Assembly (NCBI GenBank): GCA_037200965.1 | Contig: JBBCGK010000001.1 | Span: forward strand, 433,992-497,991 | Length of the DNA: 64,000 nucleotides | Source of the DNA: a bacterium | GTDB lineage: Bacteria; Patescibacteriota; Minisyncoccia; Phycocordibacterales; Phycocordibacteraceae | Reading direction: 5' to 3' | Shown here: piece after piece, positions 1 through 64,000 of the stretch | How the letters are laid out: every line of letters starts with the position of its first letter | Position numbering within the stretch: position 1 is the first letter of the stretch | Position numbers and translations under genes: made by a program | Notes under the pieces: generated by a model | Database searches by the model: none | Told to the model about the DNA's origin: nothing | Seen by the model: the letters and a program-made list of their open reading frames with translations, nothing else

Positions 1-404
1 TGCAGCCCAGGGTATCAAGGGACATGCTGATCTGGCGTCATCCCCACCTTCCTCTCCCGTGAGGGAGCAGTCTCGCCTGACATATATAACAGGCAACGGG
101 GGTTGCGTTCGTTACCCCACTGAAGGGAACAGTTCAAACCACGAACTGACGACGACCATGCATCACCTGTCCAGCACCCTCGAAGGCTCCGTCCCTTTCG
201 GGTCGGATGCAGCTGGATTTCTAACCCTGGTAAGGTTCTTCGCTTGCCGACGAATTAAGCCACATGTTCCACCACTTGTGCGAGTCCCCGTCTATTCCTT
301 TGAGTTTTAAGCTTGCGCTCGTACTACCCAGGCGGCTCGCTTATCGCGTTAGCTTAGCCCCACAGAGGGTCGATACTCCGTAGAGCGAGCGAGCAACGTT
401 TAGG

Positions 405-436
<32 letters not shown>

Positions 437-698
437 ATCCCCTGGCTTTCGTGTGTGAGCGTCAGGAACGTACCAGTCTATTGCCTTCGCCTTTGGTGTT
501 CCCCATGATATCAACGGATTTCACCCCTACACCATGAGTTCCATAGACCTCTTACGCCCTCGAGCCGTACCGTTTCCCGTGCGGACCGGAAGTTGAGCTC
601 CCGGATTTTACGCGAGACTAATACGGCCGCCTTGACACCCTTTACGCCCAGTGATTCCGGATAATGCTCGGGGCCTCTGTATTACCGCTCCTGCTGGC

Positions 699-1633
699 CA
701 TCGTGTGTGGCATGCCGCACGGGCATGCCGCTCATATCGCTATGAGGATCGGACTATATCATCACCCACCAATACTGATGGGGCTCGGCGTGTAGTCTCT
801 GAGGGGTCAAAGTATATATTCCGATGATCAGAAGGAAGCTTGTACCTGAAACAGGGCAGGATGTAAGGGGCGACGGTTCTTGTAAACGCGTCGCGTCCTT
901 CTTTCCCGATATACAGTTTCGGATACCGCTTCCCGCGGCACAGCGACAAATAGGTTTTTGCCGCGATGCCGAATCTCTCTAATAACAGCGCTTGCAGTCG
1001 CTTCACCTCCGATTCCGTGAAAGAATCAGTACTGATGTGGTACGCATAATGGGATTTTGCTCGATAATCGAGCCTCCCATCATCCATGAACCACACCGCG
1101 AGCGTGAGCGGCGACCGGAACAATTCGGTGATATTTCCAGGAACGACCTTCTCGCGTCCCGCGTAGAAGATTTTGCGCATGTCTTCGAGGTTCTCGAAGA
1201 AACGCGTTCCGAAATACCACTGTTTCGTATCCGGTCTTTGCTTCGGAGGAGTTTTGACGAGATGCGCGAAGTGACTATAAAGCCACACTACATACTCCTT
1301 TCGTTCCTCCGATTGCTTTACCTGCAATCGGGTGCCTCGATAGCCGTTAAACTCGAGATTTCCATCTCCGAGCATGAGGCCTACGAGCACATCCCGTTGT
1401 TGCTTCGAGAGCGCACAGATCATCTTCACAATTATACTCGACTTCCCTGCTGATTGTCTCTTGGGATCTGATTTTGATTTCAAAGAAATCTAAACCAGAC
1501 GCAGTCCACAAGAGAGTTCCAGCATATAGCCAAGTTTTCGATCTCGATTTCTCGAGAAAGCTGCACGCGGTAACGAACGGTTCGTGAGAACCGTTCGATT
1601 TGCTCCAATGCGCAGAGCCACCTGCGCACGTGT
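699..1633 (-). mobile_element. Group-I-like intron in 16S rRNA (~935 nt) inserted inside the 515F universal primer site (about E. coli position 516)
   Basis: rRNA exon sequence ...CTAACTCTGT | intron | GCCAGCAGGAGCGGTAATAC. The non-rRNA sequence between contains a LAGLIDADG ORF and shares conserved blocks (ATCGGACTATATC, CGGCGTGTAGTCTCTGAGG, CTTCCCTGCTGATTG) with the 23S introns. Confidence 0.7.
740..1483 (-). CDS. LAGLIDADG homing endonuclease encoded in the 16S intron
   Basis: Motif LVGLMLGDGNL near the N-terminus and a typical LAGLIDADG length. The ORF lies entirely inside rRNA-interrupting sequence. The true start may be the internal Met at ~1423. Confidence 0.75.
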   Translation of the reverse strand: MKSKSDPKRQSAGKSSIIVKMICALSKQQRDVLVGLMLGDGNLEFNGYRGTRLQVKQSEERKEYVVWLYSHFAHLVKTPPKQRPDTKQWYFGTRFFENLEDMRKIFYAGREKVVPGNITELFRSPLTLAVWFMDDGRLDYRAKSHYAYHISTDSFTESEVKRLQALLLERFGIAAKTYLSLCRGKRYPKLYIGKEGRDAFTRTVAPYILPCFRYKLPSDHRNIYFDPSETTRRAPSVLVGDDIVRSS

Positions 1634-2223
1634 ACAGAGTTAGGAGCCCCTTATTCCCCGGGTACCGTCAATTACTTCGTCCCCGGGAAAAGCTGTTTAC
1701 GTACCTAAGCACTTCGTCCAGCACGCGGCGTCGCTCCGTCAGGCTTGCGCCCATTGCGGAATATTCTCGTCTGCGGCCTCCCGTAGGAGTATGGGCCGTA
1801 TCTCAGTCCCATCGGTGGGGGTCAGCCTCTCAGCTCCCCTAAACGTCGTAGCCTTGGTGAGCCATTACCTCACCAACTAGCTGATATTACGCAGGTGACT
1901 CCCGGAGCAATAAATCTTTACTCTCGCGAGACCATCGGGAATTACCCAACCTTTCGGCTGGCTATGCCCGACTCCGGGGGATCTCCCTGCGCGTTACTAC
2001 CTCGTTCGCCACTGCCCTTGCGGGCCGTTCGACTTGCATGACTTATCCACGCCGCCAGCATTCATCCTGAGCTAGGATCAAACTCTCATTAAGAATAGGC
2101 GGAACAAAACAAAACATAACTTACAGGTTTTCTTGCACCCCCAAGACCGTGCCGGTCCTGGGGACTTTATTCGTATGTCAGAGAGCAAATAAAACCGGCC
2201 CCCTGTGGGGCAGGTAAAGCCAT

Positions 2224-2250
2224 ACTATAGGAGGGCGGGAGGGGCGTCAA
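2224..2250 (-). promoter_or_regulatory. Putative sigma70-type promoter upstream of 16S (TTGACG -15 nt- TATAGT on the minus strand)
   Basis: Reverse complement of 2224-2250 reads TTGACGcccctcccgccctccTATAGT, ~140-170 nt upstream of the 16S 5' end. Spacer length is suboptimal. Confidence 0.25.
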
Positions 2251-2347
2251 GAGGCGTTTTGATGGGCGTCGTAACGAACCGGAGACCCTTTGGACAGGCC
2301 TTAGCGCTTATGGTATATCTGGCCCAGATCCAACGGAGATTACGCAC

Positions 2348-2833
2348 ATGGGAACTCGGGTAGCCGACATGGCCAAGGCCATGGGAATGTCCTATATAGA
2401 CCTGAACCGCCGACTCTTTCCAGTCAACGCTCCCGCCAGGCTGGTGCCGACCATTGAAGAACTCGAGGAGGAACTGGAAGAATCTGAGACGATGGGCGAG
2501 GTCGCGTACGTCATAAACGAAACGAAGCCCGGAAGCCCCCTCAGGCACCGGGCAACCCAGAAACACTATGCGCTCTGGATCAAAGCCCGTGACGAAGCGC
2601 GCACGATTGCTGAGTGGTACGAAGTGCATCGCTTCGCGCGATTCGACAAGCAACGCGACGCTGCCAGGGCCAAGATCGACAATATCTTCGAGTCGAAATT
2701 CAATGCGGCAGACACTCTCCCGAAACTCATGGAACTTTGGGAAGCGTTGCCGCGGAAGAGCAGGACTTTCGGCTATCTGCGGACACGCATGCTCTTCAAG
2801 ATCGCCGAATACTACCAAGATGAAGGGGGATGA
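2348..2833 (+). CDS. Hypothetical protein (161 aa)
   Basis: Protein-like composition. The overlapping minus ORF 2225-2818 is Arg-rich and looks antisense. No recognisable domain. Confidence 0.4.
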   Translation: MGTRVADMAKAMGMSYIDLNRRLFPVNAPARLVPTIEELEEELEESETMGEVAYVINETKPGSPLRHRATQKHYALWIKARDEARTIAEWYEVHRFARFDKQRDAARAKIDNIFESKFNAADTLPKLMELWEALPRKSRTFGYLRTRMLFKIAEYYQDEGG

Positions 2834-2958
2834 ATCTTTGAAAGGGCCTGCGGAAACGCGGGCCCTTCACTGTTTCCCTTATAAAACGATTCTTACCTCC
2901 GACAAGTTGCATGCGGCGTTGAAAAGCGTATGCTGGTTGAAGCCGTCAAACCTTACCT

Positions 2959-3651
2959 ATGAGCGCATCACCGCGGGAGCGTGTTGTCGTGTCTGTCGGA
3001 GGGTCTCTTATCGTCCCTGAGGGGATCGATGCTTCATTTCTCGCGCGCTTCCGCGAGCTTATTCTCAAAAAGATTTCCGAGGGCTTTTCTTTTTATATCA
3101 TCACGGGCGGCGGGAAGACCGCGCGCAGCTATCAGGAAGCCGCGCATCTTGTTCGCGGCGATCTCCCGCGCGAAGACCTCGATTGGCTCGGCATCCACTC
3201 GACCAGACTCAACGCGCACCTCATGCGCACGCTTTTTCGCGAGCAGGGGCACGCGAAGATCGTAAAGGATCCGACAATGGTCCCTGAGGAAAGCCCGGTT
3301 ATCATCGGTGCCGGATGGAAGCCCGGCTGGTCGACCGACTATTGCGCCGTGCTTGCGGCAAAGGCGCTCGGCGCGAAGCGCCTCGTGAACCTGTCGAATA
3401 TCGACTACGTATACGACAAAGACCCGAGGAAATTCGAGGGTGCGAAGAAGCTTGAAAAACTATCCTGGAGCGAGTTCCGAAGCCTTATCCCTGCCGAGTG
3501 GGATCCGGGGCTCTCTTCCCCGTTCGATCCGGTAGCGGCCAAGGAAGCGGAGGCGCTTGGTCTTGAAATCGCCATCATGAACGGCGCGCGTCTTGATGAA
3601 TTTGAAAACTATTTAGAAAATAGGAACTTCGAGGGAACGGTCATTTCATAA
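2959..3651 (+). CDS. pyrH: UMP kinase, archaeal-type amino-acid-kinase family
   Basis: VVSVGGSLI...ITGGGKTAR...GWKPGWSTDYCAVLAA...NIDYVYDKDP match the archaeal UMP kinase pattern. Confidence 0.7.
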   Translation: MSASPRERVVVSVGGSLIVPEGIDASFLARFRELILKKISEGFSFYIITGGGKTARSYQEAAHLVRGDLPREDLDWLGIHSTRLNAHLMRTLFREQGHAKIVKDPTMVPEESPVIIGAGWKPGWSTDYCAVLAAKALGAKRLVNLSNIDYVYDKDPRKFEGAKKLEKLSWSEFRSLIPAEWDPGLSSPFDPVAAKEAEALGLEIAIMNGARLDEFENYLENRNFEGTVIS

Positions 3652-3656
3652 CGAAA

Positions 3657-3676
3657 CGGGCCGCTTTCGCGGCCCG
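3657..3676 (+). terminator. Hairpin terminator after pyrH (CGGGCCGC-TTTC-GCGGCCCG)
   Basis: Perfect 8-bp GC stem 6 nt after the pyrH stop, between convergent genes. Confidence 0.45.
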
Positions 3677-3692
3677 CAAGTTGGGGAAGACC

Positions 3693-4589
3693 TTAGTGAT
3701 ATAGGAATGAGGAATCCGACATCACGACCTGTCCGAGCGACAGGTCTTTGACCCATCCCGGCATTTCAGTCCGATGCTCATGCACGAGCGCGGCGAGGCG
3801 CAACTGCATGCTCGCCTCGGAACCTGTGATTTTCTTCTCTTCGATCTCACGCAGCACTCGGGCGATCTTGTCGGCAAGATACGGCGCAAGCGCTCCGGTA
3901 AACACGTTGAGCTGCATACCGGACCTGTCTCTGGTCTCTTGCGGGCCCAATGCCTGATAGTGCGTCGCAAGAAGTCCCTGGAGCGATGCGTTCGGCTTGA
4001 GCCTGAAGTCGACTGAAACGAGAGCATGGATGGTATAGCCCCCGTACCAGGCAACTGTGACCGGTACAATAGCGGAACGGCGCCAGACCGGCACCGGGAC
4101 GCTACGTACTTCCAGGCGTTCGGCCTGCACGATCTGCCCCGGCAAGAGCATCCGGCCATCGTCGGTTATCCGCACATACCCAGGAGCGGTACCGAGCAGA
4201 TGTCCGCCTTGGTTTATGTAGAGCGCCGCCGCAGTCGGCATGAGGGCGAGCAGCGTGAAGACGCTCAGCGTGATCGGGATAGCTTCGTCGGTCGCTTCGT
4301 AGAACCAGTACAGCGGACCGAAGTATTTGCGCGTCTTTCCTGTCCAATCATCTGTCCACACGAGAATAAGCGCGTAGGCACTGAGACAGATAACGCCGCC
4401 CGCCGACACCCAGATCGGCGTCCATTCCCAGAACGCGGCATTGTCTTCCATGGCGCTCACCCCATAGGCGTCCAATAGATACAGGGACGAAAAAAGAAAA
4501 GCGGCGACACTCACGGCGAAACCGGCAGCAATAAAGGCGGTCCGGCCCAGCCAGTGTGGGAGCTCGAAGCTCCGCGTTGTTGCAGTCAT
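3693..4589 (-). CDS. Hypothetical integral membrane protein (298 aa)
   Basis: Multiple hydrophobic helices in the N-terminal half; C-terminal soluble region; no confident family. Confidence 0.5.
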   Translation of the reverse strand: MTATTRSFELPHWLGRTAFIAAGFAVSVAAFLFSSLYLLDAYGVSAMEDNAAFWEWTPIWVSAGGVICLSAYALILVWTDDWTGKTRKYFGPLYWFYEATDEAIPITLSVFTLLALMPTAAALYINQGGHLLGTAPGYVRITDDGRMLLPGQIVQAERLEVRSVPVPVWRRSAIVPVTVAWYGGYTIHALVSVDFRLKPNASLQGLLATHYQALGPQETRDRSGMQLNVFTGALAPYLADKIARVLREIEEKKITGSEASMQLRLAALVHEHRTEMPGWVKDLSLGQVVMSDSSFLYH

Positions 4590-4675
4590 TGGATTATCCT
4601 CCGTAACGAGCTTGGTTGCCTAAGGCATTATAGCAGATAAACGTGGCACTGTAAAACGACGACGTCCACTGATCG

Positions 4676-5227
4676 TTATCTTGAAACTTCCGAGAGGATC
4701 CGGTCTATCTGCTTATGAAGCTCTTCGAGCGTGCCGTCGTTGGTGATTGTAAAGTCAGCCGAATCAATGACGGCACGGATATTGTGCTTTGCCGGATCGT
4801 TCGATGCTATTTCCCGCTCGTTGTCCTCGACAAACTTCTCAAAAGAAACCTGATCGGTCTCGGTTCCCCGCTTCCGTATACGTTCGTAGCGCGCTCTGAC
4901 ATCCGCGTCCACGCCCAGGATTATGGCCCCGTGCTCCCGGAGGAAATTCGCCTCTCCGAGCGTATGCAATGACTCGATGATAACATCGGCTCCGTACGAT
5001 TGCGCGCGCTTCAGAAGCTCTCCCGTGATATATCCGGCTCCATGTTTCGCGCGTAAATCGTTCGCGACGATGCTCAGATTATCGCGAACGCGCGGAAGGC
5101 CCCGGCGATCCACTTCTTCCCAGAGAAAGTTACGAACCGAGAAATGTGTAAATCCTTGTTCTTCGACCAAGTACTCGACCACCGTTCCCTTCCCCGCCCC
5201 GAGCGTCCCGGCGATACCGAGAATCAT
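4676..5227 (-). CDS. P-loop nucleoside/nucleotide kinase family protein (CoaE/dNMP-kinase-like)
   Basis: N-terminal Walker A GIAGTLGAGKGTV; size 183 aa; stop adjacent to the secF start. Confidence 0.5.
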   Translation of the reverse strand: MILGIAGTLGAGKGTVVEYLVEEQGFTHFSVRNFLWEEVDRRGLPRVRDNLSIVANDLRAKHGAGYITGELLKRAQSYGADVIIESLHTLGEANFLREHGAIILGVDADVRARYERIRKRGTETDQVSFEKFVEDNEREIASNDPAKHNIRAVIDSADFTITNDGTLEELHKQIDRILSEVSR

Positions 5228-5230
5228 GGG

Positions 5231-6139
5231 CTATTTCTTCGCGAACCGGTGCGCGAGCGGGATAAGGAGCGGGGCGGAGCGGCAGATGGAAGAGAACGTT
5301 CCGGCGACGACGCCGACGAGCATCACGAGCGCGAAGTTGACGGTCACGGGCGCGCCGAAGAAAACGAGTGCGAGGAGTGCGAGCGCGACCGTGAGCCCGG
5401 TATTGATGGAGCGCGTCATGGTCTCGTCGATCGACTTGCCGATCGTCGTCTCGAACGATTCCTTAAGCCCGGTCTTCTCGTTCTTCGCAAGGTGCTCGCG
5501 GACGCGGTCGAAAATGACGATAACGTCGTTCACGCAGTACCCGAGAAGGGCAAGAAGGGCGACCACGAAGAGCGAATCGACTTGAGCGCCCGTGAAATGG
5601 CACAGCGCCGCGAAGAAGCCGGTCGGCACGATGATGTCGATCGCGAGCATGGCGACGACGGTAAGACCGTAGGTCCAGCCGGGGACCGGAGGCGGGACTT
5701 TCCGGAACGCCCAGGCGATATAGAGCACGATGGCGAGGACGACCGCGAGGATGGCCCAGATCGCTTTCTTGCCAAGCTCGGTGCCGAGAGCAGGCCCGAC
5801 GCTCGTGAATTTGTCTTCGGTGAACTCCGCCGTGCCGCCAAGGGTAAGCGCGGAAAGGACTGCCTCGTGTTCCGCGGGAGTGAGCGTCCGGGTACGAAGC
5901 GTTACGCCCGTCTCTCCCGACTGGCGGAGCGATATTTCCCCGAGCGCGACCCGGTCGGTAACGCTCTTCTTAAGCACGTCGAGCGAAGGCTCGGACGTGG
6001 TGTACGTGGCCTCAAGGAGCGACCCGCCCGTGAAATCGATGCCGAGCGGAAGACCGAAGAAGACGATGGCGCCGAGCGCGGCGGCAAGGATGACTCCGGT
6101 GATCCAGAAGAACAGCGTGCGATGGTTGACGATATACAT
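5231..6139 (-). CDS. secF: Protein translocase subunit SecF
   Basis: IDFTGGS motif; six-TM architecture; directly downstream of secD. Confidence 0.85.
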   Translation of the reverse strand: MYIVNHRTLFFWITGVILAAALGAIVFFGLPLGIDFTGGSLLEATYTTSEPSLDVLKKSVTDRVALGEISLRQSGETGVTLRTRTLTPAEHEAVLSALTLGGTAEFTEDKFTSVGPALGTELGKKAIWAILAVVLAIVLYIAWAFRKVPPPVPGWTYGLTVVAMLAIDIIVPTGFFAALCHFTGAQVDSLFVVALLALLGYCVNDVIVIFDRVREHLAKNEKTGLKESFETTIGKSIDETMTRSINTGLTVALALLALVFFGAPVTVNFALVMLVGVVAGTFSSICRSAPLLIPLAHRFAKK

Positions 6140-6142
6140 ACG

Positions 6143-7444
6143 TTATTTGCGAAGCCCGCTACCAGTAAGAAAACGCCATGCCCCCGTGTTTGCTTCGGGC
6201 AGTATCGCAAGCAGGAAGATGCGCGAGACGGTGACGGCGGAGACGAGCGAAGCGATGACGCCGAGCGCGAAAACGAGCGCGAAGCCCTGGATGAGGCTCG
6301 TTCCGAGCCAGAAGAGAATCACCGCGGAAATAAGCATCGTAAGGTGGCCGTCCCTGATCGCGGGCCACGCGCGGCTGAAGCCGATGTGCGCGGCTTCGCG
6401 GGGCCCCTTCCCTTCGCGAAGCTCTTCCTTGATGCGCTCGAAGATGAGCACGTTCGCGTCGACCGCCATACCGACCGATATGATAAGCCCCGCGATGCCG
6501 GAGGCGGTAAACGTGACCGGAATGAATTTCATCACGGAAAGGACGAGCGCGAGATAGCCGACGAGGGCAACGTCCGCGACCAGGCCCGGAAGACGGTACC
6601 AAAGAAGCATGAAAACCGCGACCAGGAGGAATCCGACGATGCCGGCAAGCACTCCGGCGGTAATGGCGTTCGCGCCAAGAGTCGGCCCCGCGGTGTTCGA
6701 ACCGATAAGTTCGATCGGGACCGGAAGCGCGCCGAAGTTAAGGTTCTGCACCAGGCTCTTCGCTTCGGTCGCGTTGAACTTACCGGTAATGGTTGCGGTG
6801 CCGCCCGGAATCGCCTCCTGAATGACGGGCGTCGAAATCGGCGAGCCGTCGAGGAAGATGCCGAGTATGTCGCCGACGTGCTCGCTCGTGATTTTCTCGA
6901 AAAGCTTCGCGCCTTCGTCGTTGAACTTGAGAAGGACAATAGGGCTTCCAAGCACGTTGCTTGCGCCGCCGTTCCCGAATTCAAGCGACGCATTCGCAAG
7001 ATACTGGCCGGTGAGTCCGGTCGAGACGAACTCGGTCGTCGTGCCGACCGTCTTCTGGAGCCGGAATTCGAGCACCGGCGTCTTGCCGATCGCGTCGACC
7101 GCGGCCTTCACGTTCGTGACGCCCGGGAGATCGACGATAAGGCGGTCTTCCGCCTGGCCGTTGAGGGTGCTCGCCCGCTCGGTCTGGACGAGGGGTTCCG
7201 CGACGCCGAAGAGGTTCACGCGGCGCTCGATAACCTGATGAAGCGACGCGAGGGCGCCCGGGCGGCTTGCCTCAGCGATCGAGGCAGTATCCGCCTTATA
7301 GGTGAGTTCGGTACCTCCCGCAAGGTCGAGGCCGAGCTTGAAGCGCCACGGGGACTCGGGATTGGCCTGGGTCGACCAGACGAACCATATAAGCGCGGCT
7401 CCTATGATAAGGAGCCCGATGGCGGCAAGCCGATGATGCTTCAT
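6143..7444 (-). CDS. secD: Protein translocase subunit SecD
   Basis: LGLDLAGGTELTY periplasmic-domain signature; C-terminal TM bundle GMAVDANVLIFERI. Confidence 0.85.
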   Translation of the reverse strand: MKHHRLAAIGLLIIGAALIWFVWSTQANPESPWRFKLGLDLAGGTELTYKADTASIAEASRPGALASLHQVIERRVNLFGVAEPLVQTERASTLNGQAEDRLIVDLPGVTNVKAAVDAIGKTPVLEFRLQKTVGTTTEFVSTGLTGQYLANASLEFGNGGASNVLGSPIVLLKFNDEGAKLFEKITSEHVGDILGIFLDGSPISTPVIQEAIPGGTATITGKFNATEAKSLVQNLNFGALPVPIELIGSNTAGPTLGANAITAGVLAGIVGFLLVAVFMLLWYRLPGLVADVALVGYLALVLSVMKFIPVTFTASGIAGLIISVGMAVDANVLIFERIKEELREGKGPREAAHIGFSRAWPAIRDGHLTMLISAVILFWLGTSLIQGFALVFALGVIASLVSAVTVSRIFLLAILPEANTGAWRFLTGSGLRK

Positions 7445-7504
7445 GATGGGCCTAGTATAAGGAATTAGGGGCCGGATGCAACCGCATCCGAACCAGGTGG
7501 AATC

Positions 7505-7804
7505 TTATTCAAAAAGATCGGCATGGGTGCCGGTGCGGTGGAGGATAATACTGGATTCCGTGACGGCATAGACGAGGAGCCAGTCGGGTTCGATATGGCA
7601 TTCGTCGGTTCCTTTCCACTCCCCTTGAAGGGGGTGAGGCTTGTAGTCCGGGGGAAGGCTGCCTTGAGCCGCAAGCAAGCGCGTGACGGCCACCATCTTC
7701 TCTCGATCTTTCCCCCGTTTTAACTGACGCCGGATATCTTTCTTGAACCGGCTTGTTTGAAGAAGAATCCTCATGCGCGCATAGCGCGCAACTCCTTCTC
7801 CCAT
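7505..7804 (-). CDS. yafQ: Type II toxin YafQ (RelE/ParE superfamily mRNA interferase)
   Basis: DYKPHPLQGEWKGTDECHIEPDWLLVY...HRTGTHADLF closely matches the YafQ signature. Confidence 0.75.
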   Translation of the reverse strand: MGEGVARYARMRILLQTSRFKKDIRRQLKRGKDREKMVAVTRLLAAQGSLPPDYKPHPLQGEWKGTDECHIEPDWLLVYAVTESSIILHRTGTHADLFE

Positions 7805-8040
7805 GCATCGAACGATTTCGGCTTCAGCAGCCCGCGGCCCTTACGGGCATCGCGGATGACTTTTGCGGTTTCGGCGTTGGGGATATTGGTACTGAACGGG
7901 AGTCCTTGGTTGAGGGTTACTTGCGTATAGAAGAGCGTAACGGCATCCGTCGGGGAGAGGCCGATTCTCGAAAGCACCGCCTCTCCCCTGCGCTTGAGCG
8001 AGGGTTCCATGCGGGCTCGTACCGTTGCGGTTTTTGCCAT
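7771..8040 (-). CDS. dinJ: Type II antitoxin DinJ (RelB family)
   Basis: VRARMEPSLKRRGEAVLSRIGLSPTDAV...GLPFSTNIPNAETAKVIRDARKG matches DinJ. Overlaps the yafQ start by ~34 nt. Confidence 0.7.
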   Translation of the reverse strand: MAKTATVRARMEPSLKRRGEAVLSRIGLSPTDAVTLFYTQVTLNQGLPFSTNIPNAETAKVIRDARKGRGLLKPKSFDAWEKELRAMRA

Positions 8041-8078
8041 ATGCGCAGTGTAGCCCATTTGGGCTACACTTGCAAATC

Positions 8079-8891
8079 CTAAGAGTATTCGGCGAGCTCG
8101 ATAACGTTCTCAAACAGTTTCGCAACGGCGACCGGACCCACTCCTCCCGGGACGGGCGTAAAAAGAGAACATTTTTCGGCACCCGCCGGATCGGCATCTC
8201 CCCTTATAACGCCGCCGGACTCGGAGGTGCCCGCATCGATAAGGATGACTCCCTCCTTGATTATCTCAGGCTTCACAAGCCCCGCGGAACCCGCGCCCGC
8301 GACGATAATGTCCGCGCCGGAAAGCATGCGCGCGAGCTCTTCCGGAGCCGTTTCGATGGTCGCTATGGAAACGTCCGCACCTTGGCGGTTAAGCCATGTC
8401 GCAACCGGAGCGCCGACCAGCCAGCCATTCCCTATGACTACAGCCTTCTTCCCCGCTATCGATACGCCCCTCACTATTTCCGCGACCGCGCCGACGACCG
8501 GCGGCAGGAGCGCGCCGTCTTCTCCTCTTTCAAACCGCGCCCGGGCCGCGGACGAAAGCACGTCAGCGTCTTTTTCCACAGGAATCGCGTCGAGTACCGC
8601 CTGCGTATCGACCGTGGCCGGAAGCGGAAGCTGTACGATGAGCGCGTCTTCCGTAGCGGCCGTGACCGCGGCGATGAGCTCGGTTGTGGTCGCGGTCTCC
8701 GGGAGCGTCTGCACGATCATCCCGATACCGGCCTCCGCGGCGCGCTTTTCTTTGATCTTAAGATACGACGCCGTCGCGGCATTGCCCCCGCAGGCAACCA
8801 CGCGAAGCGTCGGCATGCGTCCGAGCTGTTCGGAACGCGCTCTGGCGCGCGAGAGTATATCCGCTGCGAGTCTCTTTCCGTCGAGAATCAT
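8079..8891 (-). CDS. folD: Bifunctional methylene-THF dehydrogenase/cyclohydrolase FolD
   Basis: MILDGKRLAADIL...LPLP...GKKAVVIGNG..VG.PVA...TPVPGGVGP. Start taken at the internal Met; the six-frame ORF extends spuriously upstream. Confidence 0.8.
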   Translation of the reverse strand: MILDGKRLAADILSRARARSEQLGRMPTLRVVACGGNAATASYLKIKEKRAAEAGIGMIVQTLPETATTTELIAAVTAATEDALIVQLPLPATVDTQAVLDAIPVEKDADVLSSAARARFERGEDGALLPPVVGAVAEIVRGVSIAGKKAVVIGNGWLVGAPVATWLNRQGADVSIATIETAPEELARMLSGADIIVAGAGSAGLVKPEIIKEGVILIDAGTSESGGVIRGDADPAGAEKCSLFTPVPGGVGPVAVAKLFENVIELAEYS

Positions 8892-9952
8892 TTGTGGCGG
8901 CGCGCGCTTTCGGGCACGAACGACTCGTACGCGCCGTTGGTGTAATAGAAGGCGTCGAAGCTCGGGTAAGCATATGCATATCCGAGTTCCCTCGTAACTT
9001 TCGAGCCGTCGACCGCGATGGGATACGAATAGCTTTTCCAGGCCCCCTTGCCGGTCGGAATCTTCCCGCGCGAAAGATGCCAAAATACGAAAAACGGGAA
9101 GCGCACCATCCACGGATATACGGGAAGCAGCCGCTTCCCCACCGCCTTCGCCATATCGGGCCCGAGAACAACCGGACCCGGAGGGCAGATATTGAAGACC
9201 TCGTATCCCTTGACCGGTTCGCCAAACGCGAGACGCTCGACGATACCGACGACGTCGTCCTCGTGTATGAACTGCCGGAGCCACTTAGGCGTGACCGGAA
9301 CAAAGGAAACCATGCCGGAGACGAGACGATAGGCGAAGGAATCCTTGAGCTGCCCCGAAAGCGCGGCCTGAAGCCCGAACCGGATACGCATGAACCGCCC
9401 GCGGGGGCCCGTGATGGCCGCGGGGCGCACGACGGCGACGTTCACCCGCTTATCGCTTTTCGCATATTTCTCTTCGAGATGCTCCTCGGCAATCCTCTTC
9501 TCTTCCGCATATAGATAGTCCATTTTTCGGAACGGCTCGTCTTCCGCATACCGGTGTCCGGTCGAGTTGTCGGGATACGCGCCATAGGAAGCGACGGTGG
9601 AGAAATGGATCAGGCGCTCGACCGAAGGTTCGCCGAGCGCGAAATCGAATACCGCGTCGGATCCGTCGATATTCCACTTCCACGTAAGCGCATGATCGCC
9701 GTACACCTCCCGTATCTGCCACGCGGTGTGGATCACGATATCCGGCCTTTCCGCCCGCGCCCGCTCCTGCCAGGTCCCGTCGGAAGTATTGGCCTCTATA
9801 TAGAGAAGCTTCGGTTCCTTGGCGAGCAGTTCCGGAAGCGGTTCTTTATCGACGCCGATGATGCGTCCGATGTCCTCGCGCTTCGCGAAGCGTTCGACGA
9901 GCATGGCGCCTACATACCCTGCCGCCCCGGTGATGAGTATCGTGCGCTTCAT
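8888..9952 (-). CDS. NAD-dependent epimerase/dehydratase (extended SDR)
   Basis: N-terminal Rossmann ILITGAAGYVGAMLV; 354 aa; 4-nt overlap with the folD start. Confidence 0.7.
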   Translation of the reverse strand: MKRTILITGAAGYVGAMLVERFAKREDIGRIIGVDKEPLPELLAKEPKLLYIEANTSDGTWQERARAERPDIVIHTAWQIREVYGDHALTWKWNIDGSDAVFDFALGEPSVERLIHFSTVASYGAYPDNSTGHRYAEDEPFRKMDYLYAEEKRIAEEHLEEKYAKSDKRVNVAVVRPAAITGPRGRFMRIRFGLQAALSGQLKDSFAYRLVSGMVSFVPVTPKWLRQFIHEDDVVGIVERLAFGEPVKGYEVFNICPPGPVVLGPDMAKAVGKRLLPVYPWMVRFPFFVFWHLSRGKIPTGKGAWKSYSYPIAVDGSKVTRELGYAYAYPSFDAFYYTNGAYESFVPESARRHK

Positions 9953-9953
9953 A

Positions 9954-19691: not shown

Positions 19692-20852
19692 CTGCGTGAT
19701 ATTTAGCCTTACCGGTTAGTTCCGGCAGATTCATTCGAGCTATTCGTGTCTCGAACTACTCAGGAACGGAAGCACAAGAGAGATCTCTATTTCGCGTACG
19801 GGGCCATTACCCTCTGGGGCGCTGCTTCCCAGCAGCTTCCGCTATAGAGACCTTTTGTAACTCCTGCCGTATAAATACGGCGCTTCCGCCCTACAACCCC
19901 GAAGATCGAAACCTTCGGTTTGGGCTCTTCCCGTTTCGCTCGCCGCTACTAAGGGAATCGCGAGAGACGTGTTCCACCCCCTCGACGAATCGAGGAGCCG
20001 GAACACGGCTCGCTGTTGTTTTCTATTCCTCCGGGTACTGAGATGTTTCACTTCCCCGGGTACGCTTCCATCCTCTGTCGAGGCGGATTCCCGATATACG
20101 GGAGGGTTTCCCCATTCGGAAATCTTCGGATCAAAGGCTATAAGCCGCCTCCCCGAAGCATATCGCTGGCTGATCGCGTCCTTCATCGCTCACGCAAGCC
20201 TAGGCATCCACCGTGCACCCTTATGTCTCCTGTGCGGAGATCTGTTCACCACAATCTGATAGCACTTGCATTTTGCTGACCGCACGGGCTTAGCCCATAC
20301 GGTTTTGCTTACCATCTATACGTATTCGTATGTCAAAGGGCGCACTATCCACGCGATTTTTCCGACTAAAAAACCGCTCAGAGGAGCGGTCGCATTTGCA
20401 TGCAAGGCCTTCCGGCCTTTATCCGCTACTCGTTGTTAGGGTTTTTCGGGTCGGTATCACGTGTAGGGAGAGTATAGGGGAGGGGGCAAAGGCTGTCAAC
20501 AAGGGCATGAGTGGGTGGTTTATAAGGTCCGCCCGCAGATTTGACAAGAATATAGAACTAGTCCATAGTTATATACGAAACAGTGGAGAGTCGGCCTAAA
20601 GGCCGATATGCTCATATGAAGCCAGGAGTTACGCCTCAGATGAAGGAAACAACCAGGACTGCTAAGGAGCGGCGCGAGCGGTCAAGAATTGCCATGTTGA
20701 TTGTCGGCATTCCTGTTATTTCGATCGTTCTGGCACTGATCGGGTTAGGGGTTCTTCTCTTGCATGGGCCCTTTTGACGGACTGATGTGTTGGGAGTGCG
20801 AAGCGAGCAATCGCTTCCCTCCCTGCCCATCGGTTTTTGTTTTTATAGACTA

Positions 20853-20892
20853 AAAACAAACACGCCGCGCTTCTGCGCGGCGTGTTTGTTTT
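20853..20892 (-). terminator. Rho-independent terminator (AAACAAACACGCCGCGC-TTCT-GCGCGGCGTGTTTGTTT) downstream of the membrane protein gene
   Basis: 17-bp perfect stem flanked by T/A runs, 15 nt after the stop at 20908. Confidence 0.6.
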
Positions 20893-20907
20893 AAAACCCG
20901 AGAAACC

Positions 20908-21588
20908 TTATCCGACCTGCTCGCGAACCTTGTCGATGTAGCGGGCAGCCGCTGCCTGGCCGCCAAGGCCGAAGGCAAGGCCCACCGCCAGGGAAACCGC
21001 GATGACGACGCCCGTGAAGAGGGTCTGCACGAAGGCGGTCGCGACCTGAAGCTGCGCGAGCGCCGCGAGGATCGCGAAGATCCAGATCGCCCATCTTGCG
21101 ACGGAGCCGAGGAAGTTCGCCGACGGCATGTTCGCCGCGCGCGCTGCGCCCGCGACGAGGTTCTGCACCACGTCCGCGATCACCGCTGCGACGAGAAGGA
21201 TAAGGACGGCCACGATAACCTGCGGGAGATACCCGAGCACTACTTCGCGAAGGAAGATCGTCACGTCGGAGAGCCCGAGTACGTCGAGGGACGCGATGAG
21301 GAACACGACGATGAAGAACCACTTGACCAGGGCGCCAAGGAACGCGCCGGAGTTAAGGGTGAATCCTGCGCGGGTGAGGACGCGCTCTACGCCCGCCGAA
21401 CGGAGCGCCTGATCGACGCGGATCGAGTTAATGATCTGCGCGACCACGCGGCCGACGCCTGCGCCGATAAGCCAACCGATGACGAAGATGATGATCGCGA
21501 CGACGAGCGTCGGGATGAACTGCACGAGGCCGTAGAAGAGACCCAAAAACGACTGGCTGAGCACGTCTGACCAAGTAGTGAGAAACAT
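20908..21588 (-). CDS. Membrane protein with duplicated conserved TM-helix repeats (MscS-related TM_helix-like family)
   Basis: Two similar hydrophobic repeat units (…GAGVGRVVAQIINSIRVDQAL… / …VAGAARAANMPSANFLGSVARW…). Family assignment tentative. Confidence 0.5.
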   Translation of the reverse strand: MFLTTWSDVLSQSFLGLFYGLVQFIPTLVVAIIIFVIGWLIGAGVGRVVAQIINSIRVDQALRSAGVERVLTRAGFTLNSGAFLGALVKWFFIVVFLIASLDVLGLSDVTIFLREVVLGYLPQVIVAVLILLVAAVIADVVQNLVAGAARAANMPSANFLGSVARWAIWIFAILAALAQLQVATAFVQTLFTGVVIAVSLAVGLAFGLGGQAAAARYIDKVREQVG

Positions 21589-21735
21589 AGTGTGGGTAGT
21601 TTTTATAATTGTCCCTCGAGGCTGCCTCTCTTGGAACGGTTATCCGGTAAAGCCGGCCCGGGTCTCCCCGTGTGGCCTGCTGTCTATAAGTGTAGCAGGG
21701 ATGGGCAAAAACAGCCTTTCGGGTGTGGATAGTTT

Positions 21736-22347
21736 TTAGGAAGGTTTGAGCCCTATTTTATCGAAAATGGCCCGGTGCGGATAGTCGAGAACGTTCCGTA
21801 TGAGGCGGTCGTAGACGCCCAGACGGTAGCGGAAGTCTTCCGTGGAGAACGAGGCGTAGCGTATCTCGCGCCCGAGCTCGGCTTCGATGCCGTGAACCGC
21901 TGCCTTAAGCGCCCGCTCGACAAGCTTGTCGCCTACGATAAGCAAGTCGATCTCGGATTCGGCGACGCCCGTGAAGAGCCCTGAAGTAACGACAAGGCGA
22001 AGAGTTCCTCCTTTTCTAAGTGCGGCCAGAACTTCGGCATTCTCCACGTTCGTCGTCGTGCGCACGAAGTCGGCAAGCGCGTCGTAATACGGGAAACGCT
22101 TCTCGGCGGCATACCCGCTTCCCCGCTTCTTGATAACGCCCGCGGCGGCAAGGGTGCTTATCTCCTTGCGCGCCGCGGCTTTTGAAAGCTTCGTCCGGAA
22201 TGCCGCGTCGGAAACGGAGAACGCGGATGCGGGGTTGAAAATGAAAAGACGAAGGAGCTTGAGGCGGGCGTTCGAGCCGAAGAGTTTCGCGAGCGGATCC
22301 ATATTCGATTCCGCGCATTCTACCGCGCTTCGAAGTCCCGTGTCCAA
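21736..22347 (-). CDS. Hypothetical protein (203 aa)
   Basis: ORF preceded by a terminator hairpin; no confident domain. Confidence 0.4.
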   Translation of the reverse strand: MDTGLRSAVECAESNMDPLAKLFGSNARLKLLRLFIFNPASAFSVSDAAFRTKLSKAAARKEISTLAAAGVIKKRGSGYAAEKRFPYYDALADFVRTTTNVENAEVLAALRKGGTLRLVVTSGLFTGVAESEIDLLIVGDKLVERALKAAVHGIEAELGREIRYASFSTEDFRYRLGVYDRLIRNVLDYPHRAIFDKIGLKPS

Positions 22348-22356
22348 GCCTTGACG

Positions 22357-22400
22357 AAAACAACAAAAAACGCCCTGTGGGGGCGTTTTTTGTTGTTTTC
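22357..22400 (-). terminator. Long hairpin terminator immediately downstream of rplL
   Basis: CGAAAACAACAAAAAACGCCC-TGTG-GGGCGTTTTTTGTTGTTTTCG, ~20-bp stem. Confidence 0.6.
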
Positions 22401-22409
22401 GCTTTCGGA

Positions 22410-22883
22410 TTATTTGAGCGTAACCTTCGCTCCTGCCTCCTCGAGCTTCTTCTTGAGTTCATCGGCTTCCTCCTTCTTCATGTCGGCCTTCACGACCGAC
22501 GGAGCCGCGTCGACGAGATCCTTCGCCTCCTTGAGACCAAGGCCGAGCGCCTCCTTCACCACCTTGATGACGGCGATCTTCGATGCGCCGGAGTCGGTAA
22601 GTTCGACGGTTGCGGTCGACTTCCCTTCCTCGGCGGGACCCGCGGCTGCGGGACCCGCGACCGCGACTGCCGCAGCCGAGACGCCGAACTTCTTCTCGAG
22701 CACCTTCACGAGTTCTGAGAGCTCAAGAACAGTCATGTTCTCAACTTCCTCGACAAGCTTCTTGAACTTTGCCGGTACCTCCACCTTCTCCTCTTCTTTC
22801 GGGGCTGCCGCAGGAGCCGGAGCCGCCTCCGGCGCAGCTGCCTCGGGGGCCGCCGCTTCCTCTACCTTCTTTTCTTCGTCCAT
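22410..22883 (-). CDS. rplL: 50S ribosomal protein L7/L12 with an Ala/Pro/Glu-rich N-terminal extension
   Basis: ...[23 protein letters not shown]...[31 protein letters not shown]...[10 protein letters not shown]. Confidence 0.85.
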
Positions 22884-22908
22884 AGTAATGAGTTAAATGG
22901 GAATAAAG

Positions 22909-23403
22909 TTATGCCGCTTTCTTTTCCGCGATCTTGTTGAGCGCGACCACGAATCCCTGGATAGGGCTATTGATCACGTTCACGAACATGCCGCGAAGCA
23001 CCGGTACCGGCGGGATGGTGGCGATGGCCGTCATCTGGCCCGCATCCGCGAATGCGTTCTCGAACACGCCGCCGACAATCGCGAGCGCTTCCTTGAGCTT
23101 CTTCGCGTGCTCGTAGATCGAGCGGGCGGGAAGCGTCGCGTCTCCCTTGCCCCAGGCGATCGCGATTTCTCCGGCAAGCTCCGGAACGTCTCCGGTATAG
23201 CCTCGCTCGGCGAGCGCGCGACGGATAAGCGTCTTCTTCGCGACATAGAACCCGACGCCCTCGGCGCGAAGCGCCTTGCGCATTTTGGTCGTGTCCGCGA
23301 CCGAAAGCTTGTGGAAGCGCACGAATACGACCGAAGCCGCTTCGCCAAGCGCGCCCTTGAGCTTTTCAACGATGTCTACTTTCTTTTGTTTGGTGATTGC
23401 CAT
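22909..23403 (-). CDS. rplJ: 50S ribosomal protein L10
   Basis: MAITKQKKVDIVEKLKGALGEAASVVFVRFHKLSVADTTKMRKALR... Start at the internal Met (the six-frame ORF over-extends upstream). Confidence 0.8.
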   Translation of the reverse strand: MAITKQKKVDIVEKLKGALGEAASVVFVRFHKLSVADTTKMRKALRAEGVGFYVAKKTLIRRALAERGYTGDVPELAGEIAIAWGKGDATLPARSIYEHAKKLKEALAIVGGVFENAFADAGQMTAIATIPPVPVLRGMFVNVINSPIQGFVVALNKIAEKKAA

Positions 23404-23660
23404 GTGATTTGTTAGTACGAAACGACACTGGTCCCGGAAGCTTTCGCTTCCGGGACCGAAGGAGGGCTCGACCTCTTTCACCCCGCATGAGGGGATCAAG
23501 ATGTGCCTCGGCAGGGTTTACGGCCTTTCGGGCCACCTGCTGTCTTCGGTCCGTACCCGGCCACCATACTAAATGGTGGCCGATAAGGCAAGCGCCGCTT
23601 CATGAAGGTTCTTCATGAAATCTTCGTAATCCGTAGGTTCTACTGATTGCGTTCCCCTTA
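23404..23660 (-). promoter_or_regulatory. Structured rplJL leader (candidate L10 autoregulatory leader)
   Basis: ~250-nt untranslated region with several GC-rich hairpins (e.g. GGTCCCGGAAGC...GCTTCCGGGACC) upstream of rplJ. Confidence 0.35.
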
Positions 23661-23681
23661 GAAACCGTTACCCTCTACACT

Positions 23682-24359
23682 ATGCGCATCCTTATCGTGG
23701 AAGACGAGCCGCAGCTCGCCGAAAACCTCAAGAAGGGCCTTGAAATGAAGGGGTTCGCCGTCGACTGGGTCGCCGAGAGCGAGAAGGCGCGGACCCGGAT
23801 CATGCTCTATAAGAACGAGTACGACCTCATACTCCTTGACCTCATGCTTCCGGGCCTCGGAGGCGACGCCATCTGCCGGGAAGCCAGGGAAGCGGGGGTG
23901 AAGACGCCGATCATTATCCTCACCGCCAAGGCCGAAGCCGAAGAGAAGGTGTCGCTCCTCAACTCGGGAGCGGACGACTACGTCGTAAAGCCGTTCTCGT
24001 TCGACGAGCTTGTCGCCCGCATAAACGCCGTGCTGCGGCGCCCCGAAAGCGCGCTTCCCGCCGCGCTTACCGTCCGCGATATCATTCTTGACCCGGCAAC
24101 GAGACAAGTCACCAAAGCCGGCGAGAAAATCGCGCTTACACTCAAGGAATACTCTCTCCTCGAATACTTCATGCGCCGGCCGGGCGAAGCGCTTACCCGG
24201 GAAGACGTGCTCGATCATGTCTGGAATTTCGACTTCTCCGGGTTCAGTAACGTGCTTGACGTGCATATGAAGAATCTCCGCAAGAAGCTCGACGATTACG
24301 CGGGCGGCACTCCCCTCTTCGAGACGGTGCGGGGCGTAGGGTACCGCCTGAATCCGTAA
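23682..24359 (+). CDS. OmpR/PhoB-family response regulator
   Basis: Receiver domain (ILIVEDEP...LDLMLPG...K) plus a winged-helix C-terminal domain (...VWNFDF...VDVHMKNLRKKL...GVGYRL). Confidence 0.85.
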   Translation: MRILIVEDEPQLAENLKKGLEMKGFAVDWVAESEKARTRIMLYKNEYDLILLDLMLPGLGGDAICREAREAGVKTPIIILTAKAEAEEKVSLLNSGADDYVVKPFSFDELVARINAVLRRPESALPAALTVRDIILDPATRQVTKAGEKIALTLKEYSLLEYFMRRPGEALTREDVLDHVWNFDFSGFSNVLDVHMKNLRKKLDDYAGGTPLFETVRGVGYRLNP

Positions 24360-24360
24360 C

Positions 24361-24528
24361 ATGGCCGATATCCCCCACGACATCCGCAGTTCCCTCGCGA
24401 TCATCAAGAGCGGTACCGAACTCGCGCTCATGAATCCCGGGCTTGATCCTGAGTCGAAAAAGATATTCGATTCCACGCTTCGCGAAATCGACCGCATACA
24501 CGAACTTCTGAAACAGCTTCCGAAATAA
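24361..24528 (+). CDS. 55-aa HisKA-like micro-ORF (possible remnant of the cognate sensor kinase)
   Basis: PHDIRSSLAII resembles the H-box (SHELRTPL) of histidine kinases. Starts 1 nt after the response-regulator stop; no ATPase domain follows. Confidence 0.3.
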   Translation: MADIPHDIRSSLAIIKSGTELALMNPGLDPESKKIFDSTLREIDRIHELLKQLPK

Positions 24529-24541
24529 AATCCGGGTAAAT

Positions 24542-24569
24542 CAAAACCGCCCCGTACGGGGCGGTTTTG
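24542..24569. terminator. Bidirectional hairpin terminator (CAAAACCGCCCC-GTAC-GGGGCGGTTTTG)
   Basis: Perfect 12-bp stem between convergent genes. Confidence 0.6.
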
Positions 24570-24586
24570 ATTTCTAGCGTGAGAAT

Positions 24587-26143
24587 TTACTTAATCCACG
24601 CACGGGTCTTCGGACCGAAGTAGCCAGCAGCAGGCGTGATGCCGACCGATGCCTGGTACTTTGCGAGCGCGGCCTGGGTAAGGGCCCCGAAGAGGTCGGT
24701 TTCCATACCAGCCGACCCTGGTCCCGTCGCGGCGACCATGAAGCCATGTGCGTTGAGCCACATCTGGAGAGCCTTCACGTCGGCTCCGCTTGAACCGATG
24801 GTGAGGTCGCGGGTGAAGGAAGCCGAAACTCCTCCCATCGCGTTTGCCTGCGCCATAAGTGCTGCGAGCTGCGCGTTGAGGGCTGCAAGCTGCGCTTCTA
24901 CGCTCGTCGAGGTGGTAGTCGTGGTGGTGGTAGAACCGGAAGTGCTCGAGCTCGAAGAAGACGAGCCGCCGGAGCTGTGGTGATGGCTTCCGCCACCGCC
25001 ACCGTTTGTGCTTCCCGCGCCCGCTCCCACTTCAACGTCGGTGCTGTAAGTGAAGGCGGTTCCTGCGACAGCGGCCGTACAGGTAACCATGACATCGTCT
25101 TCGGTACAGGTGACATCCGTATTCGAAGCAAGCTGCCCGTTCAGTGCTTCAACGACCTGCTGGGCAGTAACATCGGTTCCGGAGCTGTAACTATAATCAG
25201 TATCGTTGATCGTTACCGTGTACTTCGCGCGAATGACGCTTCCCGGAGTAAAGGTAACTACCTGTGCGGTCGTGCCGTAGTTAGAATCGCCAAGGACGAT
25301 TGACCCGTTCGCTCCGTTCGCCCGCGTGAAGGTCAGGTTGGCCGCGCTCGGGTTCGTTACAACGTATGCGCCCGTCGAGCCGTAGCTGGTACCGCCGGTG
25401 TACGTAGCAGCAGCGAGAGCCGCAGCAACTTGATTCGCGGTGAGCACGGACGTGCCGAGGTTGATGACGACACCGTCAACCGTCACCGAATGGTCGCCAG
25501 CGTTTGCCGGGAGACCAGCGGGAATGACGACGGTCGTCGTTGCCGGGATGGCGTTTGCGCCCCCGGCAAGCGCGGTGAGCGTAAATCCTGCGTTCGTCAC
25601 GCCTTCGGCCCAATAGCCAGAGTTGACGGCAATATTTCCTGCTGCGCCAGCCGTGTCGTTTGTCAGGACCAGGATTCCCCCGCCGCTGTTAGAGGACGTA
25701 ATGGTGAGTGCGGAGGTGACTCCATTGATTGCCGTGTTGATAAGTGCGGCAACGCTTGCGGCGTCGGTCGCGGCGCTAACTGCGATCTCGATGCCTCCTG
25801 CTACGCCGTTGGCATCTTTACAAGCCTGGGCCGTACCCGCATCGCTTGAAAGCGAGTTATCCACGTCGAAGTAGAAACAGACCGCGGTCGCGGCGACTCC
25901 GGTGTGCGAGAGGATGAAGTAATCGTTGTTCGCGAGGTTCGCTTTCGCGACGGCCGTCAGGGTTGACGTTGCCGCGATTGCTACGGTACCGCCGGTAAGG
26001 GCGATAGCCGGGATCGAAGCGGTCTCGGTATTGGCCACAGTTTCCTGTGCGGTCAGGGTCGGCGTGACCGCTGCAAGCCCGACCGAAGGAAGGACAAGAA
26101 GCGCGAGCGCCAGGACCGGGGTTAATAGGGCAAGCTTTTTCAT
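24587..26143 (-). CDS. Secreted cell-surface protein with a C-terminal coiled-coil and peptidoglycan-binding domain
   Basis: Signal peptide MKKLALLTPVLALALLVLPSVGLAA; T/S/G-rich body; AQLAALNAQLAALMAQ then FTRDLTIGSSGADVKALQMWLNAHGF...GYFGPKTRAWI (PG_binding_1-like). Confidence 0.6.
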   Translation of the reverse strand: MKKLALLTPVLALALLVLPSVGLAAVTPTLTAQETVANTETASIPAIALTGGTVAIAATSTLTAVAKANLANNDYFILSHTGVAATAVCFYFDVDNSLSSDAGTAQACKDANGVAGGIEIAVSAATDAASVAALINTAINGVTSALTITSSNSGGGILVLTNDTAGAAGNIAVNSGYWAEGVTNAGFTLTALAGGANAIPATTTVVIPAGLPANAGDHSVTVDGVVINLGTSVLTANQVAAALAAATYTGGTSYGSTGAYVVTNPSAANLTFTRANGANGSIVLGDSNYGTTAQVVTFTPGSVIRAKYTVTINDTDYSYSSGTDVTAQQVVEALNGQLASNTDVTCTEDDVMVTCTAAVAGTAFTYSTDVEVGAGAGSTNGGGGGSHHHSSGGSSSSSSSTSGSTTTTTTTSTSVEAQLAALNAQLAALMAQANAMGGVSASFTRDLTIGSSGADVKALQMWLNAHGFMVAATGPGSAGMETDLFGALTQAALAKYQASVGITPAAGYFGPKTRAWIK

Positions 26144-26243
26144 CGTTAAATTAAAGTTGAGACTAATAAATACTTCTTCAGTATACCTACGCACTCCGCA
26201 TGAAGATAAGTTATCCCCCATTGGTTCTTCCCTCCCTCAAACG

Positions 26244-26272
26244 CAAAACCCCCGCTTTCGCGGGGGTTTTGC
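26244..26272 (-). terminator. Hairpin terminator (AAAACCCCCGC-TTTC-GCGGGGGTTTT) downstream of the 26326-28302 gene
   Basis: Perfect 11-bp stem ~55 nt after the stop. Confidence 0.55.
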
Positions 26273-26325
26273 TGCCTGACAACTCGTCTGGCTAACGTGT
26301 TCCGGAACGAATCCCGGAAAGCTCG

Positions 26326-28302
26326 TTAGTCAGCCGTGATGTACACAGCGTCGGTCTCGTAGTCCGCATTGTCGAGGTCGACATTGAACTTCGAGAGCGG
26401 CGTGAGGTCATTCTCTACAGAGTAGTTGACCTCAGCGAGCTGGATCGCGTACTGACCGGTGCCGGTCAAGGTGAGCGGATCAAGAGTGACGGTGAGCGTG
26501 AACGTTTCCGTCGCGCCTGCGTCAACCTTGAAGTTTCCGTTCTTCGTGTGCGCCGTCGAAGAAAGCGTTGCCGTCTTCGAGTCGAACGCGACCGAGGTGG
26601 TTGCACCGTTCTTGATGATGTCGTAGACCGCACCGGCAGTGTCGTTGCCAAGCGTCGAGCTTGCAGCCGTCTTACCGATGAAGATCGGATCATCCTCGTC
26701 AGCCGTCACATCGAACTTGATGATGAAGGTACCGTACGCATCGGAGTTGTCGGTCGAAGCCGTTACCGATTGCGAGGTGCTCTTCGGCGCGACATCGAAG
26801 CCGGTCTCCGAGACCATGTGGTCTTCAGAGGTTGCCGAGCCGGAGATGTCGGTCGATTCGACTTCGTCACCGCTTTCGACGCCCTCAGCCTCTACGCTCG
26901 AGTGATCGATCGCGAAGGTGATGGTGTTCGGAAGGTCGGAAGCGTATCCGCTGTCCGAAGCGAACTCGACGGAGAGGGTGAAGGTCTTGGTGCTGTCACC
27001 GTCAACCTGCGCCTCAATGTCGTCAAAGTCGATGGTTCCGTCATCGTTGATGTCGCCATCGTACTCATCATCGCCGTCGGAGACGGTCGCCTTCCGGATG
27101 ATATCCGATACATCGGCGGTGTTGAAGAGATCAGAGCTCGTCGCGACCGTGATGGTGAAGTCGGTGATGAGCGTATCCGCGTTGTCCTTGTTGCGGACAT
27201 CCCATGCGAATACGTCATATGCGTCCGAGGACTGGTCGTTCTCGACCTTAAGGGTCGTGGCATCCGGATTCTCGTCGCTTTCGCGGATCGAGAGGTCACC
27301 GTTCTCCTCGGCCTGGAAGTCGAAGCCAACCTTGTCGCTCGTCTTACCCGTGTACTGCTGGATGCCAGCGGCATCGATTGCGCGGATACCCTGGTCGGTC
27401 TCTACGGAGAGATCGAAGGATCCGTCATCGACATCGTCGTCGTCCATGTTGTCCGCGATGTCCGCTGCGAAGGTGAGCTCGGCAGTGCTGCCGTCCCTCA
27501 CCATGTAATCGAAGCCGGAAACCGAGATAGTGTAGACGCCGTCATCCTGGTCATCCCAATCGGCACGGCTGTCGGCATTGACATCGGCAAGCTTCTTGCC
27601 GTTGCCCCATACCGAGATCGTGTCGAAGTAGTCCCAAGGGCGCTCGCTTGCGGAACCCGAACCGGTGAATTCCACCGTGAGTTCTGCGCGCTGCACGTTC
27701 ACGTCACCGCCGTCAACGTCGAACTTCGCCGTTGCAAGCTTGACGTCCTGCTCGCCTTCCGCGCCGTCTCCGTCCTCCGAGCGGAGGTCGAAGTCAGTGA
27801 GGTCCGCCTCGCCGCCCTTAAGGGTCGTCGTGGTGGTCGTGGTCGAGCCGCCAGTCGTGGTGGTCGTGGTGGTCGTAGCGGACATCGAAGCGACCTTGGC
27901 GCGAGTGATCGGACCGAAGTAGCCTGCTGCCGGGCTTACGCCGTTTGCAGCCTGCCATGCGGCGAGAGCCGCCTTGGTCTGAGCACCGAAGTAGCCGGTT
28001 GCGCCAGCTGGGATCGCGAAGCCTTTCGCGATGAGCCAGGTCTGGAGCGCGGTTACGTCTGCGCCGGTCGAACCGATGGTGAGGTCACGAGTGAACGTGG
28101 TGCTCGTCGTGGTGGTCGTAGAGCCGTTCACCTGCGCCTGAAGCGCTGCGATGGTCTGCATGAGCGTCGCGATCTGCGCCTGGAGATCCGCCTGGCTCTG
28201 TGCGTGTGCCGGAGCAACTGCCGCAACAAAGGAAAGCGAAGCCGCCATAGCGAGACCGGCCGCAACTGCAGCGATCTTGGAGATCGAAGTTGCTTTAGTC
28301 AT
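26326..28302 (-). CDS. Secreted acidic surface protein with an N-terminal coiled-coil, PG-binding domain and Thr-rich linkers
   Basis: Signal peptide; QADLQAQIATLMQTIAALQAQV; FTRDLTIGSTGADVTALQTWLIAKGF...GYFGPITRAKV; long D/E-rich C-terminal region. Confidence 0.6.
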   Translation of the reverse strand: MTKATSISKIAAVAAGLAMAASLSFVAAVAPAHAQSQADLQAQIATLMQTIAALQAQVNGSTTTTTSTTFTRDLTIGSTGADVTALQTWLIAKGFAIPAGATGYFGAQTKAALAAWQAANGVSPAAGYFGPITRAKVASMSATTTTTTTTGGSTTTTTTTLKGGEADLTDFDLRSEDGDGAEGEQDVKLATAKFDVDGGDVNVQRAELTVEFTGSGSASERPWDYFDTISVWGNGKKLADVNADSRADWDDQDDGVYTISVSGFDYMVRDGSTAELTFAADIADNMDDDDVDDGSFDLSVETDQGIRAIDAAGIQQYTGKTSDKVGFDFQAEENGDLSIRESDENPDATTLKVENDQSSDAYDVFAWDVRNKDNADTLITDFTITVATSSDLFNTADVSDIIRKATVSDGDDEYDGDINDDGTIDFDDIEAQVDGDSTKTFTLSVEFASDSGYASDLPNTITFAIDHSSVEAEGVESGDEVESTDISGSATSEDHMVSETGFDVAPKSTSQSVTASTDNSDAYGTFIIKFDVTADEDDPIFIGKTAASSTLGNDTAGAVYDIIKNGATTSVAFDSKTATLSSTAHTKNGNFKVDAGATETFTLTVTLDPLTLTGTGQYAIQLAEVNYSVENDLTPLSKFNVDLDNADYETDAVYITAD

Positions 28303-28840
28303 AACTTGGTGTGCTTGTTTAATTTGGAACGCATGCGTCCGCGGCGTAACTGATAAGGTGCCGCGGCGCGCATGCGCGTTTTAAGTAATGTGAGTTCGCA
28401 CAAGAACTTCGCACTTTCAAACTACCCCGCGAAACGCGGTATCGACCTGCGCTCCCCGGGTTAGTTGGCAAGGTTTGGCGGAATTCGGCGGTTCTTTCGT
28501 AGAGGTAAAGCGGTCGTTCGGTACTCCGTTTTAGCAAACGGGCAAACACGCGGATGCTCCCGCGATTTTCTATGTACGCGCTTTCACGCGTTATTTCATT
28601 TTCAAAGTCCGGTCACTTCTGCCTGCTGCCCCGTATACAGTGACTGGATCAAAGTATACGGGATAGCCGCGGCGTTCTATACCGCAAGAAGCCTGTATGA
28701 ATGTGGATAACCGACTCCGCCTGGAAAACACAAAGAGGCCGTTTCCGGCCGCAGTCGTGATTACCGGTAGGTCGTCACCACATATAGAAGATACCTCCTG
28801 CGGCGGCCTAAGTCAATCTACCTCTAACTACCCAAAGAAA

Positions 28841-29626
28841 TTATGAAGGCTGCCCGGCAAGGCGATATGAGGTCCACCTGCGTTCCCCCGCTTTAATCAC
28901 AACTCCTTCATCGACAAGGGCCTGGAGCTCCCGCTGGATAGTCTTCTCGCTTACGTCTCGTATTACCATCGAAACATCCTTTATATAGAGGGGGCCTTTC
29001 CCGCGCAGTACGGCAAGTACGGCATCGCGGCGTCCTGATTTGCGCGGTTTGTCCGATATTTGTCCTATATGTCCTATATGCTCCGGGCGGTTCGCCGGTG
29101 TCCCCGGACGCGATTGCGGAATGGGTTTTACAAGCGTCTGAATGTTTCTTTGCGTCAGGATCTTGGCGAGTTCGGCAAGGGTCGGCGTGTTCTCAAGCAT
29201 GACGCGCGGCTCCTCATAGGCAGCAACTTCCTGGAGAAGTTCCCGGGCCTCATGCGCGATTAGGTCGGCATTCATGGAAGAGAGGAGGCCTCCGGTACGG
29301 GCGATCGCCAAAACACTTGAGAGCGCAAGAAGCTCGCGGGAAAGAGCCTCGCGCGCTTCTCGCGGTGCGAGTATCGCGCCGTCTATGAGGCCGACGGCGA
29401 CCGCGTCGATCTTGTCTCTTAGAGAGGGCGCGCGGGAAAATGCCGGACTTACTAAATGCACGGCTTTCGCGAGGCGCTCCGCTTTCTTGTAAATGAATAC
29501 GCGACGTATGTCCTTATCGAATATGTTGGAGAATATGCTCTTCTCTAGGACAAAGTCAGACAAGTCGGGGTTATAAGGACGCTGTGCGCTTGACTGGATT
29601 TCTGGATGTTGTCCTTTTTCCGCCAT
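28841..29626 (-). CDS. Hypothetical protein with a C-terminal winged-helix (putative transcriptional regulator)
   Basis: C-terminus RRDAVLAVLRGKGPLYIKDVSMVIRDVSEKTIQRELQALVDEGVVIKAGERRWTSYRL resembles a DeoR/MarR-type wHTH. Confidence 0.4.
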   Translation of the reverse strand: MAEKGQHPEIQSSAQRPYNPDLSDFVLEKSIFSNIFDKDIRRVFIYKKAERLAKAVHLVSPAFSRAPSLRDKIDAVAVGLIDGAILAPREAREALSRELLALSSVLAIARTGGLLSSMNADLIAHEARELLQEVAAYEEPRVMLENTPTLAELAKILTQRNIQTLVKPIPQSRPGTPANRPEHIGHIGQISDKPRKSGRRDAVLAVLRGKGPLYIKDVSMVIRDVSEKTIQRELQALVDEGVVIKAGERRWTSYRLAGQPS

Positions 29627-29731
29627 AAAGTCTTTTATGTAGTTCGTCCTTGAGAAGGAGTATATGTCTTATATACCGCTCGCGCAAATGTGTATAACAC
29701 CGCCAGAAAACCTAAGTGGTACAATGCTTAA

Positions 29732-31969
29732 ATGAAGAAAGCCAAGAAGAAAAATGTCGAGACGTACGAAACGCTGTTGCGGATCGCTGCGGCCATAGTA
29801 CTTCTCGCCCTTGGCGCGCTTATGGGACTTGCGGCGTTCGCGGACCTTGGCGGATCTCCTCTTGCGGGTCCAGTCGGCTCTACGATATTCGGGTTTGCGT
29901 ATCTTCTCGTCGGTATCGGCGCATTTCTTCTGCCGCTCCTTATGATTTGGCTTGGAATCTATGCGGGTTTCAGGCGTCCGCGCATCGCGCCCCTTACCGC
30001 AGCCGGTACCGCGCTCATCCTCGCTGCGGTGCTCGCTTTCGCCGGGCTGTTTTCCAAAACCGTCGGAGGCCTTGCAGGTGCTTCCCTTGGAGACGAACTT
30101 CAACAGTTCTTCGGATTTTGGGGGGCGCTTGTCCTGGTACTTGCGATAGCAGCTGCGGGGATCGTTATCGTAAGCGATGTGGCGGCCATAGTACGTGTAC
30201 TGGTAAACGCGCTCGCCGCGCTTGGCCGGGCAATCGGGAACGCGTGGCTTGCGGCGATTGCGCGCAGGCGCGAACGAAGGCTTGAGCGACAGGCGCAGGA
30301 GCTTGAAGACAACATTGCTACAGAATCTTCGGAAACGGAGGCCGAAGTGGCACCACAGGAAGTATCGGATGAGCTCGTCGAGCGAGACCCGCTCGTCACG
30401 ATGTTTAACGAAAGCCCGTCCCAAGCCCGTGCGGCGTCCCCCGGCGGCATCCCGAGCTTTGATGCCGAGTACGACGCCCCTCCCCTCTCACTCCTTGGGG
30501 GCGACAAGGGCAAGCCTGACGTAGGCGACATAAAGGCGAACGCCAATATCATCAAGCGCACGTTCCAAAATTTCGGCATTAACGTGGAGATGGACGAAGT
30601 ATCGGTTGGCCCTACCGTCACGCGCTACGCGATAAAACCGGCGGAAGGAGTGCGACTTTCAAAAATAATATCGCTCCAAAACAACCTTGAGCTTGCACTC
30701 GCCGCGCATCCCGTGCGCATCGAGGCGCCGATCCCAGGCAAGTCGCTTGTCGGTATCGAGGTCCCGAACGCCTCAAAAGCGACCGTGGGCCTCGGCGGCG
30801 TTATGGGCGCGCCGGAGTGGACCAAGAGCGCGAAGCCGCTTCTCGCGGCGCTTGGCCGTGATATCACCGGCACGCCGCACTACGTGAACATCGCGAAGAT
30901 GCCGCACGGACTTGTCGCGGGCGCGACCGGTTCCGGAAAGTCGGTTGCCATGCACGCAATCATCACTTCCCTGCTCTATCGGAACGGCCCGAACCAGCTG
31001 CGGTTCATCATGGTCGACCCGAAGCGCGTCGAGCTCACCCTCTATAACGGCATCCCCCACCTTCTCACGCCCGTCATCACCGACTCGAAGAAGGCGATCC
31101 TTGCGCTTAAGTGGGCGGCGAAGGAAATGGAACGCCGCTACAACATCCTCGAGGCCGAGACCGTGCGCGATATTGATTCCTATCACGCGACCGTCTTTGA
31201 GCCCGCAAAGAAACTTAAGGGCGAGGCGCGCCCGGAAGCGATGCCGTTCATTGTCATCGTCATCGACGAGCTCGCCGATATTATGCAGACCTATCCGCGG
31301 GAACTCGAAGCGGCTATCGTGCGCCTTGCGCAGATGAGCCGCGCCGTGGGCATCCACCTGGTCCTTTCGACACAGCGCCCTTCGGTGAATGTCATCACCG
31401 GCCTCATCAAGGCGAACGTGCCAACGCGTATGGCGCTTCAGGTGGCCTCGCAGATCGATTCGCGCACCATTCTCGACTCGGGCGGCGCCGAAATGCTTCT
31501 TGGCGCCGGGGACATGCTCTATCTCTCGGCCGATATGCAAAAGCCGGTACGCATCCAGACCGCCTATATAGGAGAGGGTGAAGTGAAGAAGGTGGTGCAG
31601 TATATAAAAAAGAACAATGCGGGCGATCTTTCTTCGCTTGACCTTGGAGGTACAGGCGGCGCATCTGAAGGCCCGAATGACGCGATCCTCATGGCGGGAG
31701 AAGATGACGACGTGGACGACGACCTCTACACACAGGCAAAGGCAGCGGTCGAAGAAGCGGGCCGGGCTTCCACGTCGTACCTGCAGCGCAAGCTCCGCAT
31801 CGGATATTCCCGCGCGGCCCGCCTCATGGATCTCCTTGAGGCCAAGGGGGTCATCGGCACTGCCGATGGCAGTAAGCCCCGAGAGGTGCTCACGGCAGCG
31901 GGAGCCGCGGCAGCCGCGTCTTCCGCCGATCTCTCCCCTTCCGAAGATGAAGAACCGTCAGTCTTCTAG
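29732..31969 (+). CDS. ftsK: DNA translocase FtsK/SpoIIIE
   Basis: N-terminal TM domain; motor domain with Walker A GATGSGKS and HLVLSTQRPS; C-terminal gamma wHTH (…YLQRKLRIGYSRAARLMDLLE…). Confidence 0.85.
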   Translation: MKKAKKKNVETYETLLRIAAAIVLLALGALMGLAAFADLGGSPLAGPVGSTIFGFAYLLVGIGAFLLPLLMIWLGIYAGFRRPRIAPLTAAGTALILAAVLAFAGLFSKTVGGLAGASLGDELQQFFGFWGALVLVLAIAAAGIVIVSDVAAIVRVLVNALAALGRAIGNAWLAAIARRRERRLERQAQELEDNIATESSETEAEVAPQEVSDELVERDPLVTMFNESPSQARAASPGGIPSFDAEYDAPPLSLLGGDKGKPDVGDIKANANIIKRTFQNFGINVEMDEVSVGPTVTRYAIKPAEGVRLSKIISLQNNLELALAAHPVRIEAPIPGKSLVGIEVPNASKATVGLGGVMGAPEWTKSAKPLLAALGRDITGTPHYVNIAKMPHGLVAGATGSGKSVAMHAIITSLLYRNGPNQLRFIMVDPKRVELTLYNGIPHLLTPVITDSKKAILALKWAAKEMERRYNILEAETVRDIDSYHATVFEPAKKLKGEARPEAMPFIVIVIDELADIMQTYPRELEAAIVRLAQMSRAVGIHLVLSTQRPSVNVITGLIKANVPTRMALQVASQIDSRTILDSGGAEMLLGAGDMLYLSADMQKPVRIQTAYIGEGEVKKVVQYIKKNNAGDLSSLDLGGTGGASEGPNDAILMAGEDDDVDDDLYTQAKAAVEEAGRASTSYLQRKLRIGYSRAARLMDLLEAKGVIGTADGSKPREVLTAAGAAAAASSADLSPSEDEEPSVF

Positions 31970-31984
31970 GGCGCCGAAGACGCC

Positions 31985-32311
31985 ATGCTAGTCCGTATAG
32001 CTATCCCCCTGGTACTTCTCGCCATTCTTGGCTTCGGGGTCGTGAAAGGACTGCCGCTTGTCCTCGGGCCCCGCATCGTCCTTTCTTCCCCCGCAGACGG
32101 GGCCGTTATTCCCGACGGATTCCTCGTGGTCTCCGGCACCGCGTACCGGATCGACTCGCTCACCCTCAACGGCGCAAAGATTCTCCCGGAGGCCAGCGGG
32201 CACTTCGAGAAGCTCCTGGTACTCCCTTCGGGGCATACTATACTGTCCCTGACCGCCGCCGACCGCTTCGGGAGGTCCACGATCCTTCGCCGCACGGTCG
32301 TCGTTCCGTAG
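31985..32311 (+). CDS. Small membrane-anchored hypothetical protein (108 aa)
   Basis: N-terminal hydrophobic helix; 16 nt after ftsK. Confidence 0.4.
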   Translation: MLVRIAIPLVLLAILGFGVVKGLPLVLGPRIVLSSPADGAVIPDGFLVVSGTAYRIDSLTLNGAKILPEASGHFEKLLVLPSGHTILSLTAADRFGRSTILRRTVVVP

Positions 32312-32361
32312 TCCTTTGTTTCAGATTTATTTCATAACTTACCCGTTAGCCTTACGAAACC

Positions 32362-33411
32362 ATGGCCGCCAAGAAATCCGCAAAGACCGCAGAAAAAGAA
32401 AATCAGGCCGAAGGGGCCGCGCCTCAGTCCGACAAGCAGAAGTCTATCGACCGTGCGATCAAGGAAATCCAGACCAAGTTCGGCGATGAGGCCATCATGA
32501 CGTATGGCTCCACTTCCCCGGCAAAAATCGCATTCGTTCCGACGGGCTCGATCGGGCTCGACGCGGCGCTCGGGATCGGCGGGCTTCCCCGCGGCCGCAT
32601 CATCGAAATATACGGGCCAGAATCCTCAGGCAAGACGACGCTTGCGCTCCATGTGATAAGCGAAGCACAGAAGCTTGGCGGCATCTGCGCGTTCGTCGAC
32701 GCCGAACATGCGCTTGATCCGGAATACGCACGCAGGATCGGCGTACGGCTCCAAGAGCTTTTGATATCGCAGCCGGATACCGGCGAACAGGCGCTCGAGA
32801 TCGTCGAGAGCCTCGTGCGCGCCGGCTCGGTCGACGTGATCGTGGTCGACTCGGTCGCCGCGCTTACCCCGAAAGACGAGATCGAGGGCGACATGGGACA
32901 GGCCCAGATGGGCAAGCAGGCCAGACTCATGTCCCAGGCGCTCAGGAAGCTCACGGCCATCACCGCGAAGTCGAAGACCATCATCATTTTCATCAACCAG
33001 ATCCGCATGCAGCTCGGCGTGATGTTCGGGAATCCCGAGACGACGACCGGCGGCAAAGCCCTCAAGTTCTATACTTCCGTGCGCCTCGACATCAGGCGCA
33101 TCGCATCCATCAAGAAGGGCGAAGAAGTTGTCGGCGGGAGGGTGCGGGTGAAGGTGGTGAAGAACAAGGTGGCGGCGCCCTTTAAGACCACCGAGTTCGA
33201 TCTCCTCTATAACGAAGGCATCAGCCGCGAAGGCGAGCTTATCGCGCTTGGTGAGAAGTATGAGCTCGTGCAGAAATCAGGCAATACGTACAAATTCGGC
33301 GAACAGAAGCTTGCCGTCGGGTACGATGCTTCGCGCACCTTCCTCAGGGAGAACAAGGCTATCGCGAACGATCTTCTGAAGCAGATCAGAGCGAAGCTTG
33401 CGGAGGGGTAA
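32362..33411 (+). CDS. recA: Recombinase RecA
   Basis: [12 protein letters not shown] (Walker A), [22 protein letters not shown], canonical length 349 aa. Confidence 0.9.
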
Positions 33412-33417
33412 ATTCTT

Positions 33418-34158
33418 ATGAGGGAAGGATACGTCGCTCCGAAGCAATCAGGTGAGACATCGCCTGAAATGCGGATTACCGCTTGTATCGGAGCAAAGGC
33501 GGATTTCGACCCGTACACACGAGCAGATATACACGATTTGGACGCCATCCCCGTCGACTATTACGGGAACACAAAAAAATGGAACCGCTTCAATCAACTT
33601 AATGGAGGCGAGGGTACCTATGTAATTTCGGCCATCGATGCAAGCAATAAGGAATCGAAAGATTATCTCGACTGTACCGGTCTTGCCGCCGTAGGCACGG
33701 ATAAGAGATCTGGTGAAACTGTTTCGCTTTTGACTCATCAAGACCCCAAACAGATCGTACAAGAACACCGCGATCGGTACATTGTCGATATGACATCGCG
33801 TTTAATGGAATTGCATGACAACTGCTCCCCTCATTCAATCGATGTGATGCTTTTTGGTGGAGCGGCAAGGAATTCCGAAGATATGAAAGGGTACCGAGAA
33901 TCAATTATGCTTCTAAGGAAACTGTGCGAAAAGACCCTAGGCATCGATCCGCATGTCGTAGTAGGACCGAACAATCCTGATTTTAATCAATGGGATTGGG
34001 AGGTTGGAGCGGTACTCGATACCAAGCATCGGCGACTTTATATTACTCGAGCGCCACAAGATACAGTTCGTGATGCCGAAACTAGTTTTGGATTCAAAGC
34101 TTCTGAACTCGAAAACGTCGAGAGGCGGTGGCGAAACCCTTCCAACGGAAAAACTTAA
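33418..34158 (+). CDS. Hypothetical protein (246 aa), noticeably lower GC than its neighbours
   Basis: Clean ORF 7 nt after recA; ~45% GC by eye against ~60% flanks; no recognisable domain; not RecX-like. Confidence 0.5.
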   Translation: MREGYVAPKQSGETSPEMRITACIGAKADFDPYTRADIHDLDAIPVDYYGNTKKWNRFNQLNGGEGTYVISAIDASNKESKDYLDCTGLAAVGTDKRSGETVSLLTHQDPKQIVQEHRDRYIVDMTSRLMELHDNCSPHSIDVMLFGGAARNSEDMKGYRESIMLLRKLCEKTLGIDPHVVVGPNNPDFNQWDWEVGAVLDTKHRRLYITRAPQDTVRDAETSFGFKASELENVERRWRNPSNGKT

Positions 34159-34177
34159 TGGGTATCGTTTAGAATTT

Positions 34178-34513
34178 CTAGGCTTGTACTGAAATAGCAG
34201 CAGAAAAAACAAACGCCCGCGCGGTCTCGCGCGCAAGATAGACAACCGCCACGAGCACGACGAGCGAAAGCAGCTGTACCGGCAGGCGTGTGTCAAGAAA
34301 TGCAGAGACCCAGAAGTGCATAAAGGCGTTTATATGCGCGAGCGACGGCGCGTTCGCAAATACCTTCGCCACCCACACTTCCCTGCCGATGCCGTAGAGC
34401 GCGAATGCGGCAAGAATAAGTGCCCCGGTCTCGAGGCTCAGGGCCATGCGCGAAGCGCGTATGATGCGCACCCGGCGCATCACGGTTTTCTGGATCGCAG
34501 AGGTTGGTTCCAT
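34178..34513 (-). CDS. Small membrane protein, candidate anti-sigma factor
   Basis: 111 aa with two hydrophobic helices, immediately downstream of the ECF sigma gene (14-nt gap). Confidence 0.35.
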   Translation of the reverse strand: MEPTSAIQKTVMRRVRIIRASRMALSLETGALILAAFALYGIGREVWVAKVFANAPSLAHINAFMHFWVSAFLDTRLPVQLLSLVVLVAVVYLARETARAFVFSAAISVQA

Positions 34514-34526
34514 ACGGAAAAGATAA

Positions 34527-35111
34527 CTAGCGCTGCTTGTTAAAAGTTTCCCTGAAAAGCTTCTTCGCCCGGTGTACCCGCGTCTTCACGGCCGAGACGC
34601 TCGCGCCTTCTATTCGCGCCATTTCCTCTTGGTTTTTTCCTTCAAGGAATTGGAGTCTCAAAAGCCTTGCGGCGGACTCCGGAAGCTTCGCGAGCGCCTG
34701 GAGCACCTCGTCCCTAGCGGTAAGGTCAGCAACGAAATCCTCGCGGTCGGCGATGCGCTCGAAGCTTTCGGGCTCTAACTCGGTGCGCACGCCCCGCTCG
34801 GCTTTCAGTTTCTGATACTTGGTATAGGCGACCCGGTTGAGGATGGCATACGCCCAGGAAGAGAAGCTCGCGCCCTCCTGGGCCTCATAGCGGTCGGCGT
34901 AGAGGTATATGCGGGTGAAGGCGTCCTGCACCGCCTCTTCCGCGTCCTCGTCGCTCCGGAGTATCGCTTTGGCCCGCCGGAGCAGGGGTGCCTCGTAGCG
35001 GGCGACGAGGATGGCGAAATGCTCGGGAGAACTTCGGGAAAGGACGAGTATCTCGGCGTCGGGAAGCTCGGGGGCCGCCTCTCTTGAAAAGCTCATAATA
35101 GCCTGTATCAT
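34527..35111 (-). CDS. ECF-type RNA polymerase sigma factor
   Basis: Region 2 (…VQDAFTRIYLYADRY…SWAYAILNR…) and region 4 HTH (…LQFLEGKNQEEMARIEGASVSAVKTRVHRAKK…). Confidence 0.75.
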   Translation of the reverse strand: MIQAIMSFSREAAPELPDAEILVLSRSSPEHFAILVARYEAPLLRRAKAILRSDEDAEEAVQDAFTRIYLYADRYEAQEGASFSSWAYAILNRVAYTKYQKLKAERGVRTELEPESFERIADREDFVADLTARDEVLQALAKLPESAARLLRLQFLEGKNQEEMARIEGASVSAVKTRVHRAKKLFRETFNKQR

Positions 35112-35186
35112 ACGCTACATCCGCGGGTCGGACATTTTTTATAACCGCCCTTCCCCGCCGTTAGTTTCAAGCACTAATCAATCCCT

Positions 35187-35762
35187 ATGGCAGTACTCAG
35201 CTACAACGAGATAGTCCCGAAGGTCGTGATCGAATACGAAGGCGCTCCGTACGAGGTGCTCTCCTCGCACGTGTTCCGCATGCAGATGAGGAAGCCCGTG
35301 AACCAGACCAAGCTCCGAAGCATGCTCACGGGCAAGGTCACCGAGATATCCTTTCACCAGAGCGAAACGGTCAAGGAAGCCGATATCTCGACTATGGAAG
35401 CGAACTATCTCTATACCAACCGCGGCCAGTCGTGGTTTGCCGAAACCGGCAACGCGAAGAACCGTTTCTTTTTCGAGGAGGACGCCGTATCTGACAAGGT
35501 GAAATACCTGGTCCCAAATTCGGAAGTCGAGATATTCCAATACGAGGGCAAGCAGGTCTCCGTGAAGATTCCGGTCAAGATCGATCTTAAAGTCACCGAC
35601 GCTCCCCCGGCCGTCAAAGGAAACACCGCCCAGGGCGGCAGCAAGCTCGTCACGCTTGAGAGCGGGGCGACCGTAAACGTTCCGCTCTTCATAAACGAGG
35701 GGGATATCCTCCGCCTCAACACGGACACGGGCGAATACGTGGAACGGGTCGAGAAAGCGTAA
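35187..35762 (+). CDS. efp: Elongation factor P
   Basis: Three-domain EF-P pattern including ...KGNTAQGGSKLVTLESGATVNVPLFINEGD... Confidence 0.85.
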   Translation: MAVLSYNEIVPKVVIEYEGAPYEVLSSHVFRMQMRKPVNQTKLRSMLTGKVTEISFHQSETVKEADISTMEANYLYTNRGQSWFAETGNAKNRFFFEEDAVSDKVKYLVPNSEVEIFQYEGKQVSVKIPVKIDLKVTDAPPAVKGNTAQGGSKLVTLESGATVNVPLFINEGDILRLNTDTGEYVERVEKA

Positions 35763-35765
35763 AGC

Positions 35766-35797
35766 GAAATGGCGGGACCCCGGGGTCCCGCCATTTA
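35766..35797 (+). terminator. Hairpin terminator after efp (AAATGGCGGGACCCC/GGGGTCCCGCCATTT)
   Basis: Perfect 15-bp palindrome 4 nt after the efp stop. Confidence 0.55.
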
Positions 35798-35817
35798 CTG
35801 CAGCTCCGTTTCTTCGA

Positions 35818-36369
35818 TCATCGTGACCTCCGGCCGGTCCGAACGGTCACGGAAGAGTCCGAAGCGACGAACGTCAGTCCGTCAGGCGTAAGCGCGTAGG
35901 GAAGGAGGAAATATGATTTTCCCTGCGGTACGCCATATTCGCCTTCCCGTCCGAACCATTGCGAGCGAATACCAAAGACGGTGAAAACCCGCGCGACCGC
36001 GATTACGCGGCACGCTCCCGCGCCGGAGATCGCGACAAATCGCGCTCTTGCTACGCGTAGCGATACCGCATGCTCGAGCCTCTGCGTCATGTCGTGCCGA
36101 GCTACCGCTTGAACGACTGGTTCCGGCCATTTCAAACATTCAGCCGCTTTCACGCTTGCCGCCCGAATCTCGGCTACAGTCAATCGCCCGCCGACCGCTG
36201 ACGGGCGATCATACAGGTCGACAGACCAATCAAGCGCCATGATGAACATCATCCCGAGCGTGAATATGATGCTCGACCTCGGGATTGCCGCCTCTACTTC
36301 GGCAAGCAGTCTTTGCAACGTTTTGAGCCCAAGCACCGCAGCGCGCCGAGGCCAGGTTTGAATCCGCAT
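35818..36369 (-). CDS. Hypothetical protein (183 aa)
   Basis: ORF only; Arg/Ala-rich; no domain recognised; could be spurious. Confidence 0.3.
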   Translation of the reverse strand: MRIQTWPRRAAVLGLKTLQRLLAEVEAAIPRSSIIFTLGMMFIMALDWSVDLYDRPSAVGGRLTVAEIRAASVKAAECLKWPEPVVQAVARHDMTQRLEHAVSLRVARARFVAISGAGACRVIAVARVFTVFGIRSQWFGREGEYGVPQGKSYFLLPYALTPDGLTFVASDSSVTVRTGRRSR

Positions 36370-36460
36370 CGCTTTCGGGCCTCGTTAAGGTACGGGCGGC
36401 ACCCCGTGTGCCGCCGCTTCCTGAAGCGGAGAGTGCCACAGCAAAAATGTAAACGCAAGA

Positions 36461-36479
36461 AGGCGGTAAAAACCGCCTT
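36461..36479 (-). terminator. Hairpin terminator downstream of rpsR (AGGCGGT-AAAA-ACCGCCT followed by T-run on the minus strand)
   Basis: Stem-loop 23 nt after the rpsR stop. Confidence 0.5.
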
Positions 36480-36501
36480 CTTGTAGTTTGCCTAACGAGA
36501 A

Positions 36502-36708
36502 TTACGCCGCGAGGTACGGCATGAGGGCCATGTAGCGGGCGCGCTTTATCGCCTGCGTGATATCGCGCTGCTTTCCGGCCGGAAGTCCGGTGCGCTTTCT
36601 GGGGAGCATCTTCGCGTGCGGGCTCGTGAACTGGCGAAGATATTCCACATCCTTGTAATCGATGTGCTTCTTAAGCTCTACCTCTTCCCGTTCGGATTGA
36701 TATGCCAT
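36502..36708 (-). CDS. rpsR: 30S ribosomal protein S18
   Basis: ...RKRTGLPAGKQRDITQAIKRARYMALMPY. Confidence 0.85.
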   Translation of the reverse strand: MAYQSEREEVELKKHIDYKDVEYLRQFTSPHAKMLPRKRTGLPAGKQRDITQAIKRARYMALMPYLAA

Positions 36709-36718
36709 AGGTGATTAT

Positions 36719-37168
36719 TTAAAACGGAATGTCTTCCGGGTTGATGTCTTCGTCCGGGTACTGGATCTCGTCGGCGGGCGCGCCCTTGTCCTGGCTTCCC
36801 TCTCCCGCGCCCTCCTGGCCGCGGGTACCTCCGCCCATTCCGGCACCCGCAGGACCGAACTGGAAGTTCTCGACGACGATCTCGGAGCGGTACTTCTTCT
36901 GCCCTTCGCTCTCCCAGGAACGGGTCTGCATGCGGCCTTCGACGAAGATCGCCTTGCCTTTCTTCATGTACTGGCCGATAACTTCCGCCTGGCGGCCGAA
37001 CGCCACGATGTTATGGAACTCGGTCGACTCCTGCTTCGCCCCCTCCTTGTTCTTGTATGTACGGTTGGTCGCGATCGAAAACGACGCGACTTGCTGGCCC
37101 GAAGGGAGCGCGCGGAGTTCCGGATCGCGGGTGAGGTTGCCGTAGACGAAAGCTTTGTTGAGATACAT
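36719..37168 (-). CDS. ssb: Single-stranded DNA-binding protein
   Basis: OB-fold N-terminus (MYLNKAFVYGNLTRDPELR...), Gly-rich linker, acidic DIPF C-terminal tail. Confidence 0.85.
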   Translation of the reverse strand: MYLNKAFVYGNLTRDPELRALPSGQQVASFSIATNRTYKNKEGAKQESTEFHNIVAFGRQAEVIGQYMKKGKAIFVEGRMQTRSWESEGQKKYRSEIVVENFQFGPAGAGMGGGTRGQEGAGEGSQDKGAPADEIQYPDEDINPEDIPF

Positions 37169-37180
37169 CTGGGTAAGGTA

Positions 37181-37669
37181 TTAGACGGTCGTAGCCGTTT
37201 CAAGCGCCGCGTCGAGCTCGACTTCGGAGATGCCCTCCTCCTTTTGCGGAACCTGCATGCGGATAGAGCGCAGATCGGCCGCATGACGAGCGGCCTCACG
37301 GTCAGTCTTCACATCGATAAAGCGAATGATGCGCTTCTCTTCCCCCGCTTTCGAGATAACTGCAGCATGTCCTTCGCCTTTCGCTTCATATGCGATCCAT
37401 GCGAAGAACGCGCTGTTGAAGTCGCGGCGTCCGCCTACATCGCTTCTTGAGATGGTGTACGCGAGCGGGATACTTTCCGGCTCTCCCTCGGCAACGATCT
37501 CGCCTGCGGCTTCTGCCGCATCGCGGATGCCCTGATAGACCTTCTTCACTTCCTCGCTTGGAAGCTCGGGGTCGATATGGAAACCAAGCTCGTATACGCG
37601 GGCCTCGCCATCATCGATGTCGGCGTCGAATTCCGCGCTCTCCGCTGCCTGATCCTTCTTCTTGGCCAT
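37181..37669 (-). CDS. rpsF: 30S ribosomal protein S6 with an acidic N-terminal extension
   Basis: ...RVYELGFHIDPEL... S6 core; conserved rpsF-ssb-rpsR gene order. Confidence 0.8.
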   Translation of the reverse strand: MAKKKDQAAESAEFDADIDDGEARVYELGFHIDPELPSEEVKKVYQGIRDAAEAAGEIVAEGEPESIPLAYTISRSDVGGRRDFNSAFFAWIAYEAKGEGHAAVISKAGEEKRIIRFIDVKTDREAARHAADLRSIRMQVPQKEEGISEVELDAALETATTV

Positions 37670-37726
37670 AATAGGGGCATCCTAGCACGCTGCCCTACCC
37701 CTCGCAAGGCAGCTTTAAAGCGTAAA

Positions 37727-38542
37727 TCAGGCGAGCTTAAAGATCCGCCTGGCGTTTATAAGAAGCGCTTCGCGGACAGTTTCGACTTCCTCCCCGCGGA
37801 TGCGGGCGATGGCGGAGACGACATCCATGACGGCCAAAGGATCGTTCCTCTTCCCCCTGCGGGATGAGGGAGCGACGTAGGGAGAATCGGTTTCGGAGAG
37901 AAGGTGCGTAAGGGGCGCGGCGCGTACCACCTCGTCATAGTCGTGGGTAAAAGTGAGCACGGCCGTATAGGACGTAGTGAAATCAAGCGCGAAGAGCTTG
38001 CGCGCCTCTTCGATGCCGCCTACGAAGAAATGTACATTTCCGGTAAGGCGGTCTCCGTGCTCGCGCTTCGCGCTTTCGAGAATATCGATGAGATCGCTAT
38101 ATGCGTCGACCGTTCCCTTGGAAGGCCGCGCATGAATCATCAGGGGCTTCCCGGTCTCGGCTGCAAGCACGACATGGCTCTCGAATACCGCTCGCTGTTT
38201 TTTCTTCGCTTCGTCGCTTGTATCAACGGGGCGGAAATAGTCTAGCCCGCACTCCCCTATCGAAACTACCTTCGGGTGCGCGGCAAGCGAGCGGAAGGCC
38301 GTCTCGTCGAATCTTTCTTCGGGCGTGTCGTTCGGATGGAGTCCGACAGAGGCGTAGAAGTCGGGACGGCTCTCCACGAGGACTATCGCCTGCTCGGAAG
38401 ACTTCCGGTCGACGCCGACAACGATGCCGCCGACCTCATTCTCCGCAAGATTCTCGAAGAGCCTTCCTCGGTCCTCGTCGAACAGGTCGAACTGGACGTG
38501 GCAATGCGCATCGAAATACTTCATGCGGTTGAACGATAGCAT
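37727..38542 (-). CDS. tatD: TatD-family metal-dependent DNase/hydrolase
   Basis: YFDAHCHV…GLHPND…SIGECGLDY…MIHAR…HFFVGG…SETDSPY motifs. The start may be the Met at 38524. Confidence 0.75.
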   Translation of the reverse strand: MLSFNRMKYFDAHCHVQFDLFDEDRGRLFENLAENEVGGIVVGVDRKSSEQAIVLVESRPDFYASVGLHPNDTPEERFDETAFRSLAAHPKVVSIGECGLDYFRPVDTSDEAKKKQRAVFESHVVLAAETGKPLMIHARPSKGTVDAYSDLIDILESAKREHGDRLTGNVHFFVGGIEEARKLFALDFTTSYTAVLTFTHDYDEVVRAAPLTHLLSETDSPYVAPSSRRGKRNDPLAVMDVVSAIARIRGEEVETVREALLINARRIFKLA

Positions 38543-38558
38543 AAAAAGGTCTGAGTGA

Positions 38559-38594
38559 GTTGCACAACCTCCTTTTTACGAACGATCCTGCAGG
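38559..38594. repeat. Array repeat R1 (36 nt, perfect)
   Basis: Exact sequence match. Confidence 0.95.
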
Positions 38595-38603
38595 TTAAAA
38601 GCC

Positions 38604-38912
38604 GTGACTGATTTTCATCGAAAGCACGGCTACGACGTGGGGACCGGGAACATGGCGGTCATGTCGCTCAGAATTGGACTACTCATAGAAGAACTGGGTG
38701 AACTCCACGCCGTGGTTTCAAAGGGTGTTGGCGACATTTCAGAGGAACACGCAGACCTCTTGTATCTACTTCTTGGAAACTGCGTCACGCTTGGTATTGA
38801 TATAGAAACTGCTTTCTTTGCAAAACATGCCATTAACATGCGGAGGGAAGCCAAGGTAGTGAGGGGGAACCGCCGTGTATCGGATTGGTCCCATGAAAAA
38901 TCTCAGGAATGA
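38604..38912 (+). CDS. MazG-like nucleoside triphosphate pyrophosphohydrolase (MazZ-like)
   Basis: ...LIEELGELHAVVSKGVGDISEEHADLLYLLLGNCVTLGID... is the MazG EExxE/D helix pattern. ~100 aa; 4-nt overlap with the downstream PurA-like gene. Confidence 0.55.
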   Translation: MTDFHRKHGYDVGTGNMAVMSLRIGLLIEELGELHAVVSKGVGDISEEHADLLYLLLGNCVTLGIDIETAFFAKHAINMRREAKVVRGNRRVSDWSHEKSQE

Positions 38913-39940
38913 AAGCTACAGTCATCATCGGTGCGCAGTATGGCAGCGAAGGAAAAGGTAAGATTGCAGCTTATCTTTCAGATGAGTTCGCTCGTGCAGT
39001 TCGAACTGGCGGGCCAAACTCGGGGCATACCGTCGAGCGCAATGGCACGTTCTATCAAGTTCGAGCGGTCCCTAGTGCCTTCGTGAACCAACAATGTCGC
39101 CTCGCGATTGGTGCCGGGGCCATAATAAACACTGCCGTACTATTAGGAGAATTAACGGCATGTGGTATTGTCGAGGGGCGTTTGATAGTTGACCCTCAGG
39201 CTGTCATAATTGATGAAGAATATCAAAATTCGGAACTAGATTTAATCAGTTCGATTTCGTCCACCGGACAAGGCGTTGGTGCAGCAATCGCAGCTAAGGT
39301 CTTACGTCGGAAAGTAACTCTCGCAAGAGACGTGCCCGAGTTGCGGCCACTGCTTGCCGATGTTGCTGGCACGATCAATTCCGAACTCCAACAAGGCCTA
39401 GCTGTAATGATTGAGGGGTCGCAAGGATTTTTCTTGAGTTTGCATCATGGTTACTATCCGTTTGTAACAGGCAGGGAAACGACCGCAAGTTCATTTTGCG
39501 CCGAAGTAGGAATCGGTCCCAAAGATGTGGGTCAAGTGATTGGAGTTCTCCGCACCCACCCGATTAGAGTTGGCGGCCCTTCGGGACCTCTTCAAGACGA
39601 AATCGATTGGCAGACCGTCACCGCCGAGTCGGGCTACCCAACACCGCTGTTAGAGATAACTACCGTTACCAAACGAATTCGACGCGTCGGGAGGTTCTCA
39701 ATGGCCGAAGCTAAACGATCTTTGATGATCAATTCGGCGACCCAAATTGCTTTAAACTTCGTCGACTACTTGGACCATGCAAACTTTGGACTTAGAAGCT
39801 ACACCGCACTGACTGCTTCAACAAAAAAATTCATCGACGCACTAGAGACACAAACGGGAGTTCCCGTTTCGCTGGTGGGCACGGGGCCCCGTAACAGCGA
39901 TATGATAGACTTACGACGCGAAAAGAACCTCCCCCATTAG
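38909..39940 (+). CDS. Short adenylosuccinate-synthetase-family protein with GSEGKGK P-loop (PurZ-like, archaeal/phage type)
   Basis: GAQYGSEGKGKI (Ser where PurA has Asp13), GGPNSGHT, EGSQGFFLSLHHGYYPFVT, RVGGPSGP, TVTKRIRRVGRF, TGPRNSD. 343 aa, lacking the long bacterial PurA insertions. Confidence 0.65.
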   Translation: MKATVIIGAQYGSEGKGKIAAYLSDEFARAVRTGGPNSGHTVERNGTFYQVRAVPSAFVNQQCRLAIGAGAIINTAVLLGELTACGIVEGRLIVDPQAVIIDEEYQNSELDLISSISSTGQGVGAAIAAKVLRRKVTLARDVPELRPLLADVAGTINSELQQGLAVMIEGSQGFFLSLHHGYYPFVTGRETTASSFCAEVGIGPKDVGQVIGVLRTHPIRVGGPSGPLQDEIDWQTVTAESGYPTPLLEITTVTKRIRRVGRFSMAEAKRSLMINSATQIALNFVDYLDHANFGLRSYTALTASTKKFIDALETQTGVPVSLVGTGPRNSDMIDLRREKNLPH

Positions 39941-39948
39941 ATACCAGC

Positions 39949-40701
39949 ATGAAAAACCAATACTTTGGCGACTTGAGCGACTATAAGAAGTACGGTTTGC
40001 TGCGCACACTTTCGATTGAGGGTGAGTGCTCGCTCACTGTGTGTTGGATGCTGACGCGAGATGATCAAAGTACCGACGGGCGGCATACAACTTATTTGGC
40101 GGACGTAAGAGAATGGCGCAACCATGAGCCGTTGGTATTTGATCTACTCGCGGACGCAGTCTTCAAAAATTCCCGTAATCTCGAAATAGTTGAAAAGTCC
40201 GGACTAATACCGAACTCAAACTACTTTCGTGAGGAAATCGGCGATGCTCCCTCCCAACGGGAAGCTTTTTTTGCCCGATTGGCAGATGAAGCCCGCAATT
40301 CTGATATTGTGTTCTTGGACCCCGACAACGGCCTTGAAGTGAAGTCAGTCCCCTATGGCTCCAAGGGAGCACATAAGTACATTTATCGGTCTGAAATCGA
40401 AAAGTTATCTCGGAATGGACTTTCAATCTTGCTGTATCAACATTTTGGTCGGAAAGAACGGTCTGAGTTTATCCGAGCTATTGCATTGAAACTCATCGAT
40501 TGGCTGAATGTGGAGGAAGTATTTTCACTTCGGACGACGCATACCGTATTTTTTCTTGTGCCGAAAGCTGCCCACAGGTCGCGAATAGATCGATCCCTCC
40601 AGGCAGTAAATAGACAATGGGGAGATAAGATCTTTATCGAGATACACTCTAAGGAGTCTGTATCAACGGTTACAACGAAAAATCAGTTAGACCTACTCTA
40701 A
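39949..40701 (+). CDS. Hypothetical protein (250 aa) completing the MazG-PurZ-like cassette
   Basis: Clean ORF 8 nt after the PurZ-like stop; lower GC; no HD motif (so not obviously DatZ); unknown function. Confidence 0.45.
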   Translation: MKNQYFGDLSDYKKYGLLRTLSIEGECSLTVCWMLTRDDQSTDGRHTTYLADVREWRNHEPLVFDLLADAVFKNSRNLEIVEKSGLIPNSNYFREEIGDAPSQREAFFARLADEARNSDIVFLDPDNGLEVKSVPYGSKGAHKYIYRSEIEKLSRNGLSILLYQHFGRKERSEFIRAIALKLIDWLNVEEVFSLRTTHTVFFLVPKAAHRSRIDRSLQAVNRQWGDKIFIEIHSKESVSTVTTKNQLDLL

Positions 40702-40774
40702 GTAAGTGAGCAACATGGATATTGGAAAGGAGCCTGACTTCGCCTCGGATGCCTACTTTGATAATCCGCAACAA

Positions 40775-40810
40775 GTTGCACAACCTCCTTTTTACGAACG
40801 ATCCTGCAGG
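40775..40810. repeat. Array repeat R2 (36 nt, perfect)
   Basis: Exact sequence match. Confidence 0.95.
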
Positions 40811-41427
40811 ACGATATCCACAAATCACTGCTGCGCAGCGCGGGCCTCGCGCATCTCTCGGCGGATGAGATTGGGGACTTGAGGGACTTGGCAGCGCATG
40901 AGCTACGGAATGAGACCGCGGACCGCGGTGGTCTCATGGCGGGATTGCGACTGCGCCTGCAACAATGCGACACACGGCTATCACGCCTTACAGACGCGCT
41001 CCTCGACCACCTCATCGAAAAGCAGGAATACGAAGCCAAGAAGGCCGCGCTCCTGGGCGAGCGGCGCGAACTGCTAGACAAACTGGAAAGCCCGGAGGCT
41101 TCGCGTCAACCCGCCGACGGCGTGCTGCAAGCATTGGAACTGCCAGATGTCGTGGAAACACGCTACGAAATGGCTTTGCCGGACCAACGGCGCCGCATTG
41201 CGTCTGCAATCGCTTGGAACCTAACTGGTAGCGGAAAAGAGGCCGTACCTGAGCTGAAATCTCCGTACCGGGAGATCGTACAGTGGCGTCTTTCCAATCC
41301 GGTGCGCCGTAACGGGGAGCGATCGGAACCTGACATAAAGCTGCTATACGAAGCGCTCAAAGAAGTCTGCCGGCGAGAAGACAAGCCGCCGCAACGTCCC
41401 CAACGTCCTGATGTCTCCGGCATATAA
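40811..41427 (+). pseudogene. 5'-truncated ORF beginning inside repeat R2 (C-terminal ~200 aa of a larger protein; coiled-coil, possibly relaxase/recombinase-associated)
   Basis: The reading frame is open from within R2 (…CTTSFLRTILQDDIHKSLLRSAGLAHL…) with no start context. Ends overlapping the T4CP-like gene. Confidence 0.35.
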
Positions 41428-42724
41428 GGCGACATACTTTTTCGAGAATTGTCGCGCCTTATGCCGCGTGAATGTCAGGCAGATGCTGTTCTGCATGGAT
41501 GCGAGCATCAGCTACTTCGCCCGCACCAACTTCCGCAACCGAAACCAGCTCTTCGGTGTGAGGCAAGCCGACCGTCTTTCGCACCTGTACGTCATCGGCA
41601 AGACTGGCACGGGCAAGTCCACCCTCCTTGAAACCCTCGCCCGGCAAGACCTTCGGGCCGGGCGCGGCTTCGCCCTCATAGACCCGCACGGCGATCTCGT
41701 GGAACGGATCGCGAGGGACGCGCCGGAAGCCGTCTATCTGAACGCCCCCGATCCCTCCCAGCCCTTCGGCTATAATCCGCTCCGGAGGGTCAGGGACGAC
41801 AAGATACCGCTTGCCGTCTCGGGCTTCCTCGAAACCCTCAAGAAGCTCTGGCCCGACGCGTGGGGCGTGCGCATGGAGCACGTCCTTAGGAATACGCTGT
41901 ATGCGCTATTCGAGCAGGAGGATGCGCGGCTTCCCGATATCCTCCGCCTCTATGCCGACGAGACATACCGGAAGGCGCTCGCCAAGGGGATTAGGAACGA
42001 TACCGTCCGCCGCTTCTGGCTCCATGAGTTCGAGCACTTCCACTTTCGCCAGAGGGCGGACGCCGTGGCTCCGATACAAAACAAGATCGGGGCGCTCCTT
42101 GCCGACCCCACGCTCTATCGCATCCTCGTCGAGCCAAAGGAGGATATCCGCTTCCGTGCCCTCATGGACGGCGGCGGGGTTCTTCTGGTCAATCTCTCGA
42201 AGGGCAAACTTGGCGAGGACAGCTCGCACATCCTCGGCGCGCTCATCGTCTCGACCCTGGGCCTTGCTGCCTTTAGTCGGGCCGACAGTCCCCCAACCTC
42301 CCGCCGCCCTTTCTTCGTCTATATCGACGAATTCCAGTCCTTCACGACCCTTATGCTCGCCGACATGATGTCGGAGCTGCGGAAGTACGGCGTGGGCCTT
42401 ACCTTGGCGCACCAATATATGCACCAGCTTGAACCCGAGATACGGCATGCGGTTCTGGGGAACGCTGGGACGCTCATATCATTCCGTGTTGGCCCCGAGG
42501 ATGCGTCAATCCTGGCGAAGGAGTTTCAGCCGACGTTTGACACACACGATCTCCTGAACCTGCCTAACCACCATATCTATCTGAAGCTGATGATTGATGG
42601 GGTGCCGGGCGGGGCGTTTAGTGCAAATACAGTCGATCATTCGACGCGGGGAGAGACAAAGCTCGCACCGCTACGAAGGACTTCAGACTTGAATGCGGGC
42701 GAAAGCGCGTCTGACTATGTGTGA
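41411..42724 (+). CDS. FtsK/HerA-superfamily ATPase resembling type IV secretion coupling protein (TraD/TraG/VirD4-like, no TM domain)
   Basis: Walker A YVIGKTGTGKSTLLETL; Walker B FFVYIDEFQSF; C-terminal LAHQYMHQL similar to the T4CP QS..QL motif. Confidence 0.55.
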   Translation: MSPAYKATYFFENCRALCRVNVRQMLFCMDASISYFARTNFRNRNQLFGVRQADRLSHLYVIGKTGTGKSTLLETLARQDLRAGRGFALIDPHGDLVERIARDAPEAVYLNAPDPSQPFGYNPLRRVRDDKIPLAVSGFLETLKKLWPDAWGVRMEHVLRNTLYALFEQEDARLPDILRLYADETYRKALAKGIRNDTVRRFWLHEFEHFHFRQRADAVAPIQNKIGALLADPTLYRILVEPKEDIRFRALMDGGGVLLVNLSKGKLGEDSSHILGALIVSTLGLAAFSRADSPPTSRRPFFVYIDEFQSFTTLMLADMMSELRKYGVGLTLAHQYMHQLEPEIRHAVLGNAGTLISFRVGPEDASILAKEFQPTFDTHDLLNLPNHHIYLKLMIDGVPGGAFSANTVDHSTRGETKLAPLRRTSDLNAGESASDYV

Positions 42725-42859
42725 GCGGGATCACGTTTTTTTGCAGATGGCACGCCCGCGTGGGCTGTTTTGGTAATTGCCATAGCGTCTTGGCAACAAC
42801 TGGGCGTCAGTACCTGGCTTCCCTCACAGGTTGAATATATTACAGTATAGCTCAACCAT

Positions 42860-43864
42860 ATGTTGAGTCGCCGCATGCCCGGTATTACCGAATTACTTTT
42901 GAAAATCGCGCCCAAGATCGGCGCAAAAGTGCTGATCGAGCCTGAGTGGGGCTACGTCGGGCAAATCGCCTTCCGAAGCGGTCGCAAGCGGTACTTCCGG
43001 TTCTCCAGCGTTGACGTGAATACGCTGGGCGCATCGGAAGTCGCGAAGGACAAAGATTTTGCGAACTTCTTCATGAAGCACATGGGTTATCCCATCGTGA
43101 AAGGAAAAACGTTCTTCCGGGACGACTGGGCAGAGACAATCCGCTCCAAGCGAAAGATCACGGCCGCCTATCGATACGCGCGACGGCTGGGATTTCCGGT
43201 GATTGTGAAGCCTAACAGCGGCAGTCAGGGGAAAGCAGTATGCTTGGCTCGCACGAAGCGTCAATTCTATCGCGGAATGCGGGCGACCTTTGAGGTGGAC
43301 AAAGTCGCGCTTGTCCAAATACCTGTTTCAGGAAAAGACTACCGCATCGTGGTCTTGGACCGAGAAATCATTTCGGCGTACTACAGGGTTCCGCTAAGCG
43401 TCGTCGGCAATGGAAAAGCTTCCGTAGCGGCGTTGCTCAAGTCGAAGCAGAAAGAGTTTCGGCGCGCCGGGCGCGACACGGCGATCAGGGCCGACGATCC
43501 GCGCATAGCGGAAAAGCTCGAGCATCAGGGACTGAGCTTCGCTTCCGTTCTCCGAAAGGATCAAAAGGTTTTTCTTTTGGATAACGCCAACCTTTCGACG
43601 GGCGGCGAATCGGAAGACGTAACGGAAAGCGTGCACAAGGAGTTCAGGAAAATCGCGGTGTCGCTTACGAGGGATATGGGACTGCGCCTGTGCGGCGTCG
43701 ATCTCATGATAGACGGGGATATCTCGGAGCCGCCCAAAACGTATTGGGTGCTTGAAGTCAATTCGGCCCCGGGGCTCGATCATTATGCGAAAAGCGGCGC
43801 GGCACAAAACAAAATCGTCGAAAAGATGTATACGACGGTGCTTAAGAGCTTGGATCGTGACTAG
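42860..43864 (+). CDS. ATP-grasp family enzyme (RimK/cyanophycin-synthetase-like ligase)
   Basis: ...GFPVIVKPNSGSQGKAV..., ...DYRIVVLDREIISAYYR..., C-terminal ...LCGVDLMIDGD...YWVLEVNSAPGL. Confidence 0.55.
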   Translation: MLSRRMPGITELLLKIAPKIGAKVLIEPEWGYVGQIAFRSGRKRYFRFSSVDVNTLGASEVAKDKDFANFFMKHMGYPIVKGKTFFRDDWAETIRSKRKITAAYRYARRLGFPVIVKPNSGSQGKAVCLARTKRQFYRGMRATFEVDKVALVQIPVSGKDYRIVVLDREIISAYYRVPLSVVGNGKASVAALLKSKQKEFRRAGRDTAIRADDPRIAEKLEHQGLSFASVLRKDQKVFLLDNANLSTGGESEDVTESVHKEFRKIAVSLTRDMGLRLCGVDLMIDGDISEPPKTYWVLEVNSAPGLDHYAKSGAAQNKIVEKMYTTVLKSLDRD

Positions 43865-43956
43865 CTCGTGTATAGTCCATACGACCGATCTTCCTGACAC
43901 CAATAGGCATCGGCCAAATCGTGATTGCTGACCAACGTTTTGCGCCGAGCGACCGC

Positions 43957-44247
43957 CTAGTCGGGATCGTAGGGATTATTGGTATCCGTGCCATTGCGCG
44001 AGGAACCAGACGGCGAACTATACGGATCGACGCGCTTGTGACCTTGCTCGCCCGTATAGGGGTTCACGTTTGGATACGTCGAGTAATTGTTATAGGGATT
44101 GCTGTCAGGCGATGAGCGATGGTGTGGCGGAACATACGTGCCGTCCTTCCGCACATAGCCTCTGACACTGACGTCCTTCGCTGCCGCCTCAGCGCCAGTG
44201 GCCAGCAGGGTCGTGAAGACCAAAAGGGCGGCAAAAATCTTGCGCAT
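43957..44247 (-). CDS. Small secreted Pro/Tyr/Asn-rich protein
   Basis: Signal peptide MRKIFAALLVFTTLLATGAEAAA; then low-complexity PYNNYSTYPNVNPY. Confidence 0.4.
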   Translation of the reverse strand: MRKIFAALLVFTTLLATGAEAAAKDVSVRGYVRKDGTYVPPHHRSSPDSNPYNNYSTYPNVNPYTGEQGHKRVDPYSSPSGSSRNGTDTNNPYDPD

Positions 44248-44357
44248 ATTAACTCCGATCAAAAATGCGGCTCGATGCTAGTTTAGTGGCTGGCGCAGGG
44301 CCAGAGGAATAATCTTCGCAAGCGTGCGTCAGGCCACGCCCTACGGTAACGCGTCGA

Positions 44358-45341
44358 TCAGTTCGCCTCGTCGAAAATCCCATTCAGGATCGCCCCAAGC
44401 CGCACCCCTGCCGCCTGCAAGCGCTCTTCCACGATGGCGGCGCGGTCTTCCTTGTAGTTGCCGTCGGGCGCGAAGACGCGAACGGCGCCACCGGTATACG
44501 TCTCGCTGTCTTCGGAATAGCGGCAGGTGGTGCCGGAGAGCGTACAGTATCCGGTGTCGGGCGCGCGGGAGACGGTGAGCGATTCGTTGGCCCATACCAT
44601 CGGATCGAGCGACGCCTTCCACGTTGCCCGCTGCTCGTCCGTGATTTCCTTTTGAAGAACATTGCCAAACGCCTCGCGCCCAGGGCCTGCTGGCTTCGTC
44701 TGCGCGATGTGGAGATCACGCATGACTTGTTCGGGAATGCAGGTGTCCCACACGGTATGGAGCGCGGTTTTGCCGTCATAGGCGCAGCCCGAGACGCCCT
44801 TCACGCCGACGCTGTTGCCGCCGCGATCATCGGCATACGAAATGTGGAGCGGCTGGTGTATGTCGCCGAGCCAGTGCCCGAGGAATTTGAGGGCCGTGCG
44901 CTTCTTGTCGGTTGAGGCATTCGGGTCTTTGAGGATGGCGATATCGGCGGGGATGGCCGTGAAAAGGCACGTCGCCGCATTCACGCACTTGGCCTCGGGG
45001 AAGCTCGTCCAATCGCGCGGCATATTGATGAAGTGCTCCGCCCTCCGGCTGCTTTGCACATCGCCCTTCTCGTCCGGCCAGGTGCAGGCCCCGTGGAAGG
45101 TTCTCGGTATCTCCTTGCCGTCAGCGTCCTTAAGCGGGGTTTCTGAGCGGATAAGCTTGTTGACCGCCTTGCGGGCCGTCGGCGTGAGCTCCTTGTATGC
45201 GATCTCGCAGACCGCCTCGTGGCCGGTGCCGCCGAAGGCGAGGGCACCGCTCGTTGTGAGACAAAGACTGACGAAGCCACCAGCTCCAAACAGCGCAAGA
45301 AGAACCCGCCGACGTCCACCCATGTACCCGCTCCCCCTCAC
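44358..45341 (-). CDS. Secreted S1/P1-family zinc-dependent nuclease
   Basis: N-terminal signal, then the ...FGGTGHEAV... (W/GH motif) and ...LKFLGHWLGDIHQPLH... zinc-ligand motifs characteristic of S1-P1 nuclease. Confidence 0.7.
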   Translation of the reverse strand: MRGSGYMGGRRRVLLALFGAGGFVSLCLTTSGALAFGGTGHEAVCEIAYKELTPTARKAVNKLIRSETPLKDADGKEIPRTFHGACTWPDEKGDVQSSRRAEHFINMPRDWTSFPEAKCVNAATCLFTAIPADIAILKDPNASTDKKRTALKFLGHWLGDIHQPLHISYADDRGGNSVGVKGVSGCAYDGKTALHTVWDTCIPEQVMRDLHIAQTKPAGPGREAFGNVLQKEITDEQRATWKASLDPMVWANESLTVSRAPDTGYCTLSGTTCRYSEDSETYTGGAVRVFAPDGNYKEDRAAIVEERLQAAGVRLGAILNGIFDEAN

Positions 45342-45453
45342 TATTCGTGCCCAGGATGCGAGGACTCGCCCTAGCCGAAGAACGGATGATGCCCGGATGA
45401 TTTCACCCGTCCAAGAGGAATGTGCGCCTTAGACTTCGTATCGGGCCGGGCCT

Positions 45454-46359
45454 ATGCTGCTTCTATTGGTGGGGTGTTTCTCAGGGGGTATTGGCATGAC
45501 TAGCGGCACGCGAGTTTTTCCGACGCGTTCGTATCGGGCATCATTTCCCATTCATGCGCTTCTTGCCGTCTTCGCGCTTCTCGTCGCGGGTGCGTATGGC
45601 CCGGCCGGTTCGGCCTTGGCCGCGACCAGCGCGGCGTCCTTCTGCCTTGACGCATGCCCCGAGGGCGCGCCGGCAAAGAACAAGACGGTCGTGCACCATG
45701 TCTATGCGCTCAGCTCGAACCCCGACACGAAATTCGCCGATTGGGTCGCGTACAAGATCTCCAAAGCGACCATCGGGTCGAACTGTTCGCGCAAGTGGGC
45801 GAAGGACCCGGACCTAGCGGCCGGCACCACGCTCAAGCCCGCCGATTACAAGGACATCAGTGCGGCGCTCCAGTCCGACCGGGGCCATCAAGCGCCCTTG
45901 GCAAGCCTATGCGGCTCGAAGTTCAATGCCGAGGCGAACTATCTCTCGAACATCACCCCACAAAAGTCCGACCTCAATCAGGGCGCATGGGTGCGGCTCG
46001 AAACCGCCGAACGCAAGCTCATTACGGGCGGCACCGCGAAGACCGTGTATACCGTCACCGGGACGCTCTACGAAAAGAAGATGCCGCCGCTTCCCAAGGC
46101 GAGCGTCAAGCACAAAGTCCCTTCGGGCTATTGGAAGATCGTCGCCGTCGAGACGGACGACGGGATCGACGCCGTGGCGTTCGTCATGCCGCAGGATACA
46201 CCCAAAGCCGCCGATTATTGCGAAACGCGCACCACCATCGGCGACGTTGAGACGCGCTCGGGCCTCAAGTTCTTCCTCGATCTCAACGAGACCGACCGCA
46301 CGCAGCTTGAGGAGAGCGAGGCGAAGACCGGCCTCTATGAGGATTTGGGCTGCGAGTAG
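45454..46359 (+). CDS. Secreted DNA/RNA non-specific endonuclease (Serratia NucA family)
   Basis: Signal-anchor, then SDRGHQAPLAS (the DRGH catalytic motif) and downstream Asn/Glu residues. Confidence 0.7.
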   Translation: MLLLLVGCFSGGIGMTSGTRVFPTRSYRASFPIHALLAVFALLVAGAYGPAGSALAATSAASFCLDACPEGAPAKNKTVVHHVYALSSNPDTKFADWVAYKISKATIGSNCSRKWAKDPDLAAGTTLKPADYKDISAALQSDRGHQAPLASLCGSKFNAEANYLSNITPQKSDLNQGAWVRLETAERKLITGGTAKTVYTVTGTLYEKKMPPLPKASVKHKVPSGYWKIVAVETDDGIDAVAFVMPQDTPKAADYCETRTTIGDVETRSGLKFFLDLNETDRTQLEESEAKTGLYEDLGCE

Positions 46360-46381
46360 CACGAGCGCGGGAAGATACGGC

Positions 46382-46669
46382 ATGCGCAAGGCATTCATAC
46401 TGACGCTGGTGGCGTTCTCCGCACTTGCGGCAACCCCACTCATCGCGCGGACCACGGATGCGGAAGTCCGGGGACAAATGATCCGCGAGTCCATCGCAAG
46501 CTATCCCGGCAACTGCCCGTGTCCGTACAGCACGATGCGAAACGGGCGCTCCTGCGGCGGGCGAAGCGCGTACAGTCGGCCCGGCGGATATGCTCCGCTG
46601 TGCTACCCGTCTGACGTTTCGGACGATATGGTGCGCGGCTATCGAAGCACGCATGGGCTCGGGAACTGA
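46382..46669 (+). CDS. Small secreted Cys-rich protein (95 aa)
   Basis: Signal peptide MRKAFILTLVAFSALAATPLIA; 6 Cys; begins 20 nt after the nuclease stop. Confidence 0.35.
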   Translation: MRKAFILTLVAFSALAATPLIARTTDAEVRGQMIRESIASYPGNCPCPYSTMRNGRSCGGRSAYSRPGGYAPLCYPSDVSDDMVRGYRSTHGLGN

Positions 46670-46865
46670 TCGATCCGATTGATATCTGGCGAAGCGCGCA
46701 AACGCTCATCTCGCTCTATGGCGATGAGGCGGAACAGTTCGCGCTTCGCCGCGCCGCTACCCTGCTCGGCGAAGGAGACCGGGAGGGCCATGCGGCAATG
46801 GCAAGCGTTGCGGAAGCGGTGAAGAAGCTGCGGCAGGAGCGGCCCGAAAGCGGCGATGCCGTCCA

Positions 46866-47273
46866 CTAGTCGGCGTCCGGCAGCTTATCGGAAGCCTCGG
46901 CAAACTCCCGCACCAGCGCGACGATGTGCTTGCGCCGGGCGGGCGACTTGACCTGCGCGAACGCTCTCGCAAGCGCCCGCCCGTCGGCGCTCGAAAGCAG
47001 CGGCATTTCTTCCGCGAACAGTGCCGAACGGGCTTTGTCGTATGCCTCGGAAACGAAGTATTCCCAGGGCAGATCAAGCACCACCATCATCCGCAACAGC
47101 GCTTCAAGCGGCAGCCGGTTGGTTCCCTTTTCATACTTCTGCATCTGTTGGAAACTAACGCCGAGGCGCTTTCCGAGAGCGAGTTGCGACAGGCCGCGCA
47201 GCGTCCGTGCGGCAAATATCTTTTGGCCGATAATCTTATTGATCTCTGACGAACTGTGCTTGCGCGGGGCCAT
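46866..47273 (-). CDS. XRE-family (Cro/C1-type HTH) transcriptional regulator
   Basis: IGQKIFAARTLRGLSQLALGKRLGVSFQQMQKYEKGTNRLPLEAL. Confidence 0.6.
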   Translation of the reverse strand: MAPRKHSSSEINKIIGQKIFAARTLRGLSQLALGKRLGVSFQQMQKYEKGTNRLPLEALLRMMVVLDLPWEYFVSEAYDKARSALFAEEMPLLSSADGRALARAFAQVKSPARRKHIVALVREFAEASDKLPDAD

Positions 47274-47349
47274 TCTCAATCCCGTTATACTATCGATCTC
47301 GCAAATTCTATGGCGCGAAAACCCCATTGTCGCGCGCAATCTCAGCCTG

Positions 47350-48333
47350 TTACGCCTCCTTCATCCACTCCCGGTGCATGCGCTCCCATTCCGGGCGCGG
47401 CGCTTCGAACTCTTCCCGGAACCACGGCATATGCTCTGGCACGAAGACCGTCTCGCGCAGGAACGCGAGCGTCGATTTGACGGCGGGTTTTGCGGCATGC
47501 ACGCGGTTATATGAGATGTAGAGCTTGCCGGGAAGGCGAAACGCAAGCGGAAGGGCGACGAGGTCCGGGTCGCCAAGCGCGTGGTAGGTAGGTGCGAGCG
47601 CGATGCCCGCGCCAAAATGCAGGCACCGCTCGAAGAAGCTCGTCTGGTTGGTGAGGATCGACACGTTCTTGACGACGTTTCCGCCCGACCATGCGGCCCA
47701 GGATGCCGTGCGCGTCTGATACTGGGCGAGATCGAGCAACCGGTGCTCGCTAAGCGCTTCGCTCGTCTGCGGCGTCCCGTGTTTTTGCAGATAGGACTTC
47801 GACGCGAACAGGGCGTAATGGACGGTCGCGAGCGGCCTCGACACCTGATCCGAATTTCCCGGATCGTAGAAGTGGATGCGGATGTCGAAGCTGTCGCTTC
47901 GGGGCGCGGTGATGTCCTGATCGGGCGATACCTTGAGCTCAATGTTCGGATGCCGTTCGAGGAAGCTCGGCATGAACTGCGCCAGCCAGAGGCTCGCAAC
48001 CCCGTCCGCGACCAGGATGCGGCAGTCGCCTTGAACGCTGCCTCCGCTGTCCTTCGCGTCCCTGCGAAGGAGCGCAATGCATTTGCGCGCCTCAAACGCG
48101 TTCGGAAGCAGACGTTCGCCGAGGTCGGTGAGCGCGCAGCCGTCGGTGCCGCGTATGAATACGCGCCCGCCGATCCACTGTTCGAAGCTGCGCAGCCGCT
48201 TGCTCACGGTTGCCTGCGTTGATCCGAGCATCGCCGCGGCCCGCTTGATGCTGCCGCCCTCGGCGATTGCGAGAAAATAGCGGAGATCGTTCCACTGCTC
48301 GGGCGAGGGGTCATCACTATTGGAAAGTACCAT
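47350..48333 (-). CDS. LysR-family transcriptional regulator
   Basis: N-terminal HTH WNDLRYFLAIAEGGSIKRAAAMLGSTQATVSKRLRSFEQWIGGRVFIRG... plus a substrate-binding domain; divergent from the GNAT gene. Confidence 0.7.
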   Translation of the reverse strand: MVLSNSDDPSPEQWNDLRYFLAIAEGGSIKRAAAMLGSTQATVSKRLRSFEQWIGGRVFIRGTDGCALTDLGERLLPNAFEARKCIALLRRDAKDSGGSVQGDCRILVADGVASLWLAQFMPSFLERHPNIELKVSPDQDITAPRSDSFDIRIHFYDPGNSDQVSRPLATVHYALFASKSYLQKHGTPQTSEALSEHRLLDLAQYQTRTASWAAWSGGNVVKNVSILTNQTSFFERCLHFGAGIALAPTYHALGDPDLVALPLAFRLPGKLYISYNRVHAAKPAVKSTLAFLRETVFVPEHMPWFREEFEAPRPEWERMHREWMKEA

Positions 48334-48434
48334 CTTCCGTCCCTTGGCTTCCGGGCGGCGATAATCGAATGGCAATTTAAGCTCCGGCAACAAAAAAATG
48401 CATAAGGCGCCAGGCGGCGCCGTGGAGTAATTCC

Positions 48435-49601
48435 TTGGAAAAGAACGATTTTAGCGCGATACGAAGCGGTACCTACGGGCCCGAACATGCCGCAGCGCAT
48501 CCCGATGGGGGAAGCGTATGGCTGCGTCCGGCCGGGGTCGGGGATATTCCGTTTGTGCATAGCCTGACCGTCTCGGACATCTCCGCCGAAACGGCACCGG
48601 AGGAGGTTATTCGGGCTGTTCACGCCCGCAATCCCGATGCCCTGTGGCTTATCGAGCGCCAAAGAGGCGGGGAGCCACCGGCCCCTATCGGCTATTTCGG
48701 CTTCCTGCCGCTCACCGATCCCGGTCTCGACGCGCTCAAGGAAGGCGCGCTCGACCGCAAGAGCCCGCCGCTTGAGCTTGTGGCCGAGGGCGGCACGCGT
48801 CCGGCGGCGGTGTACGTGTGGGGCGTCGTGGCGCATCGCCTAGTGCGGGTCACCGCGCCGCTCCTCACCCTCGCGCTTTCGCCTTACATCGACGTTCCCT
48901 TCTACACCGTCTCCCAGACCGAAGAGGGGCTGCGCTCGGCCCGTAGGCGCGGCTTCGTGCCGGTCGATGCGCGGATCGGCGACCGGGGCGGGCTCGTGCT
49001 GCTGCCGCTTGGCAGCCTTCTTGCGCCGCCGCCAAGCAAAGTCGCGCAGCTCGACGTGATCGTGGCCTCGAACGCCGAGCACCTCATGATGTGCGCCTAT
49101 GTTCGCGGCGTGGTGTTCGGCGCGGAGCAGCTCGCCCCCTACCGCGAGGAATTCGACGGCAACGACTTCTGCGGCATCCAGCTTCTGGGGTTCGTGAACA
49201 ACGAGCCTGCGGCAGTGCTTCGCATCCGTCACTTCGCGTCATTCGCGAAATTCGAGCGGTATGCCGTGCTCGAGCGCTTCCGCAAAACGCGGATCAAGTA
49301 CGAAATCCTGGAGTTCGGAATCGAGCTGTGCCGCCGCAAGGGATACACGAAGCTCTACGCGCACTCGCAGGTGCGCCTCGTCCGCTTCTATGAGCGGTTC
49401 GGCTTTCGTCTGTGCGCCGCGCAGCGTCCGCTCGTCTTCGCGGATCACGAATACGTCGAGATCGAAGCCGACCTCGCGCCGCATCCCGAGGCGATCACGA
49501 CCGCCACCGATCCCTACGTGATCATCCGACCCGAAGGGGCGTGGGACAGGCGCGGCGTTCTTGACCAGTCAGCGGCACGGCCCGCGACTAATCCCGTCTA
49601 G
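48435..49601 (+). CDS. GNAT-family acetyltransferase (two GNAT-like halves)
   Basis: C-terminal half ...AVLRIRHF...ELCRRKGYTKLYAHSQVRLVRFYERFGF fits the acyl-CoA N-acyltransferase fold; divergently paired with LysR. Confidence 0.55.
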   Translation: MEKNDFSAIRSGTYGPEHAAAHPDGGSVWLRPAGVGDIPFVHSLTVSDISAETAPEEVIRAVHARNPDALWLIERQRGGEPPAPIGYFGFLPLTDPGLDALKEGALDRKSPPLELVAEGGTRPAAVYVWGVVAHRLVRVTAPLLTLALSPYIDVPFYTVSQTEEGLRSARRRGFVPVDARIGDRGGLVLLPLGSLLAPPPSKVAQLDVIVASNAEHLMMCAYVRGVVFGAEQLAPYREEFDGNDFCGIQLLGFVNNEPAAVLRIRHFASFAKFERYAVLERFRKTRIKYEILEFGIELCRRKGYTKLYAHSQVRLVRFYERFGFRLCAAQRPLVFADHEYVEIEADLAPHPEAITTATDPYVIIRPEGAWDRRGVLDQSAARPATNPV

Positions 49602-49603
49602 GA

Positions 49604-49840
49604 GTGCTCGACATGGCCGGAACGCTCGATTGCTTTGTCCGCCTTGTTGAACTCGACACCTGCGTGCGTGAGTTGGCACAGCGCAAGCGCGCGAATAATA
49701 GGATCAGCATATCCGATCTTGATGACGTTCTCCTGGCGCTTGCTGAAGCTCGGGAAACGATCCAGGACGACGCGTATGACGAGATGGCGAGGCGGCGAGC
49801 GATAACAACGGCGGACATAATGCAGTTCGCAAAAGATTAG
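49604..49840 (+). CDS. Small hypothetical protein (78 aa)
   Basis: ORF 2 nt after the GNAT stop; no domain. Confidence 0.25.
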   Translation: MLDMAGTLDCFVRLVELDTCVRELAQRKRANNRISISDLDDVLLALAEARETIQDDAYDEMARRRAITTADIMQFAKD

Positions 49841-50107
49841 CGAAAGCGCGCGGCTCTATTCAAAACGCGGCCTACGACAAGTTCGCAACTATTCGTCCGA
49901 CAACACTCGCCCGATAACGGATCATTCGGCAACCAGAGGATAATGAGTATATCGCGGGAGCGAAGCATAGGAGACGATGCAGTGCATAGTCCGTCATAAA
50001 TTCAACGGCGGCATCCTGATGGTAGCTGTATAACAGCGTGGTGCCGGAACTTCCCCTTGTAGCCAATACCGGGCTTCGTTACAAAGCTTCAAGGGGAGGC
50101 TATATGC

Positions 50108-51743
50108 ATGCTTAATCACACCTTTGGAGTGATCTCGCTGGGTCGTTTCCTCACTGCTATACGTCCTGCGCGTTATGCGGTCCGCTCTGCCAATCGAACA
50201 CGCTTCGGCCAAGGGCTGGTCTCGGTCCGCACCCTAGTCGTCGCTGCGTGCGTTGCAATGAGTTGGCTAGCCGCATTGCCGCAAGCCGCCATCGCGAGCA
50301 GCGTCTTGATGAGCGTGCCAGGCGAAAGCGACGTAAACTCGGCGGGTGCCTTCACATATTCACTTCCTATTGCAGTTCCGCCCGGGACTGCCCGCATCGT
50401 ACCGCGACTGTCGCTTGATTATTCCAGTCAAAGCGGCAATGGCCTCCAAGGCCTCGGCTGGTCGCTTTCCGGATTGCCGGCAATAGGAAGATGCGCGCGC
50501 ACGGTGGCGCAAGACGGCGTGCATGGCAGTGTCAATTACGACGGCAGCGACAAATTCTGCTTGGAAGGCCAGCGCCTAGTCGCCCTAAGCGGCGTCTATG
50601 GCGCGAACAATACGGAATATCGTACCGAAATAGAGAGTTTCACCAAAATTATTTCATACGGAACGGCGGGTAACGGGCCAGCCTCGTTCAAAGCGTGGAC
50701 CAAGTCCGGTCAAATCCTGGAATTCGGAAACACGGCGGATTCCCGTATCGAAGCGGTCGGCAAGACAACGGTGCGCGCGTGGGCCGTCAATAAGGTTTCC
50801 GATGCCAAAGGAAACTACGTCACGGTCGAATACACCGACGACCAAACTAACGGAGAGGCGTATCCGGTTCGGATTGATTATACCGGCAATCCCAACGCAA
50901 CGCCGGTGGTTATGCCGTACAATTCCGTGCAGTTCACATACACAACGCGCGCAGATATCACGATTGCCTATCAGGCCGGTTCGCAGCAGAAGATCACAAA
51001 ACTTCTCACCAATATTAAGACTTATCAAGCCGCGAATTTGGTTTCCGACTATCGCCTTGCCTATCAAGCCGGCTCATCGCTCGCACATTCGCGTCTAACG
51101 TCCATCACGTTATGTGATGGGTCGGGTACGCCGGTATGCCTTGCCCCCACGACCTTTGGCTGGCAGGGTGGCAGCGGTAGCCTGCCGACAATGACCGGGA
51201 CCGCATCCACTATCATTCCGACGCAAAGCGGTGATTTCAACGTTGACGGATTAACAGACCCCTTTGTCAAAGCCCCGTATTTTGGAACTCAGAGCGGAAC
51301 GTTCGTCGCGAGCGGCATGACTATAAGCTATACCGACCCCATATCGGGATTGCCGTGGTCGGGTCTAACGGCTTTCCCCAACACAATGGTCGGGTTTGTA
51401 TTGGGTGATACCGACGGAGACGGGTATAGCGACGTCACCGCGATGCGGGGTATCGCACATGGCGCTTATGCCAGGTTGGTGGTTACGCGCAACGACCAGC
51501 TCGGAAATCTTGGTCAGATCGGCCTGATCGATCCGCTGCATGCTGGCGCCATATTCAGCGGCGACTTCAATGGAGACGCGCGCACGGACGTTTTCGTGAC
51601 GGGTGTAGCTTCTTATAACAGTACGACGTATCTGAGCCTGGGGACCGGATCGTTCACCGCCATCAACATGAGTTCGGTATATGAACCCATCACGACCGCC
51701 GATTTTGATGGTGACGGATGCACCGATTTCTTGGGATCGACTA
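50108..51743 (+). pseudogene. N-terminal fragment of a Tc-toxin TcB/SpvB-like protein with FG-GAP/VCBS-type repeats, truncated by repeat R3
   Basis: SLPIAVPPGTARIVPRLSLDYSSQSGNGLQGLGWSL (SpvB N-terminal signature); GDFNGDARTD, DFDGDGCTD repeats. The ORF runs without a stop into R3 and then into nonsense. Confidence 0.6.
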
Positions 51744-51779
51744 GTTGCACAACCTCCTTTTTACGAACGATCCTGCAGG
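51744..51779. repeat. Array repeat R3 (36 nt, perfect); truncates the SpvB-like gene
   Basis: Exact sequence match; translated in frame as CTTSFLRTILQ at the end of ORF 50108. Confidence 0.95.
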
Positions 51780-51793
51780 TTTCCGTTAATCTT

Positions 51794-53134
51794 CTAAGTC
51801 TCTTGTTGAGACGCAACACAGCCCCACGCCGCTTTTACCGAGTCATAGATAAAGCCTACCGTCAGAACCTTGGATATAACCGTCGTGGTTGGCAACGCCG
51901 TGCCTTCTGCCACGAACGACGCCCCCCAGGTAATCGCCCGGGCCGTACCGTCGTCTTTGATCCTGAAGATGAGCGTCTGGAAGTTCGTGGGTGTACCGGA
52001 GAGATTTGTCGTCATCGACGTGATCGCGGTCGCAAGAGCAGTAATCGTCACGGCGTCGCACCCATCGCTATTCACTGTAGGGGTTGCCGAAGAAACAATC
52101 GTCGTTATGCGTGGAGTATTTCTCTTATTTGCAAGAGTCTGTGTACCATTGTTAGTCACGACACTGTCAGCGTTTGTGCCTGCAACCGAGATTCTCAAAT
52201 CTCCTGTTCCAACGGTAAGCACTCCTGAGGTGTGCGTTGCAACCCAGTTACCGTTACTAATGTTCCAGGTAAAACCAGTAGCACTAAAGAGATCGGCCCA
52301 TCCAAGCGCGGTCGTCCCAAGAGCGGCAATATCATTCGTGACCGGGGAAAGAGCGGAGGAGGTAAGTTGTATCGTTCCTGTTCCGTTGATAGCCAGACCA
52401 AGCGTATTGGTTGTAGGAAGGTAGAGGCGATTACCGGTAGCAGTTGAAGAGGTAGGAGCAAAGCCAGCCGCAGTTGCCAGCGATGCCAACGTCAAAGCTC
52501 CGGCGTCGGTCAAGGTTGCATTGGTGGATGTTGCTTGTGCGCCGCGCGAAGTACCATCGGACCGAAGTATAGATTCATCTGTGGCAAAAGTGGCGGCAGC
52601 GGTGACTACATTACTCGGTATATCGCTTGTAAGAGCGACGGTACCCGTGGACGCCGGAAGGGTAATGGTGTTAGTTCCAGCGATTGCCGTAGGGACGAGG
52701 GCGATGGTACCGGAAGTTGAACCCGAGAAGGTTACACCCTGGGTACCGGAAATGATGCCAGTGGTGTCAGCAATAAGCACTGCCGAGTTCTGGATCAGCT
52801 TACCAGTGGTAGTGTCGAAGCGGGCCACGGCGTTATCAGTTGCTGAAGCCGGGCCTACAACATAGGTAGCAAGGGAAGCAGTCGTAGGAATAACATAGCC
52901 GCTTTGGAGCGCTATAGCGATCGTTCCGGAAGTAGTGATCGGTACGCCGGATACCGTAAGTCCTGTCGGTACCGTAGCGTCAACGGATGTAACCGTACCT
53001 CCTCCTCCGGGGAGGTCTATAAGAAGCCTGTGCGTCGTCGGGTCTGCATATAGACGCACAGGCGTCTTGCCGTCAGCGCTTGAAGCTGCTATCAGCGTTG
53101 GAACATCGTTCTGGTCTCGGTAAGCATCAGCCAT
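51794..53134 (-). CDS. Thr/Ser/Gly-rich beta-repeat protein resembling a phage tail fibre/adhesin
   Basis: 446 aa; N-terminus ...IAASSADGKTPVRLYADP...; low-complexity T-rich repeats (…TSGTIALVPTAIAGTNTITLPASTGTVALTS…). Confidence 0.45.
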   Translation of the reverse strand: MADAYRDQNDVPTLIAASSADGKTPVRLYADPTTHRLLIDLPGGGGTVTSVDATVPTGLTVSGVPITTSGTIAIALQSGYVIPTTASLATYVVGPASATDNAVARFDTTTGKLIQNSAVLIADTTGIISGTQGVTFSGSTSGTIALVPTAIAGTNTITLPASTGTVALTSDIPSNVVTAAATFATDESILRSDGTSRGAQATSTNATLTDAGALTLASLATAAGFAPTSSTATGNRLYLPTTNTLGLAINGTGTIQLTSSALSPVTNDIAALGTTALGWADLFSATGFTWNISNGNWVATHTSGVLTVGTGDLRISVAGTNADSVVTNNGTQTLANKRNTPRITTIVSSATPTVNSDGCDAVTITALATAITSMTTNLSGTPTNFQTLIFRIKDDGTARAITWGASFVAEGTALPTTTVISKVLTVGFIYDSVKAAWGCVASQQET

Positions 53135-53136
53135 AA

Positions 53137-53298
53137 TCAGGTACTTTGTACGAGTAATTCCCCGGCACTATTGGCGTAGAGCACCACAGGCGTCTTGCCG
53201 TCAGCGCTTGAGACAGCCATGAGTGCAGGAACAAAGTTTGCGTCCCGCAGATCGTCTACCGGCCCAAAGTCCGACCCGGTAGTGTCGTCGTCCGCCAT
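53137..53298 (-). CDS. Short N-terminal paralog fragment of the tail-fibre-like protein, starting next to repeat R4
   Basis: ...VPALMAVSSADGKTPVVLYANSAG... mirrors the N-terminus of the 51794-53134 protein (...IAASSADGKTPVRLYADP...). Confidence 0.3.
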   Translation of the reverse strand: MADDDTTGSDFGPVDDLRDANFVPALMAVSSADGKTPVVLYANSAGELLVQST

Positions 53299-53327
53299 AA
53301 GCGCATGTGTTGAAGGGTCAGCAACGA

Positions 53328-53363
53328 GTTGCACAACCTCCTTTTTACGAACGATCCTGCAGG
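53328..53363. repeat. Array repeat R4 (36 nt, perfect)
   Basis: Exact sequence match. Confidence 0.95.
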
Positions 53364-53460
53364 AGTATGAGTACTGATACCGTCCAATCTGCCATTGAAT
53401 ATGCGCGACACTCGCCGTCGTGACGACGTTGAGTTAAGTCAATGGCGATTTATGTTACTG

Positions 53461-53982
53461 TCACCGGACCGGCACGAACCCTTCGGGAAGAAACTGCGTC
53501 GGGTCCTTCCACGGTTCAATAGCAACTGCTTTGGGGTATTTGCTTATCATGTAAGCATCGGTGCAATACACCAAACTTTCGGGATCATCGTCCGAAGGCT
53601 CAAGGCCTGAAAATTCAACCATCACAGATTTCTGGTTGGTAATTTTTCCAAAGGTGTCAATGAACCGCTTGATTTTGTCAAACTCACGCACAAAATCGTC
53701 GGGCTCAAATAGATAGGAATACACTACTACTGTATTCTCGCCGACGATCCGTTCGGAACCGTCCTCATTTTTCACGCGGAAACGCCCAGCGGCGAGCGGC
53801 AATTGGGTTACACCGCCATTGATCCGCACCATAATTTCCATGGCGCTATCGACCCATTTGTCAAAATTTTCAACAGGCTTCTGATCGCGATCTTGGTTAG
53901 GCAAATAAACTGCAAACCGTTGTACCGATTCAGATGTATCGGCACCTAGCGCGGTCTTGAGGTCAAAATCTACGAGCGCCAT
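53461..53982 (-). CDS. Hypothetical protein (173 aa), low-GC
   Basis: Clean ORF; no domain recognised. Confidence 0.45.
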   Translation of the reverse strand: MALVDFDLKTALGADTSESVQRFAVYLPNQDRDQKPVENFDKWVDSAMEIMVRINGGVTQLPLAAGRFRVKNEDGSERIVGENTVVVYSYLFEPDDFVREFDKIKRFIDTFGKITNQKSVMVEFSGLEPSDDDPESLVYCTDAYMISKYPKAVAIEPWKDPTQFLPEGFVPVR

Positions 53983-54068
53983 GATCGCTTCCTATTAGCC
54001 ATCAATGAAAAGGCCCCATAGCCGGGGCCTTAAAGTAGGCAAAATGCCAAATTGCAACGCTGATGCCG

Positions 54069-54725
54069 CTACCGCGGTCTTGAAGGTCTCCGAATTCCGA
54101 GCACCGTTTTAGGGTCCCGCTTGATCTTTAGAAACCGTCCAAATCCCGAACGAGCGTCTTCAGGTTTCTCCGCTTGTTGGGAAGCTGAACGAATCGCTGT
54201 CACTATCTCGTTAGCAGCTTCTGATATGGGCGGCAAATTTTGCCGGTTATAGTCGCCTGGCGGGATTCCCGCGTGCTTCTTTTTCATATGATTTTCTCCT
54301 GTTTCTTCACAGGGTTGCGACCCATCGGTCTCAGCCCCGTGTTGATCGGGAGAAAGCCCTTCAAGAATCGGGCCGCGTACGTCGGTTTCCCAGGTTAAGG
54401 CTTCGACGCGAATATCCTGGCCACGGTCCGTCCTTATGCTTTCGCGATGGGGACCATACCCACATAGTACCACAGCGGCATGCGTAGTCGCGCCCGAAAT
54501 CTCGTGGACTATATCCGCAGCAGCGCCAATACCAGCGCCCGTTACTATCAAGTCATAGACCATCAAGATGCGATCACCGGAAAGCGGTTTGTCTGCCGTT
54601 ATTGCTACGCCCTTCGCCCAACGCGTCTCGCGATAGATGCAGGCGGGCAATCCGGTTTCGGCGACGAGGGACGAGAGCATCGAAATCGCGCCGACCGGCC
54701 CCATCTCTTTTTCGATAAAGCACAA
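54069..54725 (-). CDS. Phosphoribosyltransferase (type I PRTase) domain protein
   Basis: ILMVYDLIVTGAGIGAAADIV is the PRPP-binding motif (VLLVDDVLTTGGT-like). Starts 13 nt from repeat R5. Confidence 0.55.
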   Translation of the reverse strand: MCFIEKEMGPVGAISMLSSLVAETGLPACIYRETRWAKGVAITADKPLSGDRILMVYDLIVTGAGIGAAADIVHEISGATTHAAVVLCGYGPHRESIRTDRGQDIRVEALTWETDVRGPILEGLSPDQHGAETDGSQPCEETGENHMKKKHAGIPPGDYNRQNLPPISEAANEIVTAIRSASQQAEKPEDARSGFGRFLKIKRDPKTVLGIRRPSRPR

Positions 54726-54738
54726 TCGCGTAATGCCG

Positions 54739-54774
54739 GTTGCACAACCTCCTTTTTACGAACGATCCTGCAGG
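54739..54774. repeat. Array repeat R5 (36 nt, perfect); truncates the patatin-like gene
   Basis: Exact sequence match; read through as SCRIVRKKEVVQ by the minus-strand ORF. Confidence 0.95.
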
Positions 54775-55372
54775 AAACCATGAGAGAACCCGAGTTGATC
54801 TCGGTGGCCACGATCTTCAAAGGCGACAACTCGTTAAATTCCTCATAGTTCAGGTCAGCGAACCGAATTCGATCAGGCACTCCATCGTGATCACGACCAT
54901 TTGCGGCATATAATTCCCGCATACGTTCTCGAAGAACTGTGTTGATGAATTCACGAATGGGCGTTGTGGTGAAAAAGCCTAAGTGCCGCCATATGCGCAG
55001 CATTCCAAACGTAACTAGGGGAGCTGTTAAAAAAGACAATAATACACCCCCCAACGCCGTAGCGGACAATGCCCATCGAAGTCCCTGGCGGAGGCGAACA
55101 AATCTACGCCAATCATCAGCCCCCAATAACGTTACGGGGGTCAAGTTATGTAGGCTGAGAATATTTTGATCCCTAATGTCGGGATTCATCAAAGTCGAAG
55201 CACTGTATCCCGCCGCGACTAGCGTTGCCACGATCGCGCCAGCTGACGCCCCGGCTACACCTACGAAGGCGAGCCCATTCTTCGCGGCACCCTCCAAAGC
55301 ACCAATATGCGCTATGCCCTTAGCACCGCCACCTTCGAATATGCCAAAGGCTGGCCTCTTAGCGTCCATCAC
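54775..55372 (-). pseudogene. Patatin-like phospholipase, 3'-truncated by repeat R5
   Basis: GIFEGGGAKGIAHIGAL (oxyanion-hole GGGxxG) and GASAGAIVA (GxSxG nucleophile). The ORF is read through R5 before the catalytic Asp (DGG) region is reached. Confidence 0.6.
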
Positions 55373-55505
55373 TGTATGTATCCTTTCGCAAATCAGGTCG
55401 GGGCCTGCACAAACGACAGAACATCGGACAGGCTGGTGAAATAATGAGATACCAGCCTTCGCACATTGCTGTTCCGCATACAGATACAGCAGTTGCTAGT
55501 TCAAA

Positions 55506-57077
55506 TCAGTTCAGTTGCTCCCGCACCAACGAAAGATCGTTGAACAACGTTCTCGTAAGATTCGGGATTTTTTCCAGTTTGTCTGCTTGTATTAACTTCG
55601 CCATAAAACGAATGCTTCCCTCCACTCGCTCGTCATAGAATATTTCGTGCAGAAACTTCCGCCCCTGCCGCAAATCCGTAGCATCAAACAGAAATTCCAG
55701 CTTGGCTTCGTTATCGACCATAGCAACTGCACGCCAAAAGAATCGAGGAAAATTCGCTGTCAGGAGGCTCTTGCGGACTATCTTGCTTAGGGAGGAGCGC
55801 GAAACAATCTCGCGTTTCAGATCGCTTGGGCCATTCAAAAATATGTCCCACTCGAAACGAGCCATATCACTATTGCTCGATAATTTTTTAAGCATCTCTA
55901 AAATATGATCAAATGCCAGGATAGCATCGTACACGTCGTCAAATCGGACGCGAATTTTGCTATAGAGCGGCACGAGACACAAATCCGCGCGAGCACGGGT
56001 TATCTTCGTCCCACGCTTTCGAGACCAAGTTGTCGTTATGATGTTAGATGGGCCGCTCAGCTTGATCTCAGAGTATGGGCCGATGCCGTCGTCATGCGCA
56101 TACAGTTTGGTTATGCGCGTCGCCCGTAGAAGAAAACCCGTGCGAGGTTCGGGTACTATGGGACCAGTTGTGGGCCCAAGGCCGCTGAGTGCGACCGCGT
56201 GAAATGCTCGTTTGCTTTTCTTGGAGCGTTCTAAGTTGAAGTCAAAACTCAGAATGATCGGAATATTGCCCCTCAAGAATGCATTTGCTGCGGCTTGGAT
56301 ATTGGCTCGCTCGGGCGTCATAAACAAATCCGCTTCGAGACCGACATTGCGCAAAACGCCAGCCATTTGATCGATATCCAAGCCGTCGTTCGGGAGAGCT
56401 AGGCCAGCTGTTGGCAGCGAAGCAAACGCTCGTTTGGTTATTTCAATAGGTGATAAGATTGGATTGTCATACAAATTCGCCGTGCCATGCAGTGTAGTCC
56501 ACAGAGCGCTGGTAGCGCATGCGCCAACCTCTCGGTCTTGTTCTTGAAAAGGCAGCGCACGTACAGGCAGATCTATGCCGAAAAGATTTGGTACATATCC
56601 GCGCTCAGTGAGGAAGCGACTCGATGGATTACTCCCAACCGGCGCCAAACACGTTCGCCCAATGATGGTTTCGGGAAGAGGTTTGACAACTACAAAGCCG
56701 TGATATCCCAAGACGTCGAACCTACACTCACCGCGGCCCGAAACGAAAAGCGCTTCGACCATATCTTTATCGAACGGTTGCCGAAAAAAGTGAATTCGTG
56801 AACATTCTTTCGGATAGTTCGCGTGGCATCTCGCGTAGTATCCTGTATGATCTTCGGCGAAATGCTTGTCGATGTAGTCGCGCTCAAATACAAGAGTTTC
56901 GATTTTCGCGGCTTCACAGTAACGAGCTAGAAAAATGACCTGGGGCTTTTGTGCAATTTGCTCCAGTCTAGGTTTAAATGCTCCGGCAACAAAAAGCGCT
57001 ACCAAGTTCTCTCGATTGTACTTGAGTACTTGGTAGCGCTCGCCCATGTGATCTAACTGAATATCCGCGTACGTCAC
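55506..57077 (-). CDS. Hypothetical protein (523 aa) with a possible Cys-His peptidase-like motif
   Basis: Large clean ORF in array segment E; GACATSALWTTLHG is the only suggestive motif. Confidence 0.45.
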   Translation of the reverse strand: MTYADIQLDHMGERYQVLKYNRENLVALFVAGAFKPRLEQIAQKPQVIFLARYCEAAKIETLVFERDYIDKHFAEDHTGYYARCHANYPKECSRIHFFRQPFDKDMVEALFVSGRGECRFDVLGYHGFVVVKPLPETIIGRTCLAPVGSNPSSRFLTERGYVPNLFGIDLPVRALPFQEQDREVGACATSALWTTLHGTANLYDNPILSPIEITKRAFASLPTAGLALPNDGLDIDQMAGVLRNVGLEADLFMTPERANIQAAANAFLRGNIPIILSFDFNLERSKKSKRAFHAVALSGLGPTTGPIVPEPRTGFLLRATRITKLYAHDDGIGPYSEIKLSGPSNIITTTWSRKRGTKITRARADLCLVPLYSKIRVRFDDVYDAILAFDHILEMLKKLSSNSDMARFEWDIFLNGPSDLKREIVSRSSLSKIVRKSLLTANFPRFFWRAVAMVDNEAKLEFLFDATDLRQGRKFLHEIFYDERVEGSIRFMAKLIQADKLEKIPNLTRTLFNDLSLVREQLN

Positions 57078-57538
57078 ACTGTGAACGGGATACGCCGACG
57101 GTCAGGAGAAATCTGGTTGGCTTGTTCTCGACTTTCAATTGCCTTGAGCATTGGCGAAAGACGCTTAGCGACTTGCGCAGTAAGATCAGTTCTGGAGGCC
57201 GTCGCCTTGGACTTGGGCCGTGCAGAACTCTTCGTCTTTTTGTGACGCATAGCGCAACCTCCAATTTCGGTGAGCAGGATGTTGCCCTCAGTTCCAGCCC
57301 GGCGGGTATAAACTCCAACACGGGGATCAAAATCAAGCTCATGGACTTGACTTCCTGGAACGGGGCCGCCTAGGGCTCCCCTGTAACGAATCAGCCCTGT
57401 TCTTAACGTACCACGAGCGCCTTCGTATCCCCAATATTTTGTATGTGGATAATCCACCAACACAAGTTCTTTGAATGGTGAGGCTGGCCGTTGCCTTTCC
57501 TCAGTGGCGTCGCCGTCCGTTGACCCAATCGCCTGCAT
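57074..57538 (-). CDS. Hypothetical protein (154 aa)
   Basis: 4-nt overlap with the downstream 523-aa gene; no domain. Confidence 0.3.
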   Translation of the reverse strand: MQAIGSTDGDATEERQRPASPFKELVLVDYPHTKYWGYEGARGTLRTGLIRYRGALGGPVPGSQVHELDFDPRVGVYTRRAGTEGNILLTEIGGCAMRHKKTKSSARPKSKATASRTDLTAQVAKRLSPMLKAIESREQANQISPDRRRIPFTV

Positions 57539-57677
57539 AACAATTTAATGCCTTCCTTCTGGCAGCAGACCACTAGGAGCGGCAGACGGCCGTTCATTAT
57601 CAGCGTGGATCATTGGCTGGACCGAGCCCCAATCGGTGACTGATTCGTACGGCTAAAGACCGCTCGGGTCAACTAAG

Positions 57678-57713
57678 GTTGCACAACCTCCTTTTTACGA
57701 ACGATCCTGCAGG
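57678..57713. repeat. Array repeat R6 (36 nt, perfect), cas-proximal
   Basis: Exact sequence match; 32 nt from the cas2 stop codon. Confidence 0.95.
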
Positions 57714-57745
57714 AGTCCGTGTATATTGAGCGGTAACGCGAATTA

Positions 57746-58042
57746 CTAGACAATCTCAAAGGACTTGATCTTATAATACTCCCCGATAACGGCATCGGCA
57801 GTTGAATTAAGTGCGCATGATTTGCAGGAAGAAAATAGATGCAGCCGATCCCGTTTTCCCGTGAATAGCGATCGCATCTTCATTTCAAATTCCCGGCGCT
57901 CCTTAAAGGAAAGGCGTCCGACGTAGAGAGTCTGTTGAAGTGCGGATAAACCATAGTCCTTTGATAACTTTTCCGCGCGGATCTGGCGCTGCCGATTGGC
58001 GGTTCTCCAGGCGACTATTGCAAGGAAGCATGGATCATTCAT
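57746..58042 (-). CDS. cas2: CRISPR-associated endoribonuclease Cas2 (beta1 Asp apparently replaced: LAIVAW)
   Basis: 98 aa; ...RQRQIRAEKLSKDYGLSALQQTLYVGRL... fits the Cas2 alpha1/beta3 pattern (…YGxRxQxSVFxC…); 4-nt overlap with cas1; 32 nt from R6. Confidence 0.55.
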   Translation of the reverse strand: MNDPCFLAIVAWRTANRQRQIRAEKLSKDYGLSALQQTLYVGRLSFKERREFEMKMRSLFTGKRDRLHLFSSCKSCALNSTADAVIGEYYKIKSFEIV

Positions 58043-59094
58043 GGTGCCGCATATTCAAACGGCACATATAAGGGCGCTTTTTCAAGAAATACCCGGCTTA
58101 AGAGCTCGCTCTGTTCCGTAATGGTATTGCGGAGCGTACGGCGTTTCCCGTGATGGAGGACTTTCGACTCGAGGCGCTTAAGCACCGCCTCAACCACCTT
58201 GCTCTTTCCTTGCGCAGAAAGCCGATATTCGATCTTGCTTACCTGCTCGAAATCGCCGCGCTTGCCAAGTTCCTGAGAAATGAAGAGCGGCATGACTGCA
58301 GCGTCGACGACGGGGACCCGAAACTCTTCGACCAGATCGAGGACGAGCGCGGGCTTGCCGTAACGCTCGGAATGATAAAGTCCGAGATACGGGTCGAGAC
58401 CGATATAAAGGCACGCCCGCTCGACTTCGTTATAGAGGATGCCGTATCCGTAATTAAGAGCGCTGTTGAACTTGTCCCTGCCTTGCGGTATCCGGCCCGG
58501 GAACTTAAAAAGCGATTTCATGCCTTGCCAATAGCGCTCTGCAATGGATCCTTCAAGGCCAAGCAGTTCCTCGTTCACCCGGTTGCTCGGAAGCAGCTTC
58601 GCTATCGACTCAAAAACCGCCTCCGCCTGCATCCGCTCCTTCGCATTCTCCGCACCGTATCGGTCGGCAAGATGGCGCATAAAGCGGATTTGGTTGCGGC
58701 ACTTACCGACAACGAAGGTACGCGCAAGTTCGAAGGATTTAGCCGGATCGGAGGAAGTCGTAAGCTGTGCGCGGCGCAATGTCGCGAGCCCCTTCGGGTC
58801 GCTTGAGAAAATGCGCCCGACGGGTTTCCCAAATGCGCCGAGATAGACGATATCGACTTCGTGCTCGAGCGCGAGTTGCACCGCATGCATGGAAATGGAG
58901 GACGGACGGAGTATGACGATCTTAGCAAGCCGCCGGACCGGATACTCCTTCTTAACCCGGAGAAGCTTTACCGCAGTTCCCCGCTTGCGACGCCTGCCAC
59001 CCCCAAGCGGCTTTCGCGGAACCGGGAGACTGACCGTAATACGCTCGCCCGTCGCGCCGATGAAGCTGCCATAGGTATCTATCAGCAAATCCAT
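58039..59094 (-). CDS. cas1: CRISPR-associated integrase Cas1
   Basis: NSALNYGYGILYNEVERACLYIGLDPYLGLYHSERYGKPALVLDLVEEFRVPVVDAAV is the hallmark Cas1 catalytic-region signature; 351 aa. Confidence 0.85.
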   Translation of the reverse strand: MDLLIDTYGSFIGATGERITVSLPVPRKPLGGGRRRKRGTAVKLLRVKKEYPVRRLAKIVILRPSSISMHAVQLALEHEVDIVYLGAFGKPVGRIFSSDPKGLATLRRAQLTTSSDPAKSFELARTFVVGKCRNQIRFMRHLADRYGAENAKERMQAEAVFESIAKLLPSNRVNEELLGLEGSIAERYWQGMKSLFKFPGRIPQGRDKFNSALNYGYGILYNEVERACLYIGLDPYLGLYHSERYGKPALVLDLVEEFRVPVVDAAVMPLFISQELGKRGDFEQVSKIEYRLSAQGKSKVVEAVLKRLESKVLHHGKRRTLRNTITEQSELLSRVFLEKAPLYVPFEYAAP

Positions 59095-59149
59095 GGGGCG
59101 TATATACTACCGCCTTGACCTAGTGTCAAGGATCACGCAACGCCCTCGC

Positions 59150-60580
59150 TTACCCAAGCCTCGGAAACAGATTCTCCGGTTTCTTATTTTCCGTAACCGC
59201 CTCTTTTATTTTCTCGCTCGTCGACGGCATGAAAGGACTGAGGAAACGGGCAATCCAATAGAGCTCGGCGGCGAGCCCGGCAATGATCGCTCTTCCCTTT
59301 TCCGGATCGTTCTTCACGAGCTTGAACGGCTCTTCGGCCGTGATGCGTTCGTCGGCAGCTTGTATGCGCGCGAATATGTAATCGAGCGCCTGATCGAAAC
59401 GGAAAGCTGCGAACGCATCAATATATTCTTTCGGAAACGCTTCCGACGGGGCAGGACGCGCGACCGGCTCCGGAAGGTGCGTCTCGGCAAGCTTCATCAC
59501 ACGCGCGACGAGGTTCCCGAGGCCGTTCGTAAGATTCGCGGTATACCACTCATCAAGCCGCTCCCACGTGACATCGGAATCTTCAACCGGATGCACGTGC
59601 CGAAGCAGCATGTAGCGGGTGGCGTCCGTACCGTATTTCGCAACAAGCTCGCCCGGGCTTATGACATTCCCGAGACTCTTGCTCATCCGCTGCCCGCCGG
59701 AATTTATGAATCCGTGATAGAAGACCTGATCGGTGTTCTTAATGCCGGCCGAAAAGAGCATCGCCTGCCACATAAGCGACTGGAATCGCACCTGATCCTT
59801 CCCTGCCGTCTGGAGCGTTTGTCCTTCCTCCCAGAACTTCTTGAAATTGCCGTCCGCGTCTCCGGGCCATCCGAGCGCCGAGATGTAGTTCGTAAGAGCG
59901 TCGAACCAGACGTACATAACCTGCGTATCGTCTCCCGGAACCGGAACCCCCCACGAAAGCCGCGCTTTCTCGCGCGAGATACTGAAATCCTCGAGCCCTC
60001 CTTTCACGAAGCTGAGCGCCTCCTCCCTCCTCCACTCAGGAATTACGACATCCGGACGGGCGAGGTACTCGATCAGGCGGTCCTGATACTTTGAATATCT
60101 AAAGAAATGATTTTCTTCCGAAATCTCCTGGAGCTCGAGATTTGGGTGGAGCACGCAATGCCCGTCGGCCAGCTCCTTTTCCGTCTTGTACGCTTCGCAT
60201 CCGACGCAATACCAGCCAACATAGGCCTTCTTATATATATCCCCCGCTGCCTCGCACCGCTTCCACATCTCCTCGGCAGCCCTGATATGCTCGGGGCTCG
60301 TCGTCCGCATGAACCCGTCGTTAGTGAGTGCGAGCGTCTCCCTAAGCGAGCGTACCCGTCCCGCATAGTCGTCGACGTAGGCCTGCACATCCTGTCCTAC
60401 TTTTTCGGCTGACTGGAATATCTTTTGCCCGTGCTCGTCGGTTCCAGTCGAGAAAAATACTTCTTCGCCAGAAAGCCGCCAGAAACGCGCAAGCGCGTCG
60501 GCCTGCACAAGCTCGAGCGCGAAGCCGATATGCTGATCGGCATTCACGTACGGAATCGTTGTCGTTACGTATCTCGCCAT
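59150..60580 (-). CDS. metG: Methionyl-tRNA synthetase
   Basis: HIGFALE (HIGH-like), zinc knuckle CVGCEAY...CVLHP, KMSKSLGN. Confidence 0.85.
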   Translation of the reverse strand: MARYVTTTIPYVNADQHIGFALELVQADALARFWRLSGEEVFFSTGTDEHGQKIFQSAEKVGQDVQAYVDDYAGRVRSLRETLALTNDGFMRTTSPEHIRAAEEMWKRCEAAGDIYKKAYVGWYCVGCEAYKTEKELADGHCVLHPNLELQEISEENHFFRYSKYQDRLIEYLARPDVVIPEWRREEALSFVKGGLEDFSISREKARLSWGVPVPGDDTQVMYVWFDALTNYISALGWPGDADGNFKKFWEEGQTLQTAGKDQVRFQSLMWQAMLFSAGIKNTDQVFYHGFINSGGQRMSKSLGNVISPGELVAKYGTDATRYMLLRHVHPVEDSDVTWERLDEWYTANLTNGLGNLVARVMKLAETHLPEPVARPAPSEAFPKEYIDAFAAFRFDQALDYIFARIQAADERITAEEPFKLVKNDPEKGRAIIAGLAAELYWIARFLSPFMPSTSEKIKEAVTENKKPENLFPRLG

Positions 60581-61630
60581 TTATGCCGCAAGGCGCGCGC
60601 GCTCCCTGCGCGCCTTGTCAATGTCGCTCACGAACTCCTGGAGAATCGCCGCGAGCGGGACCGAGAGGAAAACCCCGAGGAACCCGGCGAGTTCCCCGCC
60701 CGCGATAAGGGCGACGATGACGAGGAGCGGCGGCACGCCGATGATCTTCTTCACCACGAGCGGGTAGATGAGGTTCGCCTCGAACTGGTTCACGACGACG
60801 AAGAGCCCGGCGACAATGAACGCAAGGGGCGTCCCGCCGAATGTCCAGGCGACGACGATCGCCGGAACCGCCGCGATGAAGGAGCCGAAGACCGGGATGA
60901 TTTCGCACATCGCCGTGAAGATGCCAAGAAGCAGAGCATAGGGAACGCCGAGAATGAGGAGGCCGAGATAGACGAGAATGCCTGCGAGAAGCGACATGAG
61001 AAGCTGTCCCTGCATCCAGAGGCCGATCTTCTGCTGCGAACGCCGCCAGAGGCCGACGACATACTGCTCCTTCGAGACCGGCGTGATGAGGCGTATGAAA
61101 TCCTCGACGCCCGACTCCTGCACGGAGAAATAAAACGAGAGGACGATAACGAGGAAGAGCGAGAACGCGCCGCCGAAGAACGCGGCAAGAAGATTGATCG
61201 CGCCTTGGGAACCGGCCGCAAGCCCGTCGCGAAGCGCGAGCAGCTCGCCAAGCACGTTGCCTCCCCCGCCCTGGTCGGTGAGCGAAGCGGGAAGATTCAC
61301 GCTCTCAAGATAGTGCGGGACGCTTGAGAAGAAGCCGCCCGCCTCGTCGAGTATCGGCGGGAAGAAGAAAAACAGCACGATGAACACCGCGCCGAACACG
61401 ATGAGATACATGGCAAGGACCGCCAACACGCGCGGGAAGCGGTACCGCATAAAGAAATGCACGCCGGGGCGTATCGCCGAGGCGAGGACGACGGCGGTAA
61501 TGAGGAGAAGCACGAGGCCCTTGAGCGTCCAGAGGGCATAGGCGCCCGCGGCGATAACGAGCGCCATGAGCATCGTTCCCGGGGTGATGGTGATCGAGAA
61601 CTGCTTATCCATGGCGGAATAGTAACACAA
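60581..61630 (-). CDS. AI-2E family transporter (PerM/UPF0118)
   Basis: 8 TM helices; ...EIIPVFGSFIAAVPAIVVAW... signature; abuts metG. Confidence 0.7.
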   Translation of the reverse strand: MCYYSAMDKQFSITITPGTMLMALVIAAGAYALWTLKGLVLLLITAVVLASAIRPGVHFFMRYRFPRVLAVLAMYLIVFGAVFIVLFFFFPPILDEAGGFFSSVPHYLESVNLPASLTDQGGGGNVLGELLALRDGLAAGSQGAINLLAAFFGGAFSLFLVIVLSFYFSVQESGVEDFIRLITPVSKEQYVVGLWRRSQQKIGLWMQGQLLMSLLAGILVYLGLLILGVPYALLLGIFTAMCEIIPVFGSFIAAVPAIVVAWTFGGTPLAFIVAGLFVVVNQFEANLIYPLVVKKIIGVPPLLVIVALIAGGELAGFLGVFLSVPLAAILQEFVSDIDKARRERARLAA

Positions 61631-61677
61631 AGGGCGCTCCGAATGGAGCGCCCTGAGTTTCCGTTTCCGGCACTCCT

Positions 61678-62199
61678 TCAGCGTGCCGCAGCGCCAAGCT
61701 GCTCGTCGGGGAGCCTGTCGTCGGGCGACATGAAGAGCGCAACCACCCCAAGGACGACAGACAGAAATCCGAATCCCGGATTAGCTCCGAGGCCTGCGGA
61801 GAGGAGCACGAGCGCGGGCATGGTGAGCGAAATCGTCGTCGCCCCCAAGTGGAGGACCGGGTGTTCGATCGCGTTCACGCTGCGCGGATAGCCGAAGTCC
61901 GAGACGTAAAGCAGAAGAAGCAGTGTGGCTGCGGTACTCGCGACGCCGATCACCCAAGAACCGCCGAGGAAAAGCATGACGGTGCCCGCGGCCGCAAAGA
62001 CTGCCGAAGGCGCCGCAATGGTTGCCTGCATTTTATTCATCTTTTGCAGGATGCCCATGCCGACCGCAAGCAAGAATACAATACCCATCACCCTATTCTG
62101 CTGGGCGAGCACATTGACATGAAACAGGGAGCTGGTGACGTAAAAGTACAAAGGACCGGTTGCCATGAGGGCAGCCGCGAATATCTTGTTCATGAGCAA
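61678..62199 (-). CDS. Hypothetical polytopic membrane protein (173 aa)
   Basis: Five or six hydrophobic helices; no family recognised. Confidence 0.4.
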   Translation of the reverse strand: MLMNKIFAAALMATGPLYFYVTSSLFHVNVLAQQNRVMGIVFLLAVGMGILQKMNKMQATIAAPSAVFAAAGTVMLFLGGSWVIGVASTAATLLLLLYVSDFGYPRSVNAIEHPVLHLGATTISLTMPALVLLSAGLGANPGFGFLSVVLGVVALFMSPDDRLPDEQLGAAAR

Positions 62200-62285
62200 T
62201 CTCCCGATTTGGCACGCAGGATGCGGGCCGAGCCTCTGAGCAGCAGAGTAGCGCTGCTTGTAGAAAGTGCAAGAGGTTCTTCTGC

Positions 62286-63683
62286 TTATGAAAGCGTTGC
62301 CCTTAGTCTCTCGGCAACCTGCCCGACCGTAAGGCGCTCCTGCGCTCCGGTATCCCGGTCGCGAAGCGTCACGGTGTCCTTAAGTTCCGGCATCTCCCCG
62401 AGCGTATCGAAGTCGATTGTCACGCACCAGGGCGTTCCGATCTCGTCCTGCCTCCGGTAGCGCTTGCCGATGTTGCCGTTATCGTCCCAGGCGATTGCCG
62501 GATGGATCTTCTTAAGGGCCGCGCGCACTTCCCTCGCCTTTTCGACGAGTTCCGGCTTGTTTTTGAGGAGCGGAAAGACCGCCGCTTTCACCGGCGCGAC
62601 CTTCGGCGAGAGCGCGAGACGTATCCGCTTTTCTCCGCCAAGTTCGTCCTCCTGATACGCATCGAGAAGAATCGCGAAGAACAGGCGCCCGACACCTCCC
62701 GAGGATTCTATGATGTGCGGGATGAAGCGGGTGCCGCTTTCTTCGTCGAAGTAATCGAGCGACTTCCCGCTTCCTTTCGAGTGCTGCGTAAGGTCGTAAT
62801 CGCCGCGCGCGTGAATACCCTCGAGCTCGTCGAACCCCCACGGGAAACGATATTCGATATCCCACGCGTCTTTCGCATAGAACACGAGATTCTCATGCCG
62901 TTTCCAGCGAAGATTGTCCGCGTCAAATCCCAGTTCGAGGATCGCATTCCATCGGTACTCCCTGAGTTTCTCGTACTCGGACATCTCCTGCTCCGGACGC
63001 GTAAAATACTGCATTTCCATCTGTTCGAACTCGCGCCCGCGAAAGAGAAACTGCCGCGGCGATATTTCGTTCCGGAACGCCTTGCCGATCTGCGCGATGC
63101 CAAACGGCAATTTCATGGGGTTCGAGTCGAGCACGTTCTTGTAGTCCACGTAAATGCCCTGGCATGTCTCTCCGCGAAGATATGCCGGGGCGCTGCCCTG
63201 TTCGGTGAAGTCGCCGAGATTCGACTTCACGAGCAGATTGAACTTTCGCGCCAGAGAGAAATCGTGGCTCCCGCACTTCTCGCACGCGATTTCCGCCCGG
63301 TGCGCGTCGAAGAGCTTGTTTATCTCGTCCTCGCTCATCTTCTCGTCAGCCACGATTCCTATCGATTCGAGCGCCTTATCAACCCGTATGCGCGTATTGC
63401 ACACCTTGCACTCCGCCATCGGGTCTGAGAAGCCTTTCGTATGGCCGCTCGCTTCCCAGACGCGCGGATTCATGAAGATCGCCGCATCGAGGCCGACGAT
63501 ATCGTCCCGATCGTATACCATCTTTCTCCACCACTGCGCTTTCAGGTTGTTTTCGAGTTCGACGCCGAGAGGGCCGAAATCGTAGACCCCGGCGAAACCG
63601 CCGTAGATTTCGGAGCTCGGATACACGAACCCCCGGCGCTTCGCGAGCGACACGATCTTCTCCATCTTGTCCGCAGCCTCCAT
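62286..63683 (-). CDS. glyQS: Glycyl-tRNA synthetase, dimeric archaeal/eukaryotic type
   Basis: Class II motifs and ...SGGVGRLFFAILLDAY...; anticodon-binding C-terminus; 465 aa. Confidence 0.8.
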   Translation of the reverse strand: MEAADKMEKIVSLAKRRGFVYPSSEIYGGFAGVYDFGPLGVELENNLKAQWWRKMVYDRDDIVGLDAAIFMNPRVWEASGHTKGFSDPMAECKVCNTRIRVDKALESIGIVADEKMSEDEINKLFDAHRAEIACEKCGSHDFSLARKFNLLVKSNLGDFTEQGSAPAYLRGETCQGIYVDYKNVLDSNPMKLPFGIAQIGKAFRNEISPRQFLFRGREFEQMEMQYFTRPEQEMSEYEKLREYRWNAILELGFDADNLRWKRHENLVFYAKDAWDIEYRFPWGFDELEGIHARGDYDLTQHSKGSGKSLDYFDEESGTRFIPHIIESSGGVGRLFFAILLDAYQEDELGGEKRIRLALSPKVAPVKAAVFPLLKNKPELVEKAREVRAALKKIHPAIAWDDNGNIGKRYRRQDEIGTPWCVTIDFDTLGEMPELKDTVTLRDRDTGAQERLTVGQVAERLRATLS

Positions 63684-63711
63684 ATCGAATCCGTTATAGC
63701 AAAGCCGCGGA

Positions 63712-64000
63712 TTATTGCACGTCCGACGTGTCCGGACGGTACGCCGGATCGCGGTCCATTTGCGTCGTGACGACGCTTCCCTGTCCCGTGACCGTCACCT
63801 GCGCGAAACGGTCGACGCCCGTGATCGTCGGCGCGTTTACCAAGACCGGACTTCCCCCGCGCTGGTTGACGCTTGGCGTGAAGCCGATCTGGAACATCGC
63901 CTGAGCCGAGGCGCCTGCGGCTATGTCGCCCGCGCTCCAGGTAACGGTGCGGGACGACGGGTTATAGGAAACGGAACCGTCGGCGGGAGAGGTCGCGCCG
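63712..64000 (-). CDS. C-terminal part of a gene continuing beyond the window end (hypothetical)
   Basis: Minus-strand frame is open to the window edge; T/S/G-rich. Confidence 0.25.
   Translation of the reverse strand, partial: GATSPADGSVSYNPSSRTVTWSAGDIAAGASAQAMFQIGFTPSVNQRGGSPVLVNAPTITGVDRFAQVTVTGQGSVVTTQMDRDPAYRPDTSDVQ

What the first reader, a model, noticed from the sequence alone, without database searches (positions are those of the whole stretch)
699..1633. 16S rRNA intron sits inside the universal 515F primer site and encodes a LAGLIDADG endonuclease
The exon junction is ...CTAACTCTGT | ~935-nt intron | GCCAGCAGGAGCGGTAATAC..., which is within GTGCCAGCMGCCGCGGTAA. The residual site itself has two mismatches (GGAGCGG).

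Intron-interrupted and divergent primer sites are known to make CPR lineages invisible to amplicon surveys. This is a clean example, with the endonuclease ORF carrying a canonical LVGLMLGDGNL motif.
Basis: partly seen in the sequence, partly recalled or inferred. Interest (0 to 1): 0.55.

Follow-up and report, generated by a model that had tools for sequence, protein, structure and literature searches.

The report
Mobile group I intron in 16S rRNA
A 935-base self-splicing-type (group I) intron carrying an I-SceI-like homing endonuclease gene interrupts the 16S rRNA gene of a CPR/Patescibacteria bacterium between positions 516 and 517; it is real and well formed, but it belongs to an intron class already catalogued across this phylum.

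Summary
The 16S gene lies on the minus strand and is split exactly at E. coli U516|G517 by a 935-nt insert (window 1633..699). The two bases that differ from the 515F primer (C525G, C526A) are real.

The insert is a group I intron. It has the conserved core sequence elements (P, Q, R and S), a U at the 5' splice site and a terminal G. Twenty related introns sit at the same site. Helices P1, P3, P4 and P6 show compensatory changes across them (94.5% paired; 14 pairs changed on both sides; 0/500 shuffles reach this). Rfam scores the window copy below threshold (26.5 bits), because a 638-nt ORF sits in the P6 loop. An ORF-less homologue scores 75.6 bits.

The 227-aa ORF is an intact, two-motif LAGLIDADG_2 enzyme of the I-SceI family.

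Refinements:
- The primer mismatches are compensated at 505/506, which preserves the 530-loop pseudoknot.
- 17 of the 19 primer bases lie in the 3' exon, so the intron itself does not block 515F-806R.
- A conserved TATAAT-like box 5-7 nt before the start codon suggests a leaderless mRNA made from a promoter inside the intron.

This is a known kind (Tsurumaki 2024). Splicing was not tested.

The parts
1634..2093 (-). 16S rRNA 5' exon (E. coli positions 1-516)
   Evidence: cmscan RF00177, 386 bits. Ends ...CUAACUCUGU at 1634.
699..1633 (-). Group I intron, 935 nt, inserted at U516|G517
   Evidence: Gap in the SSU model alignment. Sub-threshold RF00028 hit at 730-902. Core anchors shared with 20 homologous introns. 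Covariation.
1..698 (-). 16S rRNA 3' exon (from G517; runs off the window start)
   Evidence: cmscan RF00177, 585 bits. Starts GCCAGCAGGAGCGGUAAUAC.
1629..1637 (-). P1 5' strand: exon CUGU (1637..1634, with U516 as the wobble U) plus intron nt 1-5 ACACG
   Evidence: Pairs with 1569..1561. Exon/guide covariation across 21 introns.
1561..1569 (-). Internal guide sequence / P1 3' strand, CGCGU-GCAG (GCAG = 1564..1561)
   Evidence: Lies 24 nt before P3, the same distance (24-28 nt) as in 15 of the 20 relatives. GCAG, GCGG and GCGA track exon CUGU, CCGU and UCGU. Intron nt +1 pairs with the base 5' of the guide: A-U in 8, G-C in 12, G-U in 1.
1621..1625 (-). Alternative guide-like GCAGG (5 bp possible with UCUGU)
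   Evidence: Found by complementarity. Also present in L004 but absent from the close relatives L003, L045 and L006, so less likely.
1542..1557 (-). P2 hairpin UCUCGA-GAAA-UCGAGA
   Evidence: Local fold. The equivalent helix aligns to the Rfam model in L045.
1529..1534 (-). P3 5' strand CUUGGC
   Evidence: Pairs with GCCGAG at 789..784. Four of 6 pairs show two-sided changes across relatives; 98.4% paired.
1519..1528 (-). P element: J3/4 and P4 5' strand (UAUA-UGCUGG)
   Evidence: Anchor present in all 21 introns. P4 is 100% paired, with U-A replaced by G-C in 4 sequences.
1459..1515 (-). P5 extended hairpin domain
   Evidence: Local fold, -24.8 kcal/mol.
1443..1455 (-). Q element AAUCAGCAGGGAA (J5/4, P4 3' strand, start of P6)
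   Evidence: Anchor in all 21 introns.
1437..1446 (-). P6 5' strand (GG..GUCGAG); the ORF is inserted in the P6 loop
   Evidence: Pairs with 811..804. Four of 6 P6 pairs change on both sides. The ORF-less L045 closes P6 with a 4-nt loop.
1431..1460 (-). Promoter-like site GAGACA-18-TATAAT (-10 box at 1436..1431, 7 nt before the ATG)
   Evidence: Consensus scan, 10/12 matches. A -10-like hexamer lies 5-7 nt before the start codon in 16/17 relatives, against a shuffle mean of 0.6. Function is inferred.
740..1423 (-). Homing endonuclease ORF, 227 aa, LAGLIDADG_2 / I-SceI family. Motifs at 1387..1355 and 1102..1070. Stop UAG 742..740 lies inside P9.
   Evidence: Pfam PF03161, 113 bits. I-SceI E = 5e-16, with D20 and D115 aligned to catalytic D44 and D145. 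285 homologues.
803..816 (-). P6 3' strand (UAUACUUUGACCCC)
792..804 (-). R element CCUCAGAGACUAC (J6/7 and P7 5' strand with bulged A and the G of the guanosine-binding pair)
   Evidence: Aligned to the Rfam model. Invariant in 21 introns.
784..789 (-). P3 3' strand GCCGAG
765..782 (-). P8 hairpin
   Evidence: Local fold. Aligned to the Rfam model. Every relative has a hairpin-forming segment here.
751..760 (-). S element GAUAUAGUCC (J8/7 and P7 3' strand)
709..746 (-). P9 hairpin with GCGA loop (746..731) and a second 3' hairpin (729..709)
   Evidence: Local fold. P9 aligned to the Rfam model.
699..699 (-). Terminal G of the intron (omega G)
   Evidence: Sequence ...CACGAUG|GCCAGC.
682..698 (-). 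The 17 bases of the 515F site that lie in the 3' exon, with G525 and A526 instead of C and C
   Evidence: Partners U505 and C506 at 1645 and 1644 keep the 505-507/524-526 pseudoknot paired.

Best explanation
This is a mobile group I intron in the single-copy-type 16S rRNA gene of a Parcubacteria/Kaiserbacteria-like CPR bacterium, inserted at U516|G517 (site 'S516').

Shown by sequence and comparison:
- The RNA has a complete group I core (P1-P9).
- The 5' exon end CUGU pairs with an internal guide GCAG, forming the U516-G wobble.
- P7 carries the guanosine-binding-site sequence.
- The intron ends in G.

Inferred from how group I introns work: after transcription the intron removes itself from pre-16S rRNA by two transesterifications started by a free guanosine. 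This rejoins U516 to G517 and restores the universally conserved 530 loop.

The loop of P6 carries a 227-aa ORF for a monomeric, two-motif LAGLIDADG enzyme of the I-SceI family. Both catalytic aspartates are present. The last ~25 codons read through P6', P7, P3', P8 and into P9.

Also inferred: the enzyme cuts intron-less 16S rDNA at the ~20-bp CTAACTCTGT|GCCAGCAGGAGC site, and repair copies the intron in (homing). The ORF is probably transcribed on its own from a promoter inside the intron (TATAAT 7 nt before the ATG) as a leaderless mRNA.
For: Position: SSU model alignment.

Group I identity:
- The R and S elements align to RF00028.
- All four core anchors occur in the same order in 21 introns at this site.
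- Named structure P1/P3/P4/P6/P7: 94.5% of cells paired versus 28-39% when partners are slid. Fourteen pairs change on both sides. 0/500 shuffles reach the observed value.
- The ORF-less homologue L045 sits at the same site, is 83% identical over the ribozyme part, and passes Rfam's gathering score (75.6 vs 50 bits).

Guide sequence: it lies at a constant distance from P3 and covaries with exon sequence.

Enzyme:
- PF03161, 1.5e-32.
- I-SceI 5e-16, with D44 and D145 aligned to D20 and D115.
- D114 and D115 are invariant and D20 is nearly invariant in 29 homologues.

Mobility cycle: intact, degenerate and ORF-less versions all occur at the same site in different CPR lineages. This matches PMC11270868.

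Functional exons: the 530-loop pseudoknot is kept paired by compensatory changes.

Internal promoter.
Against: - Rfam's group I model does not reach its gathering score on the window copy itself (26.5 bits). It is missed entirely at the default threshold.
- P1 in this copy is short (4 bp plus an interrupted extension), and P10 has only about 2 bp. A second guide-like GCAGG exists near the 5' end.
- The guide positions were chosen partly by complementarity, so the outer P1 columns are not an independent test.
- No RNA data were available. Splicing, exon ligation, endonuclease activity and the transcription start are all unobserved.
- The -35-like hexamer is not conserved among relatives.
Confidence: 0.85

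Rival explanations
1. It is a group I intron that no longer self-splices efficiently. It depends on a protein helper for removal, either its own LAGLIDADG protein acting as a maturase or a host factor.
For: P1 and P10 are weak in this copy. The clade has lost the P7.1/P7.2-type insert that most relatives carry between P7 and P3' ('P7-S' distances 33-44 versus 69-116 nt). A ~60-nt branched insert sits in the P1 loop. From general knowledge, some LAGLIDADG proteins of organellar introns are maturases.
Against: The catalytic core is fully conserved and covarying. Both catalytic aspartates of the endonuclease are retained. The ORF-less homologue L045 persists without any intron-encoded protein.
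Confidence: 0.2
2. It is an intervening sequence that is cut out, for example by RNase III, without exon ligation, leaving a fragmented 16S rRNA. Alternatively it is retained in the mature rRNA.
For: Unligated intervening sequences exist in bacterial 23S genes and are suspected for some CPR insertions (PMC11270868). No RNA data are available here.
Against: The insert has a group I core, a U-G splice-site pair and a terminal G. It splits the 530 loop, which is universally conserved and functionally essential, and the loop's pseudoknot is maintained by compensation. A 935-nt insertion or a break there is hard to reconcile with that. A review reports that metatranscriptomes support removal of such CPR insertions (PMC9698310).
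Confidence: 0.05
3. The interrupted 16S gene is an inactive copy, or the insert is an assembly chimera.
For: Only part of one genome was examined. The 16S gene is not linked to the 23S-5S genes.
Against: The exons score 386 and 585+ bits with intact helices. The same sequence is assembled independently in L002. Homologous introns lie at the same site in 20 other genomes. The ORF is intact. CPR genomes usually have a single 16S copy (PMC11270868).
Confidence: 0.03

Closest known systems
rRNA insertion sequences of CPR bacteria: group I introns encoding LAGLIDADG_2 proteins in 16S rRNA genes (Tsurumaki et al. 2024, PMC11270868; first noted by Brown et al. 2015 as cited in PMC9698310)
   Same: CPR host. 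Insertion in a highly conserved 16S region. Group-I-like RNA with a ~210-aa LAGLIDADG_2 ORF. ORF-containing, degenerate and ORF-less versions at one site, scattered over the host phylogeny. Several insertions per rRNA gene.
   Different: That survey classed introns with the Rfam model, which misses this copy at threshold. Its numbered sites (16IS1-10) are given only in figures, so I could not confirm which number corresponds to 516/517. It calls LAGLIDADG_2 proteins 'single-domain' by Pfam count, whereas this protein has two LAGLIDADG motifs like I-SceI.
I-SceI (yeast mitochondrial 21S rRNA omega-intron endonuclease; PDB 1R7M)
   Same: Best solved-structure match (E = 5e-16 over residues 5-199). 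Same Pfam family, PF03161. Two LAGLIDADG motifs with both catalytic Asp aligned. Encoded inside a group I intron of an rRNA gene.
   Different: The host gene is the large-subunit rRNA of a mitochondrion. The target sequence is unrelated. Sequence similarity is only remote (phmmer E = 5e-16 over residues 5-199).
Eukaryotic nuclear S516 group I introns (myxomycetes, Naegleria Nae.S516, fungi, algae; PMC9223047, PMC1464144)
   Same: Identical insertion point in the small-subunit rRNA (after E. coli U516). Group I ribozyme with a U-G splice-site pair. Some carry homing endonuclease genes in peripheral loops, including P6.
   Different: Those are subgroup IC1 or IE and encode His-Cys box enzymes, some with lariat-capping ribozymes or spliceosomal introns. 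This one encodes a LAGLIDADG_2 enzyme, and many relatives have a P7.1/P7.2-type insert typical of subgroup IA. Sharing the site most likely reflects independent colonisation of the same conserved target.
[quoted passage not shown] 2012, cited in PMC13011429)
   Same: Bacterial 16S group I introns, some with LAGLIDADG ORFs, that lengthen or prevent amplicons.
   Different: Different phylum. From my own recollection, different insertion sites; I did not check this.

Membership tests
Group I intron (Rfam RF00028) | Score at or above the curated gathering threshold of the covariance model | tested here: inconclusive
   The window copy scores 26.5 bits against a threshold of 50. The model cannot bridge the 638-nt ORF in P6. 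The ORF-less homologue L045, at the same site and 83% identical in the ribozyme part, scores 75.6 bits.
Group I intron (Rfam RF00028) | Conserved core: P3-P4-P6 and P7-P3'-P8 with P, Q, R and S sequence elements in order, supported by covariation | tested here: met
   Anchors are present in all 21 introns. 94.5% of cells are paired, 14 pairs have two-sided changes, and 0/500 shuffles reach this. Slid controls give 28-39%.
Group I intron (Rfam RF00028) | 5' splice site after a U that forms a U-G wobble with an internal guide sequence (P1) | tested here: met
   U516 pairs with the G of GCAG (1564). U-G occurs in 21/21 introns, and the next three pairs covary with the exon. Caveat: guide positions were picked partly by complementarity.
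Group I intron (Rfam RF00028) | Terminal G and a guanosine-binding G-C pair next to a bulged A in P7 | tested here: met
   The intron ends ...GAUG (699). P7 is GAGACUA/UAGUCC with a bulged A, invariant in 21 introns. Fifteen of 21 relatives end in G; 5 of the other 6 have a 1-nt junction ambiguity.
Group I intron (Rfam RF00028) | Guanosine-dependent self-splicing with exon ligation | not testable with these tools
   No RNA data and no experiment.
LAGLIDADG homing endonuclease, I-SceI type (Pfam PF03161) | Pfam gathering score | tested here: met
   113.3 bits against a cut-off of 25, covering 163 of 168 profile positions.
LAGLIDADG homing endonuclease, I-SceI type (Pfam PF03161) | Two LAGLIDADG helices, each ending in a catalytic acidic residue | tested here: met
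   LVGLMLGD20G and LAVWFMDD115G align with I-SceI D44 and D145. These residues are invariant or nearly invariant in 29 homologues.
LAGLIDADG homing endonuclease, I-SceI type (Pfam PF03161) | Site-specific double-strand cleavage of the intron-less allele | not testable with these tools
   Only a different CPR enzyme, I-ShaI, has been assayed (PMC11270868).
CPR rRNA insertion sequences (Tsurumaki 2024) | Host is a CPR/Patescibacteria genome | tested here: met
   16S exons are 87-93% identical to a Candidatus Kaiserbacteria MAG (L003) and to L045. The nearest protein homologues come from Kaiserbacteria and Parcubacteria MAGs. The source contig is 960 kb.
CPR rRNA insertion sequences (Tsurumaki 2024) | Corresponds to one of the numbered frequent sites (16IS4-7 or 16IS10 for group I introns; LAGLIDADG_2 at 16IS5 and 16IS10) | not testable with these tools
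   Site coordinates appear only in figure images. 16IS10 is position 1498, so 16IS5 is the likely match, but this is unverified.
Eukaryotic nuclear S516 introns | Insertion after SSU position 516 | tested here: met
Eukaryotic nuclear S516 introns | His-Cys box endonuclease and an IC1 or IE ribozyme | tested here: not met
   The ORF is LAGLIDADG_2. Relatives carry a P7.1/P7.2-type insert. The subgroup was not formally assigned. This intron is not filed as a member.

The most novel reading that the evidence does not exclude
The endonuclease gene is a self-contained expression cassette inside the ribozyme. A -10 box is conserved 5-7 nt upstream of the start codon in 16 of 17 relatives. In the window copy a -35-like hexamer overlaps the ribozyme's P5'/J5/4 region. 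Together these would drive transcription of a leaderless mRNA that begins at the AUG, so the protein is made independently of the highly structured, untranslated pre-rRNA. The same ribozyme family at the same site carries a distant (35% identical) LAGLIDADG_2 gene in P9 instead of P6. This suggests the cassette moves independently of the intron.
Probability: 0.4. Interest if true: 0.45.

Novelty: new member of a known kind. Interest (0 to 1): 0.27.

Why it matters
For surveys, it is a concrete, fully dissected case of why CPR 16S genes are under-detected.
- Amplicons spanning position 516 grow by 935 bp.
- A second insertion near position 1400, outside the window, adds about 900 bp more to full-length amplicons.
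- 515F also meets two internal mismatches.
- Those mismatches are functionally constrained. They are compensated in the 530-loop pseudoknot, so they are stable lineage markers that degenerate primers could target.

For annotation, the standard Rfam model misses ORF-bearing copies of this intron family, so published counts of 'group I' versus 'unclassified' CPR insertions are probably underestimates.

For biology, the conserved TATAAT-N6-ATG arrangement offers a testable answer to how a protein gene buried in an rRNA intron gets expressed in bacteria.

None of this changes the general picture already published for CPR rRNA introns.

Tried and rejected
- Rfam at gathering threshold over the whole window found no group I hit in this insert. 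The relaxed search was needed.
- Minimum-free-energy folding of the ORF-deleted intron did not recover P3/P7 (a pseudoknot) and gave competing pairings in the 5' 73 nt. I relied on comparative analysis instead.
- The guide-like GCAGG at 1625..1621 was my first P1 candidate. I demoted it because L003, L045 and L006 lack it, while GCAG at 1564..1561 is at the conserved distance from P3 and covaries.
- My first automatic P3' assignment was out of register for introns with an extra J3/4 base. It was redone with explicit anchors.
- Brown et al. 2015 is not held in the library. The numbered insertion sites of Tsurumaki 2024 could not be read because they are figure images.
- A crude survey of -10-like boxes before first ATGs of long ORFs in the window is contaminated by spurious ORFs and uncertain starts. 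It gives only anecdotal support for leaderless genes.
- Archaeal bulge-helix-bulge and group II readings were considered and dropped. The core is group I. Weak group II hits (E ~0.5) belong to the other insertion, outside the window.
- I did not run structure prediction of the protein, because the sequence match to I-SceI was already decisive.

Full report
**1. What is in the sequence**

The bacterial SSU rRNA covariance model matches the minus strand in two pieces. One is 2093..~1634 (386 bits) and the other is 698..1 (585 bits), which is cut by the window edge. Re-searching 600-1750 gave the same picture.

Read as RNA, the gene runs ...GGGGCUCCUAACUCUGU(1634), then 935 nt (1633..699), then (698)GCCAGCAGGAGCGGUAAUACAGAGG. 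Alignment to the model puts the break between E. coli U516 and G517. That is between the second and third bases of primer 515F. The parse is unique here, because the insert begins with A and ends with G.

An independently assembled Logan contig (L002) has the same ORF and 3' junction. The window comes from a 960-kb contig of assembly GCA_037975565.1.

**2. The insert is a group I intron**

At Rfam's curated threshold nothing is reported for the insert. With relaxed thresholds, RF00028 aligns to 730-902 at 26.5 bits. It matches the classical R element (UCAGAGACUACACG), P8, the S element (GAUAUAGUCC) and P9.

The low score has a simple cause: a 638-nt ORF sits in the loop of P6.

I collected relatives by searching GTDB genomes with an alignment of the encoded protein.
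- Every locus whose protein is at least 43% identical and whose 3' flank is on the contig (17 loci, L003-L020, excluding L012) carries its gene immediately upstream of GCCAGCAG..GCGGUAAUAC.
- Three more distant loci (L029, L030, L036) do the same.
- Each of these has an 864-961-nt insert after CUAAC...GU, the same site.
- L045 has a 275-nt ORF-less insert at the same site.

All 21 introns (L005 was omitted as a near-duplicate of L004) share four anchors in the same order: AUAUGC(U/G)GG, AAUC(A/C)GCAGGGAA, CAGAGACU and (G/A)AUAGUCC.

L045 passes Rfam's gathering score (75.6 bits, E = 1.6e-19), with P2-P9 aligned. It is 83% identical to the window's ribozyme part.

**3. Covariation**

I cut register-fixed blocks for P1, P3, P4, P6 and P7 from the 21 introns (alignment A2). 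I then counted pairs for the named structure, written with P3 and P7 as a pseudoknot.

| Measure | Result |
|---|---|
| Cells forming standard pairs | 94.5% |
| Same, with 3' partners slid by 1-3 columns | 28-39% |
| Pairs changed on both sides | 14 of 31 |
| Shuffles reaching the paired fraction, the two-sided changes or the covariation score | 0 of 500 |
| P3 pairs with two-sided changes (CUUGGC/GCCGAG, CUCAAC/GUUGAG, CUUAGC/GCUGAG, CUCUAC/GUGGAG) | 4 of 6 |
| P4 change | U-A to G-C in four sequences |
| P6 pairs with two-sided changes | 4 of 6 |
| P7 | Invariant, so uninformative |

**4. P1 and the splice sites**

In most relatives the guide sequence is obvious: UGGC-GCAGAG pairs with exon CUCUGU, and its UGGC pairs with 3' exon GCCA (P10).

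The guide tracks the exon sequence:
- GCAG with CUGU
- GCGG with CCGU
- GCGA(G/GG) with (C)CUCGU
- GCGU with CACGU

The U516-G wobble is present in 21 of 21 introns.

A pair I did not use when choosing guide positions also covaries. This is intron nt +1 with the base just 5' of the guide: A-U in 8, G-C in 12 and G-U in 1.

The guide lies 24-28 nt before P3 in 16 of the 21 introns. In the window that places it at GCAG 1564..1561, 24 nt before P3. CGCGU (1569..1565) can pair with intron nt 1-5. P2 is the hairpin at 1557..1542.

This copy has only a 4-bp core P1 and about 2 bp of P10. It also has a ~60-nt branched insert in the P1 loop. A second guide-like GCAGG lies at 1625..1621, but the closest relatives lack it.

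The intron's last base is G (699).

Under the same parse, 15 of 21 relatives end in G. In five of the other six the intron starts with G, so the junction is ambiguous by one base.

**5. The ORF**

From ATG 1423 to UAG 742..740 the minus strand encodes 227 aa (P0001 is the identical database protein).
- It matches Pfam LAGLIDADG_2 at 113 bits.
- Among solved structures, its best match is I-SceI (E = 5e-16 over residues 5-199).
- It has two motifs, LVGLMLGD20GNL and LAVWFMDD115GRL. Their aspartates align with I-SceI D44 and D145.
- D114 and D115 are invariant and D20 is nearly invariant in 29 homologues.

It is therefore a monomeric, pseudo-dimeric enzyme rather than a single-motif homodimer.

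The conserved domain ends at YKLP (residue 197). The last ~25 codons are simply the P6', P7, P3', P8 and P7' RNA read in frame, and the stop codon lies in P9. Most relatives stop just before the R element instead.

Several relatives have premature stops (L004, L006, L009, L018, L019, L030) and L045 has no ORF. This is the expected invasion-decay-loss cycle of homing endonuclease genes, and it matches what PMC11270868 reports for CPR insertions.

In L029, L030 and L036 the same ribozyme at the same site carries a LAGLIDADG_2 gene (about 35% identical) after the S element instead of in P6. The gene and the ribozyme therefore have partly separate histories.

**6. The primer site and the 530 loop**

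The changes at 525 and 526 are matched by G505U and G506C. U505-A526, C506-G525 and C507-G524 all pair.

The 505-507/524-526 pseudoknot of the 530 loop is an established functional element of 16S rRNA (Powers and Noller 1991; cited from my own knowledge).

| Pair | Variants across the 21 host genes |
|---|---|
| 506-525 | G-C in 13, C-G in 7, A-U in 1 |
| 505-526 | U-A in 17, G-C in 1, unpaired in 3 |

The 'divergent primer site' is therefore a constrained, compensated state.

Practical consequences:
- Only the first two primer bases are separated from the rest by the intron.
- The 17 3'-terminal bases lie in the 3' exon (698..682), and extension runs away from the intron.
- The 806R site (409-428) is a perfect match.
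- A 515F-806R product would therefore have normal length. The handicap is 2 internal mismatches plus a 2-nt 5' flap, 4 of 19 bases on DNA.
- Amplicons that span 516/517 gain 935 bp.

**7. How the ORF may be expressed (inference)**

The promoter scan finds GAGACA-18-TATAAT at 1460..1431 on the minus strand. It ends 7 nt before the ATG.

In 16 of 17 relatives with the ORF in P6, a hexamer within one mismatch of TATAAT ends 5-7 nt before the start codon. Shuffling the same upstream segments gives a mean of 0.6 and a maximum of 5.

That spacing is what is expected if transcription starts at the A of the AUG, giving a leaderless mRNA.

Three neighbouring genes in the same genome show the same TAnnnT-N6-ATG arrangement (L083 7910, 9233, 9827). 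A few genes in the window do too (a crude survey).

The -35-like hexamer is not conserved. The relatives are phylogenetically related. The motif could instead be an RNA element of the P6 extension. I rate this reading at about 0.4.

**8. Comparison with what is known**

CPR bacteria are known for rRNA insertions.
- 48% of 16S and 82% of 23S genes carry them.
- Over half are group-I-like, and most ORFs are LAGLIDADG.
- LAGLIDADG_2 proteins of about 210 aa occur at two 16S sites.
- ORF-bearing and ORF-less versions share the same sites (PMC11270868).
- Reviews state that these insertions, together with primer mismatches, hinder amplicon detection (PMC9698310).

The site itself, S516, is a classic group I site in eukaryotic nuclear SSU rDNA. 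Those introns are subgroup IC1 or IE and encode His-Cys box enzymes (PMC9223047). Here the enzyme family differs, and many relatives have a P7.1/P7.2-type insert between P7 and P3'. I therefore read the shared site as independent use of the same conserved target.

The host's 16S exons are 87-93% identical to a Kaiserbacteria MAG (L003) and to L045.

**9. Verdict**

The finding is correct and cleanly documented, but it is a new member of a known kind. Splicing, cleavage and the transcription start remain untested.

Noticed in passing
L083 ~7588-8487 (same contig, beyond the window's left edge): The same 16S gene has a second ~900-nt insertion at about E. coli 1399/1400 (GUACUCAC | ... | CGCCCGUCA). 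It encodes a 188-aa LAGLIDADG_1 protein (L083 7910-8476; Pfam 2.1e-16). Only weak group II D1-D4 hits were found (E ~0.4-0.6). This fits the 'position 1400, group-II-like, LAGLIDADG_1' class of PMC11270868.
   Followed up: partly
L083 ~8560-8610 (outside the window): After helix 45, the 16S 3' end reads GGAACAUAUCCAAUUGG instead of GGAUCACCUCCUUA. The canonical CCUCC anti-Shine-Dalgarno appears to be missing. This would fit frequent leaderless-type starts (TAnnnT-N6-ATG) in this genome.
   Followed up: partly
window 15891-20235 (-): The 23S rRNA gene is 4345 nt against a 2925-nt model. It contains an ORF-less group I intron that passes Rfam's threshold (16313-16529, 67.6 bits). It also has a 179-aa LAGLIDADG_1 ORF (17187-17726, Pfam 3.8e-21) in another insertion. 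The insertion sites were not mapped.
   Followed up: partly
window 1-20235 (-): The rRNA genes are not in one operon. 23S (20235..15891) and 5S (14869..14762) are followed by about 12.7 kb of other sequence before the 16S gene (2093..1) on the same strand. A promoter-like TTGACG-17-TAGTAT lies at 2250..2222, just upstream of the 16S 5' end.
   Followed up: no
L029, L030, L036 (introns at the same 16S site): These have the same ribozyme core and insertion site, but the LAGLIDADG_2 gene (about 35% identical) lies after the S element (P9 region) instead of in P6. The endonuclease gene has apparently entered this intron family at least twice, or has moved within it.
   Followed up: partly
L007-L011, L013-L020, L030, L036 versus window, L003, L004, L006, L029, L045: Most relatives have 69-116 nt between the R and S elements, a P7.1/P7.2-type insert. 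The window's clade and L029 have only 33-44 nt (CAGAGACUACACGCCGAG), so a peripheral domain has been lost there.
   Followed up: no
L004, L006, L007, L009, L010, L020 (3' exons): Alignment of their 3' exons to the window's stops after about 275 nt. This suggests a further insertion near 16S position ~790 in those genomes that the window's gene lacks.
   Followed up: no
L006-L008, L013, L019 ('Saccharibacteria'), L015 ('Nanoarchaeota'), L029 ('Gammaproteobacteria'): Several MAG records that carry this intron have taxon labels that look unlikely. One is a 1.2-kb contig binned as Nanoarchaeota. PMC11270868 found no such introns in Saccharibacteria. These may be mis-binned contigs or coarse automatic labels.
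   Followed up: no
source record: The 960-kb contig is numbered JBBCBH010010897 in assembly GCA_037975565.1. That assembly therefore has more than ten thousand contigs, so the CPR genome may be a passenger in a metagenome or in a host organism's assembly. The organism name was not available.
   Followed up: no
L083 9105-9177 (outside the window): A tRNA gene (74.9 bits) follows the 16S 3' end by about 500 nt.
   Followed up: no

What the first reader, a model, noticed from the sequence alone, without database searches (positions are those of the whole stretch)
38559..59094. cas1-cas2 next to CRISPR-type repeats separated by multi-kb gene cassettes: a giant-spacer / cassette-capture array
Six perfect copies of a 36-nt direct repeat (GTTGCACAACCTCCTTTTTACGAACGATCCTGCAGG) lie at 38559, 40775, 51744, 53328, 54739 and 57678. 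The last copy is 32 nt from the stop of cas2, which overlaps cas1 (unmistakable Cas1 motif NSALNYGYG...GLDPYLGLYH...LVLDLVEEFRVPVVD). Repeat length, perfect conservation and cas1-cas2 adjacency are CRISPR-like.

The intervening segments, however, are 2180, 10933, 1548, 1375 and 2903 nt and carry 3, ~12, 2, 2 and 3 genes. No normal-length spacer occurs anywhere, and no effector or interference gene is present; the locus is bracketed by tatD and metG.

The simplest reading is that a Cas1-Cas2 adaptation module has inserted kb-scale foreign DNA fragments (or whole gene cassettes) between repeat copies. This is functionally closer to an integron than to immunity. I know of no described system with this organisation.
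Basis: partly seen in the sequence, partly recalled or inferred. Interest (0 to 1): 0.95.

Follow-up and report, generated by a model that had tools for sequence, protein, structure and literature searches.

The report
CRISPR array with kilobase-sized spacers
A tiny symbiotic (CPR/Patescibacteria) bacterium carries the CRISPR "recording" enzymes Cas1-Cas2 next to CRISPR repeats separated by 1.4-11 kb chunks of foreign DNA instead of the usual ~35-base snippets; dozens of related genomes show the same pattern, which points to a natural enzyme that pastes gene-sized DNA into one fixed site.

Summary
Six perfect 36-nt direct repeats follow cas1-cas2. They are separated by 2180, 10933, 1548, 1375 and 2903 nt.

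It is not an assembly artefact. A second public assembly is colinear across cas1 to S2, and k=31 contigs from raw reads carry spacer-repeat junctions.

It is a clade-wide trait. 56 related Cas1 loci, mostly Patescibacteria, carry a homologous 36-37-nt repeat 3-53 nt after cas2 where cas2 could be delimited. 39 inter-repeat segments measure 140-12,050 nt (median 1473), and none is under 100 nt. Distant Cas1 relatives in methanogens have normal type III-A arrays with a visibly related repeat.

Segment S1 is 100% identical to a stretch of an integrative/conjugative-like element on a 4.0-Mb contig of the same metagenome. Its ends coincide with the repeat edges and cut two donor genes. The donor stretch examined (21 kb) has no repeat. 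Other segment ends also cut genes.

A close relative has metG and tatD overlapping, an empty site. No effector, Cas4 or Cas6 lies nearby.

The best reading is a stand-alone Cas1-Cas2 integrase that inserts unprocessed kb-long foreign DNA at the repeat and duplicates the repeat each time. The segments are fragments, not integron-like whole-gene cassettes. I found no published description.

The parts
59150..60580 (-). metG (methionyl-tRNA synthetase), the conserved chromosomal gene on the upstream side of the insertion
   Evidence: Pfam tRNA-synt_1g 3e-91. All named relatives are Patescibacteria/Paceibacterota. In relative L202 its stop overlaps the tatD start.
59095..59149 (-). 55-nt intergenic region upstream of cas1. 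It contains TTGACA-N17-TATATA and a CTTGAC-N5-GTCAAG palindrome and is a putative cas promoter.
   Evidence: Sequence read. A similar motif lies upstream of cas1 in L002. The strict promoter scan did not call it, so it remains putative.
58039..59094 (-). cas1 (351 aa). The catalytic E/H/D/E positions are conserved. A basic ~20-aa insertion sits near residue 25-48.
   Evidence: PF01867 1e-63. TIGR00287 1e-65, with best subtype models I-D/I-G/I-C all below cut-off. E181, H241, D253 and E256 are invariant in 29 clade members. It aligns to solved Cas1 7CR6. Translation.
57746..58042 (-). cas2-like gene (98 aa), overlapping cas1 by 4 nt. It is divergent and has a conserved CxxC.
   Evidence: PF09827 E=0.003. 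It is found downstream of cas1 in the 23 clade loci aligned. The clade profile's matches among solved structures are mainly Cas2: 7F84, 4QR0, 3EXC, 2I8E, 2IVY.
57714..57745 (-). 32-nt leader between the cas2 stop and the first repeat. Across the clade its end is conserved (...GGCT|CCTGCA; ACT|CCTGCA in this window).
   Evidence: Upstream sequences from 45 distinct loci, listed side by side. No terminator-like site lies between cas2 and the repeat.
57678..57713 (-). Repeat R6, the cas/leader-proximal copy. In cas orientation it reads CCTGCAGGATCGTTCGTAAAAAGGAGGTTGTGCAAC.
   Evidence: The Logan contig L001 ends inside it.
54775..57677 (.). Segment S5 (2903 nt, GC 0.506). It holds a 154-aa and a 523-aa ORF of unknown family and a patatin-like gene whose 3' end is cut by R5, so the ORF reads through the repeat into S4.
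   Evidence: It is identical in the independent assembly L120. The 523-aa protein has no viral relatives.
54739..54774 (-). Repeat R5
53364..54738 (.). Segment S4 (1375 nt, GC 0.516). It holds a 218-aa ORF that is open at the leader-proximal edge (probably 5'-truncated, with weak PRTase-like similarity) and a 173-aa ORF.
   Evidence: 100% identical in L120.
53328..53363 (-). Repeat R4
51780..53327 (.). Segment S3 (1548 nt, GC 0.541). It holds a 446-aa protein with phage relatives and a 65-aa fragment of a tandem paralogue cut by R4.
   Evidence: phrog_3030 1e-22. 379 related stretches in IMG/VR viral contigs. Paralogue repeat D5. Logan contig L205 equals S3 plus 28 nt of repeat on each side.
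51744..51779 (-). Repeat R3
40811..51743 (.). Segment S2 (10,933 nt, GC 0.596). It starts inside a large serine-recombinase gene, of which only the 3' part remains. It then holds a TrwB/HerA-like ATPase, ATP-grasp, S1/P1 nuclease, NS endonuclease, HTH, LysR and GNAT genes. It ends inside an SpvB/FG-GAP toxin-like gene cut by R3.
   Evidence: Pfam. phrog_95 integrase positions 459-549 of 651. Window 40812-41808 is 71% identical at nucleotide level to the start of donor locus L116. The annotated 706-aa 'SpvB' ORF reads through R3. Continuity across the contig end is shown by L122.
40775..40810 (-). Repeat R2
38595..40774 (.). Segment S1 (2180 nt, GC 0.485), a captured fragment of an integrative/conjugative-like element of another bacterium. 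It holds the 3' 105 codons of a 297-aa kinase/PRA-PH gene, a short PurA/PurZ-like synthetase, a 250-aa ORF, and the first 20 codons of a P450 gene.
   Evidence: 100% identity over 2180 nt to L116 9687-11866 (4,003,360-bp contig JBBCBH010010880.1). The breakpoints fall at the repeat edges. The donor genes are complete.
38559..38594 (-). Repeat R1, the distal copy, still perfect
37727..38542 (-). tatD, the conserved chromosomal gene on the downstream side. Its homologous start is probably 38524, which gives 265 aa as in the relative.
   Evidence: PF01026 7e-63. Compared with L202, where tatD overlaps metG by 4 nt.

Best explanation
This is a stand-alone CRISPR adaptation module that has lost the length limit on what it inserts. 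It consists of cas1, an overlapping divergent cas2, a 32-nt leader and a 36-nt repeat. It belongs to a Cas1 clade that is widespread in Patescibacteria (CPR).

The proposed mechanism has six steps.
1. Shown: the module sits as a 20.6-kb insertion between metG and tatD, which overlap in a close relative.
2. Inferred: Cas1-Cas2 captures the two 3' ends of a long, untrimmed double-stranded DNA fragment. No Cas4 or other trimming partner is encoded nearby. It joins those ends to the two ends of the leader-proximal repeat, and gap repair then duplicates the repeat. Each event adds one fragment and one repeat.
3. Shown: this predicts n+1 identical, co-oriented repeats, breakpoints at arbitrary positions in donor genes, no homology and no repeat at the donor site, and a broad size range. 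All of these are observed.
4. Shown for S1, suggested for S2 and S3: the captured DNA comes from mobile elements of other bacteria, namely integrative/conjugative-like elements and phage-like DNA.
5. Inferred: new fragments enter next to the leader.
6. Unknown: what the cell does with the array. There is no effector, the orientation of captured genes is mixed, and many are truncated. The array is most likely a by-product archive of sampled foreign DNA that can occasionally deliver intact genes. It is neither a tuned cassette platform nor classical RNA-guided immunity.
For: Architecture:
- There are six perfect co-oriented repeats, the first 32 nt after cas2.
- Cas1 is intact, with invariant catalytic residues. 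Cas2 is conserved.

Real sequence, not an artefact:
- An independent assembly is colinear over 16 kb.
- Raw-read k=31 contigs carry repeat-segment junctions.
- S2 is bridged across the contig end.

Clade-wide pattern:
- 56 loci carry a homologous repeat (CCTGCA...AAAGGA..TTGTGCAAC), directly after cas2 wherever cas2 could be delimited.
- 39 segments measure 140-12,050 nt (median 1473), and none is under 100 nt.
- 91 of 94 repeat copies are perfect matches to their locus consensus.
- 15 of 24 loci with at least 3 kb downstream have two or more copies.
- Some of these loci are Microflora Danica (MFD) MAGs, which I take to be long-read assemblies; one is a complete 876-kb chromosome.

Descent from a true CRISPR system: Cas1 relatives at 30-35% identity in Methanospirillum and other organisms have normal 72-75-nt-period arrays with a related 37-nt repeat, and the one locus typed (Methanospirillum stamsii) is type III-A.

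Capture of arbitrary foreign fragments:
- S1 equals a 2180-nt stretch of a 4.0-Mb contig at 100% identity, and its ends fall at the repeat edges.
- The donor's flanking genes are complete there and cut in the array.
- The donor stretch lies in an element with serine and tyrosine recombinases, TrwB, a relaxase and AlpA, and the 21 kb examined holds no repeat.
- S2 begins in a truncated serine-recombinase gene and ends in a truncated SpvB gene.
- A spacer in L019 holds 419 aa of a ~620-aa kinase.
- Across the clade, 76% of segment ends have at least 60 open codons, against 87% at random genome positions.
- Segment gene content has no common theme.

Insertion at the repeat:
- Strains with identical cas regions diverge exactly after the last base of the repeat (L003 versus L005/L006).
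- 16 contigs stop within 250 nt of the first repeat.
- The leader end is conserved.

Empty site.

No partner genes: no Cas4, Cas6 or effector family recurs in the flanks of 16 loci or anywhere in the window.
Against: - There is no biochemical or genetic evidence. Catalysis by Cas1-Cas2 is inferred from adjacency and from the repeat-duplication signature.
- To my knowledge, the Cas1-Cas2 complexes characterised so far measure prespacers with a fixed ruler, and none is known to perform full-site integration of kb-long DNA in vivo.
- Only one exact donor was found. Donors for S2-S5 are not in the collections searched.
- Leader-proximal polarity is not demonstrated. The distal segment S1 has 0 mismatches to its donor, so the order of acquisition is unknown.
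- 9 of 24 loci with long downstream flanks carry only a single repeat, so many modules may be inactive or rarely active.
- Some inter-repeat segments contain self DNA, including cas1-cas2 itself (L025, L033). This could also arise by recombination between arrays.
- Only 64 kb of a 0.96-Mb genome was seen, so a trans-acting effector or another recombinase elsewhere cannot be excluded.
Confidence: 0.78

Rival explanations
1. Assembly artefact: unrelated contigs were joined at a short repeated sequence, or a normal CRISPR array collapsed.
For: The source is a metagenome assembly, and the window runs over the end of its contig at 46708. Many short-read contigs of related loci break at the repeat.
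Against: A second assembly from another project is colinear over metG-cas1-cas2-R-S5-R-S4-R-S3-R-S2 at 99.975%. Logan k=31 contigs built from raw reads contain S3 with 28 nt of repeat on both sides and the R1-S1 junction. A 6.6-kb Logan contig bridges position 46708. The same kb spacing is seen in MFD MAGs, which I take to be long-read assemblies, including a complete 876-kb chromosome.
Confidence: 0.01
2. Each segment is an independent integrative element or genomic islet, inserted by its own site-specific recombinase using the 36-mer as the att core. On this view cas1-cas2 is a bystander.
For: S2 carries a serine-recombinase remnant, and one L007 segment carries a tyrosine-integrase gene. 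Tandem integrations at one att site do give direct repeats.
Against: S1, S3, S4 and S5 have no recombinase. The S2 recombinase gene is 5'-truncated by the repeat itself. The S1 donor stretch (21 kb) has no repeat or att-like similarity at either breakpoint, and the breakpoints lie inside genes. The repeat lies directly after cas2 wherever cas2 could be delimited, behind a conserved leader end, in a clade of 56 repeat-bearing loci.
Confidence: 0.03
3. Homologous or illegitimate recombination at the repeats builds the structure, with no Cas1-Cas2 integration of long DNA. Examples are exchange with repeat-bearing arrays on other replicons, or repair of Cas1-made nicks by end joining.
For: Direct repeats of 36-37 nt can recombine. 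Segments that contain cas1-cas2 fragments ending exactly at the leader-repeat junction (L033), or that flank a whole cas module (L025), look like products of breaks or exchange at repeats.
Against: Recombination between repeats can shuffle or delete units but cannot create a new unit from a donor that lacks the repeat, as is the case for S1. Every unit is bounded by a full, perfect repeat with no junction scars (91 of 94 perfect). That is the signature of staggered cuts at both repeat ends followed by fill-in.
Confidence: 0.1
4. A once-normal CRISPR array whose short spacers were later invaded by mobile elements and islands, which inflated them to kb size.
For: Insertion sequences and prophages are known to land in CRISPR arrays (general knowledge; for example the preprint 10.1101/2020.10.09.333658 listed).
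Against: Donor sequence abuts the repeats directly at both ends of S1, with no residual spacer. Not one of 39 segments is under 100 nt, and no locus mixes short and long spacers. The segments lack the terminal structures of transposable elements, and their ends cut genes.
Confidence: 0.02
5. The mechanism is the same as in the best explanation, but the array is a selected, functional system. It would be either an integron-like platform that expresses captured genes, or an effector-less (or trans-effector) immune memory that uses long transcripts.
For: Some segments carry intact genes, such as the PurA/PurZ-like synthetase plus a 250-aa ORF in S1 and several in S2. No terminator separates cas2 from the array. 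The sources are biased to mobile elements in this window. The clade is large and conserved, with more than 120 clusters at 50% identity or above.
Against: Segment ends cut genes almost as often as random positions do. Gene orientation is mixed. Gene content shows no functional theme. No effector, Cas6 or RNA structure in the repeat is detectable. Many loci keep a single repeat.
Confidence: 0.25

Closest known systems
Canonical CRISPR adaptation module (Cas1-Cas2 integrase plus leader plus repeat). The nearest canonical relatives found are type III-A-associated modules of Methanospirillum (L041) and the solved Cas1 structures 7CR6, 4N06 and 7MI4.
   Same: Cas1 has the same catalytic motifs and cas2 lies adjacent. 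The 36-37-nt repeat has the same conserved ends and AAGGA motif as the methanogen repeats. A short conserved leader is present. The repeats are identical and co-oriented, n+1 repeats for n inserts. One insert is traceable to foreign mobile DNA.
   Different: Inserts are 140-12,050 nt instead of ~30-40 nt, with no length control. No effector, Cas6 or Cas4 lies nearby. cas2 is highly divergent. Inserts carry whole and truncated genes.
Stand-alone adaptation modules, noted in genome surveys (PMC6452270, PMC5704561)
   Same: cas1-cas2 occurs without effector genes.
   Different: The passages read from these surveys mention such modules only as existing, often as remnants of effector loss. They do not report kb-sized inserts. 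Here the module forms a large conserved clade with its own repeat family and giant inserts.
Casposons (Cas1-family casposase transposons)
   Same: A Cas1-family integrase inserts kb-long DNA and duplicates the target site (general knowledge). Solved casposase 6OPM matches this Cas1 at E=8e-20.
   Different: There is no PolB, no terminal inverted repeats on the inserted DNA, and the Cas1 gene is not inside the insert. The inserted DNA is arbitrary, with no defined element ends. This Cas1 is closer to CRISPR Cas1 (7CR6 at 2e-31) and is paired with Cas2.
Integrons (IntI tyrosine recombinase, attI, attC-bounded cassettes)
   Same: The topology matches: an integrase gene at one end, followed by a one-directional series of kb-scale units separated by a recurring site.
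   Different: There is no IntI. The recurring site is an identical duplicated repeat, not variable hairpin-forming attC sites. The units are random fragments with truncated genes rather than complete promoterless ORFs. Capture needs no site in the donor.
Adaptation without Cas4 trimming. Cas4 is implicated in prespacer selection and processing (PMC6519985). That Cas4 loss gives longer, PAM-less spacers is from my own knowledge of Pyrococcus furiosus cas4 mutants.
   Same: This Cas1 scores best against models of the Cas4-using subtypes I-D, I-G and I-C, yet no Cas4 is encoded nearby. That fits untrimmed substrates.
   Different: The lengthening reported in cas4 mutants is tens of nucleotides, not two orders of magnitude. 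The link is therefore a lead, not an explanation.

Membership tests
CRISPR-Cas adaptation module / CRISPR array | Cas1 integrase with conserved catalytic residues | tested here: met
   PF01867 1e-63 and TIGR00287 1e-65. E181, H241, D253 and E256 are invariant in 29 clade members. It aligns to solved Cas1 7CR6.
CRISPR-Cas adaptation module / CRISPR array | Cas2 encoded next to Cas1 | tested here: met
   A 98-aa ORF overlaps cas1, and an equivalent ORF follows cas1 in the 23 clade loci aligned. Pfam Cas2 E=0.003, below the cut-off. The clade profile's matches in the PDB are mainly Cas2 proteins, best E=0.01. The match is weak but consistent.
CRISPR-Cas adaptation module / CRISPR array | Near-identical direct repeats of about 23-50 nt next to the cas genes, preceded by a leader | tested here: met
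   Six perfect 36-nt copies. The 32-nt leader has a conserved end across the clade. The repeat is homologous to repeats of normal arrays in distant relatives.
CRISPR-Cas adaptation module / CRISPR array | Spacers of short, nearly uniform length (about 25-50 nt) | tested here: not met
   1375-10,933 nt in the window. 140-12,050 nt in 39 segments of the clade, none under 100 nt.
CRISPR-Cas adaptation module / CRISPR array | Spacers derived from foreign DNA (a matching protospacer exists elsewhere) | tested here: met
   S1 is 100% identical to part of an integrative/conjugative-like element on a 4.0-Mb contig of the same metagenome. Donors for S2-S5 were not found.
CRISPR-Cas adaptation module / CRISPR array | Effector/interference module and crRNA processing | tested here: not met
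   No effector, Cas6 or Cas4 family is found in the 64-kb window or in the flanks of 16 related loci. The repeat has no covarying RNA stem. The rest of the genome and RNA processing cannot be tested with these tools.
Integron | IntI-type tyrosine recombinase adjacent to attI | tested here: not met
   No Phage_integrase-family gene was found among the ORFs scanned in the locus, which were all those of about 150 aa or more plus several shorter ones. The adjacent integrase is Cas1.
Integron | Cassettes bounded by attC sites (variable sequence, conserved hairpin) | tested here: not met
   The boundaries are identical 36-nt direct repeats. No conserved stem is found beyond the invariant termini.
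Integron | Cassettes are complete, mostly promoterless ORFs | tested here: not met
   At least 6 of 10 segment ends cut recognisable genes. Clade-wide, 76% of ends are open reading, against 87% at random positions.
Casposon | Cas1-family integrase encoded inside the mobile unit, together with family B DNA polymerase, terminal inverted repeats and a target-site duplication | tested here: not met
   There is no PolB, and the segments have no shared termini. Only the target duplication (the repeat) is analogous.
Tandem site-specific integrative elements | Each unit carries an intact recombinase, and the att core is present in the donor or circular form | tested here: not met
   Four of the five segments lack any recombinase, and the one in S2 is truncated. 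The 21-kb donor stretch around S1 has no copy of the repeat.

The most novel reading that the evidence does not exclude
Cas1-Cas2 of this Patescibacteria clade would be a natural, homology-independent integrase for gene-sized DNA that the cell actually uses. One possibility is a CRISPR-derived counterpart of the integron, through which genome-reduced episymbionts acquire genes from their hosts' mobile elements. The other is a new kind of immune memory that stores kb-long records and works without a linked effector. Either way it would be a distinct functional class of CRISPR-derived system and a candidate tool for site-specific insertion of large DNA.
Probability: 0.3. Interest if true: 0.97.

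Novelty: new variant of a known kind. Interest (0 to 1): 0.9.

Why it matters
CRISPR adaptation is defined by a molecular ruler. To my knowledge, every characterised Cas1-Cas2 complex inserts fragments of about 30-40 bp. A large natural clade whose arrays hold 0.14-12-kb fragments implies that the ruler can be lost while site-specific, repeat-duplicating integration is kept.

This matters in three ways:
- **CRISPR evolution.** It would be a living intermediate between casposases, which move kb-long DNA, and spacer integrases. That would make the transposon-to-CRISPR scenario testable.
- **CPR biology.** It offers a concrete route by which ultra-small episymbionts, which mostly lack CRISPR immunity, take up DNA from neighbouring bacteria and their conjugative elements. 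Here the donor was caught in the same sample. The arrays could also serve as records of who these organisms contact.
- **Technology.** An integrase that places arbitrary kb-sized DNA at a defined 36-bp site, with no homology and no site in the donor, is much sought after.

The finding also warns annotators. CRISPR finders miss these arrays, and gene callers create chimeric ORFs that read through the repeats.

Tried and rejected
- **Exact repeat in public collections.** The 36-mer is absent from genome contigs, viral contigs and metagenome contigs. Relatives had to be reached through Cas1 instead.
- **Defence-system reading of the segments.** PADLOC gave only a weak phospholipase hit and a mads8/HerA hit, and no system.
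- **Z-genome reading of S1.** MazG-like plus PurZ-like looked like a phage dZ cluster. However, the synthetase scores better as a short archaeal-type PurA (361.8 bits against a cut-off of 368) than as PurZ. The 'MazG' is the cut-off 3' end of a 297-aa kinase/PRA-PH gene.
- **RNA structure in the repeat.** No covariation was found, only invariant termini. Rfam gave no CRISPR-DR hit, only rRNA and an intron.
- **Donors for S2-S5.** All their exact proteins occur only on array-type contigs. There were no megablast or blastn hits in the plasmid and phage collections. The S5 523-aa protein has no viral relatives.
- **Target-site duplication around the whole module.** None was evident at the metG|tatD junctions. 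L003 does show a 28-nt flanking direct repeat.
- **PAM-like motif.** The first bases after the first repeat in the 45 loci listed show no evident conservation, and only one donor is available.
- **Literature.** Nine full-text searches and several papers read found no description of kb-sized spacers or of this clade. The library does not hold most subscription-journal papers, so prior description cannot be excluded.

Full report
**1. The observation**

The 36-mer GTTGCACAACCTCCTTTTTACGAACGATCCTGCAGG occurs six times on the + strand, at 38559, 40775, 51744, 53328, 54739 and 57678. All copies are perfect. No further copies appear at up to 3 mismatches, and none is expected by chance. The flanks differ, so the repeat unit is exactly 36 nt.

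cas2 (57746-58042, minus strand) ends 32 nt before the last copy and overlaps cas1 (58039-59094) by 4 nt. Cas1 is unambiguous, with Pfam 1e-63 and TIGR00287 1e-65. Its catalytic Glu/His/Asp/Glu positions are invariant in the clade and align with solved Cas1 7CR6.

Cas2 is divergent (Pfam E=0.003). However, an equivalent ORF follows cas1 in the 23 relatives aligned, and a clade profile finds solved Cas2 proteins as five of its six PDB matches, including the two best. The locus lies between metG and tatD.

**2. Not an artefact**

The window comes from a 960,259-bp contig of GCA_037975565.1. A contig from a different assembly (GCA_015655515.1, 22 kb) is colinear with window 64000-48039 at 99.975%. 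It covers metG, cas1, cas2 and the first three segments with their repeats, and runs into S2.

Three kinds of k=31 contigs built directly from reads give further support:
- One contig from SRR28211700 equals S3 plus 28 nt of repeat on each side.
- One contig from SRR10968228 carries the R1-S1 junction.
- One contig ends inside the first repeat after cas2.

The source contig ends at window 46708, inside S2. A 6.6-kb Logan contig is 100% identical to window 42578-49173 and bridges that point.

**3. A clade-wide architecture**

Cas1 homologues at 50-88% identity are numerous, and where named they are Patescibacteria. MetG relatives place this genome in Patescibacteria/Paceibacterota. The window's rRNA genes carry a group I intron and insertions, features I know to be common in CPR rRNA genes.

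I fetched 43 loci from species-representative genomes and 66 from metagenomes and scanned them.
- 56 loci carry a 36-37-nt repeat of consensus CCTGCA-N-GTCGCAAAAAGGA-NN-TTGTGCAAC on the cas strand. Where cas2 could be delimited, its stop lies 3-53 nt before the repeat.
- The end of the leader is conserved (...GGCT|CCTGCA).
- Of 24 loci with at least 3 kb downstream, 15 have two or more copies.
- The 39 distinct inter-repeat segments measure 140-12,050 nt, with a median of 1473. None is under 100 nt.
- 91 of 94 repeat copies are perfect matches to their locus consensus.
- Examples include Microflora Danica (MFD) MAGs, which I take to be long-read assemblies: a Kaiserbacteria MAG whose Cas1 is 85-88% identical (segments of 1332, 1379, 1340 and 2377 nt) and a complete 876-kb chromosome with eight repeats.

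More distant Cas1 relatives (30-35% identity) occur in Methanospirillum, Methanocalculus, a Bacteroidales MAG and an Iainarchaeum MAG. They have ordinary arrays with a 72-75-nt period and a recognisably related 37-nt repeat. The M. stamsii locus is type III-A. The giant-insert arrays therefore descend from a bona fide CRISPR system.

**4. What the segments are**

S1 (38595-40774) is 100% identical over 2180 nt to positions 9687-11866 of locus L116. That locus is part of a 4,003,360-bp contig in the same metagenome assembly.

The identity begins at the first base after R1 and ends at the last base before R2. In the donor the stretch lies inside an element with serine and tyrosine recombinases, TrwB-like coupling proteins, a relaxase and AlpA. 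The breakpoints fall inside a 297-aa kinase/PRA-PH gene and a 402-aa P450 gene. The array keeps only the last 105 codons of the first and the first 20 codons of the second.

The donor stretch examined (21 kb) has no copy of the repeat. S1 has GC 0.485, the same as the donor stretch, against 0.58-0.60 for the host genome. The direction of transfer is therefore donor to array, and capture needed neither homology nor a site in the donor.

Other segments tell the same story:
- S2 (10.9 kb) starts with the 3' part of a large serine-recombinase gene. It is 71% identical at nucleotide level to the start of the same donor locus (L116), so it comes from a related element.
- S2 ends inside an SpvB/FG-GAP gene. 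The annotated 706-aa protein is a chimera that reads through R3 into S3.
- S3 encodes a protein with 379 relatives in viral contigs, plus a fragment of a tandem paralogue cut by R4.
- The patatin-like gene of S5 is cut by R5, and the first ORF of S4 is open at the repeat.

Across the clade, 76% of segment ends have at least 60 open codons next to the boundary, against 87% at random genome positions. One L019 segment holds 419 aa of a kinase whose full-length homologues are 613-624 aa. Segment-encoded domains have no common theme: methyltransferases, OMP beta-barrels, TPR, an IS200 transposase, PemK, an integrase, DNA polymerase III delta', NDK and a Cas1 fragment. Gene orientation is mixed. 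These are fragments, not cassettes.

**5. Insertion at the repeat, and an empty site**

Contigs from four samples encode the identical Cas1 protein (82% identical to the window's). Aligned to L003, contigs L005 and L006 match over 3.4-4.3 kb up to the last base of the repeat and are unrelated beyond it. Sixteen contigs stop within 250 nt of the first repeat, as expected if the sequence after it varies within populations.

The closest relative by MetG (81% identity) has the same gene order on both sides, but its metG and tatD overlap by 4 nt. The window therefore carries a 20.6-kb insertion consisting of the module and its array. cas1-cas2 sits at different chromosomal positions even among close relatives.

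No Cas effector, Cas4 or Cas6 family recurs in the flanks of 16 loci. None is present in the rest of the window, which is housekeeping.

**6. Mechanism**

The signature is n+1 identical co-oriented repeats, the first directly behind a conserved leader at the end of an intact cas1-cas2 operon. The inserts have arbitrary ends and come from a donor without the site.

This is what Cas1-Cas2 chemistry predicts. Two 3'-OH ends attack the two ends of the leader-proximal repeat, and fill-in duplicates the repeat. The only change needed is that the fragment is neither measured nor trimmed.

This Cas1 scores best against models of Cas4-using subtypes, yet no Cas4 is nearby. Cas4 is implicated in prespacer processing (PMC6519985). 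Missing trimming is therefore a plausible contributor, though not a sufficient explanation.

Catalysis, polarity and substrate form are inferred. The purpose is unknown. Truncated genes, mixed orientation, the lack of an effector and the lack of RNA structure in the repeat argue against a tuned expression platform and against classical interference. Intact genes do ride along.

**7. Rivals**

- Chimeric assembly is excluded (section 2).
- Independent integrative elements using the repeat as att are contradicted. Recombinases are absent or truncated, and the donor lacks the site.
- Later invasion of normal spacers is contradicted. Donor sequence abuts the repeats directly, and no short segment exists anywhere.
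- Recombination between repeats can reshuffle units and may explain segments that contain cas1-cas2 pieces (L025, L033). It cannot create a unit from a donor without the repeat.

**8. Novelty**

Surveys mention stand-alone adaptation modules (PMC6452270, PMC5704561). Nine full-text searches and the papers read found no description of kb-sized spacers or of this clade. The library lacks most subscription-journal papers, so this is absence of evidence only.

I rate the finding as a new variant of a known kind, namely a CRISPR adaptation module, with a real chance of being a new functional class.

Noticed in passing
window 1-2093 and 14762-20235: An rRNA operon with interrupted genes. The 16S is split into two Rfam matches (1-837 and 1571-2093) with a 247-aa ORF (740-1483) between them. 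The 23S (15891-20235) carries a group I intron (16313-16529). Two of the 24 window ORFs scanned match LAGLIDADG homing-endonuclease families; which ORFs, and whether they lie in the rRNA insertions, was not resolved. To my knowledge such interruptions are common in CPR rRNA genes.
   Followed up: partly
window 46708/46709: The source contig JBBCBH010010897.1 (960,259 bp) ends at window 46708, so the window continues past the contig end. The genome is presumably circular. An independent Logan contig bridges the point at 100% identity.
   Followed up: yes
L003 9959-9986 and 11409-11436: In a relative whose Cas1 is 82% identical, the whole cas1-cas2-leader-repeat unit is flanked by a 28-nt direct repeat. 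The downstream copy starts with the last 10 nt of the CRISPR repeat. The shared 18 nt are AGGGAGTATGAGCGGGAT. This may be a trace of how the module itself was inserted.
   Followed up: partly
L031/L033 (contig CAVYRH010000003.1), L025, L022: One MAG (MFD05512.bin.1.167) has at least three nearly identical cas1-cas2 modules. In L033, one inter-repeat segment is the 3' 1081 nt of cas1-cas2-leader and ends exactly at the leader-repeat junction. It is preceded by a 12,050-nt segment. In L025, a complete cas1-cas2 lies inside an 8.3-kb inter-repeat segment. So self-capture, or duplication of the module through the array, appears to occur.
   Followed up: partly
L080 2230; L109 6093; L110 1503; L113 1064: In these loci the repeat abuts a truncated cas1 (only residues 1-250, or about 1-110). 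These are either decayed modules or captured cas1 fragments.
   Followed up: no
window 50108-52228 and 54605-55369: Public annotation contains chimeric proteins that read through the repeats. The 706-aa 'SpvB/TcaC' protein is 545 aa from S2, then repeat-encoded residues, then about 150 aa of antisense S3. The 254-aa patatin ORF continues through R5 into S4. On the window's + strand the repeat has no stop codon in any frame.
   Followed up: yes
L116 9111-13015 (donor element) = window S1: The donor element carries a compact cluster: a kinase/PRA-PH fusion (297 aa), a short PurA/PurZ-like synthetase (343 aa), a 250-aa protein of unknown family, and a cytochrome P450. This could be a nucleotide-modifying or small-molecule pathway carried by an integrative/conjugative-like element.
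   Followed up: no
L203 7482-8580 and L204 4257-5355: A second relative (MetG 77% identical) has two small ORFs of unknown family (137/101 aa and 218 aa) between metG and tatD. The same intergenic site is therefore variable in the lineage even without cas genes.
   Followed up: no
window 57746-58042 and alignment A6: Cas2 of this clade has an invariant Trp in the position where I recall canonical Cas2 having the catalytic Asp after strand 1, and an invariant CxxC near the C-terminus. In many loci the cas2 stop is only ~10 nt from the repeat, so the conserved leader overlaps the cas2 3' end.
   Followed up: partly
window 58951-59025 (Cas1 residues ~24-48): The window's Cas1 subgroup has a basic Pro/Arg/Lys-rich insertion (VPRKPLGGGRRRKRGTAVKLLRVKK) that the 333-340-aa clade members appear to lack. 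Its function is unknown.
   Followed up: no
window 53046-53119 and 53174-53247: A 74-nt direct repeat at 74% identity reflects two tandem paralogous genes in S3. The second is cut by repeat R4.
   Followed up: yes

Follow-up and report, generated by a model that had tools for sequence, protein, structure and literature searches.

Inserts in an array downstream of cas1-cas2

In the window analysed here, a stretch of DNA of 64,000 nt taken as a whole, a cas1-cas2 pair is located on the minus strand between metG and tatD, and the DNA between the pair and tatD is a mosaic of segments that differ in base composition. The question raised by this locus is where these segments came from and what placed them there.

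Six identical 36-nt repeats are found downstream of cas1-cas2, the array starting 32 nt past cas2. The repeat nearest cas2 (repeat 1, 57678..57713), which reads CCTGCAGGATCGTTCGTAAAAAGGAGGTTGTGCAAC on the cas strand, is followed by exact copies at 54739..54774 (repeat 2), 53328..53363 (repeat 3), 51744..51779 (repeat 4), 40775..40810 (repeat 5) and 38559..38594 (repeat 6), all on the minus strand, the last, distal copy lying 16 nt upstream of the tatD start codon. A search of the whole window for the 36-nt repeat at up to 10 mismatches revealed no further copies. From the cas2 side, the inserts between the repeats are 2,903, 1,375, 1,548, 10,933 and 2,180 nt long and are referred to as segments E (54775..57677), D (53364..54738), C (51780..53327), B (40811..51743) and A (38595..40774), respectively. 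No homology was detected between any two of the five. The 32 nt between the cas2 stop codon and repeat 1 (57714..57745, minus strand) form a short leader.

A CRISPR array is expected to contain near-identical direct repeats of about 23-50 nt beside a leader, as found here, and near-uniform short spacers of about 26-72 nt, whereas those in the window range from 1,375 to 10,933 nt.

Compositional mosaic

The backbone, here the 37.1 kb of the window that belong to neither the array nor the rRNA operon, has a GC content of 0.584, and the exact inter-repeat spans have values of 0.485 (A), 0.596 (B), 0.541 (C), 0.516 (D) and 0.506 (E). When set against backbone windows of equal length, A (z=-5.1, as low in 0 of 614 windows) and E (z=-4.6, 0 of 570) are clearly low in GC, D is moderately low (z=-2.9, 2.0%) and C only marginally so (z=-2.0, 5.1%), while B is host-like (z=+1.4). 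GC3 is 0.70 in the pooled backbone and 0.72 in B, as against 0.48 in A, 0.51 in C, 0.53 in D and 0.51 in E. In codon usage, the distance to the backbone is 1.56 for A, 1.39 for C, 1.62 for D and 1.54 for E, each beyond the maximum of the backbone jackknife (1.16), and that of B (0.53) is within the backbone range. The GC-normalised tetranucleotide correlation to the backbone is 0.45 for A, 0.16 for C, 0.57 for D, 0.56 for E and 0.86 for B. The correlation for B (r 0.858) falls short of every one of the 19 equally long leave-out backbone windows (0.898-0.952), and B correlates more strongly with the flanks of the alphaproteobacterial donor described below (0.882) than any backbone window does (0.787-0.869). 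The mosaic is real and exceeds what chance would give. Segment B resembles the host in GC and codon usage but only incompletely in its oligonucleotide signature.

The sequence-only reading of this region, made by eye, had the direction of the difference right, with A, C, D and E below the backbone, but overstated its size, which is 4-10 GC points and not about 13-15. The backbone had been placed at ~60-65% GC (computed, 58.4%) and the four segments at ~45-52%, a range that contains A (48.5%), D (51.6%) and E (50.6%) but not C (54.1%), and the estimate of ~60%+ for B agrees with the computed 59.6%. The codon-usage comparison suggested there separates A, C, D and E, but not B, from the backbone, and in the tetranucleotide comparison even B departs from it.

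Cas1 and Cas2 proteins

The 351-aa product of cas1 (58039..59094, minus strand) matches the Pfam family PF01867 (Cas_Cas1) with E=1.1e-63 and 215 bits, as against a cut-off of 22.3. Residues E181, H241, D253 and E256 do not vary among 30 homologues and, as judged by their spacing, would be the catalytic E/H/D/D(E) residues of Cas1. Among solved structures, the closest relatives are Cas1 proteins (4n06, 7cr6 and 6opm), the third-ranking of which (6opm, E=4e-35) is presumably a casposase. The Cas1 clade is strongly conserved across hundreds of 90%-identity clusters.

The adjacent gene (57746..58042, minus strand) overlaps the end of cas1 by 4 nt and encodes a protein of 98 aa, which matches the Pfam family CRISPR_Cas2 only with E=0.0034, under the curated cut-off. 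In a search of the PDB with a profile of the 98-aa family, Cas2 chains made up 11 of 13 matches, including the top 11, with weak E values of 0.0016-0.15, and alignment of the family by hhalign with the bona fide Cas2 of canonical relatives gave a probability of 97.9% (E=5e-13). The N-terminal YD motif is absent. As judged by these profile comparisons, the protein is a divergent Cas2 encoded beside cas1. No other Cas Pfam families, and hence no linked crRNA-processing or effector genes, were found within 10 kb in five loci or among the array ORFs, although an effector may be encoded at another place in the genome. The sequence-only reading had not linked the mosaic with the adjacent cas1-cas2 pair.

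Related loci

Cas1 relatives that are 38-85% identical, mostly from Patescibacteria, are encoded in loci of the same layout, with either a single homologous 37-nt repeat or an array with spacers of 140 to 10,933 nt. The repeat starts no more than a few hundred nt past cas2 in every examined locus with downstream sequence. GGCT or a one-base variant directly precedes the first repeat in most of 23 loci, and a GGCT-like leader junction is present in most of the related loci with Cas1 38-85% identical. Unlike this junction, internal repeats are preceded by unrelated sequence.

In 16 arrays, 38 spacers have lengths of 140-10,933 nt with a median of about 1.5 kb; additional spacers in related loci are 183, 550, 7,672 and about 4,760 nt long. 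None of 30-40 nt was present among the loci examined in this Cas1 clade. Spacers as short as 140 nt are gene-free, those in other arrays are mostly below host GC, and no homology was found between spacers of different arrays. Array content is wholly different between near-identical cas modules, and many related loci have one repeat and no insert.

Cas1 relatives of at most 35% identity, from Methanospirillum, Methanocalculus, Bacteroidales and metagenomic contigs, are associated with canonical arrays with a 72-79 nt period and similar 37-nt repeats. The one canonical locus checked, that of Methanospirillum (L045), includes type III-A csm genes and cas6b.

Content of segments C, D and E

Segment C includes a gene for a 446-aa phage tail-fibre-like protein, which matches phrog_3030 (E=9.5e-23), is similar in its C-terminal part to phage proteins and has 379 relatives among IMG/VR viral contigs. 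Phage DNA is the likely source of C. Segment D contains genes for 173-aa and 218-aa proteins with no family match, the frame of the latter staying open to the repeat edge (222 codons). Segment E contains a patatin gene and genes for uncharacterised proteins of 523 and 154 aa. The patatin gene is truncated by the repeat, which the ORF enters, and only positions 2-118 of the 191 of Pfam Patatin are represented.

Origin of segment A

Segment A contains the end of an AAA_18+PRA-PH gene (the C-terminal 102 of 297 aa), a 343-aa PurZ/PurA-like gene, an uncharacterised 250-aa gene and the start of a P450 gene (60 nt); it also gave a match to phrog_1211 (E=6e-72). Over its 2,180 nt, A is 100.000% identical to positions 8647-10826 of an alphaproteobacterial contig of 4,003,360 bp from the same metagenome assembly (L054, JBBCBH010010880.1). 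The identity extends from the first base after one repeat to the last base before the next and ends at both repeat edges. In the donor contig, the matching stretch is an internal part of an integrative element and not a discrete unit, and no repeat-like sequence was found at its edges. The donor contig contains intact versions of both genes that are truncated at the ends of A, and the transfer therefore went from donor to array. Given that the named relatives of a chromosomal gene of the donor are Rhizomicrobium (about 70% identity), the donor is in part identified, as a Rhizomicrobium-like alphaproteobacterium in the same sample.

The donor stretch of A is itself low in GC (0.47-0.51) within a donor region of 0.57-0.66. 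Hence, base composition says little about the donor, and A, although low in GC, and B, although high, could both derive from alphaproteobacterial donors of a similar kind. The suggestion that most segments have independent foreign origins is supported as to foreignness, by the exact donor of A and the phage-like C, but independence is not implied by GC alone. Among the five segments, an exact donor was found for A only, and none was found for nine tested spacer genes of three other arrays. As in CRISPR arrays, the inserts are unique and of foreign derivation.

Proposed capture of long DNA fragments

The reading that fits the locus best is a CRISPR adaptation module that lacks a length ruler and captures long fragments of DNA, an explanation in which reasonable confidence can be placed. 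The GC mosaic would, with good probability, be the signature of five unrelated foreign fragments, each stored as a very long 'spacer' of an array derived from CRISPR. The length ruler that canonical adaptation complexes possess would have been lost in this Cas1-Cas2 integrase. Both ends of whatever double-stranded fragment is available, of about 0.14 to 11 kb, would be joined at the leader-proximal repeat, and each insertion would duplicate the repeat, as in CRISPR spacer acquisition. Fragment ends would be random with respect to genes and sequence, and inserts would hence include whole genes in either orientation and truncated genes at the edges, and would keep the composition of the donor. 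It is by association that Cas1-Cas2 is linked to the insertions as their putative agent. Known Cas1-Cas2 complexes measure the length of their substrate, which counts against long-fragment capture. The function may be that of an integron-like gene-capture platform or of an archive of host or phage DNA, or the arrays may be a neutral by-product of DNA uptake.

Gene-bearing units between direct repeats beside an integrase-type gene also resemble integrons or tandem islands. Accordingly, the repeats might be sites of a recombinase encoded elsewhere, at which circles or cassettes were inserted, the adjacency of cas1-cas2 being incidental. This would suit the Phage_integrase gene present in one spacer of a related locus (L001) and the serine-integrase fragment at the start of B. 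However, a Pfam search revealed no intact recombinase in or beside the array of the window. Recognisable genes are cut at no fewer than five of the ten segment ends. Across 31 long spacers of 14 arrays, ends cut genes as often as random positions do, the median length of the stop-free run at a spacer end being 127 codons as compared with 129 codons at random interior positions (Mann-Whitney p=0.71), and neither a conserved motif nor an inverted repeat was found at spacer ends. Segment A corresponds to an arbitrary stretch from within a larger donor element, where no repeat-like sequence borders it, and the gene-free 140-nt spacers are likewise not expected of cassettes. Furthermore, all repeats are identical, unlike attC sites, and homologous to genuine CRISPR repeats, and cas1-cas2 adjoins the array in every related locus examined. 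Accretion by a recombinase is therefore unlikely. Tandem integrative islands at an att site were also considered and rejected, as A, C, D and E contain no intact integrase and A is an internal fragment.

Slightly less probable again is a decayed CRISPR locus, in which short spacers were lost or disrupted by mobile DNA and Cas1-Cas2 is a relic and not the inserter. The lack of a linked effector, the loss of the YD motif from Cas2 and the single repeat in many loci could be taken as signs of decay. However, no short-spacer remnant is found beside any repeat, the identity of A with its donor runs from repeat to repeat, and the six perfect repeats argue otherwise, as do the conservation of Cas1 over hundreds of clusters and its invariant catalytic residues. 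The same accident would moreover be required repeatedly, in more than 15 independent arrays.

Segment B and the assembly

For B (10,933 nt), the sequence-only reading had allowed a different kind of insert or chromosomal DNA between two arrays, and the host-like GC (0.596), GC3 and codon distance of B are what ordinary chromosomal DNA separating A from a C-D-E array would show. This is very improbable, as B is bounded by the same perfect repeats as the other segments, and at each of its two ends a gene is cut exactly at the repeat. The left end is a C-terminal serine-integrase fragment (phrog_95, profile positions 458-549 of 651) whose frame is open up to the repeat edge. At the right end, an SpvB/FG-GAP gene is cut by the repeat at 545 aa, where many homologues have about 900-950 aa and an additional TcdB_toxin_midN domain; the named relatives of this toxin-like fragment, the sole B protein searched, are from Bradyrhizobium, Rhizomicrobium and Thiobacillus (Pseudomonadota). 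Pfam matches in B further include a TrwB/HerA-like ATPase, an ATP-grasp protein, S1/P1 nuclease, Endonuclease_NS, HTH_3, LysR and GNAT. Of these, LysR and the TrwB-like ATPase, together with the toxin-like protein and the serine integrase, suggest proteobacterial mobile DNA, which is the likely source of B. The tetranucleotide signature, below that of backbone windows and closer than theirs to the alphaproteobacterial donor flanks, also argues against a chromosomal origin, and there is no second cas module or leader beside repeat 4 or 5. Given the genes cut at both ends and the proteobacterial gene content, B appears to be foreign and, with the same repeats at its borders, an insert of the same kind as the other segments.

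A chimera of contigs from different organisms joined at the shared 36-nt repeat, suggested by the identity of A to another contig of the same assembly and by repeats being classic misjoin sites, is barely credible, since no repeat flanks the A-like stretch in the donor contig, the backbone-repeat-A junction and the cas2-E-D-C-B order are reproduced in other assemblies, and the same architecture occurs in many MAGs of different projects, several relatives being on contigs of 0.3-0.9 Mb. In the independent assembly GCA_015655515.1, contigs 73 and 139 have the same junctions and order at 99.97-99.98% identity, and a contig of GCA_015689235.1 has a gene order consistent with the start of B. Array content is identical in two assemblies of the organism, and no turnover was observed.

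Comparison with CRISPR arrays, casposons and integrons

The nearest canonical adaptation modules and arrays found are those of Methanomicrobia. Like these, the locus has a Cas1 whose catalytic residues are conserved, a Cas2 homologue encoded beside it and a short leader with a conserved junction, and the 36-37-nt repeats of the clade, with ends CYTGCA...GTGCAAC, resemble those of the canonical relatives. Unlike canonical spacers of about 35-40 nt, those of the clade are uneven (140-10,933 nt) and carry whole and truncated genes; the missing cas6/effector genes, the Cas2 without a YD motif and the loci with a single repeat are further differences.

With casposons, the locus shares a Cas1-family integrase tied to kilobase-scale insertion and target duplication. 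However, no family-B polymerase is encoded in any segment, terminal inverted repeats are lacking, Cas2 is present, and the inserted DNA is arbitrary foreign sequence and not the element itself; the target duplication of casposons is about 14-15 nt, as compared with 36-37 nt here. A casposon was rejected on the lack of a polymerase domain in the segments and of conserved or inverted termini.

As in integrons, a fixed platform beside an integrase gene collects unrelated, often foreign gene units, giving a compositional mosaic. Here, the integrase would be Cas1-Cas2 and not the tyrosine recombinase IntI, the repeats are identical 36-mers and not variable attC hairpins, and the inserts are random pieces of DNA, in which truncated genes occur in both orientations, and not complete promoterless cassettes. 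The absence of a tyrosine recombinase at the platform, the identical repeats and the genes cut at segment ends led to rejection of an integron.

A broader proposal, for and against which the chances appear evenly balanced, is that this widespread, mostly patescibacterial Cas1-Cas2 clade is a ruler-less integrase of 0.1-11 kb double-stranded DNA at a 36-37-bp site, which it duplicates. The clade would serve as a gene-capture platform and a record of the DNA met, including that of the bacterial host, and would be a CRISPR-derived counterpart of integrons and a living example of the intermediate between casposons and CRISPR that evolutionary scenarios have postulated.

If long-fragment capture is correct, a short fixed spacer length is not intrinsic to CRISPR integrases, a conclusion relevant both to the measurement of DNA by adaptation complexes and to the origin of CRISPR from casposon-like elements. 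It would also be a new route of horizontal gene transfer into the very small genomes of episymbiotic bacteria. The arrays would keep exact DNA copies of co-living organisms, here of a Rhizomicrobium-like alphaproteobacterium, and such copies could connect uncultured Patescibacteria with their hosts. For biotechnology, a compact two-protein system (351 and 98 aa) able to insert kilobase DNA at a defined 36-bp site with no need of homology would be of interest. No published description of such long-spacer CRISPR arrays was found. Standard CRISPR finders cap spacer length and thus probably miss such arrays, which could explain this.

In three related loci (L037, L171 and L204), repeats abut a truncated cas1, and in one MAG a 1.5-kb cas1-cas2-repeat unit is present in multiple copies. 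Recombination or mobility of the module therefore also shapes these loci.

Repeats and composition of the array segments

The array is located between metG and tatD and consists of six perfect direct copies of the 36-nt repeat GTTGCACAACCTCCTTTTTACGAACGATCCTGCAGG, which start at positions 38559, 40775, 51744, 53328, 54739 and 57678 of the window, and of the five long inserts (spacers) between them. No further copy of the repeat was found in the window with up to 10 mismatches allowed. The borders of segments A to E, as delimited in the sequence-only reading, coincide exactly with these repeats and define A at 38595-40774 (2,180 nt, GC 0.485), B at 40811-51743 (10,933 nt, GC 0.596), C at 51780-53327 (1,548 nt, GC 0.541), D at 53364-54738 (1,375 nt, GC 0.516) and E at 54775-57677 (2,903 nt, GC 0.506). 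No segment matched any other segment or the rest of the window.

The backbone used for comparison, 37.1 kb of the window without the array and the rRNA operon, has a GC content of 0.584. As judged against backbone windows of the same size, A and E are lower in GC than all of them (z=-5.1 and -4.6, respectively), D and C fall in the 2% and 5% tails, respectively, and B does not differ (z=+1.4). GC3 is 0.48-0.53 in A, C, D and E, 0.72 in B and 0.70 in the pooled backbone, and the codon-usage distances of A, C, D and E (1.39-1.62) exceed the backbone jackknife maximum of 1.16, as against 0.53 for B. In the GC-normalised tetranucleotide signature, C is furthest from the backbone (r=0.16), and B (r=0.858) lies slightly under all same-size leave-out backbone windows (0.898-0.952). 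The compositional mosaic claimed in the sequence-only reading is thus confirmed by GC, GC3 and codon usage, and so is the host-like GC of B. However, that reading placed the backbone at 60-65% GC, which is too high compared with the computed 58%, and the contrast was therefore overestimated; the low GC ascribed to A, C, D and E holds for A, E and D, but C is just marginally low. Outside the array, a gene for a 246-aa protein directly after recA (33418-34158; GC 0.47, GC3 0.45) is as atypical as the array segments; it could be assigned to no Pfam family, and its flanks lack the 36-nt repeat.

Origin of segment A

The full 2,180 nt of segment A match positions 8647-10826 of its donor locus, L054, with 100.000% identity. 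L054 derives from a 4,003,360-bp contig (JBBCBH010010880.1) in assembly GCA_037975565.1, which also contains the 960,259-bp contig of the window. The identity runs from the first base after one repeat to the last base before the next, and no repeat-like sequence is present at either edge of the matching stretch in the donor. This stretch is an internal part of an integrative element of the donor that carries genes for a serine recombinase, a tyrosine integrase, TrwB, AlpA and a relaxase. Segment A retains just 102 codons at the 3' end of a gene for a 297-aa protein and 60 nt at the 5' end of a P450 gene, and as both cut genes are complete in the donor, the direction of transfer is fixed. The chromosomal glycosyltransferase adjoining the element has named relatives in Rhizomicrobium (~70% identity). 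In the donor, the copied stretch is a low-GC patch (0.47-0.51) within surroundings of 0.57-0.66 GC; as it was already low in GC there, little can be deduced about the donor genome from the low GC of A.

The cargo of A (38604-40701) includes genes for a PurZ/PurA-like adenylosuccinate synthetase (phrog_1211, E=6e-72), a MazG/PRA-PH-like pyrophosphohydrolase domain and a 250-aa protein with no assigned family. In the donor (L054 8071-11975), the cargo genes lie inside the integrative element in one operon with cytochrome P450, and this operon may represent a nucleotide-modification module.

Origin of segments B to E

The host-like GC of segment B had left open that it is chromosomal DNA between two arrays. 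In GC, it is also in line with the alphaproteobacterial donor flanks (0.61), and its tetranucleotide correlation is slightly higher to these flanks (r=0.882) than to the host backbone (0.858). Moreover, both ends of B cut genes at repeats: at the left end, the C-terminal part of a serine integrase has its frame open up to the repeat edge, and at the right end, a SpvB/FG-GAP gene is cut after 545 codons. Many homologues of the latter reach ~900-950 aa and contain an additional TcdB_toxin_midN domain; those with a name belong to Bradyrhizobium, Rhizomicrobium and Thiobacillus. The cut genes and the slightly better tetranucleotide fit argue against a chromosomal origin, and B is foreign, like A. 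Further genes in B encode a LysR protein, a TrwB/HerA-like ATPase and two nucleases, and a search of B for distant similarity to plasmids gave short weak matches only. The nuclease genes, for an S1/P1 nuclease and a DNA/RNA non-specific endonuclease, are adjacent (44358-46359); both products have hydrophobic N-terminal stretches that resemble signal peptides by eye (putative), and the genes could aid nucleotide scavenging in a reduced genome.

The protein encoded by segment C is phage tail-fibre-like (phrog_3030) and has 379 relatives in IMG/VR. The segment also includes a 74-nt direct repeat (53046-53119 and 53174-53247, 74% identity), in which the 5' end of the coding sequence of the tail-fibre-like gene is duplicated directly upstream of that gene. 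Segment E opens with a patatin gene that the repeat truncates (2-118 of 191 Pfam positions), and no family matches were obtained for D and the remainder of E. Gene orientation across the segments is mixed. An exact-protein look-up found no donors for B, C, D and E, nor for nine genes in spacers of three other arrays; megablast of the entire array against phage and plasmid collections gave no match, and a PADLOC scan of the segment proteins gave just weak or partial matches.

The cas1-cas2 module

The gene order of the locus is metG, cas1, cas2, leader and the six CRISPR-type repeats, with the array ending 16 nt before tatD. Both cas genes are on the minus strand, and 32 nt separate the pair from the nearest repeat. 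The product of cas1 (58039-59094) matches Pfam Cas1 (E=1.1e-63), its solved relatives are all Cas1-family proteins, and residues E181, H241, D253 and E256 are invariant across 30 homologues. A basic insertion of ~20 aa (RKPLGGGRRRKRGTAVKLLRV) at residues ~25-48 is missing in most homologues.

The cas2 gene (57746-58042) overlaps cas1 and encodes a 98-aa protein with a weak match to Pfam Cas2 (E=0.0034). As the single-sequence structure model of this protein was too poor for use (pLDDT 48), profile comparisons were used instead. The top 11 of 13 PDB matches to the family profile are Cas2 chains, with weak E-values, and comparison with genuine Cas2 proteins from related canonical loci gave an hhalign probability of 97.9% (E=5e-13). 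The N-terminal YD motif is lost, and the CKDYGL and CxxC motifs are kept.

No other Cas families were detected among the array ORFs, or within 10 kb of cas1 in the window locus and four related loci. Cas1, Cas2, repeats, a leader and unique foreign spacers, as expected of CRISPR, are all present; short uniform spacers and linked effectors are not, the spacers in the window being 1.4-10.9 kb long and gene-packed. The exact 36-nt repeat had no match in species-representative genomes and JGI metagenomes. Folded alone, it gives -10.4 kcal/mol, and no consensus RNA structure was predicted across 23 repeat variants.

Related loci

Close relatives of the window Cas1 number in the hundreds, and the named ones are nearly all from Patescibacteria (Kaiserbacteria, Paceibacterota, Adlerbacteria, Nomurabacteria and others), with a few from MAGs labelled FCPU426 or 'proteobacterium'. 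The layout recurs in the related loci (Cas1 38-85% identical): every examined locus with sequence downstream of cas2 has a homologous 37-nt repeat (consensus CCTGCA-N9-TCGCA-AAAGGA-N-ATTGTGCAAC) within a few hundred nt after cas2, most have a GGCT-like leader junction, and many have a single repeat. Spacer lengths are 140-10,933 nt with a median of ~1.5 kb (38 spacers, 16 arrays), and metagenomic loci add spacers of 183, 550, 7,672 and ~4,760 nt; canonical-length spacers were not seen among the related loci examined. The repeats are homologous to CRISPR repeats. Cas1 relatives of no more than 35% identity accompany similar 37-nt repeats (e.g. CTTGCATAAGGGTTCCACAAAAAACAAGGACTGCAAC), which form ordinary arrays whose period is 72-79 nt. 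The sole canonical locus scanned for genes, L045 of Methanospirillum, has cas6b and csm genes of type III-A next to its array.

Long spacers are mostly below their own host in GC. No homology was found between long spacers of different arrays, and where cas modules are near-identical (93-100% DNA identity), the spacers are entirely different. Stop-free runs at spacer ends have a median of 127 codons versus 129 at random interior positions (p=0.71); hence, spacer ends cut ORFs as often as random positions do. No PAM-like or conserved terminal motifs were found at spacer ends.

The module itself was found in several settings. In an Adlerbacteria MAG (L008/L017, 10001-15662), cas1-cas2 and a 4.2-kb spacer lie within a ribosomal-protein operon, between rplE and rpsH. 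MAG CAVYRH01 contains at least three copies (99.7-99.9% identity) of a 1,504-bp unit (9899-11402 in each of L025, L029 and L035) that comprises a hairpin-like left end (TGTCCACGACGGGGACCC...), cas1, cas2, leader and exactly one repeat. Homology does not extend past the repeat's final base, suggesting that the module itself moves or has been duplicated; around the unit, there is no target duplication of 8 nt or longer. In L002 (Cas1 82% identical), an 18-nt direct duplication, AGGGAGTATGAGCGGGAT (9969-9986 and 11419-11436), flanks the cas1-cas2-single-repeat module, and a target-site duplication is absent around the unit in 10 other loci. In three loci, L037 (9966-11120), L171 (~2230) and L204 (~6093), a repeat abuts a truncated cas1: L037 has a repeat followed by cas1 from nt 285, cas2 and leader, and L204 has cas1 residues 1-115 followed by a repeat. 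Self-capture of the module, or recombination of one array with another, could account for these junctions.

Proposed mechanism and alternatives

The locus is probably a product of Cas1-Cas2 capture of long DNA fragments without a length ruler. In this mechanism, Cas1-Cas2 would insert each fragment at the leader-proximal repeat with one duplication of the repeat, which would explain why all repeats are identical, and the complex would lack such a ruler. The array could serve for gene capture or as an archive of encountered DNA, or could be a by-product of DNA uptake.

The rival explanations, namely recombinase-driven cassettes, chromosomal DNA in B, a decayed array and an assembly chimera, appear unlikely even when taken together. 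With recombinase-driven cassettes, the segments would have arrived through a recombinase whose gene lies outside the locus; against this, the spacer ends are random and the repeats adjoin cas1-cas2. Like integrons, the locus accumulates foreign genes at one platform, and like casposons, it would move kilobase DNA with a Cas1-family enzyme, but it lacks the defining features of both, and both were rejected. A decayed array and tandem islands were rejected as well. A chimera was dismissed since an independent assembly reproduces the junctions and the segment order: two contigs of GCA_015655515.1 contain the backbone-repeat-A junction and the order cas2-E-D-C-B at 99.97-99.98% identity. In gene order alone, one contig of a third assembly agrees with the start of B. 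Single segments are represented by Logan contigs of 2,180, 2,208 and 1,604 nt, and several related arrays lie within contigs of 0.3-0.9 Mb. The array is therefore not an assembly artefact.

In the literature, with subscription journals partly covered, no description of long or gene-carrying spacers or of Cas1-Cas2 gene capture was found, only general mentions of stand-alone adaptation modules.

The rRNA operon

The rRNA operon on the minus strand (1-2093 and 14762-20235) is interrupted. The 16S matches form two parts, 1-837 and 1571-2093, separated by an ORF at 740-1483, and the 23S gene extends over 4.3 kb and includes a group I intron (16313-16529) and ORFs. Interrupted rRNA genes of this kind are typical of Candidate Phyla Radiation genomes.

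What the first reader, a model, noticed from the sequence alone, without database searches (positions are those of the whole stretch)
38604..40701. Oldest segment (A) carries a MazG-like + PurZ-like module reminiscent of diaminopurine (Z-base) phage genomes
Immediately after R1 there is a ~100-aa MazG-type NTP pyrophosphohydrolase. It is translationally coupled by a 4-nt overlap to a 343-aa PurA-family protein whose P-loop reads GSEGKGK instead of GDEGKGK, and which has the short archaeal/phage architecture.

To my recollection, a compact PurA homologue with the catalytic Asp replaced, paired with a MazG-like dNTP pyrophosphohydrolase, is the PurZ-MazZ module that Z-genome phages use to make 2-aminoadenine DNA. 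If so, this array segment is a fragment of such a phage genome, or a co-opted Z-base pathway, sitting in a CRISPR-like locus. The segment looks low-GC (~48-50% by eye).
Basis: partly seen in the sequence, partly recalled or inferred. Interest (0 to 1): 0.8.

Follow-up and report, generated by a model that had tools for sequence, protein, structure and literature searches.

The report
Truncated PurZ-like nucleotide cassette fragment
A 2.2-kb piece of foreign DNA in an uncultured bacterium carries an enzyme closely resembling the one some phages use to make the unusual DNA base 2-aminoadenine, but it is a cut-off fragment of a larger, uncharacterised gene cassette that is widespread in bacteria and archaea, not a phage Z-genome module.

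Summary
The three + strand ORFs, the 4-nt ATGA overlap, the GSEGKGK P-loop, the short 343-aa PurA architecture and the low GC (48.6% against about 58% in the flanks) are all present.

The PurA-like protein is not a housekeeping PurA. All 116 close homologues with a readable P-loop have Ser or Gly at the Asp13 position, while 120 of 120 archaeal short PurAs have Asp. It groups with phage PurZ/PurZ0 and away from archaeal PurA (split found in 199 of 200 bootstraps). It also carries the PurZ-group signature: S13, T251, I at Ec271 and the 2-residue insertion after V221. It keeps the GTP-type Asp, as PurZ0 does.

It nevertheless fails NCBIfam's PurZ cutoff (219 bits against 300) and lies outside the crown phage clade. 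At least 216 GTDB species genomes carry relatives.

MazG is not a constant partner. The third gene is not DatZ-like; it has an RlmJ-like methyltransferase fold and is a recurrent partner.

The closest intact cassette reads kinase–MazG fusion, PurZ-like, ORF3, P450 and PurB. In the window the kinase domain, the P450 body and PurB are missing, cut at two copies of a perfect 36-nt repeat. Six such repeats lie next to cas1 and a cas2-like ORF.

The parts
38559..38594 (+). Repeat copy R1. This is the perfect 36-nt core GTTGCACAACCTCCTTTTTACGAACGATCCTGCAGG and forms the left boundary of segment A. It lies 16 nt from the tatD start codon (38542, - strand).
   Evidence: Six identical copies, with 0 expected by chance.
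38604..38912 (+). Stand-alone MazG/HisE-type NTP pyrophosphohydrolase domain (102 aa). It is most likely the 3' remnant of a kinase-MazG fusion gene whose kinase half was lost at R1.
   Evidence: Pfam PRA-PH scores 29.5 bits. The best PDB hit is S-2L MazZ 7ODY, at 21.4 bits. The 12 best of 1.84 billion representatives are 209-369 aa and match only through their C-terminal ~95 residues. The L177 fusion aligns to the window only from its residue 184. The metal ligands E29, E30, E33, E48 and D51 are conserved relative to MazZ (with residues named in PMC8342488).
38909..39940 (+). Short (343 aa) PurA-family ligase lacking the catalytic Asp13 (Ser13). It is a member of the Asp-less PurZ group but lies outside crown phage PurZ/PurZ0. 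Its active-site signature is PurZ0-like, with a predicted GTP donor.
39949..40701 (+). ORF3 (250 aa), a conserved partner of the PurZ-like gene. It has a class-I methyltransferase-like Rossmann fold, closest to RlmJ. It matches no Pfam, NCBIfam, PHROG or PADLOC model.
40706..40774 (+). Probable remnant of the first ~22 codons of the cassette's P450 gene, which then runs into repeat R2.
   Evidence: The frame +1 translation ...DFASDAYFDNP... compares with the L177 P450 N-terminus ...LFGSSEFFANP..., and it sits in the same position (5 nt after the ORF3 stop, against 12 nt in L177). tblastn finds no P450 body anywhere in the window. The similarity is short and was judged by eye.
40775..40810 (+). 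Repeat copy R2, the right boundary of segment A.

Best explanation
Segment A (about 38595-40774) is a 2.2-kb piece of horizontally acquired, low-GC DNA bounded by two copies of a perfect 36-nt repeat. It is a doubly truncated fragment of a five-gene nucleotide-modifying cassette. The intact form of that cassette is seen in the closest relatives.

The intact cassette contains:
- a P-loop kinase-MazG fusion;
- a PurZ-group ligase;
- an RlmJ-fold protein (ORF3);
- a cytochrome P450;
- in the closest locus only, an adenylosuccinate lyase (PurB).

What is shown:
- The ligase belongs to a large clade of short PurA homologues, found in bacteria, archaea and viral contigs, that have lost the catalytic Asp13.
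- That clade shares the derived active-site changes of phage PurZ/PurZ0.

What is inferred, step by step:
1. The MazG domain hydrolyses a (d)NTP, probably (d)GTP, to the monophosphate.
2. The ligase uses GTP (it retains the Asp equivalent to E. coli D333) to activate O6 of a 2-amino-6-oxopurine nucleotide. It then adds aspartate, giving an N6-succino-2-aminoadenine nucleotide.
3. PurB releases the 2-aminoadenine (Z) nucleotide.
4. The kinase re-phosphorylates it.
5. ORF3 and the P450 tailor or use the product.

In this window the kinase domain, the P450 and PurB are absent. The three surviving ORFs are intact and keep every family-invariant residue, but they cannot run the whole pathway alone.

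The biological role of the cassette family is not settled. It could be antiviral nucleotide manipulation, DNA modification by a mobile element, or secondary metabolism.
For: (1) Not housekeeping PurA.
- 109 GSEGKG plus 7 GGEGKG and no GDEGKG among the 120 best homologues. By contrast, 120 of 120 archaeal short PurAs have GDEGKG.
- The split {all Ser/Gly-type, including known PurZ/PurZ0} against {archaeal Asp-type plus Salmonella PurA} appears in 199 of 200 NJ bootstraps.

(2) PurZ-type active site.
- Window S13 corresponds to S-2L S23 and phiVC8 S14.
- Window T251 corresponds to S-2L T273, where archaeal and E. coli PurA have Gly.
- Ile at Ec271, Ser at Ec275, Lys at Ec302, Ile at Ec304, Tyr at Ec334 and Gly at Ec414.
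- A 2-residue insertion after V221, the same length as in PurZ0.
- D286 corresponds to Ec D333, which is kept in PurZ0 and PurA and replaced by N or Q in ATP-using PurZ.
- The residue roles come from PMC8342488, section 8.

(3) Cassette.
- L177/L178 read kinase-MazG (294 aa), PurZ-like (60% identical), ORF3 (48% identical), P450 (402 aa) and PurB. The PurB passes the TIGR00928 cutoff, 380.6 against 326.2.
- The same kinase(-MazG)/PurZ-like/ORF3/P450 order occurs in L006, L007, L011, L013 and L017, from Bacteroidota, Gammaproteobacteria, Parvibaculum, Allosphingosinicella and Chlamydiae.

(4) Truncation.
- tblastn of the L177 proteins finds the fusion only from residue 184 onward, and finds no P450 body or PurB in 64 kb.
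- The best MazG relatives are fusions.
- Another segment end is also an arbitrary breakpoint: the SpvB/FG-GAP ORF is cut mid-motif at R3.

(5) Foreign origin. GC is 48.6% against about 58% in the flanks.

(6) Intactness. The window sequences are included in the invariant columns of alignments A1 and A2.
Against: - No biochemical evidence exists for any member of this cellular clade, so the substrate (dGMP, GMP or another nucleotide) is inferred from residues only.
- By overall similarity the protein is closer to archaeal PurA than to PurZ. It scores 361.8 bits on PRK04293, just under the 368 cutoff, against 219.3 on the PurZ model. It scores 235 bits to P. horikoshii PurA against 149 to phiVC8 PurZ.
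- The tree is neighbour-joining, has a single long-PurA outgroup, and samples a narrow set of archaeal PurAs.
- Stand-alone MazG homologues of 106-115 aa exist. The 102-aa ORF covers the whole domain, so it could be a natural stand-alone gene and not a remnant.
- The P450-remnant call rests on about 10 similar residues.
- PurB is adjacent in only 4 of 80 genome loci and P450 in only 5 of 80. The 'five-gene cassette' therefore describes only the sub-lineage closest to the window.
- The guanine-contacting D60 of MazZ is Gly58 here, so (d)GTP specificity is not supported.
Confidence: 0.6

Rival explanations
1. One reading: the segment is a fragment of a Z-genome (2-aminoadenine DNA) phage. It would carry that phage's PurZ-MazZ module, with the third gene acting as a DatZ analogue.
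For: - Ser replaces Asp13 and the PurZ-group signature is present.
- The best solved-structure match of the MazG ORF is S-2L MazZ.
- The domain-only MazG profile also detects S-2L MazZ (E = 6.6e-5).
- A 57%-identical homologue, with ORF3 next to it, lies in 73-107 kb contigs full of small unannotated ORFs that look like phage.
- 120 IMG/VR contigs encode relatives.
- L177 has a P22 antirepressor-domain gene nearby.
Against: - It fails the curated PurZ model, while real PurZ and PurZ0 pass.
- It lies outside the crown phage clade, falling inside it in only 43 of 200 bootstraps.
- It is at most 36% identical to any PurA-like protein in 50,697 phage records.
- No DatZ, DpoZ, DutZ or DmtZ and no phage structural gene is in the segment.
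- ORF3 has an RlmJ-like Rossmann fold, not an HD fold.
- ORF3 homologues were found in none of the 80 IMG/VR loci.
- The partners (P450, kinase fusion) are unknown in described Z-clusters (PMC12884076, PMC8342488).
Confidence: 0.15
2. The cassette family is an antiviral, nucleotide-based immune system. On infection it would divert (d)GTP into N6-succino- or 2-aminoadenine nucleotides, either depleting the pool or producing a toxic analogue. This is analogous in logic to defensive dCTP deaminases, dGTPases and viperins. Segment A would be a broken copy of such a system.
For: - The cassette kinase domain matches the PADLOC model of the defensive dCTP deaminase over its N-terminal region (56.9 and 42.7 bits). 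That kinase domain is essential for defence (bioRxiv 10.1101/2021.04.26.441389).
- The dNK-type partner matches PADLOC VakA.
- A dCTP-deaminase/dUTPase-fold partner is present in 57 of 80 genome loci and a kinase in 61 of 80.
- ORF3 homologues on their own sit beside SMODS, Schlafen/AlbA_2, HNH, AbiEii, Fic and HipA genes.
- RmuC is a neighbour in Nitrospira.
- The distribution across phyla is patchy and accessory.
Against: - None of the three window proteins, nor the DCD-like, P450 or ORF3 partners, hits any PADLOC model.
- No paper links a PurA-like enzyme to defence.
- No statistical test of defence-island enrichment was done.
- Relatives also occur in phage-like contigs, which fits a counter-defence role equally well.
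Confidence: 0.2
3. It is a housekeeping or salvage adenylosuccinate synthetase of a reduced-genome bacterium. Ser-for-Asp would be a tolerated lineage-specific variant, and MazG a generic house-cleaning enzyme.
For: - The score on the archaeal short PurA model is only 6 bits below its cutoff.
- NCBI annotates the protein as adenylosuccinate synthetase.
- Most IMP- and phosphate-binding residues are kept: N38, H41, T129, R143, Q224, T239, R305.
Against: - The catalytic base Asp13 is missing in the whole clade, yet present in 120 of 120 archaeal PurAs. It is also reported as 99% conserved across 251 PurAs in PMC12884076.
- The gene lies in a low-GC insert bounded by repeats, not in a purine operon.
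- Homologues occur in Paenibacillus, Clostridium, Nitrospira, Granulicella and Pirellulaceae. From general knowledge, not tested here, these lineages carry a normal long PurA.
- The MazG domain's nearest relatives are fused to kinases and encoded next to PurZ-like genes.
Confidence: 0.03
4. The cassette is a small biosynthetic cluster for a modified purine nucleoside or nucleotide natural product. PurA-like and PurB-like enzymes would exchange the 6-oxo group for a 6-amino group on a purine analogue. From memory, ToyG and ToyF do this in toyocamycin biosynthesis. The P450 and the methyltransferase-fold protein would be tailoring enzymes.
For: - A P450 is present (157 bits to the cyclodipeptide-synthase-associated P450 subfamily and 132 bits to TxtE, both below their cutoffs).
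- A methyltransferase-fold protein is present.
- A dedicated PurB is present.
- The genes have a compact operon-like order.
Against: - P450 is present in only 5 of 80 genome loci and PurB in only 4 of 80.
- No transporter, regulator or resistance gene is seen in the cassette.
- The rest of the family pairs the ligase with dCTP-deaminase-like proteins, kinases and an RNase_H_2/DUF429 protein, which does not look like secondary metabolism.
Confidence: 0.08

Closest known systems
PurZ0, the GTP-using succino-amino-deoxyadenylate synthase of Arthrobacter, Gordonia and Microbacterium Z-genome phages (PDB 7VF6; Tong et al. 2023, cited in PMC12884076)
   Same: - Short PurA fold.
- Ser at the Asp13 position.
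- Thr at S-2L position 273.
- The same 2-residue insertion after the conserved Val (RV[GA]G-x-SG).
- Ile at Ec271 and Ser at Ec275.
- Retained Asp at Ec333, the guanine-recognising residue of the donor site.
   Different: - Only about 30-34% identical; 128 bits to 7VF6.
- Fails the NCBIfam PurZ cutoff that PurZ0 passes.
- Lies outside the crown clade.
- The partners are a kinase-MazG fusion, an RlmJ-fold protein and a P450, not DutZ, DmtZ or DpoZ.
- It is chromosomal, in cellular genomes.
PurZ-MazZ-DatZ 'Z-cluster' of cyanophage S-2L and vibriophage phiVC8 (PMC8342488)
   Same: - A MazG-type pyrophosphohydrolase sits directly beside the Asp-less PurA homologue (here overlapping it by 4 nt).
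- MazZ is the closest solved structure to the window's MazG domain.
- The metal-binding Glu/Asp residues are conserved.
   Different: - Gene order is reversed: MazG is upstream here and downstream in S-2L.
- MazZ D60, which contacts the guanine 2-amino group, is Gly here.
- There is no DatZ.
- The donor-site residue is Asp, not Gln or Asn.
- The MazG domain is ancestrally fused to a kinase.
Archaeal short adenylosuccinate synthetase (P. horikoshii PurA, PDB 2D7U/5K7X; NCBIfam PRK04293)
   Same: - Highest overall similarity (235 bits; 361.8 bits on the family model).
- Same length and domain deletions.
   Different: - Catalytic Asp13 is replaced by Ser.
- Eight further active-site-shell substitutions are shared with PurZ.
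- It is separated from these proteins by a split with 199/200 support.
- It scores below the model's cutoff.
[quoted passage not shown]
   Same: - Same diagnostic Ser/Gly.
- Same basal position relative to phage PurZ/PurZ0.
- The clade found here includes archaeal members: Nanoarchaeota, Halobacteria, Archaeoglobaceae, Methanophagales and a Promethearchaeota ('Loki') MAG.
   Different: - That paper lists four archaeal sequences. Here at least 216 GTDB species genomes, mostly bacterial, encode relatives carrying the queried Ser-type (GSEGKGK) P-loop.
- Conserved gene partners are described here.
- I could not read Tong et al. 2023 to see how far they characterised those sequences.
RlmJ (23S rRNA m6A2030 methyltransferase, PDB 6QE5) and Legionella LPL1258 (2OO3), compared with ORF3
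   Different: - 9% identity.
- The ORF3 family profile finds no PDB sequence.
- Foldseek hits are weak.
- The invariant motif is F-x-D-P-D-N-G, whereas from memory amino-methyltransferases have DPPY. Methyltransferase activity is therefore unproven.

Membership tests
Phage PurZ / PurZ0 (succino-amino-deoxyadenylate synthase) | PurA-fold enzyme with the catalytic Asp13 (E. coli numbering) replaced by Ser (phiVC8 S14, S-2L S23) | tested here: met
   Window S13 aligns with S-2L S23, H1 S14 and E. coli D13. The motif is GSEGKGK.
Phage PurZ / PurZ0 (succino-amino-deoxyadenylate synthase) | PurZ-specific substrate-contacting Thr (S-2L T273), plus the insertion after the conserved Val that pushes the loop towards C2' | tested here: met
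   Window T251, where archaeal and E. coli PurA have Gly. The 2-residue insertion RVGG-PSG has the same length as in PurZ0 Lasagna and is shorter than in S-2L. Residue roles are from PMC8342488.
Phage PurZ / PurZ0 (succino-amino-deoxyadenylate synthase) | Score at or above the curated NCBIfam NF038379 cutoff (300 bits) | tested here: not met
   219.3 bits. Controls: Vibrio phage H1 PurZ 397.1 and Arthrobacter phage Lasagna PurZ0 366.1.
Phage PurZ / PurZ0 (succino-amino-deoxyadenylate synthase) | Placement inside the clade spanned by characterised PurZ and PurZ0 | tested here: not met
   The smallest clade holding the known PurZ/PurZ0 has 46 members, all viral. The window falls inside it in 43 of 200 bootstraps. 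It is, however, on the PurZ side of the 199/200 split from Asp-type PurA.
Phage PurZ / PurZ0 (succino-amino-deoxyadenylate synthase) | Encoded in a phage genome with dATP/dGTP pool enzymes and often DpoZ (DatZ/MazZ, or DutZ/DmtZ) | tested here: not met
   No HD-domain, dUTPase, NDT or PolA gene lies in segment A. The context is a bacterial chromosome between tatD and cas2/cas1.
Phage PurZ / PurZ0 (succino-amino-deoxyadenylate synthase) | Catalyses dGMP + Asp + NTP -> N6-succino-2-amino-dAMP | not testable with these tools
   This needs an enzyme assay.
ATP-using PurZ (as opposed to PurZ0) | Donor-site Asp (Ec D333) replaced by Asn or Gln | tested here: not met
   Window D286. The residue is D in 79 of 79 cellular-clade members, N in Vibrio H1 and Q in S-2L.
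Housekeeping archaeal short PurA (NCBIfam PRK04293) | GDEGKG P-loop with catalytic Asp, and a score at or above 368 bits | tested here: not met
   Ser replaces Asp. The score is 361.8 bits against a cutoff of 368. 120 of 120 archaeal PurAs have GDEGKG.
MazZ (MazG-HisE (d)GTP pyrophosphohydrolase of Z-phages) | All-alpha NTP-PPase with the conserved metal-binding acidic residues (S-2L E34/E35/E38/E50/D53) | tested here: met
   Window E29, E30, E33, E48 and D51 align with them (residue list from PMC8342488). Pfam PRA-PH scores 29.5 bits.
MazZ (MazG-HisE (d)GTP pyrophosphohydrolase of Z-phages) | [quoted passage not shown] | tested here: not met
   They align with Y54 and G58 in the window. The alignment is short and only 43% identical over 58 residues, so the register could be off by a residue.
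MazZ (MazG-HisE (d)GTP pyrophosphohydrolase of Z-phages) | Significant sequence similarity to MazZ | tested here: inconclusive
   MazZ is the best PDB hit, but only at 21.4 bits and E = 0.0026. The family profile hits S-2L MazZ at E = 6.6e-5.
DatZ (HD-domain dATP triphosphohydrolase), tested for ORF3 | HD phosphohydrolase fold and motif | tested here: not met
   No Pfam, NCBIfam or PHROG hit. The AF2 model (pLDDT 92.3) is an alpha/beta Rossmann-type fold closest to RlmJ. A functional analogy cannot be excluded.
RlmJ-like N6-adenine methyltransferases, tested for ORF3 | Class-I methyltransferase fold with SAM pocket and a DPPY-type catalytic motif | tested here: inconclusive
CRISPR array (context of the segment) | Identical direct repeats of about 23-55 nt adjacent to cas1-cas2 | tested here: met
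   Six perfect 36-nt repeats. Cas1 scores 221.5 bits on TIGR00287. A cas2-like ORF scores 18 bits, below the gathering score, and ends 32 nt from R6.
CRISPR array (context of the segment) | Spacers of roughly 26-72 nt | tested here: not met
   The intervals between cores are about 2.2, 10.9, 1.5, 1.4 and 2.9 kb. No degenerate intermediate repeats exist, even allowing 12 mismatches.

The most novel reading that the evidence does not exclude
The Asp-less short PurA homologues found in at least 216 bacterial and archaeal species genomes are the core of an undescribed cellular system. Their usual partners are defence-type nucleotide kinases, dCTP-deaminase/dUTPase-fold or MazG enzymes, and an RlmJ-fold protein. 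The system would make 2-aminoadenine-type or N6-succino purine nucleotides outside phages. It could act as an antiviral nucleotide-diversion or analogue weapon, or as a way for cells or mobile elements to put Z-like bases into nucleic acid. The copy in this window would be a 2.2-kb fragment of such a system, captured between CRISPR-type repeats by a Cas1-Cas2 module.
Probability: 0.2. Interest if true: 0.85.

Novelty: new variant of a known kind. Interest (0 to 1): 0.62.

Why it matters
Natural 2-aminoadenine DNA, and the PurZ enzymes that make it, are described as exclusive to phages (PMC13128860). The field calls 'dZ genomes' by the presence of a PurA homologue with the Ser substitution (bioRxiv 10.1101/2025.10.22.683976).

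This work shows that the same diagnostic signature defines a much larger clade that is mostly chromosomal, in bacteria and archaea. That clade has its own conserved partners, none of which belongs to the known Z-cluster. Three things follow:
- Ser-based PurZ calls in metagenomes will over-predict Z-genome phages.
- The clade is the obvious place to look for the cellular ancestor of the Z pathway, which makes the proposed 'archaeal PurA -> PurZ0 -> PurZ' route testable.
- If these enzymes do act on (d)GMP, cells or their mobile elements make Z-type nucleotides for a purpose that is still unknown.

The particular copy in this window is broken and is unlikely to be physiologically important on its own.

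Tried and rejected
- PADLOC, PHROGs and NCBIfam gave nothing for ORF3. PADLOC gave nothing for any of the three proteins.
- Rfam found nothing in 36-60 kb.
- The promoter and terminator scan of segment A was at chance level, so nothing can be said about expression.
- An exact search for the 36-mer in the metagenome and viral collections found no copies. The repeat could not be traced to a known element.
- The first profile iteration for 'MazG' absorbed the fused kinase domain and inflated the count to 35 loci. I replaced it with a domain-only profile, which gave 7 loci.
- Biopython neighbour-joining timed out. I replaced it with my own vectorised NJ. No ML program was available.
- The AFDB50 fold library was unavailable.
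- Tong et al. 2023 (Nat Microbiol), the key PurZ0 paper, is not held. What I say about it comes from papers citing it and from memory.
- A guess that the organism is a Kaiserbacterium led nowhere. The source labels it only 'MAG: bacterium', with a longest contig of 0.96 Mb for the recA record. Candidate-phyla-radiation membership is only a suspicion.
- I considered an integron, tandem integrative elements at one att site, or an assembly or adapter artefact for the repeats. The artefact is unlikely, because a second assembly independently joins tatD-R1-segment A and breaks at R2. Integron attC sites are not identical to each other. No tyrosine or serine recombinase gene is intact in the window; only a C-terminal fragment is present (phrog_95).
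- The weak in-frame similarity between the repeat-encoded peptide VAQPPFYERSCR and the kinase-MazG linker of L177 was judged not significant.

Full report
**1. What is in the sequence**

The region holds three co-directional ORFs:
- 38604-38912 (102 aa, GTG start);
- 38909-39940 (343 aa);
- 39949-40701 (250 aa).

The first two overlap by ATGA.

The first ORF matches the MazG/HisE all-alpha pyrophosphohydrolase superfamily. Pfam PRA-PH scores 29.5 bits, above its cutoff. Pfam MazG scores 17.8 bits, below its cutoff. The second ORF matches adenylosuccinate synthetase (PF00709, E = 6.9e-59) and reads GSEGKGK in the P-loop. The third ORF matches nothing in Pfam, NCBIfam, PHROGs or PADLOC.

The segment is 48.6% GC, against 57.8% and 58.8% for the chromosomal flanks. 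It lies between two copies of a perfect 36-nt repeat, at 38559-38594 and 40775-40810. The window contains exactly six copies of that repeat.

The left neighbour is a housekeeping block, tatD-rpsF-ssb-rpsR, on the minus strand. An independent NCBI assembly (GCA_015655515.1) carries tatD-R1-segment A on one contig, which ends at R2. So the arrangement is not an artefact of a single assembly.

**2. The PurA-like protein is not a housekeeping PurA**

By overall similarity it is closest to archaeal short PurA:
- 235 bits to P. horikoshii PurA, 149 to phiVC8 PurZ, 128 to PurZ0 (7VF6) and 113 to S-2L PurZ;
- 361.8 bits on NCBIfam PRK04293 (cutoff 368) and 219.3 bits on the PurZ model (cutoff 300).

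It therefore fails both curated families. As controls, genuine PurZ (Vibrio phage H1) and PurZ0 (Arthrobacter phage Lasagna) score 397 and 366 bits on the PurZ model.

The data say otherwise:
- Among the 120 best homologues, at 45-61% identity, 109 have GSEGKG, 7 have GGEGKG and none has Asp.
- All 120 best homologues of P. horikoshii PurA have GDEGKG.

I built a neighbour-joining tree of 179 sequences. It comprised the window protein, 78 proteins from GTDB genomes, 80 from IMG/VR contigs, 7 from reference records (5 characterised PurZ/PurZ0, one Bacillus-phage PurA-like and Salmonella PurA) and 13 archaeal Asp-type PurAs (12 from the database search plus P. horikoshii). The split separating all Ser/Gly-type proteins, including characterised PurZ and PurZ0, from archaeal Asp-type PurA plus the outgroup appears in 199 of 200 bootstraps. 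The window protein lies outside the smallest clade that contains the characterised PurZ and PurZ0; it falls inside that clade in only 43 of 200 replicates.

This is the position that PMC12884076 reports for four 'PurZ-related' archaeal sequences with Ser or Gly.

**3. Active-site comparison**

I used the residues that the S-2L structure paper singles out (PMC8342488, section 8), mapped onto the alignment.

| Position | Window | Phage PurZ / PurZ0 | Archaeal and E. coli PurA |
|---|---|---|---|
| S-2L S23 = phiVC8 S14 = Ec D13 | S13 | Ser | Asp |
| S-2L T273 = Ec G298 | T251 | Thr | Gly |
| After conserved Val (Ec V273) | 2 extra residues (RVGG-PSG) | same length in PurZ0 | no insertion |
| S-2L Q308 = Ec D333 | D286 | N or Q in PurZ; D in PurZ0 | Asp |

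Further PurZ-group states are shared by the window. They are invariant or dominant in the 80 viral sequences and absent from archaeal PurA: Ile at Ec271, Ser at Ec275, Lys at Ec302, Ile at Ec304, Tyr at Ec334 and Gly at Ec414.

Ec D333 recognises the guanine of the donor nucleotide. Its retention suggests a GTP donor, as reported for PurZ0.

So the enzyme has a PurZ0-like active-site signature on a sequence that is otherwise close to archaeal PurA. Whether it uses dGMP is an inference and cannot be tested with these tools.

**4. Where the family lives and what accompanies it**

A scan of one genome per GTDB species found 216 genomes encoding a relative carrying the queried Ser-type (GSEGKGK) P-loop. 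They include Dehalococcoidia, Acidobacteriota, Nitrospira, Paenibacillus, Bacteroidota, Chlamydiae, Saccharibacteria, Planctomycetota, Nanoarchaeota, Halobacteria, Archaeoglobaceae and a Promethearchaeota ('Loki') MAG. IMG/VR holds 120 more. No cultured-phage protein is more than 36% identical.

I ran profile searches of the ORFs within 5 kb of the gene in the 80 best genome loci:

| Partner | Loci (of 80) |
|---|---|
| P-loop nucleotide kinase | 61 |
| dCTP-deaminase/dUTPase-fold protein, often with a C-terminal membrane segment | 57 |
| RNase_H_2 + DUF429 protein | 38 |
| ORF3 homologue | 24 |
| dNK-type kinase | 18 |
| Cytochrome P450 | 5 |
| PurB | 4 |

With a domain-only profile, a MazG domain is found next to the gene in only seven loci. 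These are the window's own contig, L006, L064, L177, L178, a weak case in L037, and S-2L MazZ itself. The conserved association is therefore ligase + kinase + a (d)NTP-processing enzyme + often ORF3. It is not ligase + MazG.

**5. The window copy is a fragment**

The closest relatives (60% identity) are in L177 and L178. There the order is kinase-MazG fusion (294 aa), ligase (343 aa), ORF3 (253 aa) and P450 (402 aa), with a PurB on the other strand. That PurB passes the purB equivalog cutoff, 380.6 against 326.2 bits.

The same kinase(-MazG)/ligase/ORF3/P450 order is seen in Bacteroidota, Gammaproteobacteria, Parvibaculum, Allosphingosinicella and Chlamydiae loci.

The evidence for truncation is as follows:
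- Searching 1.84 billion representatives with the window's 102-aa MazG ORF, the twelve best hits are 209-369 aa and align only through their C-terminal ~95 residues.
- tblastn of the L177 proteins against the whole window aligns the fusion only from residue 184 onward.
- The same search finds no P450 body and no PurB anywhere in the 64 kb.
- Five nucleotides after the ORF3 stop, a short ORF encodes ...DFASDAYFDNP... This resembles the L177 P450 N-terminus ...LFGSSEFFANP... for about 22 codons before it runs into R2. That last similarity is short and was judged by eye.

The MazG domain itself is complete, and stand-alone homologues of 106-115 aa exist. The ligase and ORF3 are full length, and both retain every invariant residue of their families.

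Another segment boundary in the array is also an arbitrary breakpoint. The SpvB/FG-GAP ORF is cut in the middle of an FG-GAP motif at R3. In addition, a C-terminal fragment of a serine-recombinase-like protein follows R2.

**6. The MazG-like protein and ORF3**

The best solved relative of the MazG ORF is S-2L MazZ (7ODY): 21.4 bits, E = 0.0026, and 43% identity over 58 residues. The metal-binding acidic residues align (window E29, E30, E33, E48, D51). MazZ D60, which contacts the guanine 2-amino group and is conserved in MazZ-1 (PMC8342488), aligns with Gly58. The protein is probably an active NTP pyrophosphohydrolase, but guanine specificity is not supported.

ORF3 gave a confident AlphaFold2 model (pLDDT 92.3, pTM 0.90).
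- Foldseek gives only weak matches, the best of which (TM about 0.3-0.4) are to methyltransferase-fold proteins.
- The family profile finds no PDB sequence.

ORF3 is therefore not DatZ-like, since it has no HD fold. Its invariant FxDPDNG motif sits where amino-methyltransferases carry DPPY (from memory), so methyltransferase activity is uncertain.

The ORF3 family is large (1208 hits). It also occurs without the ligase, in neighbourhoods that resemble defence islands: SMODS with Schlafen/AlbA_2 and HNH; Fic with AbiEii; HipA with DUF2726. One locus has a kinase-ligase fusion followed by DUF7002, ORF3 and DCD.

**7. What the cassette might do**

The chemistry I propose is (d)NTP to (d)NMP by MazG or the DCD-like enzyme. 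The ligase then uses GTP to succinylate C6 of a 2-amino-6-oxopurine nucleotide. PurB follows, then the kinase, and finally tailoring by ORF3 and the P450. This follows from the established PurA/PurZ mechanism and from the gene content. It is inference throughout.

Some evidence points towards an antiviral role:
- The cassette kinase matches PADLOC's model of the defensive dCTP deaminase across its kinase region (56.9 bits). That kinase domain is essential for defence (bioRxiv 10.1101/2021.04.26.441389).
- The dNK-type partner matches PADLOC VakA.

Other evidence points away from it:
- None of the core proteins is in PADLOC.
- No paper links a PurA-like enzyme to defence.
- Relatives also occur in phage-like contigs, where a DNA-modification or counter-defence role would fit equally well.

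I therefore commit only to the fragment-of-a-PurZ-group-cassette explanation (confidence 0.6). The biological role stays open, with rivals listed separately.

**8. Context**

The ORF beside the last repeat is a bona fide Cas1 (PF01867, 215.5 bits; TIGR00287, 221.5 bits). A 98-aa ORF overlaps its stop by 4 nt and gives a weak Cas2 match (18 bits, below the gathering score). It ends 32 nt from R6.

The six repeats are identical, and no degenerate copies lie between them. The 'spacers' are 1.4-10.9 kb, of differing GC, and end in truncated genes.

This is the most unusual thing in the window. 'Oldest segment' cannot be tested.

**9. Verdict**

The protein is a genuine PurZ-group enzyme with a MazZ-like neighbour. 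It is not a member of characterised PurZ/PurZ0, not part of a Z-genome phage module, and it sits in a doubly truncated cassette.
- Novelty: a new variant of a known kind. The interest lies less in this broken copy than in the large, uncharacterised cellular clade it reveals, and in the Cas1-adjacent array that holds it.

**Limits of this analysis**

- The tree is neighbour-joining, not maximum likelihood.
- Outgroup sampling is narrow.
- I could not read Tong et al. 2023.
- There is no expression or biochemical evidence.
- The host taxonomy is unknown.

Noticed in passing
window 57746-59094 (- strand) and the six repeat cores at 38559, 40775, 51744, 53328, 54739 and 57678: A bona fide cas1 (221.5 bits on TIGR00287) and an overlapping cas2-like ORF (Pfam Cas2, 18 bits, below threshold) sit 32 nt from the last of six perfectly identical 36-nt direct repeats. 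The 'spacers' are 1.4-10.9 kb, carry genes, differ in GC (48.6-59.6%) and end in truncated genes. No effector cas gene was recognised in the window. No literature on kilobase-scale spacers was found.
   Followed up: partly
window 50108-51743 (+) at repeat R3, and 40879-41427 (+) after repeat R2: The SpvB/FG-GAP toxin-complex-like ORF is cut in the middle of an FG-GAP motif exactly at R3 (...DFDGDGCTDFLGS|repeat). The ORF after R2 matches only the C-terminal part (positions 459-549 of 651) of a PHROG integrase family. Both show that segment ends are arbitrary breakpoints.
   Followed up: partly
window 40812-51743 (segment B): This 10.9-kb segment is a mixed bag. It holds a TraD/TrwB/HerA-like ATPase (41411-42724; it also hits PADLOC mad8), a cyanophycin-synthetase-like ATP-grasp (42860-43864), an S1/P1 nuclease (44358-45341, -), an Endonuclease_NS (45454-46359), an HTH protein, a LysR regulator, and a GNAT. 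GC varies from 55 to 63% within it.
   Followed up: no
window 53461-57538 (segments D and E, - strand): A weak phosphoribosyltransferase-like ORF (54069-54725) starts 13 nt from R5. A patatin-like phospholipase lies at 54605-55372. A translationally coupled pair of 523 aa and 154 aa (55506-57538) has no hit in Pfam or NCBIfam; the 523-aa member also has none in PADLOC, and the 154-aa member was not scanned there. The pair lies between R5 and R6, next to cas2.
   Followed up: no
window 38559-38603 and L177:6083-6967: The repeat, read in the MazG frame, encodes VAQPPFYERSCR. tblastn extends the alignment with the L177 kinase-MazG linker (…SRPVFFQELIERVKA…) into it. Only about 3 of 12 residues are identical, so this is probably chance. 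If real, it would mean the repeat and the cassette share sequence at the junction.
   Followed up: partly
L176:2682-4283 and P0238: Domain fusions in the family. One is a 533-aa kinase-PurZ-like fusion followed by DUF7002, ORF3 and DCD (groundwater metagenome). The other is an ORF3 homologue of 390 aa that its source labels 'alkylated DNA nucleotide flippase Atl1', which hints that ORF3 may act on bases in nucleic acid.
   Followed up: no
L004/L005 (Nitrospira tepida-type), L044 and many Acidobacteriota loci: A recurrent chromosomal cluster reads RNase_H_2+DUF429 protein (about 527 aa), kinase, PurZ-like, then a DCD-like protein with a C-terminal membrane segment. In Nitrospira it lies next to RmuC. 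It is present in 38 of 80 genome loci and matches no PADLOC system.
   Followed up: partly
L001 (GCA_015655515.1 JAATEX010000073.1) compared with the window: The short-read MAG contig stops inside repeat copy R2. This is the behaviour expected of a genuine multi-copy repeat, and it means public short-read assemblies of relatives will usually miss arrays of this kind.
   Followed up: no
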